From Anaerohalosphaeraceae bacterium (lineage in GTDB: Bacteria > Planctomycetota > Phycisphaerae > Sedimentisphaerales > UBA12454): DNA of 64,000 bases. Made by a program: the position numbers and the translations under genes. The stretch lies in contig JAIORA010000042.1 of NCBI GenBank assembly GCA_021108375.1, positions 73,046-137,045 of the forward strand. Reading direction: 5' to 3'. This document shows positions 1 to 64,000 of this stretch, piece after piece (the first letter of the stretch is position 1; each line of letters starts with the position of its first letter). The notes under the pieces are model-generated. The model worked only from the letters and a program-made list of their open reading frames with translations. It did not search any database and was not told where the DNA came from.

Positions 1-137
1 CCCCTGATGAATCAGGGGGCTTTCGTCATCGCGAGGCCGTGCTTTTTATTAAAAATCCATCCCGATTTATCGGGATTCCTTAACTCAAAACTAAGGACTC
101 AAAACTCAAAACTACTCTGTATTCTTCAAGGCGAACA
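1..137. repeat. Intergenic hairpin-module block 3' of the last pseudopilin gene
   Basis: CCCCTGATGAATCAGGGGG hairpin (1-19). ATCCCGA-TTTA-TCGGGAT hairpin (~59-76). CTCAAAACT-type microsatellite (~83-113). The same modules recur in 13 other gaps. Confidence 0.85.
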
Positions 138-971
138 TTATTTTCTGTTTTCTTCATCATCAAAAAATTCGTCAGTTACATCATTAACATCGTTCACATC
201 GCCCGGCAGATTACTATCATTCGCATCGTTAGCATCATCTTCGTACATATCCGCAATCTCATTAGCATCCGCGAATTCTGTCTTGATAAACTTATATGTC
301 AACTGCCTTGCCCTGTTGACCGCAATCGTTCTGAAAATAATATCCTCTTCAGGCACAACCATATTACCGCTAATGTCCTCTGCCATATTGGCAAAAGACA
401 ACGAAACCTTCACCGCCAGCGGCAGTGCCTTCTTGTCCCACTTCTGGCTAATCTCTTCGCCTTTAACAGTTTCAATTTTGAACATCGTAACCCCCGAACA
501 GACCGGCACAAACTTTTCGAGTTCCAGCGAGTCCTTGGTCTCATCAAGCATTTTATCTTCCAGCGAATATCCGCTATGCGCGCGGTATATTATCAGCCCG
601 TTTGCATCGACATTTGCCCTGCTCTGCCATACTATCCTGTCAAAAACCTGTTCTTTGCTGTCCTTATCGTAAATTTTATTTTCGATAATCATCTGCGCAC
701 TGTTATATCCGCCCTCTTCGATTTTGTTTTTTATGGTCATCATAATATCCGCTCCCGAAAGAGCCGTCCGGTCGATGTCCTCTGCGAGCCTCTGCAAAAT
801 TTCCATATCGAGCCTTCCGCTCTGGAGCTGGCGATTTACAGAATTGGCCGCCTGGCGCATACGGATATAAATCCCCCCCACCGCCGCCAGCAGCATCGCC
901 GAAATGGTCAACACCGCCATCAACTCCGCCAGCGTAAAACCGTAACAAGTTTTGTTATTCAGTGTTTTCAT
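138..971 (-). CDS. Minor pseudopilin (prepilin-type N-terminal cleavage/methylation domain) with an acidic D/N/E-rich C-terminal tail
   Basis: ORF 138..1205 trimmed to the internal ATG at 971. MKTLNNKTCYG|FTLAELMAVLTISAMLLAAV is a class III signal peptide with Glu at +5. It starts 4 nt after the stop of the upstream pseudopilin gene. Confidence 0.75.
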   Translation of the reverse strand: MKTLNNKTCYGFTLAELMAVLTISAMLLAAVGGIYIRMRQAANSVNRQLQSGRLDMEILQRLAEDIDRTALSGADIMMTIKNKIEEGGYNSAQMIIENKIYDKDSKEQVFDRIVWQSRANVDANGLIIYRAHSGYSLEDKMLDETKDSLELEKFVPVCSGVTMFKIETVKGEEISQKWDKKALPLAVKVSLSFANMAEDISGNMVVPEEDIIFRTIAVNRARQLTYKFIKTEFADANEIADMYEDDANDANDSNLPGDVNDVNDVTDEFFDDEENRK

Positions 972-975
972 TTCT

Positions 976-1626
976 TTAAGGCCCCATAACTGCCGGCCAA
1001 AATTCCTCTTCAGGAACATCACCCCAGGAATCGTAACCCGCAGGTGGCGGACCAAAATATTTCTCAAAGTCCTTCCACATATCAATCTCTGGGTCTGTGT
1101 CCGGCTCCTGATTCGGGTCAGCGTCCGGGTCTTCTTCCGGCTCCTGGTCAGGGTCGAGTTCGTCGAGCTGGTTTTCGTATTCTTTCTGCCTTTCCTTCTG
1201 CTCAAGAATCTGTTGGAGTTGCTTCTTGCTTAGGCTGCTGAGCCAGTGTTCCAGTTCCACTTTCTGGACTTGGCCTTCGGTATCGAAATATTCTGCAGAA
1301 CATACAGCCCGAATCCACATCCGGTTTGTTATTGGCTCATAAAACGATTCGATTCTCTTTTCCCAGTTAATGTCCGGGTGCATTTCGCTTTGGCCGTATT
1401 CAAGAATGTCGCTTACACTCTCCTGCGCCAAGATATTTTCCATATTCTCTCTGGATATTTCGAACGCCTCGGCCTTAGCCTGCCAGTTTATAACAGCATC
1501 ACTAATTCGTTTCATCACAACCATTACCGACCCTGCAATCATCGTCAGTATCACCATTGCTACGACAACTTCAATAAGGGTAAACCCTTTATCACCCCAA
1601 CAAATTTTATATCGTATTTTCCGCAT
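976..1626 (-). CDS. Minor pseudopilin (prepilin-type N-terminal domain) with a D/E/P-rich C-terminal region
   Basis: N-terminus MRKIRYKICWGDKG|FTLIEVVVAMVILTMIAG (G-FTLIE motif plus hydrophobic helix). Lies in the gsp cluster. Confidence 0.8.
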   Translation of the reverse strand: MRKIRYKICWGDKGFTLIEVVVAMVILTMIAGSVMVVMKRISDAVINWQAKAEAFEISRENMENILAQESVSDILEYGQSEMHPDINWEKRIESFYEPITNRMWIRAVCSAEYFDTEGQVQKVELEHWLSSLSKKQLQQILEQKERQKEYENQLDELDPDQEPEEDPDADPNQEPDTDPEIDMWKDFEKYFGPPPAGYDSWGDVPEEEFWPAVMGP

Positions 1627-1955
1627 TCTTTCATTTAGCCCCCTGATGAATCAGGGGGTTTTAGTTAGCCCCACATTTACAAATGTGGGGTTGCAGTTTA
1701 CTTTATCTTTTTACTTTTTTAAAATCCGCGTAATCCGCGAAATCCGCGGTTAAAATAATTCGTAAAAATCTGTGTTTATCAGTGTTCATCTGTGGCTAAA
1801 CAATCCGTCTCGGCCAAAGGCCGAATCCTCAACTCAAAACTAAAAACTCAAGACTCATAACTATTTCTTTTGTCATACCCGCGAAAGCGGGTATCCATTT
1901 TTCTGTATTTCCTTTTTTTCTCTGTGAACTCTGTGTTCTCTGTGGCTATTTGTTT
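1627..1955. repeat. Intergenic hairpin-module block
   Basis: CCCCCTGATGAATCAGGGGG (1639-1658). CCCCACATTTACAAATGTGGGG (1669-1690). ATCCGCG x3 module. TCGGCCAAAGGCCGA hairpin. CTCAAAACT microsatellite (~1829-1862). ACCCGCGAAAGCGGGT hairpin. Confidence 0.85.
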
Positions 1956-2528
1956 TTAAAATCCCATTTCGTCCTGCGTTCTGGTTTCGAGCAGTTCAAC
2001 GTCTCCACCTCTAAGTTCGATTATTCTGTTGAGCCGGTTTATCACTATCGAGTACAGATTGCCGCCATCATCTGAGACCACTACTTTACCGCCATACTGC
2101 CATCCACTCTTACTGCACCTAAACAATGCTGGTGCTTCGTTTGTCCACTCTCCGTCATCGAACATCACGTATGACAGTTGAAAGCTATCATTGAATTCGC
2201 CTCGTGTGATAATTTCCTCTTCTTTTATATCTTCAACCGCAACCAATCCCGTTGTTATCTCGCGCAGCAGGTAGGAATTTTGTGAAAAATCGATAACGAC
2301 TTCGTATCTCCTGTCGGTTTGTGCCGAGGTTGTAACTGCCATTTTGAACAGCCTCACAAGGTCATTGGCCCTTGCTCTGAAGCTATTGCTTGATGCCGTC
2401 GTTGCGAAATTAATCATCACCAGCGAGGTAATCATCGCCACGATGAACACTACCATTATAACCTCAGCCAGCACCGCCCCGGCCGGGGCGGTTTTCCCCC
2501 GACACATTTTCCGCTTTCGCATTCTCAT
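1956..2528 (-). CDS. GspH-like pseudopilin (prepilin-type N-terminal domain)
   Basis: N-terminus ...TAPAG|AVLAEVIMVVFIVAMITSLVM has Gly at -1, Glu at +5 and a hydrophobic helix. It follows gspG in the cluster, the position typical of gspH. Confidence 0.65.
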   Translation of the reverse strand: MRMRKRKMCRGKTAPAGAVLAEVIMVVFIVAMITSLVMINFATTASSNSFRARANDLVRLFKMAVTTSAQTDRRYEVVIDFSQNSYLLREITTGLVAVEDIKEEEIITRGEFNDSFQLSYVMFDDGEWTNEAPALFRCSKSGWQYGGKVVVSDDGGNLYSIVINRLNRIIELRGGDVELLETRTQDEMGF

Positions 2529-2994
2529 TTTTTTTAGTCCCGCTTCATCGGGATTCGCGCTTACGAATGGTTTATATCTTACATATTCCCGTTTAGCCCC
2601 CTCATCACTATGAGGGGGTTTTTATTTGTTTTATCTTTTTACATTTCAAACTTTTAACTCTTTAAACTAAATTGACTTGTTCAACTTCAGTTGAACTTAT
2701 GCAAATAAACGAGAATTTTTGCAGATGCTTGCATCGTAAAAAAATTCAAGTGAATATGCAAAAGTCAATTTTCTTTGTGTCCTCTGTGTTCTCTGTGGCT
2801 ATTCATTTTTTAAAATCCGCGTAATCCGCGAAATCCGCGGTTAAAATAATTCGTAAAAATCTGTGTTTATCAGTGTCCATCTGTGGCTAAACAATCCGTG
2901 TCTAATTTAAATAAACCAGTCTCGGCCAAAGGCCGAATCCTCAACTCAAAACTCAAGACTAATAACTCATAACTACTAAGCACCTCACGGGCAC
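2529..2994. repeat. Intergenic hairpin-module block with a unique core (~2640-2760)
   Basis: CCCCCTCATCACTATGAGGGGG hairpin (~2595-2616). ATCCGCG x3 module (~2813-2840). TCGGCCAAAGGCCGA. CTCAAAACT-type microsatellite (~2940-2978). The non-repeat core carries a GTTCAAC-TTCA-GTTGAAC palindrome. Confidence 0.8.
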
Positions 2995-3432
2995 TTAGTA
3001 AGCGTCCGTGCTGTACAGGTCTGTGTCGTAATCTTCGCCGCCTTCCTGTCCATCAGCGCCATAACTTACAATAACATAATCTCTGCCGCTTTCGGGGTAT
3101 CGAATATAATCAAATTCATTGCTCCAGGCATCTCTCGGCAACTCCGTCGTATTAAGATACCCGCCCGGCTGCCATCCTATAATATCTGTCGGCTCTTCGA
3201 TTAGTTCGAGCAGCCCCTGTTCTTCGTCGGGATACTGACCGGTATCCATTTTGAATTGAGCGACCGCACTGTCGAGCATTTTGAGGTTAGCCCGTGTCGT
3301 TGTAACCCTTGCCTTATCTGTTTGGCCGAGAAAGTTCACTGCACCTATCGCTGCCAGCAATCCTATAATGATGATAACTGCCATAATTTCGACGAGCGTA
3401 AAACCTGTTCTGTTTTGTCTTTTGTTTTTCAT
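2995..3432 (-). CDS. gspG: Type II secretion major pseudopilin GspG
   Basis: MKNKRQNRTG|FTLVEIMAVIIIIGLLAAIGAVNF... followed by QFKMDTGQYP and WG..Y.Y-type GspG core motifs. ORF trimmed to the ATG at 3432. Confidence 0.9.
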   Translation of the reverse strand: MKNKRQNRTGFTLVEIMAVIIIIGLLAAIGAVNFLGQTDKARVTTTRANLKMLDSAVAQFKMDTGQYPDEEQGLLELIEEPTDIIGWQPGGYLNTTELPRDAWSNEFDYIRYPESGRDYVIVSYGADGQEGGEDYDTDLYSTDAY

Positions 3433-3489
3433 ATCTAACCTTCCGCAAAATTGAATTTTCAATATATTTCTTATTTTAGGATAGCGTTA

Positions 3490-4695
3490 TCAAAAGCCTC
3501 CCGATGAGTACCTCAAAATCGGCAGCAGCGAAGCCATCGCTATCAGCCCCACAAAAAACGCCATCACAACAATAATCAAAGGCTCAAGTGCCGCGCTAAG
3601 CCTTTCGACAACAATATCCGAGGACGATTCAAGACTATCGCTTATACTCTTTAGCATCGTAACCAGTTCACCGCTTTTTTCGCCGACCGCCACCATATGG
3701 GCGATTGCCGGGTCTATAACGCCACTTTCCCGCAGGGGCGTAGCGATGTCGGCACCGGAGAGTATTCGGTCGCGTGCTTTTTTAACCGCGTCTGCCATTA
3801 TCACATTGCCGGTAACCTCAGCCACAACCTTGAGCGATTCAGCCATACTGAGTCCTGACCCTAACAGCGTTGAGAGCGTCGAGGCAAATCGCGACACAAC
3901 ATTCTGTTTCAGTAAAGGCCCGAATATCGGCAGTGCCAGCATCGTCTTATCCCGCAGCCTTGCCCCTCTTTGGGTCTTGAAAAACTTCCGCACCGACCAC
4001 ACAACAACCATTATCACCGCAAGTATTGCCCACCAGTAATGTATCAGCATATAGCTGACGGACATCATCGCTTTGGTAATCCAGGGCAGTTCCATCCCGG
4101 TCTTTGCAATTTGGGTAATTATTTTCGGCAGCACGAATGTCGTCAAAATCACGATTGCGATGATACCTATCACAACGATACACATCGGATAAACCATTGC
4201 GGTCGTTATTTTCGATTCGATTCTCTTCCGCTTTTCCATAAACGCTGAAATCGTTGCCATCGTCTTGGCCAGCGTCCCGGTTGCTTCGCCGACTTTTATC
4301 ATACTTATATATATAATATCGAAATATTCGCCATAATCGCCCATCGTGTCCGCGAATGATTCGCCGGTAATAATTCTATCGCGAATATCGGTAATAACAT
4401 TTTTGAATTTCACTTCCGAGGTCTGTTCGATAAGCACTGAAAGCGACTCGGTCAGTTTAATCCCTGAGTTGAGCAGTATCGACATCTGTTTTGTAAATTC
4501 TATTATATGGCTTTTTTTTGTCCGCCCAAAAACCCCGCCCTTGCCCCCTGCCTCAGCGGCATTTTGTTTTATGCTCGTCGGATGCACACCCCTTGCTCGC
4601 AGTTGTTTGCGAGCCGAGTACGCACTTTCTGCCGTAACGGTTCCTTTAACCGCCTTTCCGCCGGGGCCCAGTGCTGTATAAGTAAATCGAGGCAT
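3490..4695 (-). CDS. gspF: Type II secretion inner-membrane platform protein GspF
   Basis: 401 aa with a duplicated GspF/PilC domain and three TM segments. N-terminus MPRFTYTALGPGGKAVKGTVTAES is typical of the family. Confidence 0.9.
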   Translation of the reverse strand: MPRFTYTALGPGGKAVKGTVTAESAYSARKQLRARGVHPTSIKQNAAEAGGKGGVFGRTKKSHIIEFTKQMSILLNSGIKLTESLSVLIEQTSEVKFKNVITDIRDRIITGESFADTMGDYGEYFDIIYISMIKVGEATGTLAKTMATISAFMEKRKRIESKITTAMVYPMCIVVIGIIAIVILTTFVLPKIITQIAKTGMELPWITKAMMSVSYMLIHYWWAILAVIMVVVWSVRKFFKTQRGARLRDKTMLALPIFGPLLKQNVVSRFASTLSTLLGSGLSMAESLKVVAEVTGNVIMADAVKKARDRILSGADIATPLRESGVIDPAIAHMVAVGEKSGELVTMLKSISDSLESSSDIVVERLSAALEPLIIVVMAFFVGLIAMASLLPILRYSSGGF

Positions 4696-4883
4696 AAAAA
4701 AGTTTCGCCCAAAGGGCGGTTCCTTAATTTTGATTTTTAACTTTTTATTTTTTTAAAATCCGCGTAATCCGCGAAATCCGCGGTTAAAATAATCTGTGTA
4801 AATCAGTGTTTAAATAAACCAGTCTCGGCCAAAGGCCGAATCCTCAACTCAAAACTAAGGACTCAAAACTCAAAACTATTTAT
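4696..4883. repeat. Intergenic hairpin-module block
   Basis: ATCCGCG x3 module (~4752-4790). TCGGCCAAAGGCCGA hairpin. CTCAAAACT microsatellite (~4843-4877) ending 4-6 nt from the gspE stop. Confidence 0.85.
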
Positions 4884-6584
4884 CTAACCGTCTGACTGTG
4901 TAACTCTCAGTACTTCTGCGATGGTTGTAATCCCAGCCACAACTTTCCTCGCTCCGTCCATCCTCAGCGTCTGCAATCCCGCGTCGATAGCCTTCTGCTT
5001 AATCACGCCGGCACTTTGCCTTGAGTGAATCAGGTCTCTAACCGTTTCATCTATCAGCATAAGCTCATAGATTCCAGCCCTGCCTTTGTAGCCGGTATCG
5101 AAACATTTACTGCATCCTGCGCCGACATAGAAATCGCAGTCAGCTTTATCGACAGCGATTCCGATTTCGCGAAGTTCGCGCTCGCTCGGCTCATATTTCT
5201 GTTTACATTCCGGGCAGACTCTCCGCACAAGCCTCTGCGCAAGCACCGCAATCAGCGATGAGCTTACGAGGTAAGGCTCAACCCCCAAATCCAGCAGCCT
5301 GCTTATCGCCCCCGCAGAATCGTTGGTATGCAGCGTACTGAAAACAAGGTGTCCCGTCAGCGATGATTGTATCGCCATCCTCGCCGTCTCCTGGTCTCGA
5401 ACTTCACCAACCATAATAACATCCGGGTCCTGCCGCAATACGTGCCTCAGCGCCGTAATAAACGTCATACCCTTCTTCGTCGCCACCTGCATCTGGCTAA
5501 TCCCATCGAGCTGATACTCGATTGGGTCTTCAATTGTTATAATATTTTTCTGAACGGAGTCCATCCTGTTAAGGCTCGCGTAAAGCGTCGTACTCTTTCC
5601 ACTACCGGTCGGCCCGGTAACAAATATAACACCGTGCGACCTGCTCAGCAGCGAGTCGAATCGCTTCAGCTCATCTTCCATCATCCCAAGCTCGCTAAGA
5701 TTGAAAATCCCACTGCTCTTATCCAGCAGACGCAGCACACTTCGCTCGCCATAACTTGTAGGCACGGTACTAACACGCAAATCGATTTCGCGATTACCCA
5801 CCCGCACCGAGCACCGTCCGTCTTGCGGCATCCTTCTCTCGGCGATGTCCATTCCCGCCATAACCTTAATACGCGAAACCACCAGGGGCAGTACGTTGCG
5901 GTTAAGACTCAGCGTATCGTAAAGAATACCATCGATTCGATAGCGGATTTGTATCTTCGTTTCGTAGGGATGAATGTGAATATCGCTCGCCCGCAACTGC
6001 AGCGCACGAAACAGTATGTCATTAACCAACCTGATAACTGGAGGCCGGTTCACAACATCCAGCAAATCGTCAGCGGTGGCAACCTCATCAACAAGCTGGT
6101 CGAGATTCTGCGAATCAAGCTCTTCGGCGACATCATCGATAACCGTTGACTTCTGCTCGTACGCGACATCGATTGCCGCCGTTATCGCAGTCCTGTTCGC
6201 CAGCGCAATCCGTACCGGCGAGCCTGTCAGCCGTGAGACATTATCTGCCGAATCCGTATCGAAGGGCTTGGACAGCACAACCGTCAGTTCAGGGTCGTCC
6301 TCGTCGGGGTGAAGCCCGATAAGATAATGATGTTGAGCGTAGCTTGCCGGCACTTTTTCGACAAAAACTGTCGGCACATCAGCGGTATCTATTTCGTCGA
6401 AATACTCAAGCCCCAGCACGTCAGCAAATAGTTTAAGTACTGCGTCTTCGGTAAAATGCGGACAGCTAAGCAGCATCTCATCAAGGCGGGCAAGGTTGGC
6501 AGAGTTCTGTTCTAAATATGAGACCAGCATATCCGCATCGACTACGCTTGTCCTTTGTGCTGTCTTTATCAACAAATCTTTCAT
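4884..6584 (-). CDS. gspE: Type II secretion ATPase GspE
   Basis: Walker A GPTGSGKST, Asp/His boxes and a C-terminal CPECK...CSKC tetracysteine motif. ORF trimmed to the ATG at 6584 because the extension runs into a repeat module. Confidence 0.92.
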   Translation of the reverse strand: MKDLLIKTAQRTSVVDADMLVSYLEQNSANLARLDEMLLSCPHFTEDAVLKLFADVLGLEYFDEIDTADVPTVFVEKVPASYAQHHYLIGLHPDEDDPELTVVLSKPFDTDSADNVSRLTGSPVRIALANRTAITAAIDVAYEQKSTVIDDVAEELDSQNLDQLVDEVATADDLLDVVNRPPVIRLVNDILFRALQLRASDIHIHPYETKIQIRYRIDGILYDTLSLNRNVLPLVVSRIKVMAGMDIAERRMPQDGRCSVRVGNREIDLRVSTVPTSYGERSVLRLLDKSSGIFNLSELGMMEDELKRFDSLLSRSHGVIFVTGPTGSGKSTTLYASLNRMDSVQKNIITIEDPIEYQLDGISQMQVATKKGMTFITALRHVLRQDPDVIMVGEVRDQETARMAIQSSLTGHLVFSTLHTNDSAGAISRLLDLGVEPYLVSSSLIAVLAQRLVRRVCPECKQKYEPSERELREIGIAVDKADCDFYVGAGCSKCFDTGYKGRAGIYELMLIDETVRDLIHSRQSAGVIKQKAIDAGLQTLRMDGARKVVAGITTIAEVLRVTQSDG

Positions 6585-6629
6585 TGGATATATACCTGTT
6601 CCGCATAATGCCCTTGTCATTTCGACCAA

Positions 6630-7093
6630 CGCGGAGAAATCTTATTTTTGATTAGCCCGTAGAGCCTGCCCTGAGCGAAGCCGAATGGGTCTTGCCCTGC
6701 GGGTATTCGCATATTTTACTATCTCGTTCGCACCGCATAAAAGCCGAGCGACGTAAGTCGCCGGAATAGTTAGCCTTGTCATTACTATGGCAGAGTTATC
6801 CTTTCATTTAGCCCCCGAATTACAATTCGGGGGTTTGTACTTTCGTATGATTTATATCTTACATATTACCGTTTAGCCTCGGCCGGCACGGCCGAGTTAT
6901 TTAGCCCCCTGATTCATCAGGGGGTTGTTGTTTATCTATCCCCACATTTGTAAATGTGGGGTTGCAGTTTGCTCTTATCTTTTTGCTTTTTTAAAAATCT
7001 GTGCAATCTGTGAAATCAGTGTCTAAAAAAATAAAATCACTTCGGCCGTTAGGCCGACTCCTCAACTCAAAACTAAGAACTCAAAACTCAAAA
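6630..7093. repeat. Intergenic hairpin-module block
   Basis: Tandem hairpins: CCCCCGAATTACAATTCGGGGG (6812-6833), CTCGGCCGGCACGGCCGAG, CCCCCTGATTCATCAGGGGG (6905-6924), CCCCACATTTGTAAATGTGGGG (6940-6961). CTCAAAACT microsatellite (~7061-7095) abuts the gspD stop. Confidence 0.85.
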
Positions 7094-10000
7094 CTAATTA
7101 TTCTCTTCTTCGCCGCCGCGAATATCGTCAAGCACATTCAAAGGCTCGATTGGCGTAGGCTTTACTCCCGGAAAGCTCTCGTGTTTTTGGAACTGGTCTT
7201 CGTATTTTTCAAATGTTGCGCGATTCTTTCGCGATATATCCTTAAGCTGTTCAAGCCCTTCTTCTACATCAGGCCGAAGGATATTAGCTTTAACAAATAT
7301 ATACAACCGCTTCTCATCATTTGCGTTATCCACACTTCTGAACAATCCGCCAAGGATAGGCACATCACCTAACCCTGGAATCTTGCTGCCTGCCTTGGTC
7401 TGATTAAGTTTCGTCAATCCACCGAGAATAATCGTACTCCCATCAGGTACGGTAACAACCGTATTAACATTACTTGTAGTATAATCAGGAGGACCTTCAA
7501 GAGTTTCAACAAAGTCCTCTCGAATCATTTCTATCTCGAGCCGCAGCAAATCACCTTCACTAATCTGAGGCGTAATTTTCAGCTCAATCTTAGCTTCATA
7601 AGGTTCCCAGGTAACCGTTATTTTTTGTAGCGGAGGATCACCTGGATAGGTTACATCTTCCTTCTTAACATGTGTTTTTTGTGTTGTCTGAATCAAGCCT
7701 AATTCGTTATCGTTGACTAAAACCTTAGGCTGCGCCAGCACTCTTCCATAACCCCTCTTATCGAGAAGTCTCATCAACATCTGCATCTTGCCTGCGTTAT
7801 AAAAGCCTTGAACGCTTTTGGTATTCGCTCCGGTGGCATCTGTTAAATTGAAACCACCCTCAATCACGGACCCAACCGCTGTCTTAATCAACTGATTGCC
7901 GGTAATTGCTATATTACCGGTTGCAAGATTCGTGGCATTAGCTACTATACTAAGGTCGTATTCGAAATCGTCATCACGGTCAATCTCTACTAGCGAAACA
8001 TCTATCAAAACCTGTGGTCGGCGTTTATCGAGAGTCTTGATAAGGTTTGCTATCCACTCCTGATTCCGCTTATTTGCATACACGATAAGCGAAAAGGTAT
8101 TTTTGTCAGCCACAACCGCAATATCTTCCTCGCGTGTAACCTTTTTCTGCACTTTACCCTTTTCGTCTTTGATGGTCTTTTCTATAAGGTCATTAATAAC
8201 CCCTGCCAATTCTTCAGGCTCCTGATTTTCCAGCCGATAAATCCTGAACGGTATCGCCTCATCCAAAGGCTCCCTGTCAACGTAGGAAATAACCCGTGCT
8301 ATCTGGATATGCTGTTCAGGCGTTGCGTTAACCAAAAGCGAATTAGTCGTCTCAAGCTCAACAACTTGCGGCTGGTCTATCGTAACAAGTCCCGAAGAAC
8401 CAGCCCCTCCATCAGCCGAAGAGGGTGCCTCTCCCTGCGGATTTGCCCCGCGCCTTGCTTTACCAGAACTGCGTTTGGCTGTTCCAGACTGGCCGGAACT
8501 ATCGCTTTCGATTATCCCAAAATTCTTAAGGCTATCTACTACCGTTACAGTATCGATATACTGAAGCTCGTACTCCTGTATAGCCCGCAAATCCTGTTGC
8601 GGCACATCGAGCGAATCTATTATACCGTCAACCGTGGCAATCTCACCGGCCATCCCTATCATCATAACGCGATTAGTCCGTTTATCGAAATCGATATATA
8701 CCGAAGTCTGATTCTTGCCCTGAGCCCTCGGCCGCATAACCTGAGTATCAGGATCTTCCCTTGCTGCCCTTTTCCTTCTTGCCGCCCTTTTCTTTTCAAG
8801 CGGAGTCTTTGGCGCACCGCTGCCGACAGTAATATCTACCGTACCCAACTGCTCGGCAAGCGCCTGTACTTTGGGCACAAGCGACTCGGCCAGCGTGTAT
8901 TTCAGCACTCGCAGCTTAAACTTTTTCGGAGGACCCGGAACATCGACAAGCTCAAGCAAGTCTTCTATTCTCTGCATCCTGAACGCATAATCGGTAATAA
9001 CCAGCGTTCCTGTTTCCGGTATTGGAGTAACGTTAGTAGCAAACTTCATACCGCCTAACAAATTCTTTGCCGCGTCTGTGCTTATGTGCTCAAGTTTGAA
9101 AACGTTCGTAACTATTACATCGCCGGGCTTTAACGGGTCGTCGCCAAAACTGGGGTCCTGCTCAAGAATCTCTGCCGCGGGTGCGATTATTACTAAGTCC
9201 CCCTTTCGGCTCATAACAAGACCCTTAAATTTCAGGACGTTCTCAAGCAAATCGTACAATTCCCTTATTTTCAACCTGCCCTGAATCTTGATTCTGACAT
9301 CACCCTTAATCTTGTTTCCATCGTAAAGGTAATCGAGGTTCATATACTTGCCAACAAGCTCGATTAGCGTTACTATTTCCAGCTTCTCCGGCAAATCCAA
9401 ATCTATCGTCTGCTCGCCGTTCGGAATGTCCATCGCCACCCTTGCCGAGACCAGCGTAATTTCGTTGGCTTCATTGACCTCTGCGACAGCAATTTCTTCA
9501 ACCACTTCCGCGCTCGGCTCACGAACAGAGTTCTGCTCAGCCGGGGCGGTTTGCCCAAGATTCATTTGTTCAAGAATCGCTTTAACCTTCGCCGCTATCA
9601 TCTCATCAAGATTCTGCTCTGGCTCTGATTCTTGCTCTGGTTCTGGCTCAAACGTTCCATAATTTTCGACAACTACCGGCTCCAACTCTACCAACCCACT
9701 CGGCTCAACGAATCCCTCTATAACAATCTCTGGCTCAATGACAGGCTCCGCCGAAACAACTACCGGCTCATTCTCCGCCAGCTCATCAAGCAAATCGCCG
9801 AGCATCTCATCTTCGCCAATGACAACTGCGGATTCAACAGCCGCAGAACTCACAACCGCAGGGACGTTTGGACTTTCGATTATGTATGGATTGCCTGCCG
9901 CGTTTACATCATCAGCAGCTACCGCCGATGGAATAATTGATGGACTCGCCTCTACCACAACAGGTTGACTTTTCAATTTATTTATCTGTTCAAGAACTTT

Positions 10001-10573
10001 AACAAGAGTCTCTGCCGGAGCGATTACAATTTGCCTGCCGTTCAAGGATTCGATTATAACTTTTTTCGCAAGCTGACGACTCGGCGCAGAACTTAGAGAA
10101 CCAACAGAAAACCCTCTGCCCAATTCTGCTTCTAACCGCTCTGGCAAAACTTCTGCCGAACCTGCGGGCAAATCAGAAATATCCATACTGTAAACTGTAA
10201 CCGAATCAATCATCCGCAATAGCGTACTGGCAAAAACAAGTGCTTCCGGCTTACCGGTTACACTCAGAGCACTGGTTCCGGGAATAGAAAAAACGCTGTC
10301 GCCGATTTTGGCACCCGCAAGAAACTTCTTAGCTTCATCAGTGCCAAGATGCCTGAGATTAAATATCCGAACGCGCACCGGAGTTGATATATTGGGGTCA
10401 GCGCAGTAACTGCCGCTGGCATTGAACAACAACACCAGAAGAAACACCCAAATACTCTGCCGTCTAAAAGACTTACCGGCCAAACGATTTATCAACATTT
10501 TGCTCTCCGAAACTCTTACCTCTACCTTGTTGCCTGCTTTTAACTTGCTATCCACTGTCTTTTTATCGGACAA
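7094..10573 (-). CDS. gspD: Type II secretion outer-membrane secretin GspD (unusually long, 1159 aa)
   Basis: C-terminal secretin core (...PQVLIDVSLVEI...VPILGGLFRS...). Multiple N-domains. Signal peptide after an alternative start at ~10498 (MLINRLAGKSFRRQSIWVFLLVLLFNASG). Confidence 0.9.
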   Translation of the reverse strand: MSDKKTVDSKLKAGNKVEVRVSESKMLINRLAGKSFRRQSIWVFLLVLLFNASGSYCADPNISTPVRVRIFNLRHLGTDEAKKFLAGAKIGDSVFSIPGTSALSVTGKPEALVFASTLLRMIDSVTVYSMDISDLPAGSAEVLPERLEAELGRGFSVGSLSSAPSRQLAKKVIIESLNGRQIVIAPAETLVKVLEQINKLKSQPVVVEASPSIIPSAVAADDVNAAGNPYIIESPNVPAVVSSAAVESAVVIGEDEMLGDLLDELAENEPVVVSAEPVIEPEIVIEGFVEPSGLVELEPVVVENYGTFEPEPEQESEPEQNLDEMIAAKVKAILEQMNLGQTAPAEQNSVREPSAEVVEEIAVAEVNEANEITLVSARVAMDIPNGEQTIDLDLPEKLEIVTLIELVGKYMNLDYLYDGNKIKGDVRIKIQGRLKIRELYDLLENVLKFKGLVMSRKGDLVIIAPAAEILEQDPSFGDDPLKPGDVIVTNVFKLEHISTDAAKNLLGGMKFATNVTPIPETGTLVITDYAFRMQRIEDLLELVDVPGPPKKFKLRVLKYTLAESLVPKVQALAEQLGTVDITVGSGAPKTPLEKKRAARRKRAAREDPDTQVMRPRAQGKNQTSVYIDFDKRTNRVMMIGMAGEIATVDGIIDSLDVPQQDLRAIQEYELQYIDTVTVVDSLKNFGIIESDSSGQSGTAKRSSGKARRGANPQGEAPSSADGGAGSSGLVTIDQPQVVELETTNSLLVNATPEQHIQIARVISYVDREPLDEAIPFRIYRLENQEPEELAGVINDLIEKTIKDEKGKVQKKVTREEDIAVVADKNTFSLIVYANKRNQEWIANLIKTLDKRRPQVLIDVSLVEIDRDDDFEYDLSIVANATNLATGNIAITGNQLIKTAVGSVIEGGFNLTDATGANTKSVQGFYNAGKMQMLMRLLDKRGYGRVLAQPKVLVNDNELGLIQTTQKTHVKKEDVTYPGDPPLQKITVTWEPYEAKIELKITPQISEGDLLRLEIEMIREDFVETLEGPPDYTTSNVNTVVTVPDGSTIILGGLTKLNQTKAGSKIPGLGDVPILGGLFRSVDNANDEKRLYIFVKANILRPDVEEGLEQLKDISRKNRATFEKYEDQFQKHESFPGVKPTPIEPLNVLDDIRGGEEENN

Positions 10574-10659
10574 AACGACTCAAAGCCTTAAAAATAATAT
10601 AGTTATGCCCGATTTTGAAACACCCAAAATTCGCCTGAAGCAGAGTTCTGCCGTTAAAC

Positions 10660-11661
10660 TTACCTGCGACTCCGGGACCTTCGCCTCTTCATCAAGTCCT
10701 CCATTGCCTTTTTGCGAGCTTCAGCGTCGGAGCCAACCTCATTTTCAGACCGATATTGCACCTTTCCTTCCTCATCATCAAATTTGATACGAGGTTTATT
10801 TTCATTGAGTACTTCTTTTTTGTCGAGCGGTTTATTTTTGTCGGTCTCGATATTCTTAAGGTCTTTTTCAAGGGATTTCAGTATTTCTCCAAACCCGCCA
10901 AGGCTGTTAGCATCATCGCCGGAAAGCTCTGCCATCGCAGGGTCGGCCTGGAGGCGTTTCAGCCATTCAATATTTTCCTTAACATTCTCCGCTGACGGCG
11001 GAGCCGCCGATGGAGCCGCTGGCGGAACCGCCGGCTCGATAACTGAGCTTACAACTTCTCTCACGGAGCCGGTTTGCCAACTCCTGTCTGGCGATTTTTC
11101 CGGCAGTTGGCCACTATAAGATTTAACGTAATCCGGCTTTGTCTCCCGCTTTACAGCTAACTCGTAAGTGTTGCCCCTGTCGTTAATTAAAACCACGCCG
11201 CTACCGATACCCTCTATCATCAGATGCCCTATCGACTGGCCCTGTTTGACCCAGCGAACGCCTTTGCCGACCTCGTTTATCAGGGCCCAGGACTCGTTCT
11301 CATCGTCCAAATGCGAGCTTGTACCCAGCAGTGTAAAGTTCGCTGTAACGGCCGCTACCTTAGGCCTGGGCGGTTTTTTGGGGGTTCTCGGAGTAGTCGG
11401 CCGAGGGGTCTTTGCTACTGGCGGAGGGGGCGGATTGATGCGAAGAGCAAAGGCTTTGGCCTGACGAATCAGGGGCGAATCCTGCCCGGAATCGGCTGTT
11501 TTAGTCGTGGAAGAGCCTTTCATCTGCTCAGCAATGCCGGGAGAGGAAAGAAACTCTTCGATGGATTCGTCGGTCTGCATACCTTGAGAAGCAATGAAAG
11601 CCACAAAGCCCAAAGCGGCTAACCCAACCAATATGCTCGTTATTCTAAGTGTTTTTATCAT
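10660..11661 (-). CDS. GspC-like membrane-anchored protein with a proline-rich linker
   Basis: N-terminal TM (ITSILVGLAALGFVAFIA). PPPPPVAKTPRPTTPRTPKKPPRPK linker. Then FTLLGTS...ALINEVGKGVRWVKQGQSIGHLMIEGIGSGVVLINDRGNTYELAV, which resembles the GspC HR domain. Sits immediately upstream of gspD. Confidence 0.5.
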   Translation of the reverse strand: MIKTLRITSILVGLAALGFVAFIASQGMQTDESIEEFLSSPGIAEQMKGSSTTKTADSGQDSPLIRQAKAFALRINPPPPPVAKTPRPTTPRTPKKPPRPKVAAVTANFTLLGTSSHLDDENESWALINEVGKGVRWVKQGQSIGHLMIEGIGSGVVLINDRGNTYELAVKRETKPDYVKSYSGQLPEKSPDRSWQTGSVREVVSSVIEPAVPPAAPSAAPPSAENVKENIEWLKRLQADPAMAELSGDDANSLGGFGEILKSLEKDLKNIETDKNKPLDKKEVLNENKPRIKFDDEEGKVQYRSENEVGSDAEARKKAMEDLMKRRRSRSRR

Positions 11662-11863
11662 AATGCTTTATATCAATCGTATAAAAAATGCGATGGACTT
11701 TTGCGGCAACCTGTTTTTCGCCTTTAAGTTATGAACGCAAAACGCACATTTCACCACCCTAAAGGGCGTAAGGTTTCAATAGAGTTATCGGCAAAATACC
11801 CTGCTTCTTTTGACATTAAATTCGCATTTTTGTTCCGATAATTACAAAAAAATAAACGATTTA

Positions 11864-11910
11864 GAGCATCTCTGATAATTGCTTTTGGGCGGCAGGTAGA
11901 AAATTTTTGT
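11864..11910 (+). mobile_element. Truncated left end of the 163-bp MITE-like family
   Basis: GAGCATCTCTGATAATTGCTTTTGGGCGGCAGGTAGAAAATTTTTGT matches the left ~47 nt of the copies at 50841 and 59000. Similarity then stops. Confidence 0.6.
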
Positions 11911-11950
11911 AAGTCCTTATTTTACGTTGGAATAAGAGGGGCGAAAACGG

Positions 11951-12058
11951 CGTTTTTAGGCCAGAAATCCATTCAGCATATTATTGAGCCATAAATTGCG
12001 GTTGCGTTTTTCGGCTAAAAATCCATTCAGGACATTGTTGAACCATAGAAAAACGGCA
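11951..12058. repeat. Two tandem copies of a ~54-bp unit
   Basis: CGTTTTTAGGCCAGAAATCCATTCAGCATATTATTGAGCCATA versus CGTTTTTCGGCTAAAAATCCATTCAGGACATTGTTGAACCATA. Offset is 54 nt (11951 versus 12005). Confidence 0.7.
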
Positions 12059-12068
12059 AAAATTTGGA

Positions 12069-12160
12069 TTTTTTTGCGATTTTTTGCATTTTTTGAACGT
12101 TTTTGCTCACTTTTTTGCTGTTTTTGGTCGGTTTTTTACCGTTTTTGAGGCCATTTTGGG
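12069..12160. promoter_or_regulatory. Helically phased T-tract array (predicted intrinsically curved DNA)
   Basis: Nine T4-T7 tracts start at 12069, 12080, 12089, 12100, 12111, 12121, 12132, 12142 and 12154. Spacings are 11, 9, 11, 11, 10, 11, 10, 12, mean ~10.6 bp. Confidence 0.8.
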
Positions 12161-12179
12161 CAAAAAATTCAAGACTAAA

Positions 12180-12872
12180 CAATTCGGGTTTGTAGCCACA
12201 AGACTCAAAGACACAAAAGTTTAGACACGGATTAACACGGATTAAAAAACAAGATATAAAAACTGGATTCCCACTTTCGTGGGAATGACAGAGTCAGTAG
12301 GAGTGGGATGGTGTTTGCGGCTTCTATACGGTGCGAACGGGTTATTGAAATTTGCAAGCACAAACCGTTGGGCAGGCCACGACGGCTAAACGGCGAAATG
12401 TAAAACACAAACCATTCGCAGGGTTGAGATTGCCACGGCGATAAAACCGCCTCGCAATGACAAAGAGCAAAAGGTTATTCGACCCCTACGGGGTCGGGGT
12501 GGGGACGGTTCCTTTTTCCCCGAGTTTCGCTTCGCTCACACGGGGCTATTATTATTAAATCCCTACGGGATTTTTGTCCGGCCGCTGCCGCGGCTCGGCT
12601 TTTAATAGTGGGAAAGGGATAGCAAAATATGGAAGCACGAACCCCCAAGCAGACTTGGGGGCTAAACATTCGGCCTACGGCCGAAAAAGGACAACCCCAC
12701 ATTTGTAAATGTGGGGCTAACTTTTAAAAACAAGATTTCTCCGCTTCGGTCGAAATGACAAAATCGGTGTTGGCGTGAAAAACCATTTGAATGCACGAAC
12801 CCCCAAGCAAGCTTGGGGGCTAACCATTCGGCCTACGGCCGAAAAAGGGAAATCCCGATGAATCGGCTTACG
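12180..12872. repeat. Intergenic hairpin-module block
   Basis: Modules: GGATTCCCACTTTCGTGGGAATGACA, GATTGCC...GCAATGACA, CCGGCCGCTGCCGCGGCTCGGCT, CCCCCAAGCAGACTTGGGGG, CCCCACATTTGTAAATGTGGGG (12697-12718), TTCGGCCTACGGCCGAA x2. Confidence 0.85.
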
Positions 12873-13574
12873 CTATTGTCTTTTCTTCCTGACTAACAGC
12901 AGAGAACCCAAACTGAGCATTGCGATTGTTGCCGGCTCAGGTATTTTTATGAGCACGTCCTGGCCAGGCGTGTCATCGCTTTGCCAATACACATTCAGTA
13001 CCCTAATATCGGTATTGACCCATCCCGCAATTACAGCGCCTTGAGCCATCAGCTTGAGGCCATCGGTTTCGGAATAATCGTGGGCCCAACTAAACTCACC
13101 TTCAAAACTCCAGATGGCTTCCTGCACCACCGCTGCTCTGCGATTTACATCCGTGATGCCGAAATCATTGCCCAAAAGGTATTGGTCATACAGCCAGGCA
13201 GACTCGGTGTCGAGAGGGTCGAAGCCTAAAGGTTCACTGCCGCCTACGGCACCAGTGTTGACAACGCCGTAAAAATCGTTTTCTCCGATAAGCTCCTCGG
13301 TCCACTCAAGACAGAATGTTATCAGGTCGCTGCCATCGGCGTAGCCGGGCAAGTCCATTACGGAATCGAACGCGAGTTCGCAGGACCATTCGCCGTGATA
13401 GCCTTTCAGGCCGTAACCTACACCGCTGACCGGCGGGGTTTCATAGAAACCGCCCATCTGGGAATTGCCGAGACCTATCCAGTGCATTGTGGGGTTAGCT
13501 GATGAACCTGAAACAAATAACGTGGCCGTTGCGAGTAAAATAACGAACACACCGTACAAACTTTTCGTTTTCAT
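12873..13574 (-). CDS. PEP-CTERM sorting-domain secreted protein
   Basis: C-terminus ...KIPEPATIAMLSLGSLLLVRKKRQ has the PEP motif, a TM segment and a basic tail. Signal peptide MKTKSLYGVFVILLATATLFVSGSSA starts at the ATG at 13574, with a GGAG 6 nt upstream. Confidence 0.85.
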   Translation of the reverse strand: MKTKSLYGVFVILLATATLFVSGSSANPTMHWIGLGNSQMGGFYETPPVSGVGYGLKGYHGEWSCELAFDSVMDLPGYADGSDLITFCLEWTEELIGENDFYGVVNTGAVGGSEPLGFDPLDTESAWLYDQYLLGNDFGITDVNRRAAVVQEAIWSFEGEFSWAHDYSETDGLKLMAQGAVIAGWVNTDIRVLNVYWQSDDTPGQDVLIKIPEPATIAMLSLGSLLLVRKKRQ

Positions 13575-13730
13575 ACCCATCTCCTTTCTCCCAAAGGAAA
13601 TTTTTTGTCTGGATGGTTTTTTTTGTTCACTAAATCCAGACAAACTGTCACACACCATTTTAGCACAGACAGGCAAAAAACAAAGGATATTTTTGTGGTT
13701 TTTTGTATATTTGCTCCAAAAGACCCTTTT

Positions 13731-14159
13731 TTAAGGGTCTAAATGGGGTTTGATTAAGCCAAAATCCTTGCCGGGCTTCAGGACGACCCATGCCCGCCAG
13801 TCCTTTTTATTGATTCGTATCGGCTCGAGCGGCTTTATATCGCTGAGCCAGGCGAAAATTGCGAATTTGCTGTCGGACTTCATCTGCCAGTATTCATTGT
13901 CGCCGAGAATTTTGGAATTGTAGTGCATTTTTAAATCGGCCACCTTAGCTGGCGTAAGATTTTCAAAGGATTTTACTGCTGAGACTCTGGCGGTTGCGCA
14001 AACTTGGCCGGAAGAGGCTTTCAGGAAAAGTTTGTCGCCAATTTCTATCATTCCAAACGGCGGGAACGGGCCTTTGTACAGGCGAGACTCGATTGTTTTT
14101 GTCCCGGCAAGGATTGCATCAATATATTGTTTTTTCAAAATTGCAAGATGATTATTCAT
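13731..14159 (-). CDS. ASCH (PUA-like) domain protein
   Basis: MNNHLAILKKQYIDAILAGTKTIESRLYK...GDKLFLKASSGQVCATARV matches the ASCH-family N-terminal pattern. ORF trimmed to the ATG at 14159. Confidence 0.5.
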   Translation of the reverse strand: MNNHLAILKKQYIDAILAGTKTIESRLYKGPFPPFGMIEIGDKLFLKASSGQVCATARVSAVKSFENLTPAKVADLKMHYNSKILGDNEYWQMKSDSKFAIFAWLSDIKPLEPIRINKKDWRAWVVLKPGKDFGLIKPHLDP

Positions 14160-14295
14160 TGTCTTTATGCTTGAGTGCTTCGGCGATACGTTCAACTCCA
14201 CGAACCAAACGATAAATCATCGTAACGATAAACACCATTAATCCCAGCCATAGCACGAAAGCAAAAACACCGAATACTACGTCAAGATTGCCCAT
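14152..14295 (-). CDS. Small (47-aa) predicted membrane protein, not in the supplied ORF track
   Basis: Hand translation: MGNLDVVFGVFAFVLWLGLMVFIVTMIYRLVRGVERIAEALKHKDNE. A GGAG lies 7 nt upstream. Its stop overlaps the ASCH start (ATGAATAA). Confidence 0.45.
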   Translation of the reverse strand: MGNLDVVFGVFAFVLWLGLMVFIVTMIYRLVRGVERIAEALKHKDNE

Positions 14296-14428
14296 ATCAT
14301 TCTCCTGATTTTAAGATGAATACTTCCCCTGTAAAAACGATTAGCAGAATTTTACCTCTAAATATCCTGATTAACAAGAATTAAATAATTCGTGGAACTT
14401 TTTGTCGTTTTTTGTTTTAATATCTGCA

Positions 14429-15418
14429 ATGCTTAAAATCGGGAACATAAAATTAGAACAGCCATTCATTCAGTCGCCTTTGAGCGGGTACAGCGACCGA
14501 GCGATGCGCACATTGGCACGACAGTTCGGGTGCGAGCTGACCTTTAGCGGCGTATTACTCGCTAAATCAGCGTGCCATCGGCCATTATTCAATAAAGCAA
14601 ATTATCGTATAACCGATGACGAACACCCTGTCGGGGCGCAGATTCTCGGAACCGAGCCAGATGTGATGGCACTGGCAGCGAAAACGCTGCGCGATGTCGG
14701 ATACGATTGTATATGCCTGAACTACGCCTGCCCTGCCCCGAAAGTTTTGCGCAGAGGCCGAGGCGGCGCGATGCTCAAAACGCCCGCTCTCGCAATCGAA
14801 ATTTTTAAACGTGTTCGCGAAGCAGTCGATTGCCCGATAACAGTGAAAATCAGAACCGGTTTCGGCAAGGCAAGCGAAGAACAGGAAAATTTTTGGGAAA
14901 TATGCGAAAAGCTGATAGCGGAAAATATCGATGCGATAACGGTACACCCCAGAGCGGTTACGCAGGCGTATCGCGGAAAAGCTGACTGGGAACTGTCCGC
15001 AAAACTAAAAGGAAAATTTCCCCACGCAACGATACTTGGCAGCGGCGATTTGTTCGAGGCAGTAGATGTTATAAACAAACTCAAAGCCAGCGGCCTTGAC
15101 GGCGTTGCTATCGCAAGAGGCGCTATCGGGGCACCGTGGATATATCGGCAACTAACTGATGTACTTGACGGCAAAATCGGCGATGAAATTTATTCACCAA
15201 GCGTTAAAGAACAAGGCGAAATTATTCTCGCCCATTACGAAATGCTTAGCAAACTTTATTACGTTCAAAAATCAGTAAAGTATTTCCGCAAATTCCTGGC
15301 AAACTACTGCAAAGCACATCCGCAGCGAAAAAAAGTACATCGCGAATTGATGATGGCCAATACCGGCGATGAGTTGCGGGAAATAATCAAAGAATTTTAT
15401 GGCCACGAAGACACATAA
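14429..15418 (+). CDS. dus: tRNA-dihydrouridine synthase
   Basis: Dus family motifs: PLSGYSDRAMR, GAQILG, INYACPAPKV, GGAMLK, ITVHPR. Trimmed to the ATG at 14429. Confidence 0.88.
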   Translation: MLKIGNIKLEQPFIQSPLSGYSDRAMRTLARQFGCELTFSGVLLAKSACHRPLFNKANYRITDDEHPVGAQILGTEPDVMALAAKTLRDVGYDCICLNYACPAPKVLRRGRGGAMLKTPALAIEIFKRVREAVDCPITVKIRTGFGKASEEQENFWEICEKLIAENIDAITVHPRAVTQAYRGKADWELSAKLKGKFPHATILGSGDLFEAVDVINKLKASGLDGVAIARGAIGAPWIYRQLTDVLDGKIGDEIYSPSVKEQGEIILAHYEMLSKLYYVQKSVKYFRKFLANYCKAHPQRKKVHRELMMANTGDELREIIKEFYGHEDT

Positions 15419-15944
15419 ATAGTTTTGAGTTCTGAGTTTTGAGTTTTGAGTTTTGAGTTGAGGAATCGCCTTGCGGCGATAGAGATTTATTTAACCACGA
15501 ATTATTAAACACTGATTACACAGGCTTGTCCTGAGCGTAGCCGAAGGATTGCACAGATAAAAAAACAAGATACAAAAAAAATGGATACCCGCTTTCGCGA
15601 GTATGACAAAAGAAATTAACCACGAATGCACACGAATAAACACAAATGAAAAAAGAGATTGCCACGCTACGCTCGCAATGACAAAAAGTATTCCGGCCGC
15701 TCCCGCGGCTCGGCTACTATACGGTGGGAAAATGATAAACAATTTGCAGGTACCTCTGGGACAAGACCCAGGGGCTAATGGCGATGTGAACGGGTTATTA
15801 AAATTCGCAAACACGAACCCCGGCAAACAAGTTGCCGGGGCTAAATGACGAAATGAAAGATATAAACCGTTCGTAAACCAAAATCATTGTACAATCCGTA
15901 ATTAAACTGTATAATTCGGAGTTTACATTTGCCGGTTAAAACAA
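15419..15944. repeat. Intergenic hairpin-module block (reverse-complement orientation)
   Basis: AGTTTTGAG microsatellite (~15421-15463) starts 3 nt after the dus stop. Also GGATACCCGCTTTCGCG, GATTGCCACGCTACGCTCGCAATGACA, CCGGCCGCTCCCGCGGCTCGGCT and ...GGGGCTAA hairpins. Confidence 0.85.
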
Positions 15945-17741
15945 ATGAACATAGAAAATATACGGAATTTCTCAATAGTTGCACATATCGACCACGGCAA
16001 GAGTACGCTGGCCGACAGGCTTATGTTGCTTACCGGTACCGTAACTCAGCGGCAATTTCACGAGCAACTGCTCGATAGTATGGATATTGAACGCGAACGG
16101 GGGATTACTGTTAAGGCCTCGGCGGTAACGATGACCCATATCCACGAAGGCGTTGAGTATATGCTGAATTTGATTGACACACCGGGACACGTGGATTTCA
16201 GCTATGAGGTTTCGCGGTCGCTGGCTGCCTGCGAGGGGGCACTGCTGGTGGTCGATGCGACGCAAGGCGTTGAAGCACAGACGGTGGCAAACGCCTATCT
16301 GGCGATTGATGCGGAGCTGGAAATTTTGCCGGTTATCAATAAGGTTGACCTGCCGGCAGCGCAGCCAGGAGTGGTCGGTGAAGAAATCGAACACATTCTC
16401 GGCATCCGCAAAAATGAATGTTTTCACATTAGCGCTAAAAGCGGACTCGGAATCGAAGAGCTGCTTGAGGCGATTGTTACATTTTTGCCGAGTCCGAAAG
16501 TCGATGATTGCAGACAGACCAGAGCACTGATTTTCGACAGCCATTTTGACGGGTATCGCGGCGTGATTTGCTATATTCGTGTGATGAGCGGCAAGCTCGA
16601 AGCCGGTAATAAAATTCGGATGATGAGTAACGGCTCAAGCTATGTCGTTACAGAGGTGGGCAAGTTTTCGCCGACAATGATGAAAGTTGGCAGCCTCGGC
16701 GCTGGCGAAGTCGGCTACATTATCGCCAATATCAAGAACCTTGCCAACATTACTATCGGCGATACGATTACATTAGACAATGACCCTGCCGAGAAAGCCC
16801 TGCCGGGATACCAAAAACCAATTCAGATGGTCTTCAGCGATTTTTACCCGGCTAACAATACCGAATATCCGAAAATGCGCACGGCTTTCGATAAACTGGC
16901 GCTTAACGATACGAGCTTTTCGTTTGAGCCGCAAAACAGTCCTGCCCTGGGGTTCGGATTCCGCTGCGGATTCCTCGGACTGCTGCATATGGAAATCGTT
17001 CAGGAAAGGCTCGAACGCGAAAACGACATCGAAATAATTCAGACCGCCCCGACTGTAAGCTACGAGATTTTACTGACCGATGGCGAAGTTAAACGGATAG
17101 ATTCGCCGAGCCAACTGCCGGACAGGTCGATTATTGAAGAGCTGCGAGAGCCTTTCGTTAAGCTGGAACTAATTACGCCAAAAGATTCTATCGGCTCGAT
17201 TATGAAGCTGGCCGAGCAGAGGCGGTGTTCGCTTATAAAAACCGATTACCTCAGTACAACTCGTGTTATGATGGAATTCAAAGCACCGCTGGCGGAAATT
17301 GTTTACGATTTTTACGACCAGCTCAAAGGCATAAGCAAAGGCTACGCGACAATGGATTATGACTTTATCGGGTTCGAGAAAAGCGACCTTGTCAGAATCG
17401 AAATTCTCGTTAACAAAATCCCCGTTGACGCTCTTAGCCTTATACTGCACCGCTCAAGTGCAGAAATTCGCGGAAGGCATCTTCTAATTAAACTCCGAAG
17501 AGCGATTCCGAAACATCAGTTTGAAGTCCCATTGCAGGCAGCTATCGGCGGGAAAATTATTGCTCGCGAAACAATCAAAGCGTTTCGGAAAGATGTTACG
17601 AGCAAGCTCTACGGCGGCGACGTTACGAGAAAAATGAAACTGCTCAAGAAACAAAAGGAAGGCAAGAAACGAATGAAGAGTATCGGCAACGTGCAGATAC
17701 CACAACAAGCGTTTATGAGCATTCTCGATACCAGCGACTAA
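15945..17741 (+). CDS. lepA: Translation elongation factor 4 (LepA)
   Basis: IRNFSIVAHIDHGKSTLADRL, DTPGHVDF, NKVDLP and the LepA C-terminal domain (...GNVQIPQQAFMSIL). Confidence 0.95.
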   Translation: MNIENIRNFSIVAHIDHGKSTLADRLMLLTGTVTQRQFHEQLLDSMDIERERGITVKASAVTMTHIHEGVEYMLNLIDTPGHVDFSYEVSRSLAACEGALLVVDATQGVEAQTVANAYLAIDAELEILPVINKVDLPAAQPGVVGEEIEHILGIRKNECFHISAKSGLGIEELLEAIVTFLPSPKVDDCRQTRALIFDSHFDGYRGVICYIRVMSGKLEAGNKIRMMSNGSSYVVTEVGKFSPTMMKVGSLGAGEVGYIIANIKNLANITIGDTITLDNDPAEKALPGYQKPIQMVFSDFYPANNTEYPKMRTAFDKLALNDTSFSFEPQNSPALGFGFRCGFLGLLHMEIVQERLERENDIEIIQTAPTVSYEILLTDGEVKRIDSPSQLPDRSIIEELREPFVKLELITPKDSIGSIMKLAEQRRCSLIKTDYLSTTRVMMEFKAPLAEIVYDFYDQLKGISKGYATMDYDFIGFEKSDLVRIEILVNKIPVDALSLILHRSSAEIRGRHLLIKLRRAIPKHQFEVPLQAAIGGKIIARETIKAFRKDVTSKLYGGDVTRKMKLLKKQKEGKKRMKSIGNVQIPQQAFMSILDTSD

Positions 17742-17960
17742 TAGTTATGAGTTTTGAGTCTTTAGGGAACCTCTAAAAATTCAAAAAGTGGATTCCCGCT
17801 TTCGCGGGAATGACAAAAGAAATTAACCACGAATGGACACGAATAAACACAAATGAAAAACGAGATTGCCACGCTACACTCGCAATGACAACAACCCCCT
17901 GATGAATCAGGGGGTTAACTATAAAAAACAAAACCCTGCCATAGTGATGGCAGGGCTAAG
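17742..17960. repeat. Intergenic hairpin-module block plus a solo MITE terminus
   Basis: AGTTATGAGTTTTGAG right after the lepA stop. AGGGAACCTCTAAAAATTCA (17764-17786) matches the MITE right TIR. Also the CCCGCTTTCGCGGG hairpin, CCCCCTGATGAATCAGGGGG (17895-17914) and CCCTGCCATAGTGATGGCAGGG. Confidence 0.8.
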
Positions 17961-17988
17961 CCAAAAGAATAAAAAAAAGTTAAATAAC

Positions 17989-18016
17989 TTGCAACTTTAG
18001 CCGATTGTTATATAAT
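17989..18016 (+). promoter_or_regulatory. Sigma70-type promoter of the XRE/S24 repressor gene
   Basis: TTGCAA (17989-17994), 16-nt spacer, TATAAT (18011-18016). The -10 lies within the palindrome TTATATAA. Confidence 0.55.
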
Positions 18017-18059
18017 TGCCTTACAAACAACAGCAGGACGCTTTTTTTTGGAGGCTTTT

Positions 18060-18836
18060 ATGTCATTAGGACAGATAATCAGGGACAGGCGACAGGAACT
18101 GCATATAACCCTCGACGAAGTCAGTATCAAAGTCGGGTTCTCTAAGCCCTACCTTTCAACCATCGAGACCAGCAAAGTCAAAAACCCGCCCAGCGACCTG
18201 CTGCTGCGAAAACTCGAACGGATTCTGAAATTTTCCGCTGGCACATTACGCCATATCGCAAATCTCGACCGAATGCCAGCCGACGTTCGCCAGCAATTTG
18301 AACAATATCAGGCAGAAAACCAAAAATGGCGCAGCCTTGTTAAAAACCTTATGACCAAGCCAGCGGCGGCGACAAAAATTAATGCGATGCTCTCAAAAAA
18401 TGACCTGGCAATCGAAGAAGACGTTAAGGAACTTGGTCCCGGCAAACTCATCCCAATAATAAATAAAGTTGCTGCCGGCTACCCTGTCGATTTCGATGAC
18501 CTTGAATACCCCGCAGGGTTCGCTGACGATTATGTTCGCTGCCCGGATGTTAATGACGCAAACGCGTTTGCTGTCAGGGTGATTGGCGATTCGATGGAAC
18601 CTGCCTTTCTCGAAGGCGACATCGTGATATTCTCGCCAGCGGCACAGGTCAGCAGCGGCGATGACTGCTTTATCAGATTTGCTGAGCCACACGAAACAAC
18701 CTTTAAACGTGTGTTCTTTGAAGATGATAACAAGGTTCGCCTTCAGCCGAGAAATGATAAATACGCACCGCAGATATTCGATGGTGTGAGAATAAACGGG
18801 ATGTACCGGGCAGTTATAAAATATGAAAGACTATAA
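18060..18836 (+). CDS. XRE-family HTH / S24 (LexA-like) peptidase repressor
   Basis: N-terminal HTH (IRDRRQELHITLDEVSIKVGFSKPYLSTIE). C-terminal S24 fold (AFAVRVIGDSMEPAFLEGDIVIFSP...TFKRV). GGAGG lies 6 nt upstream of the ATG at 18060. Confidence 0.85.
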   Translation: MSLGQIIRDRRQELHITLDEVSIKVGFSKPYLSTIETSKVKNPPSDLLLRKLERILKFSAGTLRHIANLDRMPADVRQQFEQYQAENQKWRSLVKNLMTKPAAATKINAMLSKNDLAIEEDVKELGPGKLIPIINKVAAGYPVDFDDLEYPAGFADDYVRCPDVNDANAFAVRVIGDSMEPAFLEGDIVIFSPAAQVSSGDDCFIRFAEPHETTFKRVFFEDDNKVRLQPRNDKYAPQIFDGVRINGMYRAVIKYERL

Positions 18837-19199
18837 AAGAAATTAGCCACAGATGGACACTGATAAACACAGATTTTTTAATTAGCCACGAAGGCACAAA
18901 GACACAAAAAAATTTAGACACAGATTTTAAAACAAGATACAGAAAAATGGATTCCCGCTTTCGCGGGAATGACAGAGTCAACAATTTCACCACAGAGAAC
19001 ACAGAGGTTCACAGAGAAAAAAACAAAAAAGATTGCCGCGCTGCGCTCGCAATGACAAGGTCGATAGGAATACAATAACCCATACGCAGGCGTGAACCCC
19101 CAGGCAGGCCTGGGGGCTAAACGGCGTTGCGAAAGATACAAACCATACGAAAAAGAAAACCCCCTGCAATGCAGGGGACTAAACATTGCGTATTTGGTA
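18837..19199. repeat. Intergenic hairpin-module block
   Basis: Reverse-orientation CACAGA/GTGGCTAA module. GGATTCCCGCTTTCGCGGGAATGACA. GATTGCCGCGCTGCGCTCGCAATGACA. CCCCCAGGCAGGCCTGGGGG. CCCCTGCAATGCAGGGG. Confidence 0.85.
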
Positions 19200-20363
19200 C
19201 TATTCTTTTTCCGCAGCGTTTCTTCTAACGAAAAAATCGCCGGGCAGCTGCTTAATGAGACCCTTCAATCTCAGGGATATTAGTGCTGAATTTGCCGAGC
19301 CTGCATTTAGCAATGTTCTATCAATTATTTCCTCAATGTGCGATGGCTCGGAATTGAGCGAATCTATTACAGCCTGTTCCGAACCGCTGAATTTGAAATC
19401 CTCGGTGTCGAACAGGCCTGCCTCTACCTTTTGCTGAGTCTTTGCGGCGGAATCAGCAACGTGGTCTTTAAGCCCATCGCCTACATAGCCCAGTGCATCA
19501 ATTACGTCCTCGACCGATTCAATGAGTTTTGCGCCGTCCCTTATAAGACTGTGCGGTCCTTTGCTGAGCGGTGAATCGATTTTGCCCGGCACGGCCATTA
19601 CTTCCCGATTATAATCGAGCGATGCCTTTGCAGTTATCAATGCGCCCGAACGCAAAAAAGCCTCAATCACAATCGTCCCCAGACTCAGTCCCGCAATAAT
19701 GCGATTGCGTGGCGGAAAGTTCTCCGCAAGCGGCTCATATTCCAGCGGCAATTCGCTAACACAAGCACCGGAGGCACAGATACGCTCGAAAAGTTTTTTG
19801 TTTTCGGGCGGAAAAATGTTCGCCAGCCCGCAACCCTGAACCGCGAGCGTCCGGCCGTTTGCCGCCAGTGCACCAAGGTGAGATGCGGTATCGATTCCGC
19901 GAGCCATTCCAGAGACAATCGTAAAGCCGGACCCGGCGAGCAAATGCGCAAGTCTGGAGGCCTGCTCTGAACCGTAATGACTGCACCTTCTTGAACCGAC
20001 GATAGCGCAGGCAAGGTTGTCGCTTTTTTCGATTGTCCCTTTCACATACAGAACTGCTGGCGGGTCGTATATCTGCTTTAAAACCGCGGGGTATCGGTCG
20101 TCATCGATGTTGAGAACGGTTACGCCGAGCTTATCTGCCAGCGATAACTCCTTGTCAGTGTCGAAGTTATCGCGAGTTGTCGCAATTTTTTCAGCGGTTT
20201 TTGCGCCAATTCCATCAATTTTTGTCATTTGGCTGACCGAAGCGGATAAAACGGCCTGAGCAGAGCCGAATTCGTCGATAAGATTGCCAAATCTGACAGA
20301 CCCTACGCCTTCTGCGCGAACAAGCTGGAGCCAACTGCGTATATCTGGTGAATGATCCTGCAA
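19200..20363 (-). CDS. dprA: DNA processing protein DprA
   Basis: DprA/Smf Rossmann core (AIVGSRRCSHYGSEQA...IVSGMARGIDTASH...VMAVPG) and a C-terminal winged-helix-like region. Confidence 0.9.
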   Translation of the reverse strand: MQDHSPDIRSWLQLVRAEGVGSVRFGNLIDEFGSAQAVLSASVSQMTKIDGIGAKTAEKIATTRDNFDTDKELSLADKLGVTVLNIDDDRYPAVLKQIYDPPAVLYVKGTIEKSDNLACAIVGSRRCSHYGSEQASRLAHLLAGSGFTIVSGMARGIDTASHLGALAANGRTLAVQGCGLANIFPPENKKLFERICASGACVSELPLEYEPLAENFPPRNRIIAGLSLGTIVIEAFLRSGALITAKASLDYNREVMAVPGKIDSPLSKGPHSLIRDGAKLIESVEDVIDALGYVGDGLKDHVADSAAKTQQKVEAGLFDTEDFKFSGSEQAVIDSLNSEPSHIEEIIDRTLLNAGSANSALISLRLKGLIKQLPGDFFVRRNAAEKE

Positions 20364-20675
20364 AATTACCCTCTAATTCCAACGGATTTTTCAAAAAAGC
20401 TGTAACACATTGTCCTGTTGAGCATCAAAACTATTGTCAAAATTTGATAATTGCTAGATTTTTGCGGAAAAACTCACAAATGTCAACAAAAAAAGGAGTC
20501 GGCTGCTCGTGATTAAATACATCTATTTTTTAAAAAAACACTGGTGATGTCTCTTTTTAACAGCTTTTGCGACAAAGAGTTAAATAAAGAAGTTTAAAGA
20601 GCTTTTAATGAGCAATATAAATAAAAAGTCTAATCTATTGACTTTAAATTGCTGGATTGGTATGTTAAGGGGCTT

Positions 20676-22091
20676 ATGGCAACTAAAGACAAGACAACTA
20701 AAAAGGTAACGAGGGCAAAGTCGAAGGTCAAGCCGGTAAAAAAAGCTAAGCAATTCAGGACTTTTAATCAGGGACTGAACTATCTTTTTAGCCGAACCGA
20801 TTACGAAAAACAGACTAAGCTTCGCTATAATGTAACCACTTTCAATCTTGAAAGAATGGAAAAGCTGCTTGCTGCGCTGGGCAATCCGCAGAAAAAAATT
20901 GTTTCGGCTCATATTGCCGGCACAAAGGGCAAGGGTTCTACCGCGACTATGCTTTCCAGGATGCTGGAAGCTAATGATTATAACGTTGGGCTGTACACCT
21001 CGCCTCACGTAACCGATTTGCACGAACGTATCGCGATAAACGGCAAAAATATAACCAATGCCGATTTGCTGGGACTGATTAACCGAATTTACAAGCCCGT
21101 CGAGAAGATGGCCAAGACGGATGCACCAACATTTTTTGAGATATTTACGGCAATGGCGTTTCTGCACTTCGCTGACAAAAAAGTAGATATCGCTGTGATA
21201 GAAACAGGTCTGGGCGGACGGCTCGACAGTACGAATGTTATTGAGCCTGCTGTGGTCGGTATTACGAGTATTAGTCTCGACCATCAGAACCTGTTAGGCA
21301 AAACCATTGACCGTATCGCTAAAGAAAAAGCCGGCATATTCAAAAAAGGTATCCCCGCTGTTACCGTTCAGCAGGACCCGATAGCAATGCGAGTACTTAA
21401 AGAACACGCAGCCAAGACCAGGAATACGCTGTGCGTTACAGGTAAAGATATTGATTTTTCCTGCAGATTTGAATCGTCGCGAGAGTATGGACCTCACAAC
21501 AAGGTTTGTGTAACGACTCCGACGAGCAAATTTGAACACCTCAGAGTGCCCCTGCCAGGCGAACATCAGGCCATCAACTGTGGTCTGGCAATCGCTATGC
21601 TGGACAAACTAAAGGCCAGCGGATACGAAATCGACGACGAGAAAGCAGCTAAAGGTCTGCAAAATGTTGCTATGCCCGGCAGAATGGAAATGATAAGCGA
21701 TGACCCGCGGATACTAATCGATACGGCTCATAACGCGGCGAGCATTAAGGCTCTGGTGCAGGCGATAGGCCAGCACGTTCCGTACGACTCGATGATTATG
21801 ATATTCGGATGCGGAAGCGATAAAGATGTTCAGGGTATGCTCGAACAACTTCAATATGGTGCTGACAAGGTGATTTTTACCCGAAGCAATTCGCCAAAGG
21901 CAGTACACCCGCAAGACCTTGCGGATATGTACACTGAAATCTGCGGCAAAATGTACCAGACGGCAATGAATGTGAGAGAGGCCGTCGCGATTGCCAGCAA
22001 TGCCCTGGCAAGGGAAGATTTGATTTGCATTACGGGCAGCTTCTATCTCATCGGACAAGCCAAAGCAACGTTCGGCAAAGCTCAGGCGTAA
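20676..22091 (+). CDS. folC: Folylpolyglutamate synthase / dihydrofolate synthase
   Basis: Mur-ligase P-loop HIAGTKGKGST. FolC-type motifs (ETGLGGRLDSTNV, PGRME). Trimmed to the ATG at 20676. Confidence 0.88.
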   Translation: MATKDKTTKKVTRAKSKVKPVKKAKQFRTFNQGLNYLFSRTDYEKQTKLRYNVTTFNLERMEKLLAALGNPQKKIVSAHIAGTKGKGSTATMLSRMLEANDYNVGLYTSPHVTDLHERIAINGKNITNADLLGLINRIYKPVEKMAKTDAPTFFEIFTAMAFLHFADKKVDIAVIETGLGGRLDSTNVIEPAVVGITSISLDHQNLLGKTIDRIAKEKAGIFKKGIPAVTVQQDPIAMRVLKEHAAKTRNTLCVTGKDIDFSCRFESSREYGPHNKVCVTTPTSKFEHLRVPLPGEHQAINCGLAIAMLDKLKASGYEIDDEKAAKGLQNVAMPGRMEMISDDPRILIDTAHNAASIKALVQAIGQHVPYDSMIMIFGCGSDKDVQGMLEQLQYGADKVIFTRSNSPKAVHPQDLADMYTEICGKMYQTAMNVREAVAIASNALAREDLICITGSFYLIGQAKATFGKAQA

Positions 22092-22105
22092 AAATTTGAA
22101 TAAAT

Positions 22106-22137
22106 AAAAAGCCGGGCATTTTAGTCCGGCTTTTTTT
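22106..22137. terminator. Bidirectional intrinsic terminator between folC and the DUF4139 gene
   Basis: AAAAA-GCCGG-GCATTTTAGT-CCGGC-TTTTTTT lies between two convergent stops. Confidence 0.7.
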
Positions 22138-22156
22138 ATGCGCTGTTTTTCATCGG

Positions 22157-23560
22157 TTACCAATTCTGGTTGGCTGAGTATTCAAGGGTTACAGTCGAAT
22201 CGGCTGCGAGCCTGACCTTGAAGCGGGCGGTATTAGCATCGTATTTTTCATACTCTAAGCTGCTCTGCTCGATGTCCCAATTCACCCACGAGCTGAATTT
22301 TTCGTCAACGAAAACCGTTACAGGCGTATCCTTGCGATTACGCAGCTCTATCTGATGCTTGTCCCATCGCATTCTGCGGGAGACTTTGCTGTCCAACGGC
22401 TTATACTCGACGGCAATATCAAACGCGTCGCCGATATAGAGCGATATTTTCTCTTTGCGAGGGGTGTGGTCTATCATATCTTCGCCAACAAATTCGAGCG
22501 AGTCATCGGCAGGATCGTTTTTGAAGACGCGAACCTTGCCCTTTGGAAGTGCGATGCCCAGGCCAAATTCCTTTTTGTTTTCAAACTCAATTTTTATCTG
22601 AACCTTGTCAGCCTTTTTAGTTCTCTCATAAATATAAACCTTTTTGGCAGGTACATTCATCGCCGGTGTTATAAATTCGAGCTGCTTGGTCTGGTTATTA
22701 TTGATAGTACTCTTTCGGCCAAGAGTGTAGAGATGGTATTCCATAAAGGATTTTTCTTCAAATGGTGCTGATTTGGCTTCCATACCCAAACCACGAACAA
22801 TCGACCTTTCATCAAACATCTGCCGCCGCGGTTTTACTCTGCGGACATCGCCTGCGATGAGTTTTATGGTTGCGTCTTTATAGGTCGCCCCGCTTTTGTT
22901 GTCGATTGTAACCCAGCCGGTAAGGTCGAGTGCGGTTTCTGAGGCGTTGAGTGTTGCTGAATAATCAGCACCCCAGCCAACTCGGCCGGTAGTATATGTA
23001 ATCTGACAAAGCTCGTTGCCCGCTGATTTCGCATTAGCGAGCCATACGAGTGTCGGTTTTGTTACAAGGCCTTCGCTAAGCTCATCGAGAGAAATACTTT
23101 CAATGCTGTTTCTTCTTATGATGTCAACCCCGCCGCCTGAGCGCTGGATTATCAAATCGCCGCCAACGGATGCGCTGAGAATGCCTTTAATTTTTCTGCC
23201 GCTGTCTGAGCCGCTGCCCTTGACTTCCACAGAGACGTATTTGTCGATATACTTTTTGAGCAGGCTTTCGGTATTAACTAAGTCGTATTCGTAATTCTGT
23301 TCGAGTATTGATATGGCATTAGATGGTGAAAGGCATTTGAAATTGACGCTGGCAGGCTCTATGGCAGAGGCGACATCGGTGAATTTGAGCGTGTTAATAC
23401 CGCTGGCAAAGGACATATATCTTCGTTCCTTGACAACAGCAAAATCTTCATTGTAAACCGTGATTGCCATTGACTGGTTTTGGGCTGACATATCATCGTC
23501 CAAGCCATAGACAGGACAAACGAAACAGGCACAACAGATAAGCAACATTGCGACTTTCAT
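22157..23560 (-). CDS. Secreted DUF4139-like (mucoidy-inhibitor MuiA-type) protein
   Basis: Signal peptide MKVAMLLICCACFVCPVYG. ...TVYNEDFAVVKERR... resembles the DUF4139 family N-terminus. The family call is from memory only. Confidence 0.45.
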   Translation of the reverse strand: MKVAMLLICCACFVCPVYGLDDDMSAQNQSMAITVYNEDFAVVKERRYMSFASGINTLKFTDVASAIEPASVNFKCLSPSNAISILEQNYEYDLVNTESLLKKYIDKYVSVEVKGSGSDSGRKIKGILSASVGGDLIIQRSGGGVDIIRRNSIESISLDELSEGLVTKPTLVWLANAKSAGNELCQITYTTGRVGWGADYSATLNASETALDLTGWVTIDNKSGATYKDATIKLIAGDVRRVKPRRQMFDERSIVRGLGMEAKSAPFEEKSFMEYHLYTLGRKSTINNNQTKQLEFITPAMNVPAKKVYIYERTKKADKVQIKIEFENKKEFGLGIALPKGKVRVFKNDPADDSLEFVGEDMIDHTPRKEKISLYIGDAFDIAVEYKPLDSKVSRRMRWDKHQIELRNRKDTPVTVFVDEKFSSWVNWDIEQSSLEYEKYDANTARFKVRLAADSTVTLEYSANQNW

Positions 23561-23682
23561 AATAGCTTTCTCCATTAAAAAAAGTATGTTTTCGTACACC
23601 TATACAGATGCATTTTCAACGATAGTGTTACACTGGTAAATAAAAAAATTTCGCCAATGCCCTGTTTTTAGTGATGTGAGAA

Positions 23683-24657
23683 TCAAAACTCCATACTGAC
23701 TAAAGAGTTAGCTATCGCTGCAAAGCTTTTCTTTGTCGAAAGATTTTTGACAGCCTCAAGATTTTCCAGTGCCTTTGCGGCGTAAAAAGCGATTTGAGAT
23801 TTCGTGTATTCAACGCTGTCGTTACTCCGCAAAAGCAAGGAGAGTTCATCGAGCGGCATATTGCCGTTATCCAGTTTTTTGATTAAATCAGCTCGCCCCT
23901 GCGAGGTAAGGCTCTTGAGAATATGAATCAGCGGAAGCGTAAGGTTCTTTTTGTAAATATCCCTGCCTGCGGTCTTGCCTGTCCGAGCCTCGCTGCCGAG
24001 TGAATCGGTGAGGTCGTCGGCAATCTGGAAAGCGAGGCCGAAATTGAGTCCGAAATCCGCAAGCCTTTCAACGTTGGTCTCGTCGCCGCCAGCAGTTAAT
24101 GCGCCAAGTCGGCAGCAATCAGCAAAGAAAACCGCTGTCTTTTTCTTTATAATCTCAATATAGCTATCCAGCCCAAGCGTAAAATCTCCACTACGGGCGT
24201 TCTGGGTCATCTCGCCGATACAAATCGTATCCGCCATATCGGCAAGGATTGTTATAATGTCATTTCGTGCCAGATCTGTACAAATTTTGAATGCCCGGCA
24301 GAGTAAAAAATCGCCCAGAAGGACGGCTGTCTCGCTACTCCATTTTATGTTCGCCGCCGGTGCGCCTCTTCTAATCTGAGCGTCATCAATAACATCATCG
24401 TGCAAAAGCGTTGCCGCGTGTATCATCTCAACGGCTGCGGCTGTTTCGATATGAACCTGCTTGACTTCGCCTAAGCCGGCGGCACTGAGCAGGAGCATAG
24501 AAGCACGGAGCATTTTGCCGGGCCTTTTCTTTACATAATCAAGAAAAGGTTTGAGCCGGGCATCATCAACTTCGAGCCGAGCTTTTATAACAGAGGCAAC
24601 TTCAACCAGTTGAGAAATAGTTGACTGCGACAGTAGAGGAAATTTATTATCAACCAT
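23683..24657 (-). CDS. Polyprenyl diphosphate synthase (trans-IPPS, IspB-like)
   Basis: First DDxxD box LLHDDVIDD. Second box FQIADDLTD. Confidence 0.88.
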   Translation of the reverse strand: MVDNKFPLLSQSTISQLVEVASVIKARLEVDDARLKPFLDYVKKRPGKMLRASMLLLSAAGLGEVKQVHIETAAAVEMIHAATLLHDDVIDDAQIRRGAPAANIKWSSETAVLLGDFLLCRAFKICTDLARNDIITILADMADTICIGEMTQNARSGDFTLGLDSYIEIIKKKTAVFFADCCRLGALTAGGDETNVERLADFGLNFGLAFQIADDLTDSLGSEARTGKTAGRDIYKKNLTLPLIHILKSLTSQGRADLIKKLDNGNMPLDELSLLLRSNDSVEYTKSQIAFYAAKALENLEAVKNLSTKKSFAAIANSLVSMEF

Positions 24658-24658
24658 T

Positions 24659-25525
24659 TTAATCTGTACGGCCGCGGGCGCAGTTAAAGAATTTTTCTCT
24701 GAGCATTTTCGTTATCGCTCCCGGCTTTCCATCGCCGATTTGCCGTCCGTCAATCTCGATAACACCGATAACCTCGGCGGCAGTGCCGGTAAGGAAAAAC
24801 TCATCGCTAACGTATAAATCAAATCTGGTAAGATTGTCTTCAACGACCTTAATACCATTTTCGGCGGCAATCCGCATTACAACGGCTCTTGTTATGCCAT
24901 CAAGAGAGCCTGCGTGAGTCGGGGGCGTGTAGAGAACGCCATTTTTAACTATGAAAACATTGTCCCCGCTTGCCTCGGCAACGTAGCCGGCGTGATTGTA
25001 CATAATTGCTTCGGGAACGCCGTTATCAATGGCCTCGATTTTAGCGAGGATGTTATTAAGATAGTTAAGGCTCTTTACCTGCGGCGGCAAAGAAAGCGGA
25101 TGGCAGCGCATTGTGCAGGCACTGATAACCTTCATACCCTTTTCGTAAAGCTCTTCCCTGTACATCCGAATGGTGTCAGCGATTATTATAATCTGCGGCT
25201 TTTTACAGGCAAAAGGATTGATTCCGAGCGTGCCGATTCCACGGGTTATAACAAGGCGAATATATCCATCGGTAATGCCGTTAGCTTTGACGGTTTCTTC
25301 AACAGCATCGAGCATTGCCGAAACTGATATTGGTATTTCGATGCGAATGACACGAGCCGATTCGTAAAGCCTTTTCAGATGGGCTGCCAACTCAAATATC
25401 CTGCCGCTGTAAATCCTTATGCCCTCAAATACACCATCGCCATACAAAAGGCCGTGGTCGTAAACGCTTATACAAGCCTGAGACTGGTCCACCAATTTAT
25501 CGTTAAGCCAAATTTTTAAAGCCAT
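24659..25525 (-). CDS. ilvE: Class IV aminotransferase (branched-chain amino-acid aminotransferase-like)
   Basis: DHGLLYGDGVFEGIR, ...YIRLVITRG..., ...GITR... fold-type IV PLP motifs. Distinguishing it from D-aminotransferase or ADC lyase needs a search. Confidence 0.75.
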   Translation of the reverse strand: MALKIWLNDKLVDQSQACISVYDHGLLYGDGVFEGIRIYSGRIFELAAHLKRLYESARVIRIEIPISVSAMLDAVEETVKANGITDGYIRLVITRGIGTLGINPFACKKPQIIIIADTIRMYREELYEKGMKVISACTMRCHPLSLPPQVKSLNYLNNILAKIEAIDNGVPEAIMYNHAGYVAEASGDNVFIVKNGVLYTPPTHAGSLDGITRAVVMRIAAENGIKVVEDNLTRFDLYVSDEFFLTGTAAEVIGVIEIDGRQIGDGKPGAITKMLREKFFNCARGRTD

Positions 25526-25560
25526 AAAAACTCCGCAAAATTTCTATATTCCTAATCAAA

Positions 25561-26262
25561 TCATTCCGCCGACACTCTGCCATCGACAAGCTCTATCGTT
25601 CTGTCGGCAATGGCAGCAATTTTCTCATCGTGAGTTACCATTACTATCGTCTGGCCTGCGCGATGCAACTCATTAAAGACCTTTAGGATACCATTTCCTG
25701 TCTCAGAGTCAAGGTTTCCTGTGGGTTCATCCGCTAAAAGTATGTCCGGGCCGTTGATAAGTGCCCTTGCGATGGCGGCTCTTTGTCGCTGGCCGCCGGA
25801 AAGCTGGTATGGCTTGTGGGCGGCTCTATCAGCCAGTGAAAGCCGCTCAAGCAGTTCTTTTGCCGCTTTACGCGCACCTTTGCGGACTTTTGCCCAGCCG
25901 AGAGTGCCGACCGAGACCATACGGGGCAGCAAAACATTTTCGAGCAGCGTTAATTCATCGAGCAAATGGTAAAATTGGAACACAAATCCGATATTTTTGT
26001 TGCGAAAGGCATTCAACCTGCCCCTGCCGAGACGAGAAAGGTCTGTGCCGTTGAAACTGACAGAACCTTTGTCGGGCTTGTCAAGAGCGCCCATTATGTG
26101 CAGAAGCGTACTCTTGCCGCTGCCGGAAGAGCCTACAATGGCGAGAAATTCGCCGCTGGCGACGCTCAAATCCAGCCCTTTTAGAACCTCAAGCCTGGCA
26201 GCACCCATCTGGTAGGTTTTGCAAATTCCGCTGCAATTCATTATACAATTATTTTTGTTCAT
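25561..26262 (-). CDS. lolD: ABC transporter ATP-binding protein (LolD/MacB-type)
   Basis: Walker [10 protein letters not shown], signature LSGGQRQR, Walker B LLADEPT. A 4-nt overlap with the upstream permease gene. Confidence 0.85.
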
Positions 26263-27611
26263 AATTCGTTAACCCGTAAAATGTCCACACATTTTTTAAT
26301 AACGCCACGCAGCGTTGGTAAAAACGCACCGATAATGCAGGCACTTACCGCGCAAATGAAAACCACTGTCGGCAGAATTACGCCCGATGAATCTGGTATG
26401 TCGCCGATAGCGTAAACCGACCTGTCCCATAACTGCCACTGGAAATTGGCGAAGAGCCAGTCTTCAAGATTGTTTATTTTCCTCAGGAATAAAACGCCAA
26501 GGACAAGTCCTGCCGCTGAACCGGTAATACCTATCAGAGCGGCAAACCGCAGGAAAATACCCAGTATCGCAAATTCGCCCGCACCAATGCTCTTGAGGAT
26601 TCCGATGTCTTTGCTCTTGTGAGCGACAATCATATAGAAAACCACGAAGATTATGAAAATCGTGATAATGCCAACCATCGCAAAGAGCATCATCATCATA
26701 GTCTGCTCTTTCTCCATCGGCGCGATAGTCTCCCGACAATAACTTTTCCAGTCGGCAACAGTAACGGTATCAAAAAGCCAGCTTTGGGATTTATCAGAAT
26801 ACCTAAGCGTAAAATCAGCCCACATCCGGGCAACTTTCTCAGTGCAACGCTCAACATCGCTGCCAGGATTAAACTTTATGAAAATGGCAGTTGCCCTCTT
26901 AGACTCGGCGGCCATCCCGCATATTTCCTGCAACTGGCCAAGGGCAAGATAAATCATCCCACTGTCAATTTTTGCCAGGCCGGTTTCAGCGTTGTCGCTA
27001 TAATAGAAAATTTTGGAGTTGGCAGAAAGAGATGTTCCGCTCTTAATCAGAGCACCTCTGGCGGTCAGCGGAAAACACGTTACCGAATATACCCATCGCG
27101 GCAGAAGCGAACTCTGAATATATTGCCCATCACTTTCCCTGTTAACAAGTAAGTCTATACCAATTACACAACCCGGCAGAGTAGAATCATATTGCGGAGC
27201 AAAAGCCAACAACGGCGAATCTTTTCTGTAATGAAGAGCCGAGGCAAAGCCGGTAACCTTTATATGCTCAACTGCATCAATACCCATTACCGGCAGAGCG
27301 CCGCTTTTCGATGATGACTCTGATTTTACAAGCCCAAATGTTTTTATCACCGGACTGGCGGCATAGACAAAATCGGCCTGCCGCAGTTCATCGAGGAAAT
27401 CTTCATACCACCCAAAGCCGACAAGTGAATCGGTGCCGACTATGCAATCGCCAACGAAGGCGTGGTTCTTGTCAACAAAATCGGTAACAAGGCCGTTCAT
27501 CACGGTCATCACAACCACAACCGTAAAGACGCACAGCGTAACAGCGATGACGGCCAGATAGGTTATCTTTCGCTTGAGAAAAAAACGTAATGGCAAGAAT
27601 ACTTTATACAT
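26259..27611 (-). CDS. ABC transporter permease, FtsX/LolC/LolE family
   Basis: N-terminal TM, large periplasmic domain and the C-terminal FtsX 3-TM module (KDIGILKSIGA...). Confidence 0.8.
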   Translation of the reverse strand: MYKVFLPLRFFLKRKITYLAVIAVTLCVFTVVVVMTVMNGLVTDFVDKNHAFVGDCIVGTDSLVGFGWYEDFLDELRQADFVYAASPVIKTFGLVKSESSSKSGALPVMGIDAVEHIKVTGFASALHYRKDSPLLAFAPQYDSTLPGCVIGIDLLVNRESDGQYIQSSLLPRWVYSVTCFPLTARGALIKSGTSLSANSKIFYYSDNAETGLAKIDSGMIYLALGQLQEICGMAAESKRATAIFIKFNPGSDVERCTEKVARMWADFTLRYSDKSQSWLFDTVTVADWKSYCRETIAPMEKEQTMMMMLFAMVGIITIFIIFVVFYMIVAHKSKDIGILKSIGAGEFAILGIFLRFAALIGITGSAAGLVLGVLFLRKINNLEDWLFANFQWQLWDRSVYAIGDIPDSSGVILPTVVFICAVSACIIGAFLPTLRGVIKKCVDILRVNEL

Positions 27612-27612
27612 T

Positions 27613-28953
27613 CTATTCGTACCTCAGTATTTTCGCAGGGATTGTTCGGGCGGCAACTATTGCCGGGACGAGAGCTCCGAGAATCGAAGCTAAGGATGCA
27701 AAGACAAAAAATCTGCCCGCCCAGAGCCAGCTAAATTCGCTCGGTATCGAATCAAACATATAAACGCTGCTGTTCCACATCTTTAGCCCAAATGTTATCT
27801 GAATAAGATGCTCTATCGCGTTTACATTGTCTATCAAAAAAAAGCCCAGAATAATCCCGCCGGCAGCGCCGGTTATGCCAACAATAAAACCAAAAGTAAC
27901 AAAAATGCCCGAAATTGTCGCCGGCGATGCGCCGAGCGATTTTATTATTGCCAAGTCCTTCAATTTACTTATCACTATCATATAGAATATGCAGAAAATC
28001 AGCACGATAACGCCGATGCTGACAACTCCGAATATCAGCAGCAGCATACCCATCTGCTTGCCAAGCTCGGCGATGTACTGGCTCTGCTTTTGGACGGCTG
28101 TTATAACGTCCGTCTGGGCTATGTAAAATTGCGGCCAGTTAAGCTCGTCGTTCGCAAAATCCGACCATATTCGCTGAGCCTTGGCGATTGTCTCGGCTGG
28201 AGTCGCATCGGCAGCGCATTTAATATGTATAACGTCTGCCGGAGCAAGAGGAATATCGCCGGAATATATCATCTCTGCCAGCAACTTAGTCGGCATAAAA
28301 ACAAATTTCTGGTCAATGTCGTAAACACCAGTAAAAATCACATCCGAAACCACGAACTTTTTTGAAAGAGATTTTGCCGTTGCCAGCGGCGACGAATCGT
28401 CTTTGGCTGTAAAAGTGCCAGTGGTAACAACAACGGATTTGCCTAAAAAATCTTTAGCGGCGAGCAGGTCGTATTCATCACCGGCAGAATCGACAGCGGT
28501 AACCAGACCTACCCCTAAAAAGCAACTGTCGGCAGAATTTTTATATCCAAAATCTGGTGCCTCTCTCAAATCGCCCTGACGTAAAAGACTTTTCTTTAGT
28601 CCCGTAACTTCGCTGCGCCAGGTCGGATTTATTCCCCATATACTCACAGCCCGAACATTGCCGGGACCAAGGTGCAAAAGACCGCTGGCTGTCAGGGCCG
28701 GGCTGGCGGCTACTATGTCAGGTGAGGCGATAAGTTTTTCGACCAGTTTATCGGAGTGCGTAAATCGCACGGGAGGTTCGATGACTATATCGCCAAGATA
28801 GTCGGAAGCACTGGTGCTGATGGCGTTTATAAAACCCGTAAAAAGACTTGCGACAGTAACCAGCAGAGCCGTCGAAAGAGCCACCGCGACTATGCTGAGA
28901 AAAACTATCTTTTTCTTTCTGAGGTACTTCAGACATAGAAAAAGTTTGAGCAT
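27613..28953 (-). CDS. ABC transporter permease, FtsX/LolC/LolE family
   Basis: Same architecture (KDLAIIKSLGAS...). A 1-nt gap to the downstream permease. Confidence 0.8.
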   Translation of the reverse strand: MLKLFLCLKYLRKKKIVFLSIVAVALSTALLVTVASLFTGFINAISTSASDYLGDIVIEPPVRFTHSDKLVEKLIASPDIVAASPALTASGLLHLGPGNVRAVSIWGINPTWRSEVTGLKKSLLRQGDLREAPDFGYKNSADSCFLGVGLVTAVDSAGDEYDLLAAKDFLGKSVVVTTGTFTAKDDSSPLATAKSLSKKFVVSDVIFTGVYDIDQKFVFMPTKLLAEMIYSGDIPLAPADVIHIKCAADATPAETIAKAQRIWSDFANDELNWPQFYIAQTDVITAVQKQSQYIAELGKQMGMLLLIFGVVSIGVIVLIFCIFYMIVISKLKDLAIIKSLGASPATISGIFVTFGFIVGITGAAGGIILGFFLIDNVNAIEHLIQITFGLKMWNSSVYMFDSIPSEFSWLWAGRFFVFASLASILGALVPAIVAARTIPAKILRYE

Positions 28954-28970
28954 CTGTCAGTATCCCTTAA

Positions 28971-30425
28971 TTATTTGCTCGGCCGGAGCAGCGGGAACAA
29001 AATTACGTCGCGAATACTGGTCGCCGAAGTAAGCAGCATTACCAACCGGTCTATCCCTATGCCAAGCCCGCCGGCAGGAGGCATTCCATATTTCAGAGCC
29101 GTTATGTAATCATCGTCGAGACTTCGCAAGGTACTTTCATCTTCACCGGCCCCTTCCATCTGGCCGACGAAATTATCGTACTGCACCTGCGGGTCGTTCA
29201 GCTCGGTATAAGCGTTAGCGATTTCCATCTTGCCAATAAACAGCTCGAAACGCTCGGCGTAATCAGGATTTTCCCTGCTGCGTTTGGTAAGCGGGCAAAG
29301 CACTGCGGGGTAATCAATCACGAAAGTCGGGTCGATGAGGTTCTGCTCGACAGTCATTTCAAAAACTTCGTTAATAACCACCGCATCGCCCATTTTATCT
29401 TCCTTTTCAAGGCCTAATTCTCTGGCCTTTTTGCGAACAGCGGCAATGTCATCAATTTTGCAACCCGCAAATTCTGCCAGCAAATCAGCGTACTTCGCGC
29501 GTCTCCACTGCCCTGCATAATTAACCATCATATCGCCGAAAACAATCTGTTTTGAATCGCAATTTTTTTCCACCAACTCACAGACAAGCTCTTCGGTAAT
29601 ATCCATCATTACATTGTAGTCGGCGTAGGCCTGGTAGAGTTCCATCATCGTAAACTCCGGATTATGACGCGGACTGAGGCCTTCATTGCGGAAGTTGCGA
29701 TTTATCTCGAAAACTTTTTCCATCCCGCCGACAAGCAACCTCTTTAAGAAAAGTTCCGGCGCAATTCTGAGGTAAAGGTCAATATCCAAAGCGTTATGAT
29801 GCGTCATAAAAGGCTTTGCCGCCGCGCCTCCGGGAATCGACTGCATCATCGGCGTTTCGACTTCAAGAAAGTCCCGCTTGCTGAGAAAACTGCGAACCCC
29901 GGATATAATAGCAGTACGCGTTTTGAATCTTTCGAGAACCTCAGGGTTAGCCCAGAGGTCAACGTAACGCTGGCGGTAGCGAATGTCGATGTCGGACAGG
30001 CCGTGAAATTTTTCCGGCGGCTGGAGCAGCGACTTCGCGAGAATTTCAACACTCTCTGACCAGATGGTTATCTCGCCGGTTTTTGTCCTGGCCAATTGGC
30101 CATCGGCATAAATTATATCGCCAAGGTCAAGCAGCTTGAGAAAATCCCAATCGCCGGCCATCAACTTTTTGCTCATACCAATCTGAATCGTTCCGCTGCA
30201 ATCACGCAGGGTTATGAATATGAGCTTGCCTATATCCCGCAAAAGTACGATGCGTCCTGCGCATTTGGCTCGCTGAGCGGGATTGTCGTCTTCAAATCGG
30301 GCCTTAACCGCAGAGGCAGATTCGATGCCATCGCATCTCTGGCCGTAAGGGTCTTTGCCCATCTGCGCGATAAGATTGAGCTTTTCGAGCCTTTGCTGTT
30401 CTAATTTACCTTTTTCTTCAGTCAC
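28971..30425 (-). CDS. lysS: Lysine--tRNA ligase (class II)
   Basis: OB-fold N-domain plus class II motifs (FLEVETPMM, ...NEGLSPRHNPEFTMME..., GGLGIGIDRLVMLL). Confidence 0.95.
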   Translation of the reverse strand: MTEEKGKLEQQRLEKLNLIAQMGKDPYGQRCDGIESASAVKARFEDDNPAQRAKCAGRIVLLRDIGKLIFITLRDCSGTIQIGMSKKLMAGDWDFLKLLDLGDIIYADGQLARTKTGEITIWSESVEILAKSLLQPPEKFHGLSDIDIRYRQRYVDLWANPEVLERFKTRTAIISGVRSFLSKRDFLEVETPMMQSIPGGAAAKPFMTHHNALDIDLYLRIAPELFLKRLLVGGMEKVFEINRNFRNEGLSPRHNPEFTMMELYQAYADYNVMMDITEELVCELVEKNCDSKQIVFGDMMVNYAGQWRRAKYADLLAEFAGCKIDDIAAVRKKARELGLEKEDKMGDAVVINEVFEMTVEQNLIDPTFVIDYPAVLCPLTKRSRENPDYAERFELFIGKMEIANAYTELNDPQVQYDNFVGQMEGAGEDESTLRSLDDDYITALKYGMPPAGGLGIGIDRLVMLLTSATSIRDVILFPLLRPSK

Positions 30426-30436
30426 AATTTCACCAA

Positions 30437-32671
30437 CTATTTCAACTTTCGTTCAATTATTTTTGTTTTTGCCACGAGTATCGCCGAAGCCAACTGGATG
30501 TCCGCCTCGATGGTTTCGTTTACATCGTGCCTTTTAAACTCGGCTTTACTGCTATCGTGGTTCGTGCCAACTAAAACATCGTTATCACGCTGGATATCGA
30601 AAATTTTCTTAATCTCTTCGCTGTTGAGTTTAATCTCAATGTCCGGCATAATGCCCCAGTCTTTTCTGTCAGCCTTTTTCATTTCAAAACGGCTCCTGAC
30701 CCTATCGCCATTTGGCAGGTGGTAATGAGCCATCGTGTATTTCATTTGTGCCTTTCCGCCGGGATAGCCGGTTATGGTCTGGACGCTTCCTTTGCCATAA
30801 CTTTGCCTGCCTACGAGTATCGCTCTTGAATGCGTCTCGTCAGCCAGAGCGCCTGCAACGATTTCCGAAGCACTTGCCGAGCCGCCGTTAATCAGTATCA
30901 CCAGCGGATAATCCGGGTGCGTACCTCTTTTGTGGGCGGGTTCCCAGGTAGGCACGCCAAACCTCGGCTGAGAACTGACAATGATGCCGCTGCTGATGAA
31001 CATATCGACTATTTGAGCGGCGGTTTGGAGATAGCCGCCAGAGTTATATCTTAAATCGAGTACCAGCGCACCGAGGTGGTCGCTTTCAATTTTTTTCAAC
31101 ACTTTTTTGAACTCGGCGGTAGTATTGCCGGAAAAACTTGTTAAGCGAACGTAGCCTATTTTTGCATGGTCATCCACGATATATTTCCAATCGCCCTGGT
31201 CGCTGCGACTCCAGCCGCGAATTGTGGGAACGATTATCCGGGCTCTGGTTATTTCAATGTCTCTGGACTTTTCCTGACCTTGACTGCGAACGGTTAAAAC
31301 AACTTTTGTACCTGCCGGGCCGGTGATTTTACTAACCGCGCAGTTGATTGACATATCGCGAGTAATTTCCCCGTCAACAGCTTCTATAACGTCGCCAGCA
31401 TCAAGACCGGAAAAATAAGCAGGTGTGCCGGGAAGAAGACTTGTTGCCCTGAGCTGGCCATCGGCTTTGCTGATTTCGATACCTACGCCAGTAAACTCGT
31501 TAGTCATACTCTTTTGAAAATCGGAAGTCTGTTTTGGCCAGATAAGCATTGTATGTGGGTCAAGCTCAGCCAGTGATGCCTCTGCAAACTGTGCTATCAC
31601 CAACTCCTTTTGCAAAGCAATCGTCTGGCTATTCAGCTCAATAACCGCTTTGAACATTTTTATATACTGGTCCTGGCTGATTCCAATCGGAGATTCGCCC
31701 AACTGAGATTGCAACTTCTTTATCCCCGAAACAAAAACAGGTATCTGGTCTTTATCGAACTCAATATTGAAAGAGCCTTTTTCCTGTTCTTCCGGAACAA
31801 TCAAATCATTACTATCGACCTCTCTTGAAACGACCGGCTCATCCTTAAACTTATCAGCCATCGACAAAACCTCTGCGAGATTTTCGTACCGCTTGAGAGA
31901 AGCCTTGAGCATATCGCTGTAATAGAAAGGCGAAACGTAGCCGTACTGAAGCACTTCAAGGCTTCTGATAAACATCTGCTCGGTTATACCATTATACCTC
32001 TGAGCGGTATCTTCGCAGGGGCTGTCGGTGAGCGAAGACTTTATAATAATCTTTTCGGTAAGCTGTTCTTTGTGCTGCTCATAAGAATCGTTGTCCTCGT
32101 ACAATATCGTCAGCCAACTGTAACATCGCAAAAGCGAATCCATCCACTGGCCCTGCTTTTCATACTCGCTCGCTCTGACGATTGCTTTTTCGACTGCTGA
32201 GACAATGAACTTATCGGCAGTTATTTTGTCTTTATCGGCAGGTGCGGAGAGGTCTCTGATTTTTACCGCCACACTAAAAATATCCAGCGTGTTAGGCTCG
32301 TTTACTTCCGCGTCGGTTTTTAGCTTTGCCAACTCGTCAAGCCGAGCTTTGAGGCTTTCGATTCTGAGATTTTCCCGCTTTTGGACAATAGCGGTATAGT
32401 CATTTATAGCCAGCTTGAGTTCAGCCGCGTTAGCATCGTTAGTATCAAGATGAGTTGCTATCTTTTCAGCTTGGGTAAATTCGCCGGCATATACCGCTTT
32501 AAGCGCAGCCTCAACACTGTTATCGATTGGCACGTTGACAATCGATTGCTCAACCACTGGCGGCTTGGCCGTGGGCTTATCTTTAGCTGAGACAGCCATC
32601 GCCTGCACTGATGCGCAGCAAAAACCTATCGCAAGCAAAATCGGGAACAAAAATAATCTATTTTTTTTCAT
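30437..32671 (-). CDS. S41 family C-terminal processing peptidase with a long N-terminal domain and a PDZ domain
   Basis: Signal peptide MKKNRLFLFPILLAIGFCCASVQA from the ATG at 32671. PDZ (GTPAYFSGLDAGDVI). S41 core (INGGSASASEI, ...GKGSVQ). Confidence 0.85.
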   Translation of the reverse strand: MKKNRLFLFPILLAIGFCCASVQAMAVSAKDKPTAKPPVVEQSIVNVPIDNSVEAALKAVYAGEFTQAEKIATHLDTNDANAAELKLAINDYTAIVQKRENLRIESLKARLDELAKLKTDAEVNEPNTLDIFSVAVKIRDLSAPADKDKITADKFIVSAVEKAIVRASEYEKQGQWMDSLLRCYSWLTILYEDNDSYEQHKEQLTEKIIIKSSLTDSPCEDTAQRYNGITEQMFIRSLEVLQYGYVSPFYYSDMLKASLKRYENLAEVLSMADKFKDEPVVSREVDSNDLIVPEEQEKGSFNIEFDKDQIPVFVSGIKKLQSQLGESPIGISQDQYIKMFKAVIELNSQTIALQKELVIAQFAEASLAELDPHTMLIWPKQTSDFQKSMTNEFTGVGIEISKADGQLRATSLLPGTPAYFSGLDAGDVIEAVDGEITRDMSINCAVSKITGPAGTKVVLTVRSQGQEKSRDIEITRARIIVPTIRGWSRSDQGDWKYIVDDHAKIGYVRLTSFSGNTTAEFKKVLKKIESDHLGALVLDLRYNSGGYLQTAAQIVDMFISSGIIVSSQPRFGVPTWEPAHKRGTHPDYPLVILINGGSASASEIVAGALADETHSRAILVGRQSYGKGSVQTITGYPGGKAQMKYTMAHYHLPNGDRVRSRFEMKKADRKDWGIMPDIEIKLNSEEIKKIFDIQRDNDVLVGTNHDSSKAEFKRHDVNETIEADIQLASAILVAKTKIIERKLK

Positions 32672-32785
32672 CTGCTGTGTCCGTTTTATACCAAACTTTA
32701 TTAAAAAGGTATGCCCCTGACTTTTGGCCGGGGGCATACTTGAAAAGCTGATTCTTTGAAACCTAATTTAAAAACTGCTTACCTC

Positions 32786-33736
32786 TTACAGGCATTCAGC
32801 CGCTTTGCCGGTGCATCCCAGAACTTTCAGCTTGTGAACGACCATCGCTTCAATAGCATCTCTGGCCGGGCCTAAGTATTTTCGAGGGTCAAATTCAGCC
32901 GGTTTTTCGGCAAAGACCTGCCTGATTTTAGCGGTAAGAGCCATTCTCAGGTCGGTATCGATATTAACTTTGCAAACTGCCATCTTTGAAGCATCCGTTA
33001 TAGCATCTTCCGGCACGCCGCAAGCGTCAGGCATATCGCCGCCGTACTTGTTGATAAGGTCTTTAAACTCTTTAAGAACACTGCTTGAGCCGTGCATAAC
33101 CAGCGGATAGTTGGGAACTCTTTTCTGAATATCCTCAACAACGTCAAAGGCCAGCTTGGGAGCTGTTTTGAACTTGTAAGCACCGTGACTCGTGCCGATA
33201 GCAACTGCCAGTGAGTCAACGCCTGTTTTTTCGATGAACTCTTCGGCCTGGTCAGGGTTGGTCAGATGGCTCATAACTTCGTCGTGGCTCACGCCGACAA
33301 CATCTTCTTCAATACCACCAAGCTTGCCAAGTTCTGCCTCAACGACAACGCCTTTATCATGAGCATAATCAACGACCTGTTTGGTAAGTTTGATATTATC
33401 TTCAAAATCGAGATGCGAGCCGTCAATCATAACCGAGGTAAAACCATCGTCAACGCACTGCCTGCAAGTCTCGAACGTATCGCCGTGGTCTAAGTGCATA
33501 CAAATCGGAATGTCCGGGTTCTCAGCGACAGCAACATCAATAATCGCCTTGAGGTAGCTCATCGAAGCATAGGAACGCGCACCACGCGAAATCTGCAAAA
33601 TCAGCGGAGCCTTTTCCTTAGCTACAGCACTGACGATGCCCTGTGTAATTTCCATATTGTTTACATTAAAAGCACCAATCGCATATCCGTTCTGGTAAGC
33701 CATCTGAAACATTTTTTTCGTATCAACTAAAGCCAT
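32786..33736 (-). CDS. fba: Class II fructose-1,6-bisphosphate aldolase
   Basis: GYAIGAFNVNNME, HLDHG, GSHLDFEENI-like motif, HG(S/A)S. GGAAGGA RBS before the ATG at 33736. Confidence 0.92.
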   Translation of the reverse strand: MALVDTKKMFQMAYQNGYAIGAFNVNNMEITQGIVSAVAKEKAPLILQISRGARSYASMSYLKAIIDVAVAENPDIPICMHLDHGDTFETCRQCVDDGFTSVMIDGSHLDFEDNIKLTKQVVDYAHDKGVVVEAELGKLGGIEEDVVGVSHDEVMSHLTNPDQAEEFIEKTGVDSLAVAIGTSHGAYKFKTAPKLAFDVVEDIQKRVPNYPLVMHGSSSVLKEFKDLINKYGGDMPDACGVPEDAITDASKMAVCKVNIDTDLRMALTAKIRQVFAEKPAEFDPRKYLGPARDAIEAMVVHKLKVLGCTGKAAECL

Positions 33737-33884
33737 AATTACATTTCCTTCCAAAATCCTAAAAAACAAACATTATTAACTGTTACAAATTACTACAGCA
33801 GCCGAGCAGCGGAAGCTGCCGGATAATTTTTTAGCCCCAAATTTATCGGGATTTACCAGCTCTTATAGCAGTTTTAGGAAACCT

Positions 33885-36800
33885 CTAATAATCTCTGCCA
33901 CCTGGCGAATCCATTCCCAACGATGGGCCTGTTCCAGAGAACATCGAACCCAGACCTTCAGGCCATATATTAAAGAATATGACCTGTCTGTCAAGTGATT
34001 CATCCTTGCTGAATGTAAAACCGTAATAAACTCTGTGATATCGCCTTATAAGTGATATTTCCCGCAGAATTCGCCTGCCGTAATCGAAATCGTACTGATA
34101 CGTTACGCTGACCATATATCGCGGATTAATCTTGTACGTCGCCGCAAAGACAAACGCATTAGAGCCGTGTTCGGTATGTGTGTTATTTTCGCCCGGAACC
34201 TCGATGCTGCGCAGGTACCTGCTGCCTATATAATAGCTCAGGTTCGGCCAGCGGTATCGTGCAATACCGATATTAAACTGCTCAACCTCCCCGCTCTGCG
34301 TGTCGTAATTCATATCACTCATAAACGCCATCGTATCACTGACCCGCCAAACGTAATCGGCATTGAGGCTTCTTCGCTGCGGGCCGTAAGGCTCGCTCGA
34401 GCCGAACCGACCGGCATCTGTGCCGAATATGTCTGGAGCACTTTTAACAGCCAACGGCACAAATGGCGCATTGTAACTGTATTTGTCCGACCGGCGAGGA
34501 CTATCTTCAGGGTCCTCAACCCACGTATAATCGAGATTTAACCTCATCCACTCAACGTCTCTCTGCTTATCGCCAATACCCCTTTTAGTCTGCCATCTCT
34601 GAAGCAGGCCGATATTAGCGGTATTCTTTTGCTCGACAACCTTGTCGCTCTCAGCGAAAAATGCTGCCGAAGCGTATGGCTTGATAATATGACGGATGCC
34701 GTTCAAGTCCCAGAATTCCGATTGAACATCCTCGTAAACTTTCCAGAACTGTCTTGATGCTCGCAGGCCTGCCTCGCCAATAAAAACATTTTTACTGCCA
34801 AACGTGCCGGTATTAGTACCGTCAACAAGACCCTTGGCAAAACCACTGCGGTCGTCATAGCCGAACGTACCAGCAACGTAAGGGACAATCCTGCTGTTAC
34901 CGATATTCAATGGCATATCCAGCTCGGTCCTACTCGAACCTGCGGTAAAGTCTTCCTCGGAAATATTGTAAGTATGTTCATCGCCTATTCGCTGCCTGAA
35001 CCTGCCTGCATAGCTATCGCTGTACAAAGTAAACTTATCGTCAAACAGCGACTGTCCGACTAAATGGTACTGAGCTGAGGGCAACTCTTCCATCTGGTCG
35101 TAAAAATCGTTTATCCTCCACTTGCCCATAACAGCAAAGGCCCAGTTGTCTTTGAGTCTCTTCATATGAATGAGCGTTTCCTGCTCTTTGCTCGTGAGGA
35201 ATTCACTCCTAAAGAAAGACTCGTGATAATTTTCGTCCGACATATAACTGGCTTCTAAGGTCATCTGCCAGTCATAAGGCAGAAAATGCCGATGCTGGAA
35301 CTGTGCGCTGCCGCGAAGCTCCCTGTCAGGCTTGATGTCCTGCCTGTCCCTGCTGAGATTGTCTTCGCCTTTATCCTTTATCAGATAAGTTCTCAGGTTG
35401 CCGAAATAGTCATTCCTGTCATAGATTATTCTTGTGCCAACAGCGTTGCCACGTTTGCCAAAGTAATCGTAAATGAAAGTCGATTCCACGCCTTCCGGCT
35501 CGCGCATACCCAGCAGTCGTGCCATATACCATTCGGTCCGAGCAGTAAAACCATCGTCGCTGTCGTGGCCGAACGAAGCCCGTTTTATAGGTATTTCAGC
35601 CCAGTCCATCGGCCCGCTAAGGAACGGCAACCAGAAGAACGTCCGGTCGTTCTGCCTGAACTTAACGTTCTTCATTTTCACTCGGCCATACCTTTTGCCA
35701 ATCCTGTTGCCATAAAGGTCAACCGCATCCTCACTGGTTGCGACAATCGACGAAGCGGCCAGCTCGATTTGAGGATTGTAAAACTCGCTGCTGGTTATAA
35801 CTACATTTTCAGCGGCGAATTTGCCCTGGCAAATCTGACGCATCTTATCTGCCCTGAGGAACATCGGAATACCCATTTCCTCCGAATATGTCTTCAGAAC
35901 AGAATCAACCGCAAGGGCCTGTCTGTACTGGAAATCGTAGTACATCTGAGCGCAGCGGATAGTCCGCTGGCCCTGGGTCATTATGCAATTGCCGCTGAAA
36001 TATATGCCCTTTACGGCACTATCGCCGAGCAGTTTTTGCGGGTCGTCGGACGATTTGGACAGGGACGATTTTTCGGAATAGAAAATCACAGCACTGTCCG
36101 CCTGAAATTCCAGTACGTCGCCCTCTTCGTCCTGCTTTTGCCACAGGTAGAACCTGTTGAGTACTGTTGCGACTGACGAGCCATCGGGCGTTTGTTCCTT
36201 GAATATCCTTACCGGCTCAGAACCTACACCGCTTATGTTTACAGGATAGCGGAAACGCGGTGCTGCCGGCACGATAGCAGCCGGAGAAACAGCAGCAGCC
36301 TTGCCGGAGCGGTCAGTACCGAAAATCGCTTCAAATACGTTAAGCCCTTCAGTCCTTGCCGAGGTCGAACCGCCCTTAGCAGATTTCGCTAAAACAGGCT
36401 GTCCAGCCGGCTGCAATTTCAATTGGCCGGTAGCGATTAGGGCATCACGGTATAGACTACTCTGGCGAGGGTCTTCGATTATGCGCTTGTCAGCGGTTAC
36501 AAAAATTTCGCCTTCAATGTCAAACTCTGCGATGGTTGACTCGCTACCCGTAAGAAAGTTACTGCTCAAATCGATTCCTGCCGATTTTGAACCACGACCG
36601 GCACGGATTAAAGCTGTCGCTGGCATACAAACCACAACTTTATGCTCGACCGATGAGACTCCGCGATATTGAGTGATTATGCTCTTGAGCCAGACAACCG
36701 CCCTGTCGCTTTTGAATTGATTATCGCCGAGACTCAAGTTAAAACCATCATCAAATACGAGAATATGCTCATCAGAAGCCGATTGAAAGCTCTTGACCGC

Positions 36801-36926
36801 CGCAGCGTTGAGATACAAATCGTCCGCGCCGAAGAGGTCAGCCCTGACCTGCCCGGCGGCAAAAGATGCGGTAACAGCAGTGAAACAGAGGAATAAAGCT
36901 GTAATATAGATAAACCTACTCGGCAT
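33885..36926 (-). CDS. LptD/OstA-like outer-membrane LPS-assembly protein
   Basis: Signal peptide. Two OstA-like segments (FNLSLGDNQFKSDRAVVWL; FSGNCIMTQGQRTIRCAQMYYDF). LptD-like FFWLPFLSGP...RASFGHDSDDGF. A long aromatic-rich beta-barrel C-terminus. Confidence 0.6.
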   Translation of the reverse strand: MPSRFIYITALFLCFTAVTASFAAGQVRADLFGADDLYLNAAAVKSFQSASDEHILVFDDGFNLSLGDNQFKSDRAVVWLKSIITQYRGVSSVEHKVVVCMPATALIRAGRGSKSAGIDLSSNFLTGSESTIAEFDIEGEIFVTADKRIIEDPRQSSLYRDALIATGQLKLQPAGQPVLAKSAKGGSTSARTEGLNVFEAIFGTDRSGKAAAVSPAAIVPAAPRFRYPVNISGVGSEPVRIFKEQTPDGSSVATVLNRFYLWQKQDEEGDVLEFQADSAVIFYSEKSSLSKSSDDPQKLLGDSAVKGIYFSGNCIMTQGQRTIRCAQMYYDFQYRQALAVDSVLKTYSEEMGIPMFLRADKMRQICQGKFAAENVVITSSEFYNPQIELAASSIVATSEDAVDLYGNRIGKRYGRVKMKNVKFRQNDRTFFWLPFLSGPMDWAEIPIKRASFGHDSDDGFTARTEWYMARLLGMREPEGVESTFIYDYFGKRGNAVGTRIIYDRNDYFGNLRTYLIKDKGEDNLSRDRQDIKPDRELRGSAQFQHRHFLPYDWQMTLEASYMSDENYHESFFRSEFLTSKEQETLIHMKRLKDNWAFAVMGKWRINDFYDQMEELPSAQYHLVGQSLFDDKFTLYSDSYAGRFRQRIGDEHTYNISEEDFTAGSSRTELDMPLNIGNSRIVPYVAGTFGYDDRSGFAKGLVDGTNTGTFGSKNVFIGEAGLRASRQFWKVYEDVQSEFWDLNGIRHIIKPYASAAFFAESDKVVEQKNTANIGLLQRWQTKRGIGDKQRDVEWMRLNLDYTWVEDPEDSPRRSDKYSYNAPFVPLAVKSAPDIFGTDAGRFGSSEPYGPQRRSLNADYVWRVSDTMAFMSDMNYDTQSGEVEQFNIGIARYRWPNLSYYIGSRYLRSIEVPGENNTHTEHGSNAFVFAATYKINPRYMVSVTYQYDFDYGRRILREISLIRRYHRVYYGFTFSKDESLDRQVIFFNIWPEGLGSMFSGTGPSLGMDSPGGRDY

Positions 36927-37090
36927 AAAAAACCTTGAACAATCCGTTGATAAATAATTTAGTTGTGATTATAGCCCTTAGGCTTTGTAACGCCAGTAAA
37001 AACCGTTTTTTAACACTTTTTAATACTGATAACAGCTATATCGAATAATTTAGTCCGATAAGATTAAATAAAAAATACCAATTATTGGGA

Positions 37091-37119
37091 TTGACCTTGC
37101 ACTTTGGGGGTTTTAAAAT
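37091..37119 (+). promoter_or_regulatory. Sigma70-type promoter upstream of the 86-aa ORF
   Basis: TTGACC (37091-37096), 17-nt spacer, TAAAAT (37114-37119). Confidence 0.45.
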
Positions 37120-37215
37120 GCGGATTCTTAGTTTTGCCGTTGCTTTTTTCGCTGCGAAAAAAGCTGATAAGTCCTTGTTATTAAATACTATACATAAATT
37201 TTCGATGGATGAAAA

Positions 37216-37476
37216 ATGAGCGAAAAACAACATTCGAGCTATCAACAGAACGTAATAAAAAATTATTATCAGAATCTCGATACCATCACGCTGACAAAGC
37301 TGCAGGAACTGGTAACTGAGCTTTATTTAGCTGATAGTGCCCAAAAACAGAAAAAACTCTGGGCAAATGTCGAAAAAGCGATGATTAAACTGAAAATCAA
37401 GCCTGCGGTAATGGAAAACATCCTCAAAAAACGCAACGTGGTGATATTAGCCAAAAATCTTAACGACTGGCTGTAA
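37216..37476 (+). CDS. Hypothetical small helical protein (86 aa)
   Basis: ORF with its own promoter candidate. No family recognised. Followed by a GGATTCGGCCTTTGGCCG hairpin module. Confidence 0.45.
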   Translation: MSEKQHSSYQQNVIKNYYQNLDTITLTKLQELVTELYLADSAQKQKKLWANVEKAMIKLKIKPAVMENILKKRNVVILAKNLNDWL

Positions 37477-37526
37477 ATAACAGGATTCGGCCTTTGGCCG
37501 GGACAAATTTACACCAGAAACGGCAC

Positions 37527-37556
37527 TTGACAAAAATAGTGATTAACGGGTATAAT
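37527..37556 (+). promoter_or_regulatory. Near-consensus sigma70 promoter
   Basis: TTGACA (37527-37532), 18-nt spacer, TATAAT (37551-37556). Confidence 0.6.
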
Positions 37557-37582
37557 TACGTCTGAAATAAGTGTTTTTTAAA

Positions 37583-37614
37583 GCCAAGGACGGTTTTCGT
37601 TCGTGGCTTTTTTT
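37583..37614 (+). terminator. Intrinsic terminator-like hairpin between the promoter and the lipoprotein gene
   Basis: GCCAAGGACG-GTTTT-CGTTCGTGGC (10-bp stem, one mismatch) followed by T7. It ends 15 nt before the ATG at 37629. Confidence 0.6.
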
Positions 37615-37628
37615 ATTGCGGGTGTGAT

Positions 37629-38021
37629 ATGAAAAAAATTCTACTAATCGTTTTGGCTTCGACAGCGATGATAACGATTTGCGGCTGTGCCAAAATCAAA
37701 CTCGGCGACCCCGTTGTGCTGCCCGGCCTAAACGAAACTCACGCCAAGATGACAAATTGTCTGCCGGAGCCAAAATTTCAAAATGGCGACAGGGTATCCT
37801 ATAAAATGCTGAGAGGCTCTACCGGCATAGTTATGCAGTGCGATTATAAATATATTCCACGTCTGAAATCATACTACTGCATTGTTGACTTCTATCCATC
37901 ATCCGCAATGCATTTGGACTTTTCAAAATTCGATAATTACGAACGTCGGTATGTTTATGAATATGAACTTCAACGCTCTTCGCTGGTTCCAAATAAATGG
38001 CAAATGGTAGGGGTGAATTGA
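37629..38021 (+). CDS. Lipoprotein, hypothetical
   Basis: MKKILLIVLASTAMITICGC carries a lipobox-like ITICGC. No family recognised. Confidence 0.6.
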   Translation: MKKILLIVLASTAMITICGCAKIKLGDPVVLPGLNETHAKMTNCLPEPKFQNGDRVSYKMLRGSTGIVMQCDYKYIPRLKSYYCIVDFYPSSAMHLDFSKFDNYERRYVYEYELQRSSLVPNKWQMVGVN

Positions 38022-38033
38022 TATAGGGAACCT

Positions 38034-39476
38034 TTAATTATATATCCCGATTTCGAGCCAATATTGCATTAGTTCGTATAAATCGTCAATATCCGTATCG
38101 CCATCGAAATCCATATCGGAAAATTCGCAGTAATCGTTGTAAATACCGCAATCTTCTCTTAGCCAATACGATGCGAATACTGAAAAGTCGGCTAAATTAT
38201 TTTTGCCGTCAGTATAAAGGTCAACTGGCGATATTTGCCAAGGCAGAATTGGATATGCACCCCAGGCCATAAACCAGTCAGCCTCATCGCCATCGGTATA
38301 TGAAAAATCCCAATCGATGAAACTGCTCTCTATTTTCATCTGCGCATCGGTTAAAGGTGTCCCCAAACCATTGTCCAGCCCTGCCGTATCAAGAAAGTAA
38401 CAATCAATAATACTGTTGCAGTAATCCCCCCCACAGAATGCGGCTTCACCACTAGCACCAACACTCCCATAGGATGTAACTTGGCTGGTTGAATAACAGT
38501 TTTTAATCAGGCCATCATTCCCATTCAACGAACAGAAGCCACCTTTGCGAGAATATCCGGTTACTGAGCCAGTTGAATAACAATTACTAATGGTACCAGC
38601 GTCATTTATACTGCATAATCCACTACCATCAATCTCATCTGCGATAACAGTTGTGTTAGAATAGCACTTGTTTATATTGCCACCTTTGTTATACCCACAA
38701 AGCCCACCAACGTTTTCTCTTCCTTTTGTAATACCTTTGGACAAACAATTTTGAATATTACCTTGTTCATTAAAGCCACAAATGCCGCCTATATTTTCAC
38801 TACCAACAACCTCTCCGTTTGAAGAGCAGTTCATGATGTAGCCTTCGAAATTATACCCACAAATAAAGCCGATATGTGAAGAAAAACTGTCATCAGGAGG
38901 AATTGTGCACCAATTATACCCACAACAGCCGCACTGCCAGTCACCACTATTGACGTAACCATCAGCGTAAGACTCTATGATTAGACCAAGATTATATCCG
39001 CAAAGTCCAGCAATAAAATATGAGGAATCGGTAATGTTCCAATTACCACCTGTGACATAAATATTATTTAGAGAGACTCGTGTAATAACACCGTTTTGTT
39101 GGAGTTGCCCAAAAAGACCAATATAGTCATTGCCGGTGTCATTTATATCAATAGTCAAATTTATTATAGAGCGATTGTTGCCATCAAATATACCATTAAA
39201 TGGTATTCCGTCAAAATCGCCGTAAGGACTCGTATCTGGTGCTATTACAGCGGTGGTGAAAGTGTGGTTTGCAAGGTTGATGTCGTTTATTAAAATGAAG
39301 CAATCGTTGTAATCATTAGTATCGGCGGCCAAATCAAGCAGGTCATTAGCATCGGCCAATTTATATGGGTCGGCCTCTGTTCCAGAGCCGCCAGAATACT
39401 TGGCGAAAGAGATGCCAGCAAAAAAGATAATAAACAGAAGGCTGATACAGGTCGTTTGACGGAAATTAACGTTCAT
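38034..39476 (-). CDS. Secreted GLUG-motif repeat protein with a dockerin/EF-hand-like C-terminus
   Basis: Signal peptide from the ATG at 39476 (AGGAG RBS). Repeated ...IGGICGFN / VGGLCGYN / GSGLCSIN... units every ~20 aa (GLUG-type). C-terminal DMDFDGDTDIDDLYELMQYWL. Confidence 0.65.
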   Translation of the reverse strand: MNVNFRQTTCISLLFIIFFAGISFAKYSGGSGTEADPYKLADANDLLDLAADTNDYNDCFILINDINLANHTFTTAVIAPDTSPYGDFDGIPFNGIFDGNNRSIINLTIDINDTGNDYIGLFGQLQQNGVITRVSLNNIYVTGGNWNITDSSYFIAGLCGYNLGLIIESYADGYVNSGDWQCGCCGYNWCTIPPDDSFSSHIGFICGYNFEGYIMNCSSNGEVVGSENIGGICGFNEQGNIQNCLSKGITKGRENVGGLCGYNKGGNINKCYSNTTVIADEIDGSGLCSINDAGTISNCYSTGSVTGYSRKGGFCSLNGNDGLIKNCYSTSQVTSYGSVGASGEAAFCGGDYCNSIIDCYFLDTAGLDNGLGTPLTDAQMKIESSFIDWDFSYTDGDEADWFMAWGAYPILPWQISPVDLYTDGKNNLADFSVFASYWLREDCGIYNDYCEFSDMDFDGDTDIDDLYELMQYWLEIGIYN

Positions 39477-39554
39477 TATAATTCTCCTGATAAATTCAAG
39501 AGTATTGTAATATGAAATCGCTATAATACAAGAGAAAAATCTATAAAATACCAA

Positions 39555-39760
39555 TACCGATTATTAAGTGCGCCGTTGTCATTTCGACTGGAATGAGCGA
39601 AGCGAATGGAGCGGAGAAATCTATCATTTTTAGATTCTTCGACTCCGCTCGGAATGACAGTAAAAAAATCCGTGAAATCAGTGTTTGAAAATATCCGGCC
39701 GCTCCCGCGGCTCGGCTGCTATGGAAAATAAAAAATTTTGTGCCTTCGTGGCTAAGAAAA
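39555..39760. repeat. Intergenic hairpin-module block 3' of ssrA
   Basis: ATTAAGTGCGCCGTTGTCATT (also at ~62220). GTCATTTCGAC...GGAGCGGAGAAATC. CCGGCCGCTCCCGCGGCTCGGCT. ATCCGTGAAATCAGTG. Confidence 0.8.
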
Positions 39761-39815
39761 TATGCCAAAACAAAAATGCGGAAATTATACGCATTGCCCC
39801 CCCGGCGACAAAAGA

Positions 39816-40167
39816 TGGAGGCGGGGGGATTCGAACCCCCGTCCCGAGACGTTTCAAAACAGGCTTCTACACGCTTAGTTACTTTTTTAAAATTTCGCAT
39901 CAACAAACGCTAAGTAACGAGCTTTCATATCAACTGAGTTCGTAGGTTTCGCATTATCGCCCCGAACAATTCAATAACGCTATCTCACATTTCGGCGCCC
40001 TTGCACAGCTGGTGAGAACAACCCTGCAGGACGGGCTGCTTAATTAAGCGGCCATTCGTAATTGGTTAGTGCCAATTAAAATTAGTGTCGGATTTTTAAC
40101 CAGGCCAACCGACATCCTGAGCGTGCAACCTATCCATCTACCCGTCCGGTCGAAGCCAATCGCCCCC
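39816..40167 (-). ncRNA. ssrA: tmRNA (SsrA)
   Basis: 5' GGGGGCGATTGGCTTCGACCGGACGGG and 3' GGACGGGGGTTCGAATCCCCCCGCCTCCA. The acceptor stem has the G3:U70 alanine identity pair. Tag reading frame ...GGC ACT AAC CAA TTA CGA ATG GCC GCT TAA TTA A gives a tentative tag (A)GTNQLRMAA. CCA is not encoded. Confidence 0.92.
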
Positions 40168-40282
40168 TGTCAACCTTACAAAACGGTTCTATACACAGGT
40201 GCTGATTATACATCGTTTAGCTTAAAAAATCTACTAAAAACCGCGGCACAGATTGGTACATAAATAGACCATCAAAAATTCA

Positions 40283-40311
40283 TTGATTGAGCCTGCCCAA
40301 TCCGATATAAT
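40283..40311 (+). promoter_or_regulatory. Near-consensus sigma70 promoter of the unassigned sRNA
   Basis: TTGATT (40283-40288), 17-nt spacer, TATAAT (40306-40311). Confidence 0.7.
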
Positions 40312-40316
40312 GGCCA

Positions 40317-40542
40317 GCGAAGGTGATTGCTGCGGTGTTTGACGGAGAGATTGGTATTTTTAGAACCTATACCACTTTTTCGGGAAGCCGAGACCGCTCG
40401 GATCGAACAAGCCTGCCTGACAGGACGTTCGGACGATGGAACGGGCTACCCACCTGATTATCAGGGTTCGAAAATAGTCTCTTATCGGCATATGTGGCGT
40501 TGCTGGCGTGAATGAAAGGGCCTGGAAACGGGCCCTTTTTTT
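40317..40542 (+). ncRNA. Unassigned structured sRNA (~225 nt), possibly 6S-like
   Basis: Bounded by the promoter above and by the terminator GGGCCUG-GAAA-CGGGCCC plus U7 (40518-40542). No plausible ORF. The 5' and 3' arms pair by hand into an interrupted rod: CCAGCGA/UUGCUGG, GCUGC/GUGGC, GAGAGA/UCUCUU, UAUUUU/AAAAUA, AACCUAUA/UAUCAGGGUU. Confidence 0.55.
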
Positions 40543-40736
40543 CCGGCTCCCGACCGGTTGGTTTGGGAAACTTAACGAACCCTGAGCCGGGCTGGACACG
40601 GTCACAGCACCGCTGCCCACATCGGGCGAACCCGGCTCAAAAGGTTCGACAAAAAGTATCTACACATACAATCGTCCGAGATGGGAAAAATCACTAATAC
40701 TTTTTGCCTCCACTGACAACTGTATGTCAGTTGCGC

Positions 40737-40769
40737 AAAAAAAAGCCGGGCATTATGAAAATACCCGGC
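40737..40769 (-). terminator. Intrinsic terminator of the HD cassette
   Basis: Minus strand reads GCCGGG-TATTTTCATAATG-CCCGGC followed by T8. It lies ~40 nt after the HD gene stop. Confidence 0.7.
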
Positions 40770-40807
40770 CCTATGTGTTCCAACTTAATAAGTGAATTTT
40801 GTATAGT

Positions 40808-42223
40808 TTATACTATGTGCCAATTATTCATTTCATTTTTAATTTTTTCTATTTTTGTTAAATCCTCATTTATATCTATGGCGAGATATATTCTGGATAA
40901 GATAAACTGCTGGCCTGAAAATTTAGATATAAAACAATCTTTTCTATCCATAAGAGATTCTGGGGGATTGCCACTGCCTTTAAAAATTTTTACAATTTCT
41001 CTATAAACCTTTTCGTCATTCCTTTCGTCAGCTTGCTTGTTTTCCCTAGGAGTTCTGCGGCTTTCTTCTTTTTCAACATTATGTGTTTTTTCAGATAACA
41101 TAAATTGACCAGGAATAATACCGTATTGGGTAGACAATTGGGCTATCTTGTCTCTAAAGTTACGCCTTAAAGCTTTTCCATCGTGATTGTCAGACCTATC
41201 GCTCCAAAAAGCAACTTCTTTTAACAATTTAGGTGGTCTACGGTAAACTATGGAATTCGCCAGAATCCGGATCAATTTATCGGCTTCGTCATCCCCCTCG
41301 TGTTTCACAGCTTGTTGTATAATTCTATCAATATAAGCGTCTGTAAAGTCAAACAACTTTTCCGTCCTAAAAATATCTTTGATTTTATCAGCACCGTGCA
41401 TTTCATATCCACCTTTAAGATACAACCTTTTAAGCAAATGAGAACAAGCCTCTTCCATGCCACAGGTTGTTTTATGGAAATACACTGTACGGTGCATGGA
41501 AAATCGGGCCATCAGGAATTGCTCTGCGGCCGGTATCGCTTTTTCAGAAAAACATACAATCTTTTCACCGTCAAATTTACTAATTTCAATATTGTTTAGC
41601 AGGTAATTCATATCAACTTTTCCGTATGGCACACCAGTAGCATACGAATCACGTAGCAGATAATCCATTCTGTCTAAATCCAAGCTACTTGTAACAAATG
41701 ATGAGAGTTCCGTATCCGAACCAGTGAAAATATCCGCTACTTTTATAGCTCTTTTCTTACTTCCAATAGCCGTCAATATGTCATTTTGGCATTGCAACAC
41801 TATTCTGCCCGTTTCCTCATGTTTGGGATAGCCAAATTCTTCAACATCAATCTCAGTTTTAGGCTCCAAGTACTCCTCTGTGAGCGTTGTCTTCCACATT
41901 CGTTCTACTAAATGAGAATATGGATAATGCCCAATATCATGAAGCAAAGCTGCAAGCTTTAAATTTTCTTTTGTAGGTTCGTCAAGTTCCAATTCACTAG
42001 ATTTTTGATCAAGAACCCGTTTCATTATTGCAAGAGTTCCTATGCTATGAGAAAATCTTGTGTGGGTTGCATTGGGGTATGTAAGGTGGCTCAGTTGCAA
42101 CTGCTTAACATTTCGAAGCCGCTGAAAAGATGGAGTGTCAATAACTCTCCATTCTAAATCGGTCAGGTGAATATCATTATGTATGGAATCTACAATTATT
42201 CTGTTATCACTGGATGAGGCCAT
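40808..42223 (-). CDS. SAMHD1/COG1078-type HD-domain phosphohydrolase (putative dNTP triphosphohydrolase)
   Basis: Metal-binding motifs RFSHSIGT, LHDIGHYPYSH and LDLDRMDYLLRDSYATGVPYG, then ...HRTVYFHKT.... AAGGAG RBS. The start overlaps the upstream ORF by 17 nt. Confidence 0.8.
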   Translation of the reverse strand: MASSSDNRIIVDSIHNDIHLTDLEWRVIDTPSFQRLRNVKQLQLSHLTYPNATHTRFSHSIGTLAIMKRVLDQKSSELELDEPTKENLKLAALLHDIGHYPYSHLVERMWKTTLTEEYLEPKTEIDVEEFGYPKHEETGRIVLQCQNDILTAIGSKKRAIKVADIFTGSDTELSSFVTSSLDLDRMDYLLRDSYATGVPYGKVDMNYLLNNIEISKFDGEKIVCFSEKAIPAAEQFLMARFSMHRTVYFHKTTCGMEEACSHLLKRLYLKGGYEMHGADKIKDIFRTEKLFDFTDAYIDRIIQQAVKHEGDDEADKLIRILANSIVYRRPPKLLKEVAFWSDRSDNHDGKALRRNFRDKIAQLSTQYGIIPGQFMLSEKTHNVEKEESRRTPRENKQADERNDEKVYREIVKIFKGSGNPPESLMDRKDCFISKFSGQQFILSRIYLAIDINEDLTKIEKIKNEMNNWHIV

Positions 42224-42692
42224 ACTCCTTGAGTTCTCCTAAAGCACTATGCACCTCTTCATTGCTAAAAACTTTGTTGCTTTTTTCTAATACATTAACC
42301 ATTTCAGGAATACTTGAATTGGAGACTTGCCCTCTTGAAATCAAGAAATGTAGTGAAGCCAATAATTCGATTTTTTTTGCCAGAGTTTCTTTGTTTTCTT
42401 CCGCAAACATTGGCCTAATTTTACTTAGTTTAGAAATTGTAACCCCATCAAGCGACCAATTTTCAAGTTCATCATCTGTCGTCTGAGTAGCAATGCTATA
42501 ACAATCATCTGCCAAGGGGCTACAATATGGCCCTCTCAAATACCACCTATAATGATAACCCAAGTTAGTACCAGCAGCCTGTATCAGATAAATAGCTTTT
42601 TGCGATATGAGCCTATCCTGAAAAGAATCTATACCAAATTCCAAACCAAGCGTATCAGCCGCTAATTTGATTACAACCTGCCTCTTGTCCAT
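42207..42692 (-). CDS. Panacea (DUF4065/SocA)- or YwgA-like small protein
   Basis: 161 aa. The segment DRLISQKAIYLIQAAGTNLGYHYRWYLRGPYCSPLADDCY resembles the DUF4065 pattern (KLQKLLY...f..w..GP..p.ly). GGAG RBS 7 nt upstream. Translationally coupled to the HD gene. Confidence 0.5.
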   Translation of the reverse strand: MDKRQVVIKLAADTLGLEFGIDSFQDRLISQKAIYLIQAAGTNLGYHYRWYLRGPYCSPLADDCYSIATQTTDDELENWSLDGVTISKLSKIRPMFAEENKETLAKKIELLASLHFLISRGQVSNSSIPEMVNVLEKSNKVFSNEEVHSALGELKEYGLIQ

Positions 42693-42851
42693 GAGAACTC
42701 CTCAAAAGATAAACCTTTTCCCTATTTCAAGTTGTCGACAAAACTACGGAAAAAACTTGAATTTAGTCCTATAATACAGAAGATGAACTTAGAAACCTCG
42801 CTGTGAAGGTTATTATTTCGTTTTACTAAAACTTAATCAAGAAAATTCCAG

Positions 42852-42880
42852 AAAAAACTGAGCAGTCCTAACACTCAGTT
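42852..42880 (-). terminator. Intrinsic terminator of the aminotransferase gene
   Basis: Minus strand reads ACTGAG-TGTTAGGACTG-CTCAGT followed by T6. It separates the upstream gene from the HD cassette. Confidence 0.6.
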
Positions 42881-42902
42881 TAACTTCTTGATACACATAA
42901 AG

Positions 42903-43991
42903 TTAGCTTATTTCCTCGTCAATCCAGCCTAATAATTCTTTAAGGTCGTCAAGGTTAATATCGCCCATATGAGCGATTCTAAAAGCCTGTTCTTTGAGCT
43001 TGCCGTAACCGTTACCGAAAATAGTGTTATGTTTTTCCTGAATCGCTTTAATCGTACCAGCAACATCGATGCCGCGAGTGTTCTTAATCGTCGTCAAAGT
43101 ATTGGAGGCATACTGCTCATCGCAGAACAATTCAAATTTTTCCTTCGCCCAACTGCGAACAAAATCGGCCATCTCAGCGTGTCTCTTCCAGACGTTTTCC
43201 ATACCCTCTGCGAGCAATTTTTTGCACTGGTAGTTGAGTGCCATAATGTGCGGTATTACCGGAGTTGTCGGGGTCTGGTTCTTTGCTCCGCTCTTGGCAA
43301 ATTCCTGGAAGTCAAAGTAGTAGCCTCTGCCGGTAACGGTTTTACTCTTTGCCATCGCACGGTCGCTGACAGCAAAAACTGCCAGTCCAGGCGGAATCGC
43401 AAAAGCCTTCTGCACGGAAGCAAAAACTACATCCCAGCCGAGCTTGTCAAATTCCAGCGGCAGGCCAACCATACCACTTACCGAATCGACCAAAACCAGC
43501 ACGTCGGGGTATTTAGCCTTCATCATTTCGCTGATTTCATAAACCGGGTTGGTCAGGCCGGTAGAAGTTTCGTTGTGAACGAGTGAGATAGCGGCATATT
43601 TGCCATCGGCGAGCTTTTTGTCAATCATATCAACAGTAATCGGCTGGCCCCATTCAACTTTTAGCTCTTCGACATTTCTGCCGCAAGCCCTGGCAACCGT
43701 TGCGAACTTGTCGCTGAAAGCTCCGCACATTGTGCAAAGAATTGTTTCATCGTGGTCGATACAATTGCGAATACTGCCTTCCCAGATACCTGATGCTGAT
43801 GAAGTGCTCAGGAACACGCTCTGTGTGGTTGACAGAAGCTCTTTGAGCATCGTTACCGTTTCTTCGTGAAGCTGAGAATACTCTTTGCCACGATGGCCAA
43901 GTGAATATCTGCTGAGTTGCTCCAACACCTCAGGCAGCATATGTACCGGCCCGGGTATGAAGAGCTTCGGAGGATTTTTCCAATCTACCAT
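42903..43991 (-). CDS. Class V aminotransferase (serine-pyruvate / alanine-glyoxylate / phosphoserine aminotransferase family)
   Basis: 362 aa. FIPGPV N-terminus, ...HNETSTG..., ...DSVSG..., SVQKAF (PLP-Lys region). Confidence 0.8.
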   Translation of the reverse strand: MVDWKNPPKLFIPGPVHMLPEVLEQLSRYSLGHRGKEYSQLHEETVTMLKELLSTTQSVFLSTSSASGIWEGSIRNCIDHDETILCTMCGAFSDKFATVARACGRNVEELKVEWGQPITVDMIDKKLADGKYAAISLVHNETSTGLTNPVYEISEMMKAKYPDVLVLVDSVSGMVGLPLEFDKLGWDVVFASVQKAFAIPPGLAVFAVSDRAMAKSKTVTGRGYYFDFQEFAKSGAKNQTPTTPVIPHIMALNYQCKKLLAEGMENVWKRHAEMADFVRSWAKEKFELFCDEQYASNTLTTIKNTRGIDVAGTIKAIQEKHNTIFGNGYGKLKEQAFRIAHMGDINLDDLKELLGWIDEEIS

Positions 43992-44030
43992 TTTTTAACT
44001 CCCTAAAATGAAATTTTAATGTTCTTTTCT

Positions 44031-45329
44031 TTATAATTTATTTATCGTCAATCCGGTGAAAATTTTCGGATAGAAGAATGTCGATTTTTGCGGCATCTTT
44101 TCATTTTCGACAGCAACGGCCTTTACCTGCTCAACCGGCGTAGAGTTCATAAAGAACAGAGCCTGCTTTTGGCCGCTATCAACTTTTGCCATTGCCTCGG
44201 CGACAGCATCGCCGATGTCCTTGACATACTCAAGATTGCTCTCGCTGGTAAGGGCGGCCTGGTCGATACCGAGAATATCGTCAAGAATCGCACTATGCAA
44301 AACGACAACGCCGAGCGATTTTGAAGCATCGCTAACGTCAACATTATCAAGGGCGGTCTTGTCCTTTAGTTCGACATAATAAAAACTCTTGCCATCATAT
44401 ATGCCGAAAGCGTTTTCGCCGGCAGCAAAAGCCTCGGCCAATTTCTTGTCCATAAGAGACTTCGCTTTAGCCTTGTCGCTGGTGCATTCAAACTTCGTTA
44501 CGCTGAAATACTTCTGCAGGCTCACTACCAAATTATCAGTATTGTAACTTTCGAGATTGCCGAGGAGTCTGTGTGTCGGCAGAACAACAAGTCCCTCGTT
44601 ATACATATTCACAAACGTCATCATTCGATATTCAGCGGCGGGATTCTTAGTTTGCTTCCAATAGTTCAGAGCAGTTTCGTATCTGTGATGGCCGTCAGCA
44701 ATTAAAGCCTGCTTGTCAGCCATCATATTTACAATCGCTTTGATATCCGAGGTGTCATCAATAATATAGAGTCTGTGGCGGACATTTTCGTCATCGACAA
44801 AATCGCTCGCCGACTCTTTTGCCGCTACTGTGCTATCGATAATTTTGTCAGCGATTTTCTCAGCATCGTCGAAGAGCATAAATATCTGGCCGAACTGCGC
44901 AGCCGTTGCTTTCATAAGATTCAACCTGTCAGCCTTTGGGCCATCAAGGGTTTTTTCGTGAGGCTGCACGCCGGAACCAAAATCTTTTAATCTGCCGAGC
45001 GACACGAAACCGCTGCGCTGATAGGTAGTACCGGCAATATCAAAGTTCTGAACATAAGCATATATCGCTTCGGCAGAATCCTGCTTGAGAGCACCAGCCT
45101 TAATCCATTCATTCAGAAAGCCCGCGGCGCGAGTGTACTGATTATTACTGTCGCTATCGGTCGATTCGGTTTTGCCCTTTATTATCCGAACGATGTTGTG
45201 AGAACTCCGGCCATAAAGCAAATTTTGCTGGACAGAATTTATCACGTCGTAAGGCGGGCTTATGCACTTGCCAACGCCTGCAACTACGTCGGAATTGAAC
45301 CGATACGCTTTGAAAGATTTAATTTCCAT
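44031..45329 (-). CDS. DUF1015 domain protein
   Basis: MEIKSFKAYRFN...ISPPYDVI N-terminus and ...IADGHHRYETAL... are hallmarks of DUF1015. Trimmed to the ATG at 45329. Confidence 0.8.
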   Translation of the reverse strand: MEIKSFKAYRFNSDVVAGVGKCISPPYDVINSVQQNLLYGRSSHNIVRIIKGKTESTDSDSNNQYTRAAGFLNEWIKAGALKQDSAEAIYAYVQNFDIAGTTYQRSGFVSLGRLKDFGSGVQPHEKTLDGPKADRLNLMKATAAQFGQIFMLFDDAEKIADKIIDSTVAAKESASDFVDDENVRHRLYIIDDTSDIKAIVNMMADKQALIADGHHRYETALNYWKQTKNPAAEYRMMTFVNMYNEGLVVLPTHRLLGNLESYNTDNLVVSLQKYFSVTKFECTSDKAKAKSLMDKKLAEAFAAGENAFGIYDGKSFYYVELKDKTALDNVDVSDASKSLGVVVLHSAILDDILGIDQAALTSESNLEYVKDIGDAVAEAMAKVDSGQKQALFFMNSTPVEQVKAVAVENEKMPQKSTFFYPKIFTGLTINKL

Positions 45330-45590
45330 AAAACTTCTAACTCCCTTGAAATAAAGCATTTATAAAGAGACCAATGCGGCCATCAACGAAAACACGGCAT
45401 TTTACCAAAGCCGGTAAGGCTTTTCAAAACAATTCGCCCAACTTTACAACTCAAAATTCCGCTTTGAATAAAAACACTGGCGATTCCTGATGGCTTAGTC
45501 TATTATTTGAGAACAGAGTCGGTTTTTCACAATATCACGATATTTTGCGAGCTTAAAAAAAGAGATAAATCCGTTCAGGAAACAGATTAA

Positions 45591-45995
45591 ATGAGTATCG
45601 AAAAGAAAAATCGCAACGAGATTGAAGAAGAGCTTCAGGATTTAAAGAACGAGCTGGAAAATTTTCAGCAGGAAAAAAATCGCGTCCGGGCTATCATCGG
45701 CCAAATCGGGGGCGTGCCAATGTTCCACACCCGGCTGATAAATACTATTTTCATCATCATACTCGTTGGCTCGGTTGTAATTTCCACTATCGGCGGCGAA
45801 AAAATCCGCTCACTGATGATAGAAGTGGCCGTTATCGCACTGTCAGTGAAGATTATCTATATGATGCACTGCCAAACGAAAGTTAACCATTTCAAGCTCT
45901 GGATGATGAGCAGTATCGAGTGGCGGCTGAACGAAATAATGAAGCAAATTCGGATTATTAAGAAAAATCAAAGCCCGCAAGATGAAAAACATTGA
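45591..45995 (+). CDS. Hypothetical membrane protein with an N-terminal coiled coil
   Basis: EEELQDLKNELENFQQEKNR followed by two hydrophobic segments. No family recognised. Confidence 0.5.
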   Translation: MSIEKKNRNEIEEELQDLKNELENFQQEKNRVRAIIGQIGGVPMFHTRLINTIFIIILVGSVVISTIGGEKIRSLMIEVAVIALSVKIIYMMHCQTKVNHFKLWMMSSIEWRLNEIMKQIRIIKKNQSPQDEKH

Positions 45996-46066
45996 CAAAC
46001 AATGCCCATTAGGGTAATAATCGGAACTGGTATAACATAAAAATTTATTTAGAAAGGGATTCGAAA

Positions 46067-46288
46067 ATGTTGAAAAAAATTATTGCTTTGAGCATCGCTT
46101 TTTGTCTGGTACTGACCGTTGTTGGCTGCAAAGATTCTTCAGAGCCTACTGACCAGATTGAAAAAACTTCGGAATCTACGGTTGACCAAGCCGAAGAGGC
46201 TGCTGCAACAGCTGAAAAAGAAATCACAAAAGATAAAGTTGAAGATGCAATAGACAAAGTCGAAAAAGAAGTTGACGCGGAAAAGTAA
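46067..46288 (+). CDS. Small acidic lipoprotein
   Basis: MLKKIIALSIAFCLVLTVVGCKD (lipobox VVGC) followed by an E/D/K-rich tail. Confidence 0.55.
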   Translation: MLKKIIALSIAFCLVLTVVGCKDSSEPTDQIEKTSESTVDQAEEAAATAEKEITKDKVEDAIDKVEKEVDAEK

Positions 46289-46675
46289 AGATAACGTCCC
46301 CGCAGACTTATGTCTTTCGACCAGCGCGGAGTAATCTAAAATTAGCCCCCGAATTACAATTCGGGGGTTATTTTTTGATTAGAGCATTTTAATATTTTAT
46401 GTACTGGTTTAGACCGTTATGAGGACAAGGCCGACAAAGAAGATTGCGCAGCGATATTGAAATCTCGCGAGCAAATCTGATACCGTCAGCCGAAGCCGCA
46501 GTAGGCATAAACGGTACACTAAAAATTAAACTGCTCTAATCAATCCATCCCGATTCATCGGGATTCCTCAACTCAAAACTAAAAACTCAAGACTCATAAC
46601 TATTTCATTTGCCATTCCCGCGAAAGCGGGAATCCGTTTTTTCCCCCGAATCTATTTTCAGCCGAAACATCTGTT
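46289..46675. repeat. Intergenic hairpin-module block (contains the 169-bp element)
   Basis: CCCCCGAATTACAATTCGGGGG (~46346-46367). ATCCCGATTCATCGGGAT. CTCAAAACT microsatellite (~46566-46602). TTCCCGCGAAAGCGGGAA. Confidence 0.8.
46375..46543. mobile_element. 169-bp MITE-like element with 19-bp terminal inverted repeats
   Basis: Left end TTGATTAGAGCATTTTAAT. The reverse complement of the right end is TTGATTAGAGCAGTTTAAT (18/19 match). Confidence 0.55.
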
Positions 46676-47725
46676 TTAGTTCAGCCGGGATTTTAGCGTT
46701 TGAGCGCGCAGCATATCCCGCTGGGCAGCAGTAAGGCTGTGGCCGCTGTTCATTTGTAAATGTGCTGGCTGTGTCAACATAAACAAGTCGTTGATTGTAC
46801 TGATTGATATGTCCTTTATCCTGCCCATATTTATACCCAGCCGTAAGTTGCTCAACAGGAACAAGGCCTCGTGCGAACTTATCAGCTTAGCGTTTTTCAG
46901 CAGCGCCAGCGCTCTGGATATTTTGTCGTCGAGAAGATTGATATTTCTGGAAAGCAACTGTTCTCTTGCCTGTTTTTCATACTCAACAATTTTCGGAATT
47001 ATTATATTGCCGAAATCATTCACTATTTTTTCTTCGGAAACGCCCAGAGTAACCTGATTGGATACCTGAAAAAAATCGCCCACTGCTTCGGTTCCTTCAC
47101 CAAAGAGTCCGCGAACGGTAAGGTTCATTTCCCTGACAGCCTCTATCATTTTTTTGAGATGTTCCGTCATTTTCAGTCCCGGCAGATGCAGCATAACCGA
47201 AACCCTTATCCCCGTCCCGACATTGGTCGGGCAGGCAGTGAGGTAGCCATACTTTGAACTGAACGCGTATTTAACTTTTTCGCTGATAAGGTTATCTATT
47301 TCGTTGATTTTCTGCCAGCAGTTTTTCACATCCAGCCCTGAGCCGAGTACCTGCATCCGAAGGTGGTCTTCTTCGTTTATCATCGCGCCGAACAATTCAT
47401 TTTTAGCGATGACGACACCCCTTGCGCCGATTCCGGAGGCAAGGTTTTTGCTTATCAGATGACGTTCAATCAAAAAATCTCGTTCTACCTGGTCGCCCTG
47501 GCCGATGTCGATGAAGAATAAATCGCCGAGTGTTTCGAGGCCGAGTATGATTTCCTTAAGTCGAGAGAGAATTTCCTGCTTTTGCTGGTCTGTGCACTTT
47601 GTGATGAAATTAAAGCCTGCCAGGTTCCTCGCCAACCTTATTCGCGATGATATCACGATGTCTGACAAAGGCCCGCCGCCTTTAAACCAATCCGTTGTTC
47701 GAGAGCTTAAATCTGTAAGTTTCAT
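46676..47725 (-). CDS. mcsB: Protein arginine kinase McsB
   Basis: ATP:guanido phosphotransferase core (SSRIRLARNL, EEDHLR, TNVGTG.R). Confidence 0.9.
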   Translation of the reverse strand: MKLTDLSSRTTDWFKGGGPLSDIVISSRIRLARNLAGFNFITKCTDQQKQEILSRLKEIILGLETLGDLFFIDIGQGDQVERDFLIERHLISKNLASGIGARGVVIAKNELFGAMINEEDHLRMQVLGSGLDVKNCWQKINEIDNLISEKVKYAFSSKYGYLTACPTNVGTGIRVSVMLHLPGLKMTEHLKKMIEAVREMNLTVRGLFGEGTEAVGDFFQVSNQVTLGVSEEKIVNDFGNIIIPKIVEYEKQAREQLLSRNINLLDDKISRALALLKNAKLISSHEALFLLSNLRLGINMGRIKDISISTINDLFMLTQPAHLQMNSGHSLTAAQRDMLRAQTLKSRLN

Positions 47726-48213
47726 TGCATTTTCTGTATCCTGTCCCGCAGCTTTGCAGCTGTTTCGTAGTCTTCGCTTTCGATTGCGTCAGCGAGTTGT
47801 TTTTTCAGCCCGGCAATTTCGGTTTCAGCCTCGGACTTCTGAGTAATGTCAACCCCGACTGGCACTTTGCCCTCGTGCTGAGTTTTATCGTTTTGCGCTT
47901 TGCGAATAACCATCTCGATAGCATCGCCAAAGGCTTCGTAATCATCCGGGCAACCCAGAAGAGAAGTTTTGCTGAATTCCTCCATAGTATTGCCGCAACT
48001 TTGACAGACAGAGGCCCGCGATTGGTTCGCTGCGTTCTGGTCGCCTGCGGCCAAAAGCGAACTCAAAAGCTCATTAAGCGAAAGCTGACTCTGTGCGGTT
48101 ACGCCCTGACTGGCAGCACAGTTCTCGCACAGATGTTTTTCGCTCCGATGGCCATTGATTATCTCCGTCAGATGTACCGTTGCCATTGCTGTTTTGCAAA
48201 TTTCACACCGCAT
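47722..48213 (-). CDS. mcsA: McsA-like activator (zinc-finger N-terminus plus UVR domain)
   Basis: CEIC...CENC and CQSCG Cys pairs. C-terminal UVR motif LKKQLADAIESEDYETAAKLRDRI. A 4-nt overlap with mcsB. Confidence 0.85.
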   Translation of the reverse strand: MRCEICKTAMATVHLTEIINGHRSEKHLCENCAASQGVTAQSQLSLNELLSSLLAAGDQNAANQSRASVCQSCGNTMEEFSKTSLLGCPDDYEAFGDAIEMVIRKAQNDKTQHEGKVPVGVDITQKSEAETEIAGLKKQLADAIESEDYETAAKLRDRIQKMQ

Positions 48214-48341
48214 TTTATGCCCTTAAAAACAAAAATTCGTTGCTAAAAAATCCGTCCCTGCCCCCCGCCAATCCGTAACCCCTTTTGGGCCGAGGCCTTA
48301 TTAGAGTATTCGGTTATTTTGACGACCAACTGAACCGATAT

Positions 48342-48722
48342 TCACTCGCTGTAACGCCCTTTGCAGTCGATGGCTTCGGTTACTTCCACATATTCAAGTT
48401 TTTTTTCGCTATCGAACCGTTTTTTAATACTGATAAACAGGTATTTAGCAACATTTTCCGCCGAAGCACTGACATTGTCGAAGTATGGATTATCCTCGAT
48501 TTTACCCGGACCTAACTTGCCAGTTTCCTGGTTTATTATTTCCTTAAGCTCGCTAAAATCTATCGCCAGCCCGTACTTATCCAGTTTTTCCGTCTCGACC
48601 GCTACCGAAACGAGCCAGTTATGGCTGTGCGGAGCCTCCTGCCCATCAGCTAAGGTTAATTGATGGCTTGCCTGAAATTGCGTTTCTACCGTAACTCTAT
48701 ACATTTTTCCCTTTTCACTCAA
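48342..48722 (-). CDS. queD: 6-carboxy-5,6,7,8-tetrahydropterin synthase QueD
   Basis: FQASHQL...HSHNW... PTPS/QueD motifs. The start could instead be the ATG at 48704. Confidence 0.85.
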   Translation of the reverse strand: MSEKGKMYRVTVETQFQASHQLTLADGQEAPHSHNWLVSVAVETEKLDKYGLAIDFSELKEIINQETGKLGPGKIEDNPYFDNVSASAENVAKYLFISIKKRFDSEKKLEYVEVTEAIDCKGRYSE

Positions 48723-48727
48723 ATTTA

Positions 48728-49228
48728 TCAGCTACTATGATTTTCGCAGAGTCGCTGCTTAACTTTTTCATAAACGCTTTCCGGCAGAAGCTCACCGACG
48801 TTGCCGCCGAGTTTGGCTACTTCCCTGATAAGCGTTGAGCTGGTAAAGCCGTACTGCTCGCTGGTCATCACGAATATCGTTTCTATCCCGGCAACGGCGC
48901 GGTTAGTCATCGCCAACTGAAATTCGTAGTGTACATCCGTAAGATTCCGCAAGCCTCTGAGCATCGCTGTCGCGCCTACGCTGGCGGCATACTCAACCGT
49001 CAAACACTCATAACTCTGTACCGAAACTTCCGGCATATCGGCCACCAGTTCTTTAATCATCTCAACACGTTCGGCCTGGGTAAACAGTTCGTCCTTGACC
49101 CCGCTTTTGCCGACAGCGATTATCAGCTCGTCAAAAAGCTTTACGCCCCTTTTGACGACATCGATATGCCCATTCGTTATCGGGTCAAACGAACCCGGAA
49201 ATACCGCTTTTACAAACTTTTTTGCCAT
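48728..49228 (-). CDS. coaD: Phosphopantetheine adenylyltransferase
   Basis: AVFPGSFDPITNGHIDV, ...RGLR..., ISSTLIRE-like SSTLIREV. Trimmed to the ATG at 49228. Confidence 0.93.
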   Translation of the reverse strand: MAKKFVKAVFPGSFDPITNGHIDVVKRGVKLFDELIIAVGKSGVKDELFTQAERVEMIKELVADMPEVSVQSYECLTVEYAASVGATAMLRGLRNLTDVHYEFQLAMTNRAVAGIETIFVMTSEQYGFTSSTLIREVAKLGGNVGELLPESVYEKVKQRLCENHSS

Positions 49229-49317
49229 AACCGCAACTTGCCTTTCAAAATTACTGTCCAACCCTCAGCCAGTAATTATACCACAACCATTCCCTGCGTC
49301 AAAGCCGGTTTTTGCGA

Positions 49318-50196
49318 TTAGAATATAACCGCCGCGTAGCCCACGCTTTCATCGCTGGTCTGGCCAAAACGCTTCTCCATAACCTCGCTGCTGTGCGTAT
49401 GAGCCAAAAGCTGCCCGCTGGTTTTGCCGAGTGCTTTTGCCGCTGCGATTGTCGCCGCAACCGCTCCCGGCCCGCAGGCACTTTGATTCTGAACTGCCGT
49501 TGTAATTATTTCGTCGGTTTTCATTGCTACAACAGCATCGAGAAATCGCTGGTCGTTTACCTGCTTTGCCCATTTGATTGCCTCGGCACCGGCACCTTGC
49601 GGGACAAAGCCATATTGCGGGCCGTAATGGGTTAGGTCAGTTGAGCCGACACAGACGATTTTTTTGTCCGGAAAATTCTTTATGCACTCTGCGGTATCAA
49701 CGCCGAGCCGGATTACAAAATCTGCCGGGACCGTCAGTATCGGAACAATTTTCGCTTTGGGAAAAAGATACTGAATTAGCGGAATCTGCACTTCAATACT
49801 ATGTTCGTACTTGTGCGAATCGGTATCGGATTCTGCGCAAGCTGATTTTTTGATTATCGCCTCGGCCAATTCTTCATCGATTTCTATCTCGCCCAGCGGA
49901 CTCTGCCACGAGCCTTTGTCATAGACCGCAGCGGCGGTACCGTGATAGCGGTGCGTCGCTCCGAAAATTACAAAGGTATCGACATATTTTTCTACCTGTT
50001 CGATAGCGGCAAAAACCATCCCTGCCAAATCGCCGCTAAACGTCCAGCCCGCGTGCGGAACTATGCCGGCAACTATTTTTTCGGGAAGCCTCTGCATAGC
50101 CAACCTGTCGGCAACACAATCGGCGGCCTGAGCCCGGCAATCTTTTGCCGAGCCAGGATAAAACGACCCGGCAACAACTGATTTTCTCACGGCCAT
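49318..50196 (-). CDS. MEMO1-family protein (AmmeMemoRadiSam system protein B)
   Basis: VAGSFYPG...IVPHAGWTFSG...THYGP... motifs. Confidence 0.8.
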   Translation of the reverse strand: MAVRKSVVAGSFYPGSAKDCRAQAADCVADRLAMQRLPEKIVAGIVPHAGWTFSGDLAGMVFAAIEQVEKYVDTFVIFGATHRYHGTAAAVYDKGSWQSPLGEIEIDEELAEAIIKKSACAESDTDSHKYEHSIEVQIPLIQYLFPKAKIVPILTVPADFVIRLGVDTAECIKNFPDKKIVCVGSTDLTHYGPQYGFVPQGAGAEAIKWAKQVNDQRFLDAVVAMKTDEIITTAVQNQSACGPGAVAATIAAAKALGKTSGQLLAHTHSSEVMEKRFGQTSDESVGYAAVIF

Positions 50197-50281
50197 AGCA
50201 AATCTCCGTACTTGCAATCTGATTCATTTAAGATTATATTCCCCGTATGAGATAATTTTAACATTTTTCGGGAATTTTACA

Positions 50282-50779
50282 ATGGCTGATAAAAAAGTTG
50301 CTCTCGTAATGGGTTCTGACAGCGATATGAGCGTTATGCAGAGCTGTATCGACCAACTCAAGGAGTTCGGAATTGCTCCTGTTGTTCGGATAATCTCGGC
50401 CCACAGAACGCCGGAAATCTCCGCTGATTTCGCTAAAAACGCTTCCGCAAACGGCATAAAGACCATTATCGCCGCCGCTGGAATGGCCGCTCACCTGGCA
50501 GGGGCAATGGCTGCGGGAACAACCCTGCCTATTATAGGCGTTCCTCTCGCCGCACCTGGCGGCCCCGCCGGAATCGATGCGTTGTTGAGTACCGTGCAAA
50601 TGCCGCCCGGCGTACCGGTAGCAAGTATGGCGATTGGAAAGGCCGGAGCGAAAAATGCCGCTATTTTCGCTGTGCAGATACTGGCACTAAGCGATGAGAC
50701 CCTTGCCAAAAAACTGAGCGAGTTCAAAGAAACCCAGCGGAAAAAGGTTATCGAAAAAGATAACGCAATCCAGAAATAA
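50282..50779 (+). CDS. purE: 5-(carboxyamino)imidazole ribonucleotide mutase
   Basis: VALVMGSDSD, SAHRTP, AGMAAHLAG, PVIGVP-like PIIGVP. Confidence 0.95.
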   Translation: MADKKVALVMGSDSDMSVMQSCIDQLKEFGIAPVVRIISAHRTPEISADFAKNASANGIKTIIAAAGMAAHLAGAMAAGTTLPIIGVPLAAPGGPAGIDALLSTVQMPPGVPVASMAIGKAGAKNAAIFAVQILALSDETLAKKLSEFKETQRKKVIEKDNAIQK

Positions 50780-50840
50780 TACCAAGTCGTCATCTTTTGC
50801 GATGCACTAAAGAGCGATTTTCCTGTAACCAGCAATATAA

Positions 50841-51003
50841 AGGGGAGCTCTAATAATTGCTTTTGAGCGGCAAGTAGAAAATTTTTGTTCGGCGGCAAGG
50901 AAGACAAATCAGCCTTATCCGTAGATAAGGCGGCTTTTGTCTGACGCAGGCCGCGAGCAAAAAGGTTCGCTTGTCCGCCAAAATGAATTTTTAGAGGTTC
51001 CCT
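50841..51003 (+). mobile_element. 163-bp MITE-like element, copy 1
   Basis: Left end AGGGGAGCTCTAATAATTGCTTTTGAGCGGCAAG. Reverse complement of the right end AGGGAACCTCTAAAAATTCATTTTGGCGGACAAG. Nearly full-length match to 59000-59162. Confidence 0.75.
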
Positions 51004-51038
51004 AAATGTTTCAGCTGCCGAAACTGCCAGTACAAAAA

Positions 51039-52367
51039 TCAAAACACCCTTTTTTCTCTTCTCGGCCGAACCAGAAGATTTATCGGCACCTCGGCAATCG
51101 GCAAAAGTGTACGCAGCCGATTAACGAGAAACCGCCTGTAAGTCTCATCAAACAAATCTGGATTGTTAACGAAAAGAATAATCGTAATTGGACAGGAGGC
51201 AACCTGAGTGGCGTAATAAATTCTCGGGAATTTCGGACCCTTCCTCTTTGCTCCAACTTTTTCGGCAGCTATCAGCTCAATAGCTTTGTTGAGCTTGCCA
51301 GTAGAAATCTTCATACTGGCCTGTTTGAATATCTCCGTTGACAAATCAAGTACCGATTGAATGTTCTTTTCATCTTTGGCAGTTGTAAAAGCGATTGGGC
51401 AATACTTGAGTTCCGGCAAAACCTCGCTGAGATAATCAGAATAATCGTCCGTTGTAGCCTTATCCTTGGCTAAATCCCATTTATTGATTATTAGAACGCA
51501 CGCCTTGTATTCGGTACTAATCAATTTAGCAAGCTTTTTGTCAACCTGCGAAACTGGCAAAGTTGAATCTATCATCAGCAGCACAACGTCAGCTCTGTGG
51601 ATGCTTCGCTCTGCCCGAACAAAGCCGTAAAATTCGATACTGTCATTCATCTTATTTTTCTTCCGCACGCCGGCGGTGTCAATAACGACAAATTCCTGTC
51701 CATCTTTCTGAAAACGAATATCAACCGCATCACGCGTTGTGCCCGGCACCTCGCTGACAATAACTCTGTCGTCGCCGACAATAGCATTGGTGAGCGTACT
51801 CTTGCCGGCATTTCGTTTTCCGACAATGGCAACCTGCATAACTATTTTTTCGGGCTTGTCCTGCGGCAAATGCTCGATTCGTTCGATGATTGCTTCCACA
51901 AGCTCTCGCTGGTTTATATTGTTCGCCGCCGAGATACATAGCGCATCTCCAAATCCGAGACGTGCGAATTCTCCAGCAGAGGGGAATATCTTGGCGTGGT
52001 CAGCTTTGTTGGCAACCATCATAACATTGAGGTCATCTTTGCGGAGCATTTGCGCAATTTTTTTATCGAGCGGAGTTATGCCGTCGCGAATGTCAACGAT
52101 GAACAGTATCAAGTCGGCACTTCCAATGGCCTGGGCAATTTGGCTCTCAATATGCTCGGTGAGTTCATCGGAATCAACAATACCATACCCGCCGGTATCT
52201 ACCAGCTCGAAGTAGCTGTCGTTATATTCGATTATCACACCAACGCGGTCGCGGGTAACCCCCGCCGTCGGCTCGACAATACTTATCATCGAACCCGCAA
52301 GAGCATTCAAAAGTGAGCTTTTGCCCACGTTCGGTCGACCTATAATCGCTATTTTTGGCAATGCCAT
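51039..52367 (-). CDS. der: Ribosome-associated GTPase Der (EngA)
   Basis: Two tandem G domains (GRPNVGKSS; GKRNAGKST) plus a KH-like C-terminus. Trimmed to the ATG at 52367. Confidence 0.95.
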   Translation of the reverse strand: MALPKIAIIGRPNVGKSSLLNALAGSMISIVEPTAGVTRDRVGVIIEYNDSYFELVDTGGYGIVDSDELTEHIESQIAQAIGSADLILFIVDIRDGITPLDKKIAQMLRKDDLNVMMVANKADHAKIFPSAGEFARLGFGDALCISAANNINQRELVEAIIERIEHLPQDKPEKIVMQVAIVGKRNAGKSTLTNAIVGDDRVIVSEVPGTTRDAVDIRFQKDGQEFVVIDTAGVRKKNKMNDSIEFYGFVRAERSIHRADVVLLMIDSTLPVSQVDKKLAKLISTEYKACVLIINKWDLAKDKATTDDYSDYLSEVLPELKYCPIAFTTAKDEKNIQSVLDLSTEIFKQASMKISTGKLNKAIELIAAEKVGAKRKGPKFPRIYYATQVASCPITIILFVNNPDLFDETYRRFLVNRLRTLLPIAEVPINLLVRPRREKRVF

Positions 52368-52509
52368 CGGGTATTTCCCTTCTATTACTGATATATGATT
52401 AATTTTGACAGGGCATTGTAGCACAAGGGCTGCCGCTTTTAAACGATTTAATCAAAAGAGCTTAGAACCTGACACTTGAAAAGCCGCTCTTTTCTGGTAT
52501 TATGCGACA

Positions 52510-52989
52510 ATGGCTAAGGATTCAGACAAAAAACAGGCTCAGGTACCCAGAATGGTCAACAAAAAGGCCTTTTTCGATTACGAAATCGTTGAAAAGGTCG
52601 AGGCAGGCCTGGTACTCAAAGGCAGCGAGGTAAAATCTCTCCGTCTTGGCGGAGCAGACTTAGCTGGCTCGTTCGCGAGAATACTCGACAAGGAATGCTG
52701 GCTCATCGGCTGCAGCATCGCACCATATGCACAGGCAACAATCGTAAAGCACGAACCACTGAGAAAAAGGAAACTGCTGCTGCACAAAACACAAATCAAA
52801 AAAATCACAACCAAACTCCAGCAAAGAGGCTTTACATTAGTGCCGCTTCGGGTATTCTTTAACGATAGAGGCCTGGCAAAAATCGAGCTTGGAATCGCCA
52901 GAGGAAAAAGAAAATACGACAAGCGCGCCAAACTCGAAACACATCAACAAAAAGCCGATGTCGCACGAGATACCAGAAAATATAAATAG
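52510..52989 (+). CDS. smpB: SsrA-binding protein SmpB
   Basis: NKKAFFDYEI...GLVL.GSEVKSLR...KRKLLLHK... canonical SmpB. Confidence 0.95.
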   Translation: MAKDSDKKQAQVPRMVNKKAFFDYEIVEKVEAGLVLKGSEVKSLRLGGADLAGSFARILDKECWLIGCSIAPYAQATIVKHEPLRKRKLLLHKTQIKKITTKLQQRGFTLVPLRVFFNDRGLAKIELGIARGKRKYDKRAKLETHQQKADVARDTRKYK

Positions 52990-53013
52990 GACTAATAATT
53001 GAAAGAGGAAAAA

Positions 53014-53391
53014 ATGGCTGAAGACAAAAAAATTATCGTTGACGAAGACTGGAAACAAAAAGCTCAAAAAGAGAAAGAAACGCTGAAAGAAAAAGAGGAA
53101 GAACAAGGCAAAGCTGAAACCCCCGCCGAAACTAAAGACGCTCGGAAACTGCCCCAGGGCAACCTCTCATCACTGCTGAGTATGCTCGCCACGCAGGCAA
53201 TGTTCGCTATGGGCCTTATCGGCGAAGAAGGCACAGAACCCAAAAAGGATATGCAACTCGCTAAATTCCAGATTGATATACTCGAATCGCTTGAAGAAAA
53301 AACCAAAGGCAACCTCACCGACGAGGAAGAAAAAATGCTCAAGGATATTCTCAGCCAACTGCGTATGACTTTCGTCAGTATGTCAAAGTAA
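53014..53391 (+). CDS. DUF1844 domain protein
   Basis: K/E-rich N-terminus, then LSSLLSMLATQAMFAMGLIG...KFQIDILESLEEKTKGNL, typical of DUF1844. AAGAGG RBS before the ATG at 53014. Confidence 0.7.
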   Translation: MAEDKKIIVDEDWKQKAQKEKETLKEKEEEQGKAETPAETKDARKLPQGNLSSLLSMLATQAMFAMGLIGEEGTEPKKDMQLAKFQIDILESLEEKTKGNLTDEEEKMLKDILSQLRMTFVSMSK

Positions 53392-53406
53392 ATGCCGGGA
53401 TAATAA

Positions 53407-54216
53407 ATGCCGAATATCCTTGATAAAATTATCGCTGATAAGAAAATCGAAGTCGAAGAGCAAAAACGCTCCGTCAGTATAGATGCGTTAAAGGCTCAAG
53501 TCTCGTCTCTGCCGAAGTGTCGCAACTTTTACAAGGCCGTAACCAAGGCAAACCCGCAAGGCGTAAATGTTATTGCCGAGGTAAAAAAGGCCTCGCCTTC
53601 AGCGGGGCTGATAAGGGCTGATTTCGACCCTGTCAAAATCGCGCAGACATATCAATCCTGCGGAGCCGATGCGATAAGCGTTTTGACCGATGAGAAATAC
53701 TTTCAGGGCAGGCTCGAATATCTAACCGCGGTTAAGCAGGCAGTTGATTTGCCGGTACTGCGAAAGGATTTTATTATTGATGAGTACCAACTCTACCAGG
53801 GGCGCGCTGCTGGTGCCGATGCAATTCTTTTAATAGCCGAAGCGTTCGATTTTACCAGCGGTAAAATTATGGACCTTTTAATAACCGCCGCCGAACTGAG
53901 CCTGACGGTTCTGCTGGAGGTTCACAGTGCCGATTCACTTTTGGCGGTGCGCAGCCTGGCAGGATTCCCACAAGCTGGCTACTGCGTAATAGGAATAAAC
54001 AATCGCAACCTTGCGACGATGGAAGTTGACTTAAACAATACCGCACGGATGGCTGAACTGATTGGAGACAATGGCAAGTTTATATCCGAAAGCGGCATAA
54101 AAACCCGAACTGATGTGGAGAAGGTAATCGCCTGCGGCGCATCGGCTGTACTGATTGGTCAAACACTTTGCGAACACGACGACATAAGTGAAAAATTCGC
54201 TGAGCTTTTCAACTAA
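53407..54216 (+). CDS. trpC: Indole-3-glycerol phosphate synthase
   Basis: ILDKII..K..EV, IAEVKKASPS.G, LRKDFIIDEYQ, IGINNRNL. Confidence 0.93.
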   Translation: MPNILDKIIADKKIEVEEQKRSVSIDALKAQVSSLPKCRNFYKAVTKANPQGVNVIAEVKKASPSAGLIRADFDPVKIAQTYQSCGADAISVLTDEKYFQGRLEYLTAVKQAVDLPVLRKDFIIDEYQLYQGRAAGADAILLIAEAFDFTSGKIMDLLITAAELSLTVLLEVHSADSLLAVRSLAGFPQAGYCVIGINNRNLATMEVDLNNTARMAELIGDNGKFISESGIKTRTDVEKVIACGASAVLIGQTLCEHDDISEKFAELFN

Positions 54217-55106
54217 TCAATAAAGGTCATCATATAAACTTTATATGCAACCATCATCACAGCACCGGCAACAATATATACAAAATATCTTTTGATTTTA
54301 TCACCGTGCAGTTTCAGCCCGATGTGTGTGCCGACATTTGCCCCGATTAAGCCGCCGATAAGCATACAAACCAAAAGCTCTATCTCGAAATTCCCATTTA
54401 ACATATGACCTGTTCCGCCAACGATTGATGAGACCCATACAATCAGCAGGCTCGTCCCCGCCGCTTTTGTCGGATGCTGGCCAACGAGAAATATCAGAGC
54501 TGGCAGCATTATCACGCCGCCGCCAACGCCCATCAATCCGGTAAGCACTCCGGCAAAACAGCCGAATATCACTATCGGCAGCAACGACATCTTCGGACTC
54601 TCAAGCGAGTCAAAACGAATATAAGGCGGCAGTTTTATCACTGAGAAAAGCCCAATATGAATCTGATAGGGGTCTTTTTTTCGGCAGACATCAAAGAACA
54701 TAAACCCCGCAATCCAGACCAATAGCAAAAAAAACAGGCCCAGCAGAATATATTGAACCGGATTTTGCTCTCTGCCGAAGACTGTCAGCGGAGCCATATC
54801 CTTTAAAAAGCTCATTAAATACAGCCCGGCAAACACTCCGAGGGTTGAGCCGGAAGCAAGGGCAGCTCCGAGTTTGAAATCTATAGTTTTGCTCTTTCGA
54901 CGTTTGAACATTGCCAGCGAGCTACTGGCCACTATCATCATCAGCCCTGTACCCACCGCAATATCGCCGGGTACGCCAAGCAAAATCATCAGCGCCGGAG
55001 TAATCAAAAAGCCTCCGCCAACACCGAATATGCCGGTGAGAGTGCCGACAAATACCGAAATTATTGCCGCAAAAATATATGTCGATATCAAAATTTCCAT
55101 TTTCAA
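54213..55106 (-). CDS. TauE/SafE (TSUP) family anion exporter
   Basis: Two repeated halves with GVGGG motifs (GIFGVGGGFLITP; GLMGVGGGVIMLP). About 8 TM segments. Confidence 0.8.
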   Translation of the reverse strand: MKMEILISTYIFAAIISVFVGTLTGIFGVGGGFLITPALMILLGVPGDIAVGTGLMMIVASSSLAMFKRRKSKTIDFKLGAALASGSTLGVFAGLYLMSFLKDMAPLTVFGREQNPVQYILLGLFFLLLVWIAGFMFFDVCRKKDPYQIHIGLFSVIKLPPYIRFDSLESPKMSLLPIVIFGCFAGVLTGLMGVGGGVIMLPALIFLVGQHPTKAAGTSLLIVWVSSIVGGTGHMLNGNFEIELLVCMLIGGLIGANVGTHIGLKLHGDKIKRYFVYIVAGAVMMVAYKVYMMTFID

Positions 55107-55260
55107 GCCTTAATTAGAGCAGAAACGCCGGTAAATATCACCGTTTTTTTCGCAATAATTCCCTCCGCTAACGCACTTGACAATAATCGGCGAAACTGAT
55201 ATAAGTATGCACCTGATATAAATATACATATATGCGTATTTTCTTCGGACAATAAAATTC

Positions 55261-55345
55261 GGAGGAGTGACCGAGTGGCTTATGGTGGCGGTCTTGAAAA
55301 CCGTTGTGCCGAGAGGTACCAGGGGTTCGAATCCTCTCTCCTCCG
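55261..55345 (+). tRNA. tRNA-Ser (anticodon UGA)
   Basis: Hand-folded cloverleaf. Acceptor GGAGGAG/CTCCTCC. Anticodon loop CTTGAAA. Long variable arm GTGCC-GAGA-GGTAC. T-loop GGTTCGAATCC. Confidence 0.9.
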
Positions 55346-55397
55346 TTTTTTTGGGGACTCTTTTTAGGGGTCTTTTTAGGATTTTCAAAAGTTTTTT

Positions 55398-55471
<74 letters not shown>

Positions 55472-55893
55472 TTTGGTTGTAAACACCGCAGGGACAAGTG
55501 AAACCGCAAGGCCGGGGCCCACCCTTTCCCATCGCCGTTTAGCCCCCTGCAATGCTTGGGGGTTCGTGCTTCCATCTCGTTTATCCCGTTCCCACCACCG
55601 TTTAACCCCCTGCATTGCAGGGGGGGGTCTTGTTGTCATTGCAAGGCCATTAGCCCCTGGGTCTTGTCCCGGGGGTATCTGCATATTTTCTATCCCGTCC
55701 GCATAAGACTCTGTCATTGCGAGGCCTTGCTTTTTATTAAAAATCCATCCCGATTTATCGGGATTCCTTAACTCAAAACTAAAGACTCAAGACTCATAAC
55801 TATTTTTCTGTCATACCCGCGAAAGCGGGTATCCATTTTTTTACTTTTTTTAAAATCCGTGTTTAAATAATTTGTGTTTATTCGCACTTGATA
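55472..55893. repeat. Intergenic hairpin-module block
   Basis: TTAGCCCCCTGCAATGCTTGGGGGTT, TAACCCCCTGCATTGCAGGGGGG and TTAGCCCCTGGGTCTTGTCCCGGGGGT hairpins. ATCCCGATTTATCGGGAT. CTCAAAACT microsatellite (~55768-55801). ACCCGCGAAAGCGGGT. Confidence 0.85.
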
Positions 55894-57237
55894 TTACAGA
55901 TTCTTTGCAATAACTTCAGCGGCTTTTATTAGCGGGTACGCTGTCGGCGGCCCTGTAAGCAACGGATGTGTTCCAATCTGTGCGGTCAGAATGGAATTTA
56001 TACTCATTCGATTCTGAATAATAATCCCGATTAGATTTGTAAGCTCTCCCACACTCAGGCCACCAGCCACCTCGCCTCCAAGAACCACGCCTGACTCTTT
56101 GGCAACAATTAATTTCATAAACTGTTTATGTGTATCCGACAAAGCTCCGGGGTGTTTGTCAACACCTTCAAAGCTGCCTGTTACAACATCAAAGCCTTCT
56201 TTTTTCGCGGTTTCTTCAGTTAATCCCGCTGCTCCGAAACCCGTTCCGCCAATAGCAGTCGAAAAGATAGCTATTGTCCCGCTTAGTACTTTGAGTGTCG
56301 AAAGTTTATATAAATTCATACCTGCCACTCTTGCCTCAGCACAAGCGGTAGAAGCAAGCATAACGCCGCTGTGTTTTCTGGTAATAAAATCACGCTTTTC
56401 AGCACAGTCGCCAACAGCAAAAATGTCGGAGTTTTCGGTTCTCATATACTCATCAACTGCAACAAAACCTTTGTCAGTGATATTCAGGCCGGCTTCTTTT
56501 GCCAGCACAGTATTGGGCGTATATCCCATTGACAGGATTACAGCGTCTGCTTCAATTGTTTCCGAATTGTTCAGCAAAACCCCGCTGACCTTACCGTTAC
56601 CGATTATTTCCTTAACACCACTGCTGGTTTTGAGATGAACTCCTCTTTCCTGAAGCAGCCCTTCCGCTATAGTCGCAAATTCTTTATCAAAAGCAAGACC
56701 CAGGATGTTTGGCAATATCTCAACCAAAGTTACATCTTTATCTCGCTTGTTCAACTCATCGGAAATCTCAACACCTATAAATCCCGCGCCAACAGTTATA
56801 ATCTTTTTGAAGCTATTTATCTTATCCAAAACTTTAGATATATACTCTTTATCTTTAGGAATAACAAAAACATTATCAAGGTCGGCACCTTTGAGCCATT
56901 TAGGAACGGAAGGAGATGACCCTGTCGCAAGAACCAATTTTTCAAAACTGATTGTTGTACCGTCTTTAAGCAGACAGGTTTTTTCACTTTGATTAATTTC
57001 AACAGCCTGGCCAACCATTAAATCCACACCAGCCTTAGACAGTCCCGCATCTGGTATGATATTTTTTTCGATGCTGTCCAGAGAGCCGAATATGTATGGA
57101 ATCCCACACGGAACCAAAACCTGTTCTTCTTTGCGAATCAGCAGAACACTTTTTTTGGGATAATTACTTTTTGCCGTTATCGCCGTAACAATACCTGCCG
57201 CACTTCCGCCAATTACTAATACATCTGTCTTTTTCAT
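55894..57237 (-). CDS. FAD-dependent pyridine nucleotide-disulfide oxidoreductase (NADH oxidase / CoA-disulfide reductase family)
   Basis: VLVIGGSAAG (FAD GxGxxG). Candidate redox Cys in VLVPCGIPY. Second Rossmann ITVGAGFIGVE. AVGDC motif. Trimmed to the ATG at 57237. Confidence 0.85.
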   Translation of the reverse strand: MKKTDVLVIGGSAAGIVTAITAKSNYPKKSVLLIRKEEQVLVPCGIPYIFGSLDSIEKNIIPDAGLSKAGVDLMVGQAVEINQSEKTCLLKDGTTISFEKLVLATGSSPSVPKWLKGADLDNVFVIPKDKEYISKVLDKINSFKKIITVGAGFIGVEISDELNKRDKDVTLVEILPNILGLAFDKEFATIAEGLLQERGVHLKTSSGVKEIIGNGKVSGVLLNNSETIEADAVILSMGYTPNTVLAKEAGLNITDKGFVAVDEYMRTENSDIFAVGDCAEKRDFITRKHSGVMLASTACAEARVAGMNLYKLSTLKVLSGTIAIFSTAIGGTGFGAAGLTEETAKKEGFDVVTGSFEGVDKHPGALSDTHKQFMKLIVAKESGVVLGGEVAGGLSVGELTNLIGIIIQNRMSINSILTAQIGTHPLLTGPPTAYPLIKAAEVIAKNL

Positions 57238-57297
57238 AATATCTGTTTTCCTTAAATTTGTTAACGGTACAATTCTGCTAAAACTAGCATTATACAT

Positions 57298-57933
57298 TTA
57301 AAATTGGCTCAAGGGAACCTTTTTTTACCGCATAAAATTTCTATTCCATTCCGATTCACTGGGATTTGTGCTTACATCTGTCCTGACCGATGGTTTGTAG
57401 TTAAATTAGCCCCCTGCACTGTAAGGGGTTTTCTTTTCACGAATTGATTATCCCGCCCACATCGCCGTTTAGCCGTCGTGGCCTGCCCGACGGTTCATTT
57501 TTGCGAATGGCAATTCCTTATTTAACCCCCTGATGAATCAGGGGGTTGTTTGTTTAGTTAGCCCCCGATTTGTAAATCGGGGGTTCGTGCTTACATTTTT
57601 TCTATTCCCTCCGCACAAGACCCTGTCATTTCGACCAACGCGGAGAAATCTAAACCCTGTCATTGCGAGGCTTTACTTTTTATTGAAAATCCATCCCGAT
57701 AAATCGGGATTCCTCAACTCAAGACTCATAACTATTTTTTTGTCATACCCGCGAAAGCGGGTATCCAATTTTTATAAATCAGGTCTCGGCCAGAGGCCGA
57801 TTCGATATTCAATCTACTGTCTTCTGCCTTCTGTATTCTATATTCCTAAAAAAAAATCCGTGTAATCTGCGAAATCAGCGGTTGAGATAATCTGTGTCAA
57901 TTCGTGGCTAATTTCTTCTGTCGGACACCTTTA
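57298..57933. repeat. Intergenic hairpin-module block
   Basis: AGGGAACCT solo terminus (~57313). CCCCCTGATGAATCAGGGGG (57526-57545). CCCCCGATTTGTAAATCGGGGG. GTCATTTCGACCAACGCGGAGAAATC. ATCCCGATAAATCGGGAT. ACCCGCGAAAGCGGGT. TCGGCCAGAGGCCGA. Confidence 0.85.
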
Positions 57934-58968
57934 TCATTTGTAATTTCTGCCTGTTTCCATAAAAGCGAGCATATTCTTCAATGGTGTACCGGGCGGCAAA
58001 TCACAGGCTGTACTTAAAATGAAATTTGGATAATCTTTCATTTGAGTGAGCAACTCTGTTGTGGCCTGTTTAACTTCCTCAACGATACCATCCTTCATAA
58101 CTTTTGTTGGATTAACATTGCCGATAATCGCAATATCTTCGGGCACCATTTGAGCAACTTTTGCAAGGTCAATACCTGCGTCAGGCGAATCAAGACTTAT
58201 CGCTCCCACGCCTATCTGAGACATCGCTTTTACAAGATGCATAGTATTGCCGCAGATATGATAAATAGTATCTACATTACTATACTTATAACTTTCAATA
58301 ATATGTTTAACATATTCTCCGCTGAATTGGCTGAACTGCTCCGGGCCGAGTATAGCGGCAGTTGGCTCAAGAATACAGATTAAATCAGCTCCGGCATTGA
58401 TAAGAGCCTGGGTGTACTCCATAATAATCGAAGTGCAAAACTGACAGGCACACTCAAGTTTATCAGGGTCTATCATCGAGTCCATTGCGGCATTCTGTGC
58501 TCCCATCAACAGGCCGGCAAAGGAAAATGGTCCTATTACATAAGCTCCAACCAGAACATCTTTCTTAAGTCCAAGCCTCATCATTTCAATCGTTTTTAAA
58601 TACGACTGAATCCTCGCGTCGGCAAGGATGTTAATACACCGATACCTGTCGAGGTCTTCCACCGTTTTAACCGGATGAAGTTCAACGCTGCTGGATTCAT
58701 TAGTTGGGAATCTGACCGGCAAACCAATCGCATTGGCCTCTACCGATAAATCCATCATCATAAAAACAGCATCTGGTTTCAAGTGATAGGCCAATGCTTC
58801 GATTGCGTTGTAATGCATAGCATGATTCTGCTGAGCCATTTTTATCGAACATTTTATAATATCACATCCTGGAAATCCCACTAACGGTGCCACAAGCCTT
58901 CTGTTTTCGGAGTAGGCCCGCTTCGACAATTCTGATAGTTTTACGCTGTTTAAAGCTCTCTTAATCAT
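57934..58968 (-). CDS. Uroporphyrinogen decarboxylase (URO-D) family protein, MtaA/CmuA-like methyltransferase type
   Basis: 344 aa with URO-D fold features (...RLVAPLVGFPG..., ...ILEPTAA..., ...HICGNT...). Substrate unknown. Confidence 0.7.
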   Translation of the reverse strand: MIKRALNSVKLSELSKRAYSENRRLVAPLVGFPGCDIIKCSIKMAQQNHAMHYNAIEALAYHLKPDAVFMMMDLSVEANAIGLPVRFPTNESSSVELHPVKTVEDLDRYRCINILADARIQSYLKTIEMMRLGLKKDVLVGAYVIGPFSFAGLLMGAQNAAMDSMIDPDKLECACQFCTSIIMEYTQALINAGADLICILEPTAAILGPEQFSQFSGEYVKHIIESYKYSNVDTIYHICGNTMHLVKAMSQIGVGAISLDSPDAGIDLAKVAQMVPEDIAIIGNVNPTKVMKDGIVEEVKQATTELLTQMKDYPNFILSTACDLPPGTPLKNMLAFMETGRNYK

Positions 58969-58999
58969 TAGTTATCCTGACAATTTCTATAAAAAAACA

Positions 59000-59162
59000 A
59001 GGGTAGCTCTAATAATTGCTTTTGAGCGGCAAGTAGGAAATTTTTGTTCGCTGACAAGGAAGGCAAATCAGCTTGAGCCGTAGTTCAAGTGGCTTTTGCC
59101 TGACACCGTTCAGCGACAAAAAGGTTCGTTTGTCCGCCAAAATGAATTTTTAGAGGTTCCCT
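59000..59162 (+). mobile_element. 163-bp MITE-like element, copy 2
   Basis: AGGGTAGCTCTAATAATTGCTTTTGAGCGGCAAGTAGGAAATTTTTGTTCG ... GTTTGTCCGCCAAAATGAATTTTTAGAGGTTCCCT. Collinear with copy 1. Confidence 0.75.
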
Positions 59163-59277
59163 TGAGGGTTTCTCAGGCACTAATTCTATCAAAAAATCCT
59201 GTGTATAAATTCTATTATTTATCTATTTTATTGAACTATTGTGCTGAAAGCGAATCGTCAGATTGGCAGGATTCATA

Positions 59278-59652
59278 TCAGGAAATGCTCTTAGCCCCAT
59301 TATAAATCTCTTTTACGTGCATTACAACAGCGGCAACCCTTGGCAGTCTGTCCGGAACCCATTTCTGAACTTCGTCAAACATAGGCCCCTCTGTCAGTCT
59401 TTCAGCGGTGCCCTTTACCTGATAAGAGCCTTTTTCCTCATCAAGTACAGCAAAAGCAATTTTGCCATTGCCCAGGACATTGTCGCGGGTTTTGTTAAAA
59501 TAATTATCCGCAATCAGGACAGTTTGGTCATCAACAGCTTTCAAATGTGTCACATATATAACATTGGGCACGTTATCATTTGAGCTTGTTGCTACAACAA
59601 AAACATCCTGTTTTGACATTGCTTTTTTAACTGCATCCGGTAATTTCGCCAT
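59278..59652 (-). CDS. Pyridoxamine 5'-phosphate oxidase-family (FMN-binding split barrel) protein
   Basis: 124 aa. ...VFVVATSSNDNVPNVIYV...LIADNYFNKTRDN... is the pattern of the PNPOx-like family. Confidence 0.7.
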   Translation of the reverse strand: MAKLPDAVKKAMSKQDVFVVATSSNDNVPNVIYVTHLKAVDDQTVLIADNYFNKTRDNVLGNGKIAFAVLDEEKGSYQVKGTAERLTEGPMFDEVQKWVPDRLPRVAAVVMHVKEIYNGAKSIS

Positions 59653-59684
59653 AATACTACTCCTTTGTTTTGTTATGCGTTAAG

Positions 59685-60170
59685 TTACTTCAAAATAGTT
59701 TTATCCGGCGTATCGGTATTCTGGAAATGCTTCTCCACCCAGCCGGAAACGGTATTATCTCTGACATCAAAATGCCTGATATATGGTTTTATGTCCAATA
59801 CAGGTGTCTCATTTAAAACATCGACTTCGCTGAAATGCAATTTGTTGTCCTCAATTTTCTCGATTTTTATTATGGATAAACCAATATGGTTGGGCCGATG
59901 CGGACTTCTTATTGCAAATATACCGTGCCGGTCATCTTCTAAAAATGGTTTGCCCTGAATTTCCGCTTTTTCTGACTTATGAAAATAATAAATCATAATA
60001 GCGTGGCTGAAGCCATCTAAATCTTTAAGGCCGGCACTGTACTCTTCTTTCAATTCAATCCACGCTTTAGTATCGGGCTTGAATTTGCCCTGGATTGGCA
60101 TATCCTTAACTTGCCTGTACGGCGAATGTGCGATGCCAACAGGACTCATCGTAATTTTATCAGACATCAT
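59685..60170 (-). CDS. trmO: tRNA (t6A37) methyltransferase TrmO/TsaA family
   Basis: ...PVGIAHSPY...PIQG...IELKEEYSAGLKDLDGFSHAIMIYYFH...RSPHRPN.IGLS...VLDIKPY. Confidence 0.8.
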   Translation of the reverse strand: MMSDKITMSPVGIAHSPYRQVKDMPIQGKFKPDTKAWIELKEEYSAGLKDLDGFSHAIMIYYFHKSEKAEIQGKPFLEDDRHGIFAIRSPHRPNHIGLSIIKIEKIEDNKLHFSEVDVLNETPVLDIKPYIRHFDVRDNTVSGWVEKHFQNTDTPDKTILK

Positions 60171-60197
60171 TTTTTAGCCCTTCCCTACTTTGAGTTT

Positions 60198-61067
60198 TCA
60201 ACCCAAAGATATTAGAAAAATTCCCAATACCATAATACTGCCAACAATTAAACTCCTTATGAGATGGTCTTCTTTGAAAAAAATATATCCCAATATAATA
60301 GTGAGCAAAATGCTTATTCTTTTAACACTTACTACGTAGGCCGCCAAGCCAAACTGGAAAGCCGCAAACAATGTCAGCCCGGCAAGAAACCCTATTATAC
60401 CTGCAATAAAAAGCGGTTTGAAGTTATTCGCCGTTTTACTTAGCAATGTCCCAATAGTTTTTTTCTTGAGAAAAAATACTGTTAAAAACAAAGCACTTAA
60501 TAACTGAGTTACGCCAAAAGCAAAAAACGGAGATGAACTCAAAATTGCCTTTTTGAAAAAGACTGCCAGAAAACTGAACAAAAATGCCGCCATAAGCATA
60601 TGCCGCGAGCCTTTTTCTTTTAATAAGAGCTTAACAGGCTCAAAGATACCTGTCTTTACATTTTCCGCTCTTAACAGATACGCTCCGCAAACTATCAGCA
60701 GGATACCGACCAAACCCGGAACTGATGGGGTCTCTCCTAATATAAAAAAGGATGTTCCAGTCGCAAAAATAGGCGTAAAAGCAACCAACGGAAATGTTTT
60801 AGCAAGCGGCCCCGAAGCAATAGCGTTAAGAAAACACCAAGCCGCTATAACATCTAAAACAGAAGCAATGACAATAGAATAATAAAAAGCGGGCCTGATT
60901 TCTGGAATACCTGTAAAGAAGATTAGCAGCAGAGCGAATAAGCTGACAAACAAATACTTTGAATAAAGGATTGTCCACCTGTCAGTTTGGAAAACCAATT
61001 TTCTGGTGATGACGTTTTTCGTAGCCACCAAAATACCGCTTGCCAATGATAAATACAACCAATACAT
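60198..61067 (-). CDS. EamA/DMT-family transporter
   Basis: 289 aa, ~10 TM segments, two EamA-like halves. Confidence 0.75.
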   Translation of the reverse strand: MYWLYLSLASGILVATKNVITRKLVFQTDRWTILYSKYLFVSLFALLLIFFTGIPEIRPAFYYSIVIASVLDVIAAWCFLNAIASGPLAKTFPLVAFTPIFATGTSFFILGETPSVPGLVGILLIVCGAYLLRAENVKTGIFEPVKLLLKEKGSRHMLMAAFLFSFLAVFFKKAILSSSPFFAFGVTQLLSALFLTVFFLKKKTIGTLLSKTANNFKPLFIAGIIGFLAGLTLFAAFQFGLAAYVVSVKRISILLTIILGYIFFKEDHLIRSLIVGSIMVLGIFLISLG

Positions 61068-61091
61068 ATTCTTTCACTTTGGATTTAGATA

Positions 61092-61673
61092 TTAAAAAAA
61101 TTTGATTTGTTTTTTAAAATTTAAGATACAACCTTGATTAAAACCATTATCGTGGCTTATAAAGCCACAATGTTTTTTACCAAAAATAAAATTTGAATTT
61201 TGGATCTCCTGCTTAATTTCACCCAAGCTCAGGTTCTGAAACTCCATTATTGGATCATCTTCCAAAGTATGTTTTGGATAAACAGAAAGCAGACCATCTT
61301 GTTTCAAAACACGATAAGCTTCGGCATAAAGATTCTCTCTTCCTTTTTTTTCATGATAATGCAAAACATCATAAAATAAAACCACATCAATAGAGTTGTT
61401 TTCCAAGTCTATTCGTATCCGGTCCGAAGTGTTTACTATTCTTATATTTTTCAAATTCAGATGAGTTGCTTTTTGTTCCAGTTCATTCAGTGCCTGCTGT
61501 TCTTTGTCCAGGGCATAAACTATTCCTTTATTTCCGACAACCTTAGCCGCTGGAACACTGTAATGGCCTACTCTACAACCAAAATCCAGAACTGTCTGGC
61601 CGGATTTGAGTCCGATTTTTTTTAGAAATCCCACCCCATTCTCTGTTTCCCATTTTTCCATATCATTCTTCAT
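61092..61673 (-). CDS. Class I SAM-dependent methyltransferase
   Basis: Motif I VLDFGCRVGHYS. Post-I acidic residue (YALD). Confidence 0.75.
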   Translation of the reverse strand: MKNDMEKWETENGVGFLKKIGLKSGQTVLDFGCRVGHYSVPAAKVVGNKGIVYALDKEQQALNELEQKATHLNLKNIRIVNTSDRIRIDLENNSIDVVLFYDVLHYHEKKGRENLYAEAYRVLKQDGLLSVYPKHTLEDDPIMEFQNLSLGEIKQEIQNSNFIFGKKHCGFISHDNGFNQGCILNFKKQIKFF

Positions 61674-61744
61674 TATTGCTCATCGTTATGATTTGGGCAT
61701 TTTTCAACTGACCTTTGCGGAACACACAAGGCCTCCCAGCTGAA

Positions 61745-62083
61745 TCAATGGTCACAGATATTATTTCCTGTCTGAAGTGTATCCTGCAAATAAGCGGCTA
61801 CAAGTTCTTCGGGCGTACCTGATGATGCGCCGACAACAACTTTAATGTCATTCTGCGTAAACAACTGCTGCGCTCGCTGCCCCATACCGCTGGCAATAAT
61901 AACATTTACTCCCATACCGCCAAGCCATTTTGGTAATACGCCCGGCTCGTGAGATGGCGGAGCAAAATCTTCACGGTTTGCGATTTTGGTGGAATCTGCG
62001 TCGGTATCAATCACTGCAAACTGGTCGCAATGGCCGAAATGAAGACTTAATTTTCCCTGTGCTAACGGAATTGCTATTCTCAT
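61745..62083 (-). CDS. NifB/NifX-family (dinitrogenase FeMo-cofactor-binding-like) small protein
   Basis: MRIAIPL..GKLSLHFGHCDQFAVIDTD...VIIASGMGQRA...L...GI.V is the pattern of the NifX/NafY-like domain. Confidence 0.75.
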   Translation of the reverse strand: MRIAIPLAQGKLSLHFGHCDQFAVIDTDADSTKIANREDFAPPSHEPGVLPKWLGGMGVNVIIASGMGQRAQQLFTQNDIKVVVGASSGTPEELVAAYLQDTLQTGNNICDH

Positions 62084-62134
62084 TTTACTGTACTCCTTTT
62101 TAATGGTTTCAATTTATTTTATACCAATACTAAT

Positions 62135-62211
62135 GGGCACCTCTAAAAATTCACTTTGGCGAACAAGCGAACCTTTTTACTTGTCGCTCAAAAGCAATTA
62201 TTAGAGCCACC
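62135..62211 (-). mobile_element. Miniature (~77-bp) derivative of the 163-bp MITE-like family
   Basis: GGGCACCTCTAAAAATTCACTTTGGCGAACAAGCGAACCTTTTT + ACTTGTCGCTCAAAAGCAATTATTAGAGC. Both TIRs are kept and ~85 bp of the core is absent. Confidence 0.7.
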
Positions 62212-62215
62212 TTAA

Positions 62216-62518
62216 TTTATTAAGTGCGCCGTTGTCATTGCGAAAGATACAAATCATTCGCAACGCCGTGGCAATCTCGTTTTAAATTAACCTTTCACAT
62301 CGCATAGAAACCGAGCGACGTAAGTCGCCGGAATATTTAGCCCCCGGGTCTTGTCCCGGGGGTACCTACGCATTGTTTATCCCGTATTTACCGTAGGGGC
62401 GATTCGTGAATCGCCCCCTTGTCATTTCCGCGAAAGCGGGAATCCATCTTTTTACTTTTAGGTTTTTACTTTTTTAAATCTGTGAAATCAGTGTCTAAAT
62501 AATTCGTGTTTGCTTCCA
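62216..62518. repeat. Intergenic hairpin-module block
   Basis: ATTAAGTGCGCCGTTGTCATTGCG. TTAGCCCCCGGGTCTTGTCCCGGGGGT. GGGGCGATTCGTGAATCGCCCC. TTCCGCGAAAGCGGGAA. ATCTGTGAAATCAGTG. Confidence 0.85.
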
Positions 62519-63406
62519 TTAAATAGCATACATAACGTTTCTCCACAACGCTTTTATATCCTCTGTTACGGCACTGCCGGTATATTCAACCACTGATGTT
62601 TTCATTATCTGAGCCTTAGTAAAGGCCTTGTCATAGCGTATTTTTCCAACCACTTTGATGCCACGCTTGAGGACATCTTCTTCGATTTGCCCGGCCATAT
62701 CGGGATTCAAATCGAATTTATTGATAGCAACTAAAACAGGGATATCAAAGCCGGCAGCCAATTCGGCAACACGTTCCAGGTCGTGCTTTCCCGAAAGAGT
62801 TGGCTCTGTAATAATCAGCACCAAATCAGCTCCGGTTATCGAAGCAATCACAGGACAACCTATTCCCGGCGAGCCGTCAATAATAATCAAATCGTTTTTT
62901 TGCTCCTGAGCGATTCTTTTAGTTTCTTTGCGAATAAGGCTAACCAGTTTACCGCTGTTTTCCTCAGCGATTCCGAGCTTTGCGTGAACCATCGTTCCGA
63001 ACCGCGTTTCCGATATAAACCACTGGCCGTTTATGGAATCTTTAAATTCAATTGCGTCAGCAGGACAAAATTCGACGCAGACCTTGCAGCCTTCGCAGGA
63101 AACAGGGTCGACGGTATAGGTTTTGGCCACTATATCGTTCGCAGGGCCATCTAAATTTATCGCGTCAAATTTACACAAGTCTTTACACTTGCCGCAACTG
63201 ATACATTTTTCAGTAATTATGGAGGCCTGTTTGCCGCCGGAAAAATCGGAAGTCTGTTTCACGTTCGGCTCTAATACCAAATGCAAATCGGCCGCGTCAA
63301 CATCGCAGTCAGCGAATATCGCGTTTTTCGCAAGGCTTGCAAATGCGGCAACGATGCTCGTCTTGCCCGTCCCACCTTTGCCGCTTATAACAACTAATTC
63401 TTTCAT
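62519..63406 (-). CDS. MinD/ParA-type P-loop ATPase with an inserted 2x[4Fe-4S] ferredoxin domain
   Basis: Deviant Walker A SGKGGTGKTS. CISCGKCKDLC and CEGCKVCVEFCP cluster motifs. Second half IIDGSPGIGCPV. Confidence 0.85.
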   Translation of the reverse strand: MKELVVISGKGGTGKTSIVAAFASLAKNAIFADCDVDAADLHLVLEPNVKQTSDFSGGKQASIITEKCISCGKCKDLCKFDAINLDGPANDIVAKTYTVDPVSCEGCKVCVEFCPADAIEFKDSINGQWFISETRFGTMVHAKLGIAEENSGKLVSLIRKETKRIAQEQKNDLIIIDGSPGIGCPVIASITGADLVLIITEPTLSGKHDLERVAELAAGFDIPVLVAINKFDLNPDMAGQIEEDVLKRGIKVVGKIRYDKAFTKAQIMKTSVVEYTGSAVTEDIKALWRNVMYAI

Positions 63407-63430
63407 CGAGACATTCTTTCTTTTTTTCAG

Positions 63431-63787
63431 TTAAAATGTAAGAACTTTATCAGCTTCTTTGACCCATTGGGCTAATTCGGTCATCTTCGCTTCCTGGGTA
63501 CCTTCAAAATAAGGCTCTCCCTTATGGATGCCGCATCTGGTGTTACAAGTTCCACACACTTTGACCAAAACTTTTTTCCCAATCAGTTCTTTCAGCATTT
63601 GTACCAAATCAAAATAACCTTCTGGCGGCCTGGTTATCTCGCGAGCCAAATCAACCGAATCGTTCATCAAAAATATATTCACTTCCAGACCGGCATTAAG
63701 CAGTTGCTCTGCCAGCCGAAGGCCATTCCAGGTTACATCCGTACCATCGTATGGATTTCTGTTAAATACAAGAAGAGCGTTTGCCAT
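63431..63787 (-). CDS. DsrE/DsrF-like family protein
   Basis: 118 aa. ...LLVFNRNPYDGT...IFLMNDSV...VKVCGTCNTRCG... is a DsrE/YchN-like fold pattern. A 1-nt TGATG overlap with the upstream gene. Confidence 0.6.
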   Translation of the reverse strand: MANALLVFNRNPYDGTDVTWNGLRLAEQLLNAGLEVNIFLMNDSVDLAREITRPPEGYFDLVQMLKELIGKKVLVKVCGTCNTRCGIHKGEPYFEGTQEAKMTELAQWVKEADKVLTF

Positions 63788-64000
63788 CAGACTTTCCCTT
63801 TCTTTTTCGATATACTTTCATACAAACCAACGAACTCTTTTTTGTAGTCGGGCAAAATATCAACGACCATTTTGCCAATCGAATACGCTTCAGCAATTCG
63901 TCGGTCGTCGGGTACCTCGAAAATAATATCTATGTTTTCATCCTGACAATATTGATTTGTCATTTGTTCGTCCGGCTCGCTGCGATTTATCACCACAGCA
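63787..64000 (-). CDS. C-terminal part of a second MinD/ParA-ferredoxin-type ATPase (truncated by the window edge)
   Basis: ...VINRSEPDEQMTNQYCQDENIDIIFEVPDDRRIAEAYS... matches the C-terminal region of the paralog family. The frame is open to the window end. Confidence 0.5.
   Translation of the reverse strand, partial: AVVINRSEPDEQMTNQYCQDENIDIIFEVPDDRRIAEAYSIGKMVVDILPDYKKEFVGLYESISKKKGKV

Follow-up and report, generated by a model that had tools for sequence, protein, structure and literature searches.

An intergenic mosaic of small repeats that mostly follows the direction of transcription in a planctomycete contig

Background

In a 64,000-nt stretch of the genome of an uncultured Anaerohalosphaeraceae bacterium (Planctomycetota), hereafter the window, many intergenic gaps are built from the same short hairpins and repeats, which poses the question whether these modules function in the RNA of the upstream gene or are DNA elements that accumulate between genes. 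A sequence-only reading of the window took the strand bias of the modules to argue for an RNA-level role, analogous to REP/BIME elements, and against neutral debris. As shown below, the observation is real but overstated, and is confirmed in part.

Repeats between genes and their polarity

The repeats are nearly all intergenic, with no copies in divergent gaps. Self-BLAST of the whole window assigned 3031/10254 intergenic bases to repeats versus 197/53746 coding bases, and AGTTTTGAGTTRAGGA occurs 9 times at <=2 mismatches, compared with 0.14 expected from shuffles. The 14 gaps reported to hold the mosaic (some 5 kb, about 8%) all exist and total 5339 nt, or 8.3% of the window, and each of the named modules was found there (Table 1); some of the borders stand, whereas public gene calls move others to 6585-7093 (the gspE gap), 11662-12872 (the gap said to start at 12180) and 62084-62518 (the last gap). 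The statement that the mosaic fills nearly every sizeable gap goes too far: modules are present in only 14 of the 25 gaps of >=150 nt (13 mosaics and one solo hairpin), and all 6 divergent (promoter) gaps of >=100 nt are free of them. The Fisher p is 0.016, which falls to 0.003 with the inclusion of two gaps that have degenerate modules. One short gap, 33770-33884, was missing from the earlier list.

Repeats are expected to break assemblies, and short Logan contigs of an independent run, SRR15668623 (2002, 1600 and 2444 nt), end near repeat-filled gaps. That the mosaic is an artefact of assembly or binning, with chimeric joins at the repeats, is nevertheless barely credible, given that the same 85-kb contig with intact syntenic genes is found in ENA and NCBI, that each gap has unique flanks and its own module order, and that the same module types are present in related genomes.

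Module polarity is uniform within gaps, such that heptamer blocks (10/10), strict triples (10/10) and intergenic GGGCTAA sites (21/21) all fit the sense of their gap. In the 73 kb that were read, 12 of the 13 unambiguous tandem gaps are in sense (hand-computed two-sided binomial p ~0.003). The exceptions to polarity are a gap that is inverted as a whole (12180-12872), as previously described, in which the T-tracts point toward the transcript of gene 12873-13574, and a gap of mixed polarity (39555-39812).

Table 1. Gaps of the window that contain repeat modules, with the strand that the modules follow
Gap or feature	Strand	Context	Modules (positions)
1-137	-	after pseudopilin-like gene 138-972; gap extends 132 nt further, left of window	hairpin remnant 1-18; partial GTCAT module 25-38; ATCCCGA/TCGGGAT hairpin 59-76; heptamer block 79-113
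1627-1955	-	in sense order, from stop to next gene start	CACAGAG triple 1920-1944; SRM 1871-1898; heptamer block 1828-1862; hairpin 1810-1824; triples 1768-1794, 1724-1748; CTAA-tagged hairpins 1667-1692, 1637-1660
2529-2994	-	after gspG	heptamer block 2940-2974; hairpin 2922-2936; triples 2859-2885, 2815-2839; CTAA-tagged hairpin 2595-2620
4696-4883	-	after gspE	heptamer block 4843-4877, 6 nt past stop; hairpin 4825-4839; CGCGGATT triple 4758-4782
6585-7093	-	after secretin gene	heptamer block 7061-7095, TAG stop inside first unit; hairpin 7042-7057; triple 6997-7021; four CTAA/TTAG hairpins 6810-6961; GTCAT...ATC module 6615-6642
12180-12872	+	two minus-strand genes flanking	~12 modules, all plus-oriented; SRM-like hairpin 12263-12290; GTCAT...ATC modules and CTAA hairpins (12642-12843)
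15419-15880	+	after dus	heptamer block 15421-15462, 2 nt past stop; hairpin 15465-15480; SRM 15581-15608 (GTCAT strand minus); GATTGCC...GCAATGACA module 15656-15683; CCGGCCGC module 15693-15715; CTAA hairpins 15753-15774, 15818-15840
17742-17960	+	after lepA	3-unit heptamer block 17743-17763, 1 nt past stop; SRM 17788-17815; GATTGCC module 17863-17890; hairpins 17893-17916, 17934-17955
18837-19199	+	convergent, HTH-S24 gene (+) / dprA (-)	all plus sense: triples 18848-18874, 18991-19016; SRM 18947-18974; GATTGCC module 19030-19057; CTAA hairpins 19097-19116, 19161-19177 (the latter terminator-like for dprA)
33770-33884	-	short gap	degenerate CTAA-tagged hairpin and CCGGC..GCTCGGCT module, sense
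37483-37501	+	6 nt past ORF 37216-37476	solo hairpin GGATTCGGCCTTTGGCCGG
39555-39812	mixed	between gene 38034-39554 and tmRNA	GTCAT...ATC modules at 39577 (minus) and 39653 (plus); triple-type unit; CCGGCCGC module
46289-46675	-	after arginine-kinase-like gene 46676-47725	near-SRM 46610-46635; heptamer block 46567-46601; hairpin 46547-46564; TTAG hairpin with T-tract 46343-46370
55473-55893	-	convergent, tRNA-Arg (+) / oxidoreductase gene 55894-57297 (-)	SRM 55809-55836; heptamer block 55767-55801; hairpin 55747-55764; partial GTCAT module; three CTAA/TTAG hairpins 55519-55675
57298-57933	-	after URO-D-like gene 57934-58968	triple 57856-57880; hairpins 57786-57800, 57693-57710; near-SRM 57741-57768; 3-unit heptamer block 57713-57733; GTCAT...ATC module 57624-57651; four CTAA/TTAG hairpins 57404-57585
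62216-62518	-	after gene 62519-63406	triple-type unit 62477-62504; SRM 62420-62447; GC hairpin 62396-62417; CTAA hairpin 62341-62362; GTCAT module 62233

A heptamer block at the ends of genes

The element that had been called a microsatellite is, rather, a discrete block of 35 nt that comprises five AGU-N4 units, ends with GAGGA and is followed on the 3' side by a GC hairpin of 6-7 bp and then a T-rich tail, for an overall layout of U-rich stretch, hairpin and T-rich tail. The unit count is exactly 5 in 7 of the 10 copies, and AGT is invariant in 47/47 units, the other positions being variable. With a period of 7 nt, the units are not in phase with the DNA helix. Eight arrays, all minus-strand, follow the stops at 138, 1956, 2995, 4884, 7094, 46676, 55894 and 57934; the other two, plus-strand, follow dus and lepA. 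The claim that all 10 are in sense with the upstream gene withstood scrutiny: each reads AGUUUUG in that sense, as does an 11th array on the same contig, to the left of the window (11/11; two-sided p = 0.001). The claimed location just after the stop codon is accurate for 6 of the 10, which lie at -2 to +24 nt, but not for the remaining 4, which are 74-200 nt downstream of the stop with other modules in between. The solo hairpin said to obey the same rule is indeed in place, on the plus strand past an ORF of 86 aa without Pfam support.

The block regions do not consistently outperform shuffles in predicted folding (z-scores from +0.6 to -3.2), and the G-U versus A-C counts in the block-attached hairpins, 5 versus 1, are too small to decide. 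With their short stems and interrupted T-tracts, these hairpins would be weak terminators at best. Nevertheless, the heptamer block and the first hairpin at the stop-codon edge, always in sense and adjoining stops both here and in other phyla, are probably an RNA 3'-end module, and to this extent the proposed RNA-level role is plausible. The block could present a U-rich platform, unstructured and with triplets at a regular period, to an RNase or a protein that binds single-strand RNA, and the hairpin that follows it could serve as a weak terminator or a stabilizer.

A known system with a similar pattern is HutP, which binds XAG triplets with U4 spacers located 5' of a GC-rich terminator stem (PMC2425495). 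In the block, (U/G)AG triplets, spaced by 4 nt that are mostly U, occur five times immediately upstream of a GC hairpin with a T-rich tail. However, the likeness is of pattern only, a second XAG site such as the hut terminator has 3' of its stem is lacking, and the elements follow genes instead of residing in leaders. It seems very unlikely that an RNA-binding protein, ring-shaped or oligomeric, binds the block and controls the adjoining hairpin, so as to make termination or antitermination at the ends of genes conditional by the logic of HutP or TRAP.

Hairpins with features of DNA elements

Judged by its sequence, the ACCCGC-GAAA-GCGGGT module is firmly identifiable as an NTS/SRM hairpin, here in the form TGTCAT-WCCCGCGAAAGCGGGW-ATCC. 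Six sites in the window match the published SRM pattern, versus 0.33 in shuffles, and 26 of the module's 28 positions agree with the NTS consensus, among them the critical C that follows the palindrome; looser relatives have the GTCAT...ATC frame in common. The NTS/SRM hairpins are published recognition sites of the Ssn GIY-YIG single-strand DNA nucleases, and the ligand documented for the module is one of single-strand DNA that does not bind RNA. In the window, GTCAT invariably lies on the template strand, and in tandem gaps from 120 metagenome loci, exact SRM copies have no orientation bias (13 sense and 11 antisense). No Ssn nuclease or RAYT transposase was found in the 73 kb of readable sequence.

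The TTAGCCCCC palindromes belong to a CTAA-tagged, C-rich, REP-like family that is enriched in Planctomycetota: the tagged share of hairpins is 14/46 in the window and 7/20 in the contig extension versus 4/607 at unrelated loci, and tagged hairpins are present in other Planctomycetota as well. The triple direct repeats have a period of 9-10 bp. In 37 of the 46 hairpins, the T-tract is on the antisense strand, the 9 exceptions being those that belong to a heptamer block, and in a terminator scan of positions 1-20000, 19 mosaic sites faced antisense and 8 faced sense. The hairpin at 17934-17955 is a strong terminator-like site that faces minus, with -21.3 kcal/mol for the TTAG strand versus -17.3, followed by UUUUGUUUU. 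The predicted fold stability of the gap RNAs is equal for sense and antisense.

Copying and turnover

Between gaps, multi-module blocks share 93-98% identity (1715-1811 and 2806-2902; 15576-15687 and 17783-17894; 25-114 and 55713-55802). In relatives with 92-80% LepA identity, the orthologous lepA gaps lack the mosaic, with alignment confined to the promoters and a single AGTTTTGAG unit. The promoter-like sites of lepA (15888-15915) and of the S24 gene (17989-18016, after the lepA mosaic) are conserved in a relative, and both are downstream of the mosaic. In other Planctomycetota, the relative orientation of the block, the CTAA hairpins and the GTCAT modules is kept, 8 to 1, and heptamer blocks at these loci do not adjoin the ends of long ORFs. 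In other phyla, heptamer blocks that start <=30 nt from the stop codon of ORFs of >=200 aa are in sense in 31 cases and antisense in 4, although the blocks there come in inverted pairs, so that "sense" is partly geometric. Identical heptamer-block 37-mers are common to different phyla, and no recurring protein family was found beside the blocks in other genomes.

These data bear on the view that all modules are selected 3'-UTR RNA elements of the upstream gene, be it stabilizers, processing sites or protein platforms. The polarity of the tandem gaps, the placement of the mosaic between stop and next promoter for dus/lepA and lepA/S24, and the predicted stability of the hairpins are compatible with it; furthermore, where an SRM hairpin, 8 nt, the heptamer block and its hairpin succeed one another, a cut in the U-rich block would leave hairpin-protected ends. 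We nonetheless consider this view decidedly unlikely because the SRM is a known target of single-strand DNA nucleases, the extra pairs and T-tracts are mostly on the antisense strand of the hairpins, fold energy has no strand asymmetry, one gap is inverted and one mixed, and the absence of the modules from orthologous gaps counts against an RNA role for the mosaic as a whole, of which the strand bias is no proof.

At the other extreme, the repeats could be purely selfish or neutral DNA without any RNA role that spreads through single-strand DNA processes (nucleases of the Ssn or HUH type, recombination, copying of blocks). Polarity would then reflect survivorship, with the loss of copies in which T-tract hairpins or a C-rich, G-poor strand would terminate sense transcripts and of copies with the cleavable strand exposed as the non-template strand. 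The presence of the SRM, the near-identical blocks, the quick turnover, the 37-mers shared across phyla along with the inverted-pair (MITE-like) forms, the T-tracts of tandem gaps on the strand that would not terminate flanking genes, the constant template position of the GTCAT strand and the inversion of 12180-12872 as one block all fit this scenario. Yet, for dus, lepA and the S24 gene, each with a promoter of its own on the downstream side of the mosaic, there is no need to preserve read-through, and polarity is kept all the same. The anchoring of the heptamer block to stop codons in several phyla, its invariant AGT with variable spacers, which indicates recognition rather than slippage, and the failure to find a mobilizing gene in the 73 kb read or among the block neighbors in other genomes also speak against it, and overall this scenario appears rather unlikely.

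DNA elements with a probable RNA-level edge

The interpretation that we favor, and to which we give about an even chance, is that the gaps hold a lineage-specific, fast-changing array of at least four small-repeat families, the polarity of which follows transcription, with the heptamer block and its hairpin functioning as a 3'-end module. The four families are the heptamer block with its hairpin, the NTS/SRM hairpins with their GTCAT...ATC relatives, the CTAA palindromes and the triples. The array is alike in kind to the intergenic mosaic elements NIME of Neisseria and BIME of E. coli; the REP/BIME likeness and the rejection of neutral debris in the sequence-only reading hold, inasmuch as divergent gaps are avoided, polarity is shared and the local gene direction is followed.

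The data establish what the modules are, how they are placed and oriented, that they turn over and that T-tracts favor one strand; the manner of spread and all effects at the RNA level are inferred. The repeats would be non-autonomous DNA elements that are copied as multi-module blocks, turn over among close relatives and are retained solely at gene ends. Since the T-tracts of hairpins other than the block-attached ones are on the opposite strand, sense transcripts would pass, but antisense transcripts that arise at the next promoter or from a convergent gene could be halted by these hairpins. The polarity of the first unit suggests that it helps in finishing the RNA of the upstream gene.

Intergenic repeats behind genes

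Analysis of the non-coding parts of the window showed that the patchwork of small repeat modules reported by the sequence-only reading is real, non-random and more structured than that reading had seen. Part of the mosaic consists of a repeat family described before, and its general kind is known; the novel features are the presence, in a planctomycete, of a mosaic that resembles the Neisseria intergenic mosaic elements (NIME), the strict, transcription-linked polarity of this mosaic, a CTAA-tagged family of palindromes similar to the enterobacterial REP elements, and a five-unit heptamer block that is common to several phyla at gene ends.

The window, with a G+C content of 45%, is part of an 85-kb metagenome-assembled contig (ENA ERZ26872896, also in NCBI) and carries, along with the genes listed in the table, a tmRNA, a 6S RNA and two tRNAs. 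The gene that follows lepA was rejected as a signal peptidase gene; its product is an HTH + Peptidase_S24 (LexA/XRE-like) protein. All modules that had been named were found, and the 14 gaps, previously put at about 5 kb or 8% of the window, total 5339 nt (8.3%). In a self-comparison of the window, repeated DNA covered 3031 of the 10254 intergenic bases versus 197 of the 53746 coding bases, and the core AGTTTTGAGTTRAGGA occurred nine times against an expectation of 0.14. The claim that nearly every sizeable gap is filled did not survive: modules are present in only 14 of the 25 gaps of at least 150 nt, and the 11 module-free gaps include every divergent, promoter-only one. Among the gaps of at least 100 nt, modules were detected in 13 of the 21 with a gene 3' end versus none of the six divergent ones (p = 0.016). 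Reading the contig 9 kb leftward yielded three more mosaic gaps and one more heptamer array, in sense, that is, on the strand of the upstream gene. Rfam searches, at the gathering threshold and at E<=1, retrieved no family for any module. When the longest-ORF start (6629) is used, gspE (4884-6629) overlaps a repeat module; public annotation places its start at 6584.

Positions of the features discussed in the text (window coordinates, except for the four loci named as outside the window)
Feature	Position	Strand or polarity	Remark
Type II secretion cluster	138-10573		secretin, GspE, GspF, GspG, pseudopilins
dus, lepA, HTH-Peptidase_S24 gene	14402-18836	plus	gene after lepA at 18060-18836
Mosaic polarity, left region	1-7093	minus	
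Mosaic polarity, middle region	15419-19199	plus	three plus-strand genes
Mosaic polarity, right region	33770-62518	minus	
Inverted gap	12180-12872		
Mixed gap	39555-39812		mixed module orientation
Promoter-like site of lepA	15888-15915		downstream of mosaic
Promoter-like site of S24 gene	17989-18016		downstream of mosaic
Hairpin before the S24 promoter-like site	17934-17955		
Heptamer blocks with predicted internal hairpin	79-113, 4843-4877, 1828-1862		
About 165-nt repeat	50840-51003, 58999-59162		59-nt core again at 11852-11910
Genes behind this repeat	50491-~50808, 57934-58968, 10660-11661	minus	ORF; URO-D-like; third gene
Phased T-tracts	12060-12150		
Promoter, hairpin and T-run	37520-37628		directly before ORF 37629-38021
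Zinc-finger ORF, left of the window (L113)	19740-19920		uncalled, in gap
Inverted block pairs (L051, Thiodiazotropha MAG)	720-4300		MITE-like
Inverted block pair (L014, Abditibacteriaceae MAG)	2860-5880		one long hairpin
CTAA-tagged hairpin (L110, relative with 81% LepA identity)	3325-3349		overlaps URO-D gene end

A nuclease-target hairpin among the modules

The ACCCGC-GAAA-GCGGGT module, when read on the other strand, is TGTCATWCCCGCGAAAGCGGGWATCCAT, identical at 26 of 28 positions to the Neisseria Transformation Sequence (NTS) consensus CGTCATTCCCGCGMAVGCGGGAATCYRG. It has the layout of the Ssn-related motif (SRM), TGTCAT-TCCCGC-GAAA-GCGGGA-ATCC, with GTCAT upstream of the palindrome and C directly after it, and the published SRM pattern, HGTCWYN(0-2)YYVSBRHN(0-5)WNVSBRGN(0-2)RNCYNB, found six sites in the window versus a mean of 0.33 in 100 shuffles. 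The pattern of the Neisseria repeat dRS3 (ATTCCC-N8-GGGAAT) is matched exactly by four copies, and six variants of it were found. The GATTGCC..GCAATGACA and TCTCCGC..TCGAAATGACA modules do not match the published SRM pattern and share only the GTCAT...ATC frame. The small GIY-YIG nucleases Ssn, whose genes (ssnA) often have SRMs on their flanks, target SRM/NTS hairpins in single-strand DNA and are reported not to act on RNA (PMC11893778). A tblastn search with three Ssn-like proteins, taken from metagenome SRM loci and identified as GIY-YIG by Pfam, detected no ssnA in the window, in its contig extension (73 kb altogether) or in the Planctomycetota loci; a strict regular expression for the GIY-YIG motif, run on six-frame translations of all loci, gave no match, and small-ORF clustering recovered Ssn-like genes only in unrelated metagenome loci.

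As described for SRM/NTS and dRS3 (PMC11893778), the repeat is an oriented hairpin that is clustered around genes and found in many phyla. Unlike the published motif, every copy here is placed so that GTCAT falls on the template strand of the genes beside it, and a T5 tract comes after ATCC. At least 120 metagenome contigs, with G+C contents of 33-72%, contain the exact 25-nt SRM core, and a GIY-YIG-domain protein of about 95 aa adjoins the SRM in six of the metagenome loci listed. By rough, ORF-based calls in these unrelated taxa, SRMs were in sense to neighbouring long ORFs in 13 cases versus 11 antisense. A T-tract after the SRM is not general in the 120 metagenome loci examined, and the template-strand GTCAT and T5 tract were not seen in the 120 loci with the same core. 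Because the metagenome loci are unbiased and the T-tract is not general, polarity and T-tract are traits of the copies of this lineage, not of SRMs as such.

In Neisseria, NIMEs are defined as regular arrays of dRS3-RS-dRS3 units, with a 20-bp dRS3 and an RS of about 50-150 bp (PMC1797815). The arrays described here share with them the long intergenic extent, the alternation of GC-rich dRS3/NTS-type hairpins with many AT-richer repeat families, flanking genes that include pilus and secretion genes, and variation of array number and length among related genomes, the orthologous lepA gaps being devoid of modules. They differ in that the SRM-type hairpins, one to three per gap with 40-100 nt of other repeats between them, are mixed with other hairpin families and with the heptamer block, and in that all modules of an array share one polarity, which is linked to the upstream gene; a regular dRS3-RS-dRS3 series is absent from the window's gaps. 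If this assignment holds, arrays of the NIME type, thought to be peculiar to Neisseria, occur in a planctomycete (Anaerohalosphaeraceae) and consist in part of the NTS/SRM nuclease-target hairpin.

In the metagenome loci (L116-L235), the SRM translates into recurring spurious ORF motifs, HSRESGNP on one strand and IPAFAGMT on the other; in practical terms, mosaic repeats break assemblies and yield spurious metagenome ORFs. Behind a small zinc-finger ORF to the left of the window (CPICGK...FCGKRC; YacG-like by eye) come, in sense, an SRM, a hairpin of the CTAA family and a CCGGCCGC module.

CTAA-tagged palindromes and triple units

Each TTAGCCCCC-palindrome-GGGGGTT module is a C-rich palindrome to which four nucleotides, CTAA or, on the complementary strand, TTAG, are added as a tag. 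Of the hairpins in the window, 14 of 46 bear this tag, as do seven of the 20 in the contig extension and hairpins of other Phycisphaerae, Sedimentisphaerales and Pirellulales, compared with just 4 of 607 in unrelated loci. As in REP elements and their mosaics, BIMEs, including the GTAG and CGTC superfamilies (PMC3733652), these are numerous extragenic, GC-rich palindromes of 20-40 bp with an unpaired 4-nt end tag, located 3' of genes between tandem or convergent genes and combining into mosaics. They differ in the tag, which is neither GTAG nor CGTC, and in that copies are co-oriented and do not form the alternating pairs of BIMEs and REPINs. In the public annotation of about 40 kb of the contig, no Pfam label denotes a transposase, the REP-associated RAYT (Y1 transposase) included. 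Three direct repeats with a period of 9-10 bp make up each triple unit (types CGCGGATT, CACAGAT and CACAGAG), and all 10 strict copies are intergenic.

In a relative with 81% LepA identity, a CTAA-tagged hairpin overlaps the end of a coding sequence, because its TAA is the stop codon of a URO-D gene.

The heptamer block

The ten heptamer arrays lie at the places and on the strands previously given, and all read AGTTTTG in the sense of the upstream gene; with the contig extension, the count is 11 of 11 (p = 0.001). That they come just after the stop codon holds for six of the ten, which start within 24 nt of it (-2, 1, 2, 6, 20 and 24), and fails for the other four, which sit behind other modules 74-200 nt away. 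The label of microsatellite has to be abandoned in favor of a discrete block, with exactly five units in 7 of the 10 copies. The AGT of the unit is invariant (47 of 47 units in the window), positions 4-7 vary, and the final unit runs into GAGGA. In nine of the ten copies, a GC hairpin of 6-7 bp with a T-rich tail follows directly; its stem varies among copies (TCGGCC, ATCCCGA, ATCGCC), and G-U versus A-C wobbles in these hairpins number five versus one, too few to use. Folding of the block regions is not consistently better than that of shuffles, and in 2-3 copies the third unit, AGUCCUU, is predicted to be able to pair with the terminal GAGGA. As a method note, sequence reversal is an invalid control for array detection, a reversed heptamer being a cyclic permutation of itself. 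A literature search with the block sequence returned no relevant match.

In three copies (table), the third heptamer (AGUCCUU/AGUUUUU) is complementary, G-U pairs included, to the terminal UAAGGA/UGAGGA, and the small hairpin so predicted would mask the GAGGA, which resembles a Shine-Dalgarno sequence; two copies have fold z-scores of -3.2 and -2.6, and those of the others lack significance.

Two known systems are similar to this block. HutP binds XAG-U4 repeats adjoining a terminator stem (PMC2425495), and the block has a comparable layout, namely (G/T)AG plus 4 nt, five times, with U-rich spacers, next to a GC-rich terminator-type stem. It differs from HutP and TRAP sites in its location at gene ends instead of a leader, in having no known protein partner, and in having no second site past the stem, a second XAG array being absent from the gap sequences. 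TAACTGA heptamer repeats, found in Beggiatoaceae, Cyanobacteria and Bacteroidetes a few nucleotides upstream of start codons (PMC4679880), are likewise intergenic arrays (2-6 units) in distant phyla with no known vector, predicted to be unstructured, with stops in all three frames of one strand only, and proposed as sites for single-strand RNA-binding proteins. By contrast, the unit here is AGTTTTG, the arrays come after stop codons, and their form is that of a five-unit block of fixed size, closed by GAGGA and joined to a hairpin.

A scan for TCCTYAACTCAAAACTMA, with one genome per species, gave at least 104 loci, and about three quarters of those listed are true arrays with more units upstream. 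Further comparable heptamer tandem repeats are the cyanobacterial STRR heptamers. Among the matches listed, true arrays occur in Cyanobacteria, Planctomycetota, Nitrospirota, Acidobacteriota, Thiodiazotropha, Sedimenticolaceae, Abditibacteriota and others, different phyla share identical 37-mers down to the same non-consensus units, and the block starts no more than 30 nt past the stop of an ORF of at least 200 aa in 31 cases versus 4 antisense. Two properties of the block bear on this count. In Thiodiazotropha, Abditibacteriota and Nitrospirota, blocks form inverted pairs, either MITE-like elements or one long gap-filling hairpin, so that the outer block ends read as sense to any gene ending there. 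In addition, many block-to-stop distances in the outside loci are negative, and, because each of the three frames of its sense strand contains TGA or TAG, a block is able to provide the stop codon itself. In other Planctomycetota loci, blocks lie within larger mosaics, not beside long ORFs, and in cyanobacteria the AGTTTTG unit also builds long, true microsatellites. Should its placement beside stop codons in very distant phyla hold, this short, well-defined block would make a testable case for a portable signal of gene ends.

A hairpin behind every block is not a general feature across phyla (25 of 134 blocks). No recurrent protein family was found beside the blocks in other genomes beyond generic kinases and ABC transporters. 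Phage carriage was rejected, with four matches in IMG/VR of which two are real arrays. Inverted block pairs in a Thiodiazotropha genome bracket GC hairpins 130-230 nt apart and occupy entire gaps between gene ends; in an Abditibacteriaceae genome, a block and its inverted copy make one long hairpin from stop to next start.

Polarity and transcription

Within one gap, the module classes have a common orientation, the AGTTTTG strand carrying the CTAA tag and the ...ATGACA end, with GTCAT and TTAG on the opposite strand; the same relative orientation prevails in other Planctomycetota genomes by 8 to 1. In the 73 kb read, 12 of the 13 unambiguous tandem gaps are in sense (two-sided binomial p ~0.003, hand-computed). 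Polarity driven by replication was ruled out: module polarity flips twice in 64 kb with the dus-lepA-S24 genes, and replication direction cannot explain this polarity, which tracks local genes. The gap singled out earlier as an exception is indeed one, wholly inverted; its T-tracts face the transcript of the gene at 12873-13574, and a separate promoter region for the next gene follows. A need for operon read-through as the source of polarity is weakened by the finding that promoter-like sites, conserved in a relative, precede lepA and the S24 gene individually on the far side of the mosaic, which places the mosaic between a stop codon and the promoter that follows.

The hairpins themselves are asymmetric. 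More T is found on the antisense side, within 10 nt after the stem, in 37 of the 46, the nine exceptions being those attached to heptamer blocks. A consensus scan of positions 1-20000 detected 41 terminator-like sites where 23.9 were expected, and those inside the mosaic point antisense in 19 cases and sense in 8. The TTAG strand forms two extra pairs (A-T and G-T) compared to the CTAA strand; in one hairpin (17934-17955), located 32 nt before the S24 promoter-like site and directed away from that site, the TTAG strand folds at -21.3 versus -17.3 kcal/mol and is followed by UUUUGUUUU. Across the 14 gaps, sense and antisense RNA folding energies showed no asymmetry (p = 0.71). For 24 coding segments, each 400 nt long, the predicted fold of the mRNA strand is about 13 kcal/mol more stable than that of the antisense strand, an asymmetry that the mosaic gaps lack.

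The main rival to any RNA function is that polarity is a survivorship effect alone, whereby selection would remove those copies that terminate sense transcripts or expose a cleavable strand as the non-template one. If the strict, transcription-following polarity holds, it is no described property of SRMs and offers a handle on the interplay between repeats and transcription; two possible links are terminator polarity and the access of a single-strand nuclease to an exposed non-template strand.

Turnover of the modules

Multi-module blocks of 80-112 nt are 93-98% identical from gap to gap. Comparison of orthologous gaps, the check proposed earlier, showed that in relatives with 92, 87, 81 and 80% LepA identity, the lepA gaps are short and devoid of the mosaic, with single modules elsewhere in these genomes. 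The only gap parts that align with the 92% relative are the promoter-like sites and one AGTTTTGAG unit after the lepA stop. Near-identical blocks along with absence from the lepA gaps of relatives are the look of mobile or recombining repeats, not of site-specific conserved regulatory RNAs.

A proposed two-layer model

We propose that the mosaic combines two layers. At the DNA level, the gaps would be NIME- or BIME-like arrays of non-autonomous hairpin repeats, with at least one family belonging to the Ssn system, that spread and reshuffle as blocks and persist nowhere but behind genes. As for RNA, the best candidate for a working element would be the block with its hairpin at the stop-codon edge. 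With a 7-nt period, the invariant AGU cannot fall on one face of duplex DNA, and an invariant triplet with a variable spacer is, by analogy, a putative signature of oligomeric single-strand binders such as HutP. AGUUU fits the preference of RNase E, and a U-rich stretch followed by a hairpin and a U-tail is the layout of Hfq-binding modules. The remaining hairpins would be transparent to sense transcription and could stop antisense transcripts that originate at the following promoter or in a convergent gene, as with dprA at 19158-19180. Judging from the nucleotide sequence, such sense-transparent, antisense-stopping hairpins, along with an RNA role of the block and its hairpin, appear to be the most likely explanation.

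A bolder proposition, which we consider improbable, is that the block (five AGU-N4 units with the GAGGA end) and its hairpin are a horizontally spread, stop-anchored "gene-end" RNA element that is read, in single-stranded form, by an oligomeric, triplet-recognising protein or an RNase. The range claimed for this element, among the matches listed, comprises Planctomycetota, Thiodiazotropha, Sedimenticolaceae, Acidobacteriota, Nitrospirota, Abditibacteriota and Cyanobacteria. Such a portable module, if real, would set 3'-end formation or processing.

Other sequence features nearby

A repeat of about 165 nt, with 85% identity between its two copies and no Rfam match, lies, with its separate core, just upstream of three minus-strand genes and may be a common promoter or 5' leader. 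Upstream of the promoter region of the last of these genes, phased T-tracts, which the minus strand reads as A-tracts and which recur at intervals near 10 and 21 nt, look like curved DNA. Elsewhere in the window, a hairpin and a T-run come after a near-consensus promoter (TTGACA-17-TATAAT) and directly before an ORF, forming a predicted attenuator-like leader.

Follow-up and report, generated by a model that had tools for sequence, protein, structure and literature searches.

The DNA that we analyzed, a 64-kb window from the genome of an Anaerohalosphaeraceae bacterium (Planctomycetota, Phycisphaerae), carries an ssrS gene that very probably encodes a canonical 6S RNA, arranged as a free-standing unit and expected to behave as an open-promoter mimic, a reading to which we give a probability of roughly 0.93. 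Membership in the family rests on sequence and structure. A scan of the whole 64-kb window against Rfam 15 at gathering thresholds returned four matches, namely tmRNA, two tRNAs and 6S/SsrS (RF00013), and the window thus holds a single 6S copy. The 6S match found with cmscan, at 40324-40504 on the plus strand, scores 68.2 bits (gathering score 46.4; E-value 2.4e-11) and covers model positions 1-187 of 187, meaning that it is not truncated, and its core length fits the range of the family, about 180-200 nt. No other Rfam family was matched over the 6S interval at E ≤ 1 in a permissive scan of 39300-41000, and the Ms1 and 6S-Flavo models gave no match there, either at the gathering threshold in the window or at E ≤ 1 in 39300-41000. 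An earlier note on this DNA had guessed a 6S-type RNA from a rod-like fold and had proposed cmscan with RF00013 as a check. The search was positive, and the full-length match, together with covariation with the closest relative and with four other phyla, confirms the guess; the description of the sRNA as an orphan was wrong, as the RNA belongs to a known family.

The window 6S belongs unambiguously to RF00013, although as a divergent member. We regard it as divergent because, at 68 bits, it scores below the other 6S RNAs retrieved in this study (82-101 bits) and because cmscan flags several non-canonical pairs in its distal stem; the departure of this stem from the consensus is the reason for the lower score. 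The parts of the gene, all on the plus strand, are as follows.

40283-40311, plus strand: sigma-70-type promoter of the 6S gene (10/12 match; hexamers kept in the closest relative)
40322-40366, plus strand: 5′ strand of the closing stem, with small bulges and internal loops (pairs with 40466-40504)
40324-40504, plus strand: 6S RNA (ssrS) core as delimited by RF00013, 181 nt (Rfam match)
40367-40381, plus strand: 5′ strand of the central bubble, CUAUACCACUUUUUC, 15 nt unpaired (MFE, centroid and cross-phylum consensus)
40382-40451, plus strand: internal and apical stem (40382-40415 pairs with 40421-40451)
40452-40465, plus strand: 3′ strand of the central bubble, with a small hairpin within a conserved motif
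40466-40504, plus strand: 3′ strand of the closing stem (MFE, helix list)
40518-40542, plus strand: intrinsic terminator of the 6S gene (sequence read directly; hairpin fold)

In the MFE structure, 40318-40512 forms a single long helix, interrupted in places and opened by a large bubble at its centre, and the centroid structure agrees with it. When the whole predicted transcript (40313-40545) is folded it reaches z = -4.7, better than all 200 shuffles, bearing out the rod that had been drawn by eye. The layout is that of 6S RNA, with a closing stem, a central bubble of ~15 nt and an apical stem, and the same layout is seen in the cross-phylum consensus described below. The apical loop is CCUGA (40416-40420), and the small hairpin on the 3′ side of the bubble, CCUGA-UUA-UCAGG at 40453-40465, lies within the motif ACCCACCUG...CAGGGUUC. 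As for the helices that the earlier note had paired by hand, GCUGC/GUGGC, GAGAGA/UCUCUU, UAUUUU/AAAAUA, AACC/GGUU and the apical CCUG-CCUGA-CAGG were reproduced, but a local CCGAG-ACCG-CUCGG hairpin and the outermost helix, CCAGCGA/UUGCUGG, were not favoured. The local CCGAG/CUCGG hairpin competes with pairs across the rod, and we prefer the latter because pair 40394/40439 shows a compensatory change, from C-G in the window to U-A in the closest relative. CCAGCGA/UUGCUGG starts 3 nt past the -10 element, and therefore probably lies partly upstream of the transcription start.

The closest available relative, L101 (GCA_024275735.1), has an LptD that is 72% identical to that of the window and is the sole source of a clade-level 6S homologue that we recovered. 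This homologue scores 88 bits and sits at a contig edge with its 3′ end cut off, and for this reason comparative support stops short of the outermost closing stem and the terminator. Over the 176 alignable nt there are 28 substitutions, 15 of them in 55 unpaired positions (27%) and 13 in 121 paired positions (11%). The 13 paired-position substitutions affect eight pairs, all eight of which stay standard pairs with none broken, five by double compensatory change: 40350/40478 in the closing stem, and 40394/40439, 40406/40429, 40408/40427 and 40414/40422 in the internal/apical stem, which holds four of the five. The closing-stem pairs that are altered yet still paired in L101 are 40338/40488, 40361/40470 and the doubly changed 40350/40478. 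The structure is kept in evolution by compensatory change, and the check for covariation among homologues that had been proposed earlier came out in favour of the fold.

Sequence-only searching proved too weak for this RNA, since an nhmmer search of 100 fetched loci, with the window 6S as query, gave matches only in contigs of the same organism. A bubble pattern taken from the window 6S, TACCCACCTG-N6-CAGGGTTC, was searched in a species-representative genome collection and gave 18 genome matches, of which six are Rfam 6S RNAs at 82-101 bits, coming from Omnitrophota, Actinomycetota, Bacillota and a deltaproteobacterium. The other 12 matches, including a Gemmataceae locus, were rejected as chance, scoring only 8-16 bits or nothing with R1, our own 6S covariance model (the window copy scores 123 bits with R1 by construction). 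The consensus of the window copy and the six confirmed RNAs is a canonical 6S structure of 48 pairs, 22-23 of them with compensatory changes, and none of 500 shuffles reached the pairing values observed for this cross-phylum set. In alignment A2, made of the window copy, the six Rfam-confirmed RNAs and L101, 90.5% of cells pair against at most 48.5% in slid controls and 23 pairs are changed on both sides, values to be read knowing that the set was retrieved by a query-derived pattern and A2 was fitted to a model of the same sequences, so that both lean to agreement. For that reason, the pairwise comparison of the window with L101 is the cleaner evidence.

Columns invariant in the seven sequences include CU.C (closing stem), GA.CC ahead of the bubble, GGA behind it, and UACCCACCUG/CAGGGUUC. 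The last two made up the search pattern (18 nt) and are invariant by ascertainment, while CU.C, GA.CC and GGA are independent of it. The conserved elements that flank the bubble are present in the window 6S, which together with L101 has GAACC where GAGCC is usual before the bubble, turning a G-U pair into A-U.

Set beside the 6S/SsrS RNAs of RF00013 (E. coli SsrS; B. subtilis 6S-1/BsrA), the window RNA is alike in its full-length match with a ~181-nt core, its stem-bubble-stem architecture, its bubble-flanking motifs, the hairpin on the 3′ bubble strand and its compensatory substitutions. It is unlike them in the GAACC that it shares with L101, in a distal stem that is off consensus, and in being a free-standing gene that has a promoter and a terminator of its own and forms a head-to-head pair with ssrA, whereas in many Proteobacteria and some Firmicutes 6S adjoins ygfA (PMC9130861). 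The 6S RNAs from Omnitrophota MAGs (L008 2325-2510; L015 2200-2387) carry the exact 24-position bubble motif, TACCCACCUG-N6-CAGGGUUC, and the same overall fold, but their Rfam scores are much higher (96-101 bits), and beyond the conserved motifs their primary sequence has little in common with that of the window RNA; an nhmmer search started from the window sequence misses them. Omnitrophota are generally placed near Planctomycetota.

A structured RNA could share the 6S rod and still act differently, as an Ms1-like binder of core polymerase or as a base-pairing sRNA. Ms1 of Actinobacteria is also rod-like with a central bubble and also binds RNA polymerase (PMC9130861), and a different mode of action would sit well with the moderate Rfam score of the window 6S (68 bits, below other 6S matches), with the non-canonical pairs that cmscan reports in the distal stem, and with a 2014 screen that, as one paper cites it, detected no 6S in two Planctomycetia genomes (PMC5673643). 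However, the match is full length and exceeds the curated cut-off by 22 bits, the best-conserved 6S signature, which surrounds the bubble (GAaCC, GGGA and ACCCACCUG...CAGGGUUC), is intact, and no Ms1 or other family is matched at E ≤ 1. The size is also wrong for Ms1, which is roughly 300 nt long with extra hairpins at its 5′ and 3′ ends and binds core polymerase without sigma (PMC9130861), while the window RNA has a core of 181 nt with no such hairpins except the terminator and matches 6S, not Ms1. We consider this alternative improbable and keep to the reading of a canonical 6S RNA.

A coding origin for the conservation is more improbable still. Three ORFs overlap the 6S gene, one of 44 aa (GTG), one of 62 aa (TTG) and one of 86 aa on the minus strand (GTG). 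The 44-aa and the minus-strand 86-aa ORFs gain stop codons in L101, which leaves the 62-aa ORF at 40327-40515 (plus strand) as the possible source of a small protein, with the RNA fold being incidental. Its frame is open across 55 alignable codons in L101, but substitutions fall 6/11/11 at codon positions 1/2/3 and the third-position excess is absent, 17 of the 55 residues differ (69% amino acid identity at 84% nucleotide identity), the start is a TTG with no obvious ribosome-binding sequence seen ahead, and the conservation of base pairs, with all eight substituted pairs kept, explains the same substitutions. With two ORFs gaining stops and the third lacking a coding-type substitution pattern, we rejected the coding hypothesis, in agreement with the earlier statement that no credible ORF lies between the promoter and the terminator.

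Both of those signals are present as had been claimed. The promoter consists of a -35 element TTGATT (40283-40288), a spacer of 17 nt and a -10 element TATAAT (40306-40311), and from this spacing the transcription start is predicted at about 40316-40319, ~7 nt past the -10. It is one of three sites with the top score of 10/12 in 39300-41300, a region in which 11 promoter-like sites were observed vs 4.2 expected; because such sites are common there, the promoter match alone is weak evidence. Between L101 and the window the promoter hexamers are identical at 12/12 positions and the spacer is changed at 6/17. The terminator has a 7-bp stem, GGGCCUG-GAAA-CGGGCCC (40518-40535), followed by T7 (40536-40542), and its hairpin has a folding energy of -21.4 kcal/mol (z = -5.4), which none of 200 shuffles equalled. 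The listing of a simple terminator scanner did not include it. From these sequence signals we infer that the 6S gene is transcribed; the predicted primary transcript, terminator hairpin included, would be about 223 nt long.

The neighbours of the 6S gene, all on the minus strand, are as follows.

39813-40167, minus strand: tmRNA (ssrA), divergent neighbour of 6S (Rfam 157.7 bits; ARAGORN)
40570-40650, minus strand: uncatalogued structured RNA of ~80 nt, between the 6S terminator and the HD gene (covariation)
40808-42223, minus strand: gene for an HD + HD_assoc_2 protein, 471 aa (weak PADLOC dGTPase hit, 1e-8)
42207-42692, minus strand: gene for a 161-aa protein (PADLOC: weak match, 3e-8, to the DarG C-terminal part)

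The 6S gene and ssrA are transcribed away from each other, as the earlier note had said, and share an intergenic region of about 150 nt. The tag peptide encoded by the tmRNA is GTNQLRMAA; the same tag is found in L101, which carries the same head-to-head 6S/tmRNA arrangement. On the minus strand, a perfect TATAAT (40205-40210) precedes the 5′ end of the mature tmRNA by ~38 nt. It is part of a block, TGATTATACA, in which the window and L101 do not differ, and has only a weak -35 (TAGATT). This TATAAT is likely the -10 element of the ssrA promoter, and the 6S and tmRNA promoters would therefore stand back-to-back, about 70 nt apart.

We looked for the 6S gene in relatives using two protein anchors. 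The LptD-like protein of the window (1013 aa) has homologues that carry the labels Sedimentisphaerales, Phycisphaerae or Planctomycetes. Among the loci anchored on LptD, relatives L102-L110 (51-58% identity) have other genes at that position and gave no 6S, leaving L101 as the only one of these loci with a 6S. Likewise, no 6S was found with model R1 in 80 metagenome loci anchored on the aminotransferase gene (42903-43991), where only the DUF1015-aminotransferase pair is common with the window and synteny ends at the aminotransferase. The lack of a 6S in these ~90 other Sedimentisphaerales-like loci means that the position is not syntenic, and says nothing on presence or absence of the gene. 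In L052, whose aminotransferase is 77% identical, a tmRNA (758-1110, minus strand) lies ~3 kb upstream of the DUF1015-aminotransferase pair. No 6S was found near this tmRNA, and the 6S/tmRNA adjacency is therefore confined to the immediate lineage of the window.

A GLUG-motif protein gene (38034-39554, minus strand) and a 130-aa gene (37629-38021, plus strand) are located between the tmRNA 3′ end and the conserved 86-aa/LptD genes in the window. Both are absent from L101, where ~150 nt (679-831) lead from the tmRNA to the homologue of the 86-aa gene, and the comparison suggests gene gain or loss at the ssrA 3′ end (window 37629-39554). A duplicated tmRNA 3′ end, the signature of an island attachment site, was sought in the window and none was found. 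The tmRNA 3′ flank (39575-39670, 39694-39722) includes an imperfect palindromic element, GTCATTTCGACTGGAATGAGCGAAGCGAATGGAGCGGAG ... CGACTCCGCTCGGAATGACAG, and a GC-rich segment of 24-29 nt that recurs at 15692-15720 and 12577-12600; a 23-nt piece at 39561-39583 is found again at 62217-62239. These repeats may be dispersed intergenic repeats.

On the downstream side, the earlier note had left room for a cis or trans role of the sRNA for the HD cassette, and we find no support for this. The 161-aa and HD genes overlap and form a two-gene operon (40808-42692, minus strand), and the HD gene has its own terminator (40772-40742, minus strand). The ~190 nt downstream of the cassette (40585-40774, minus strand) have a homologue that starts ~30 nt past the aminotransferase stop in at least five relatives, and the cassette is absent at that position from at least five relatives. 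Since the flank directly follows the aminotransferase in the relatives, the cassette has been inserted between that gene and the 3′ flank which it had ancestrally. A link to the cassette, with the 6S RNA as a cis-acting antisense or 3′-end element or as a dedicated trans regulator, is thus highly unlikely: proximity speaks for it, with the 6S terminator ending 266 nt from the HD stop codon and the genes convergent, but the HD gene is terminated on its own and separated from 6S by another conserved RNA element, the cassette is an insertion missing in relatives, and 6S RNAs across phyla occur without such an HD neighbour. Rather than being a partner of the 6S RNA, the cassette arrived by recent insertion, and it may be a defence or toxin-antitoxin-like cassette.

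The RNA element that separates the two, at 40570-40650, is convergent with the 6S gene and is conserved downstream of the aminotransferase in the loci of 14 relatives, with copies that include the following.

L036 4775-4853, L039 9726-9804, L027 11880-11958 and L030 6884-6962: copies of the ~80-nt RNA, with others besides
L042 11229-11311, L022 2341-2421, L028 4978-5059 and L021 1554-1630: further copies of the ~80-nt RNA

The structure is a three-way junction with two hairpins, closed by an outer stem that varies in sequence from lineage to lineage; one hairpin has an invariant UGCUGUGA loop, and after it come single-stranded GUCCAAC and a U-run. Some 7 nt upstream of the RNA lies a -10-like GATACT. 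In an alignment fitted to a model of this RNA (R2), 95.8% of cells pair against at most 46.5% in slid controls, and 18 of 24 pairs are changed on both sides in the same model-fitted alignment. The model-based alignment was used instead of a MAFFT-based consensus fold, which was uninformative with the variable stems misaligned. No Rfam match was found at E ≤ 1 for the window copy or at E ≤ 10 for the L036 copy. The element is not a 5′ leader, because a convergent 92-aa ORF follows it in relatives. This ~80-nt RNA is a more novel object in the stretch than the 6S gene, and the more useful by-product of the analysis.

Studied 6S RNAs bind the housekeeping-sigma holoenzyme in an open-promoter-like form, and transcription of a short pRNA rearranges the RNA and frees the enzyme (PMC9130861). 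All the features of sequence and structure on which this behaviour depends are present in the window RNA. By homology with the RNAs studied in E. coli and B. subtilis, the bubble together with the helices on either side would imitate an open promoter, and the RNA would sit in the active-site cleft of the housekeeping-sigma polymerase, sequestering the enzyme when the RNA accumulates. As nucleotide levels rise, the polymerase would copy the 5′ bubble strand into pRNA, which would rearrange the 6S fold and release the polymerase. By the same analogy, pRNA synthesis would start in the 5′ bubble strand (40367-40381), and a candidate pRNA template is formed by this strand and the closing-stem strand next to it, about 40340-40381. 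Polymerase binding and pRNA synthesis by the window 6S are in this way expected from its likeness to the 6S RNAs of these two bacteria.

According to a planctomycete genome paper, the 2014 cross-phylum survey detected no 6S in Pirellula staleyi or Rhodopirellula baltica, and Thermogutta likewise yielded none (PMC5673643). Our literature search on 6S in Phycisphaerae gave nothing relevant, and we found no experimentally studied 6S RNA from Planctomycetota in the literature. Because the survey, as cited there, saw no 6S in those two members of the same phylum (PMC5673643), a clear 6S in a Phycisphaerae lineage is mildly informative. It is possible, though we hold it to be doubtful, that the window and L101 represent a Phycisphaerae 6S lineage in which the 6S/tmRNA pair is a lineage-specific, co-regulated module of stable RNAs. 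If that were true, 6S would be unevenly distributed within Planctomycetota, or in places too divergent to detect. What is new here is one more divergent 6S sequence; the family is known, and since any Rfam-based annotation pipeline would find the gene, the finding has little importance beyond correct annotation. It does add a divergent 6S RNA, with a close relative for covariation, from a phylum without an experimental 6S study. For the organism itself, the analogy with studied 6S RNAs suggests that an uncultured anaerobic planctomycete would have the standard RNA-based brake on housekeeping transcription.
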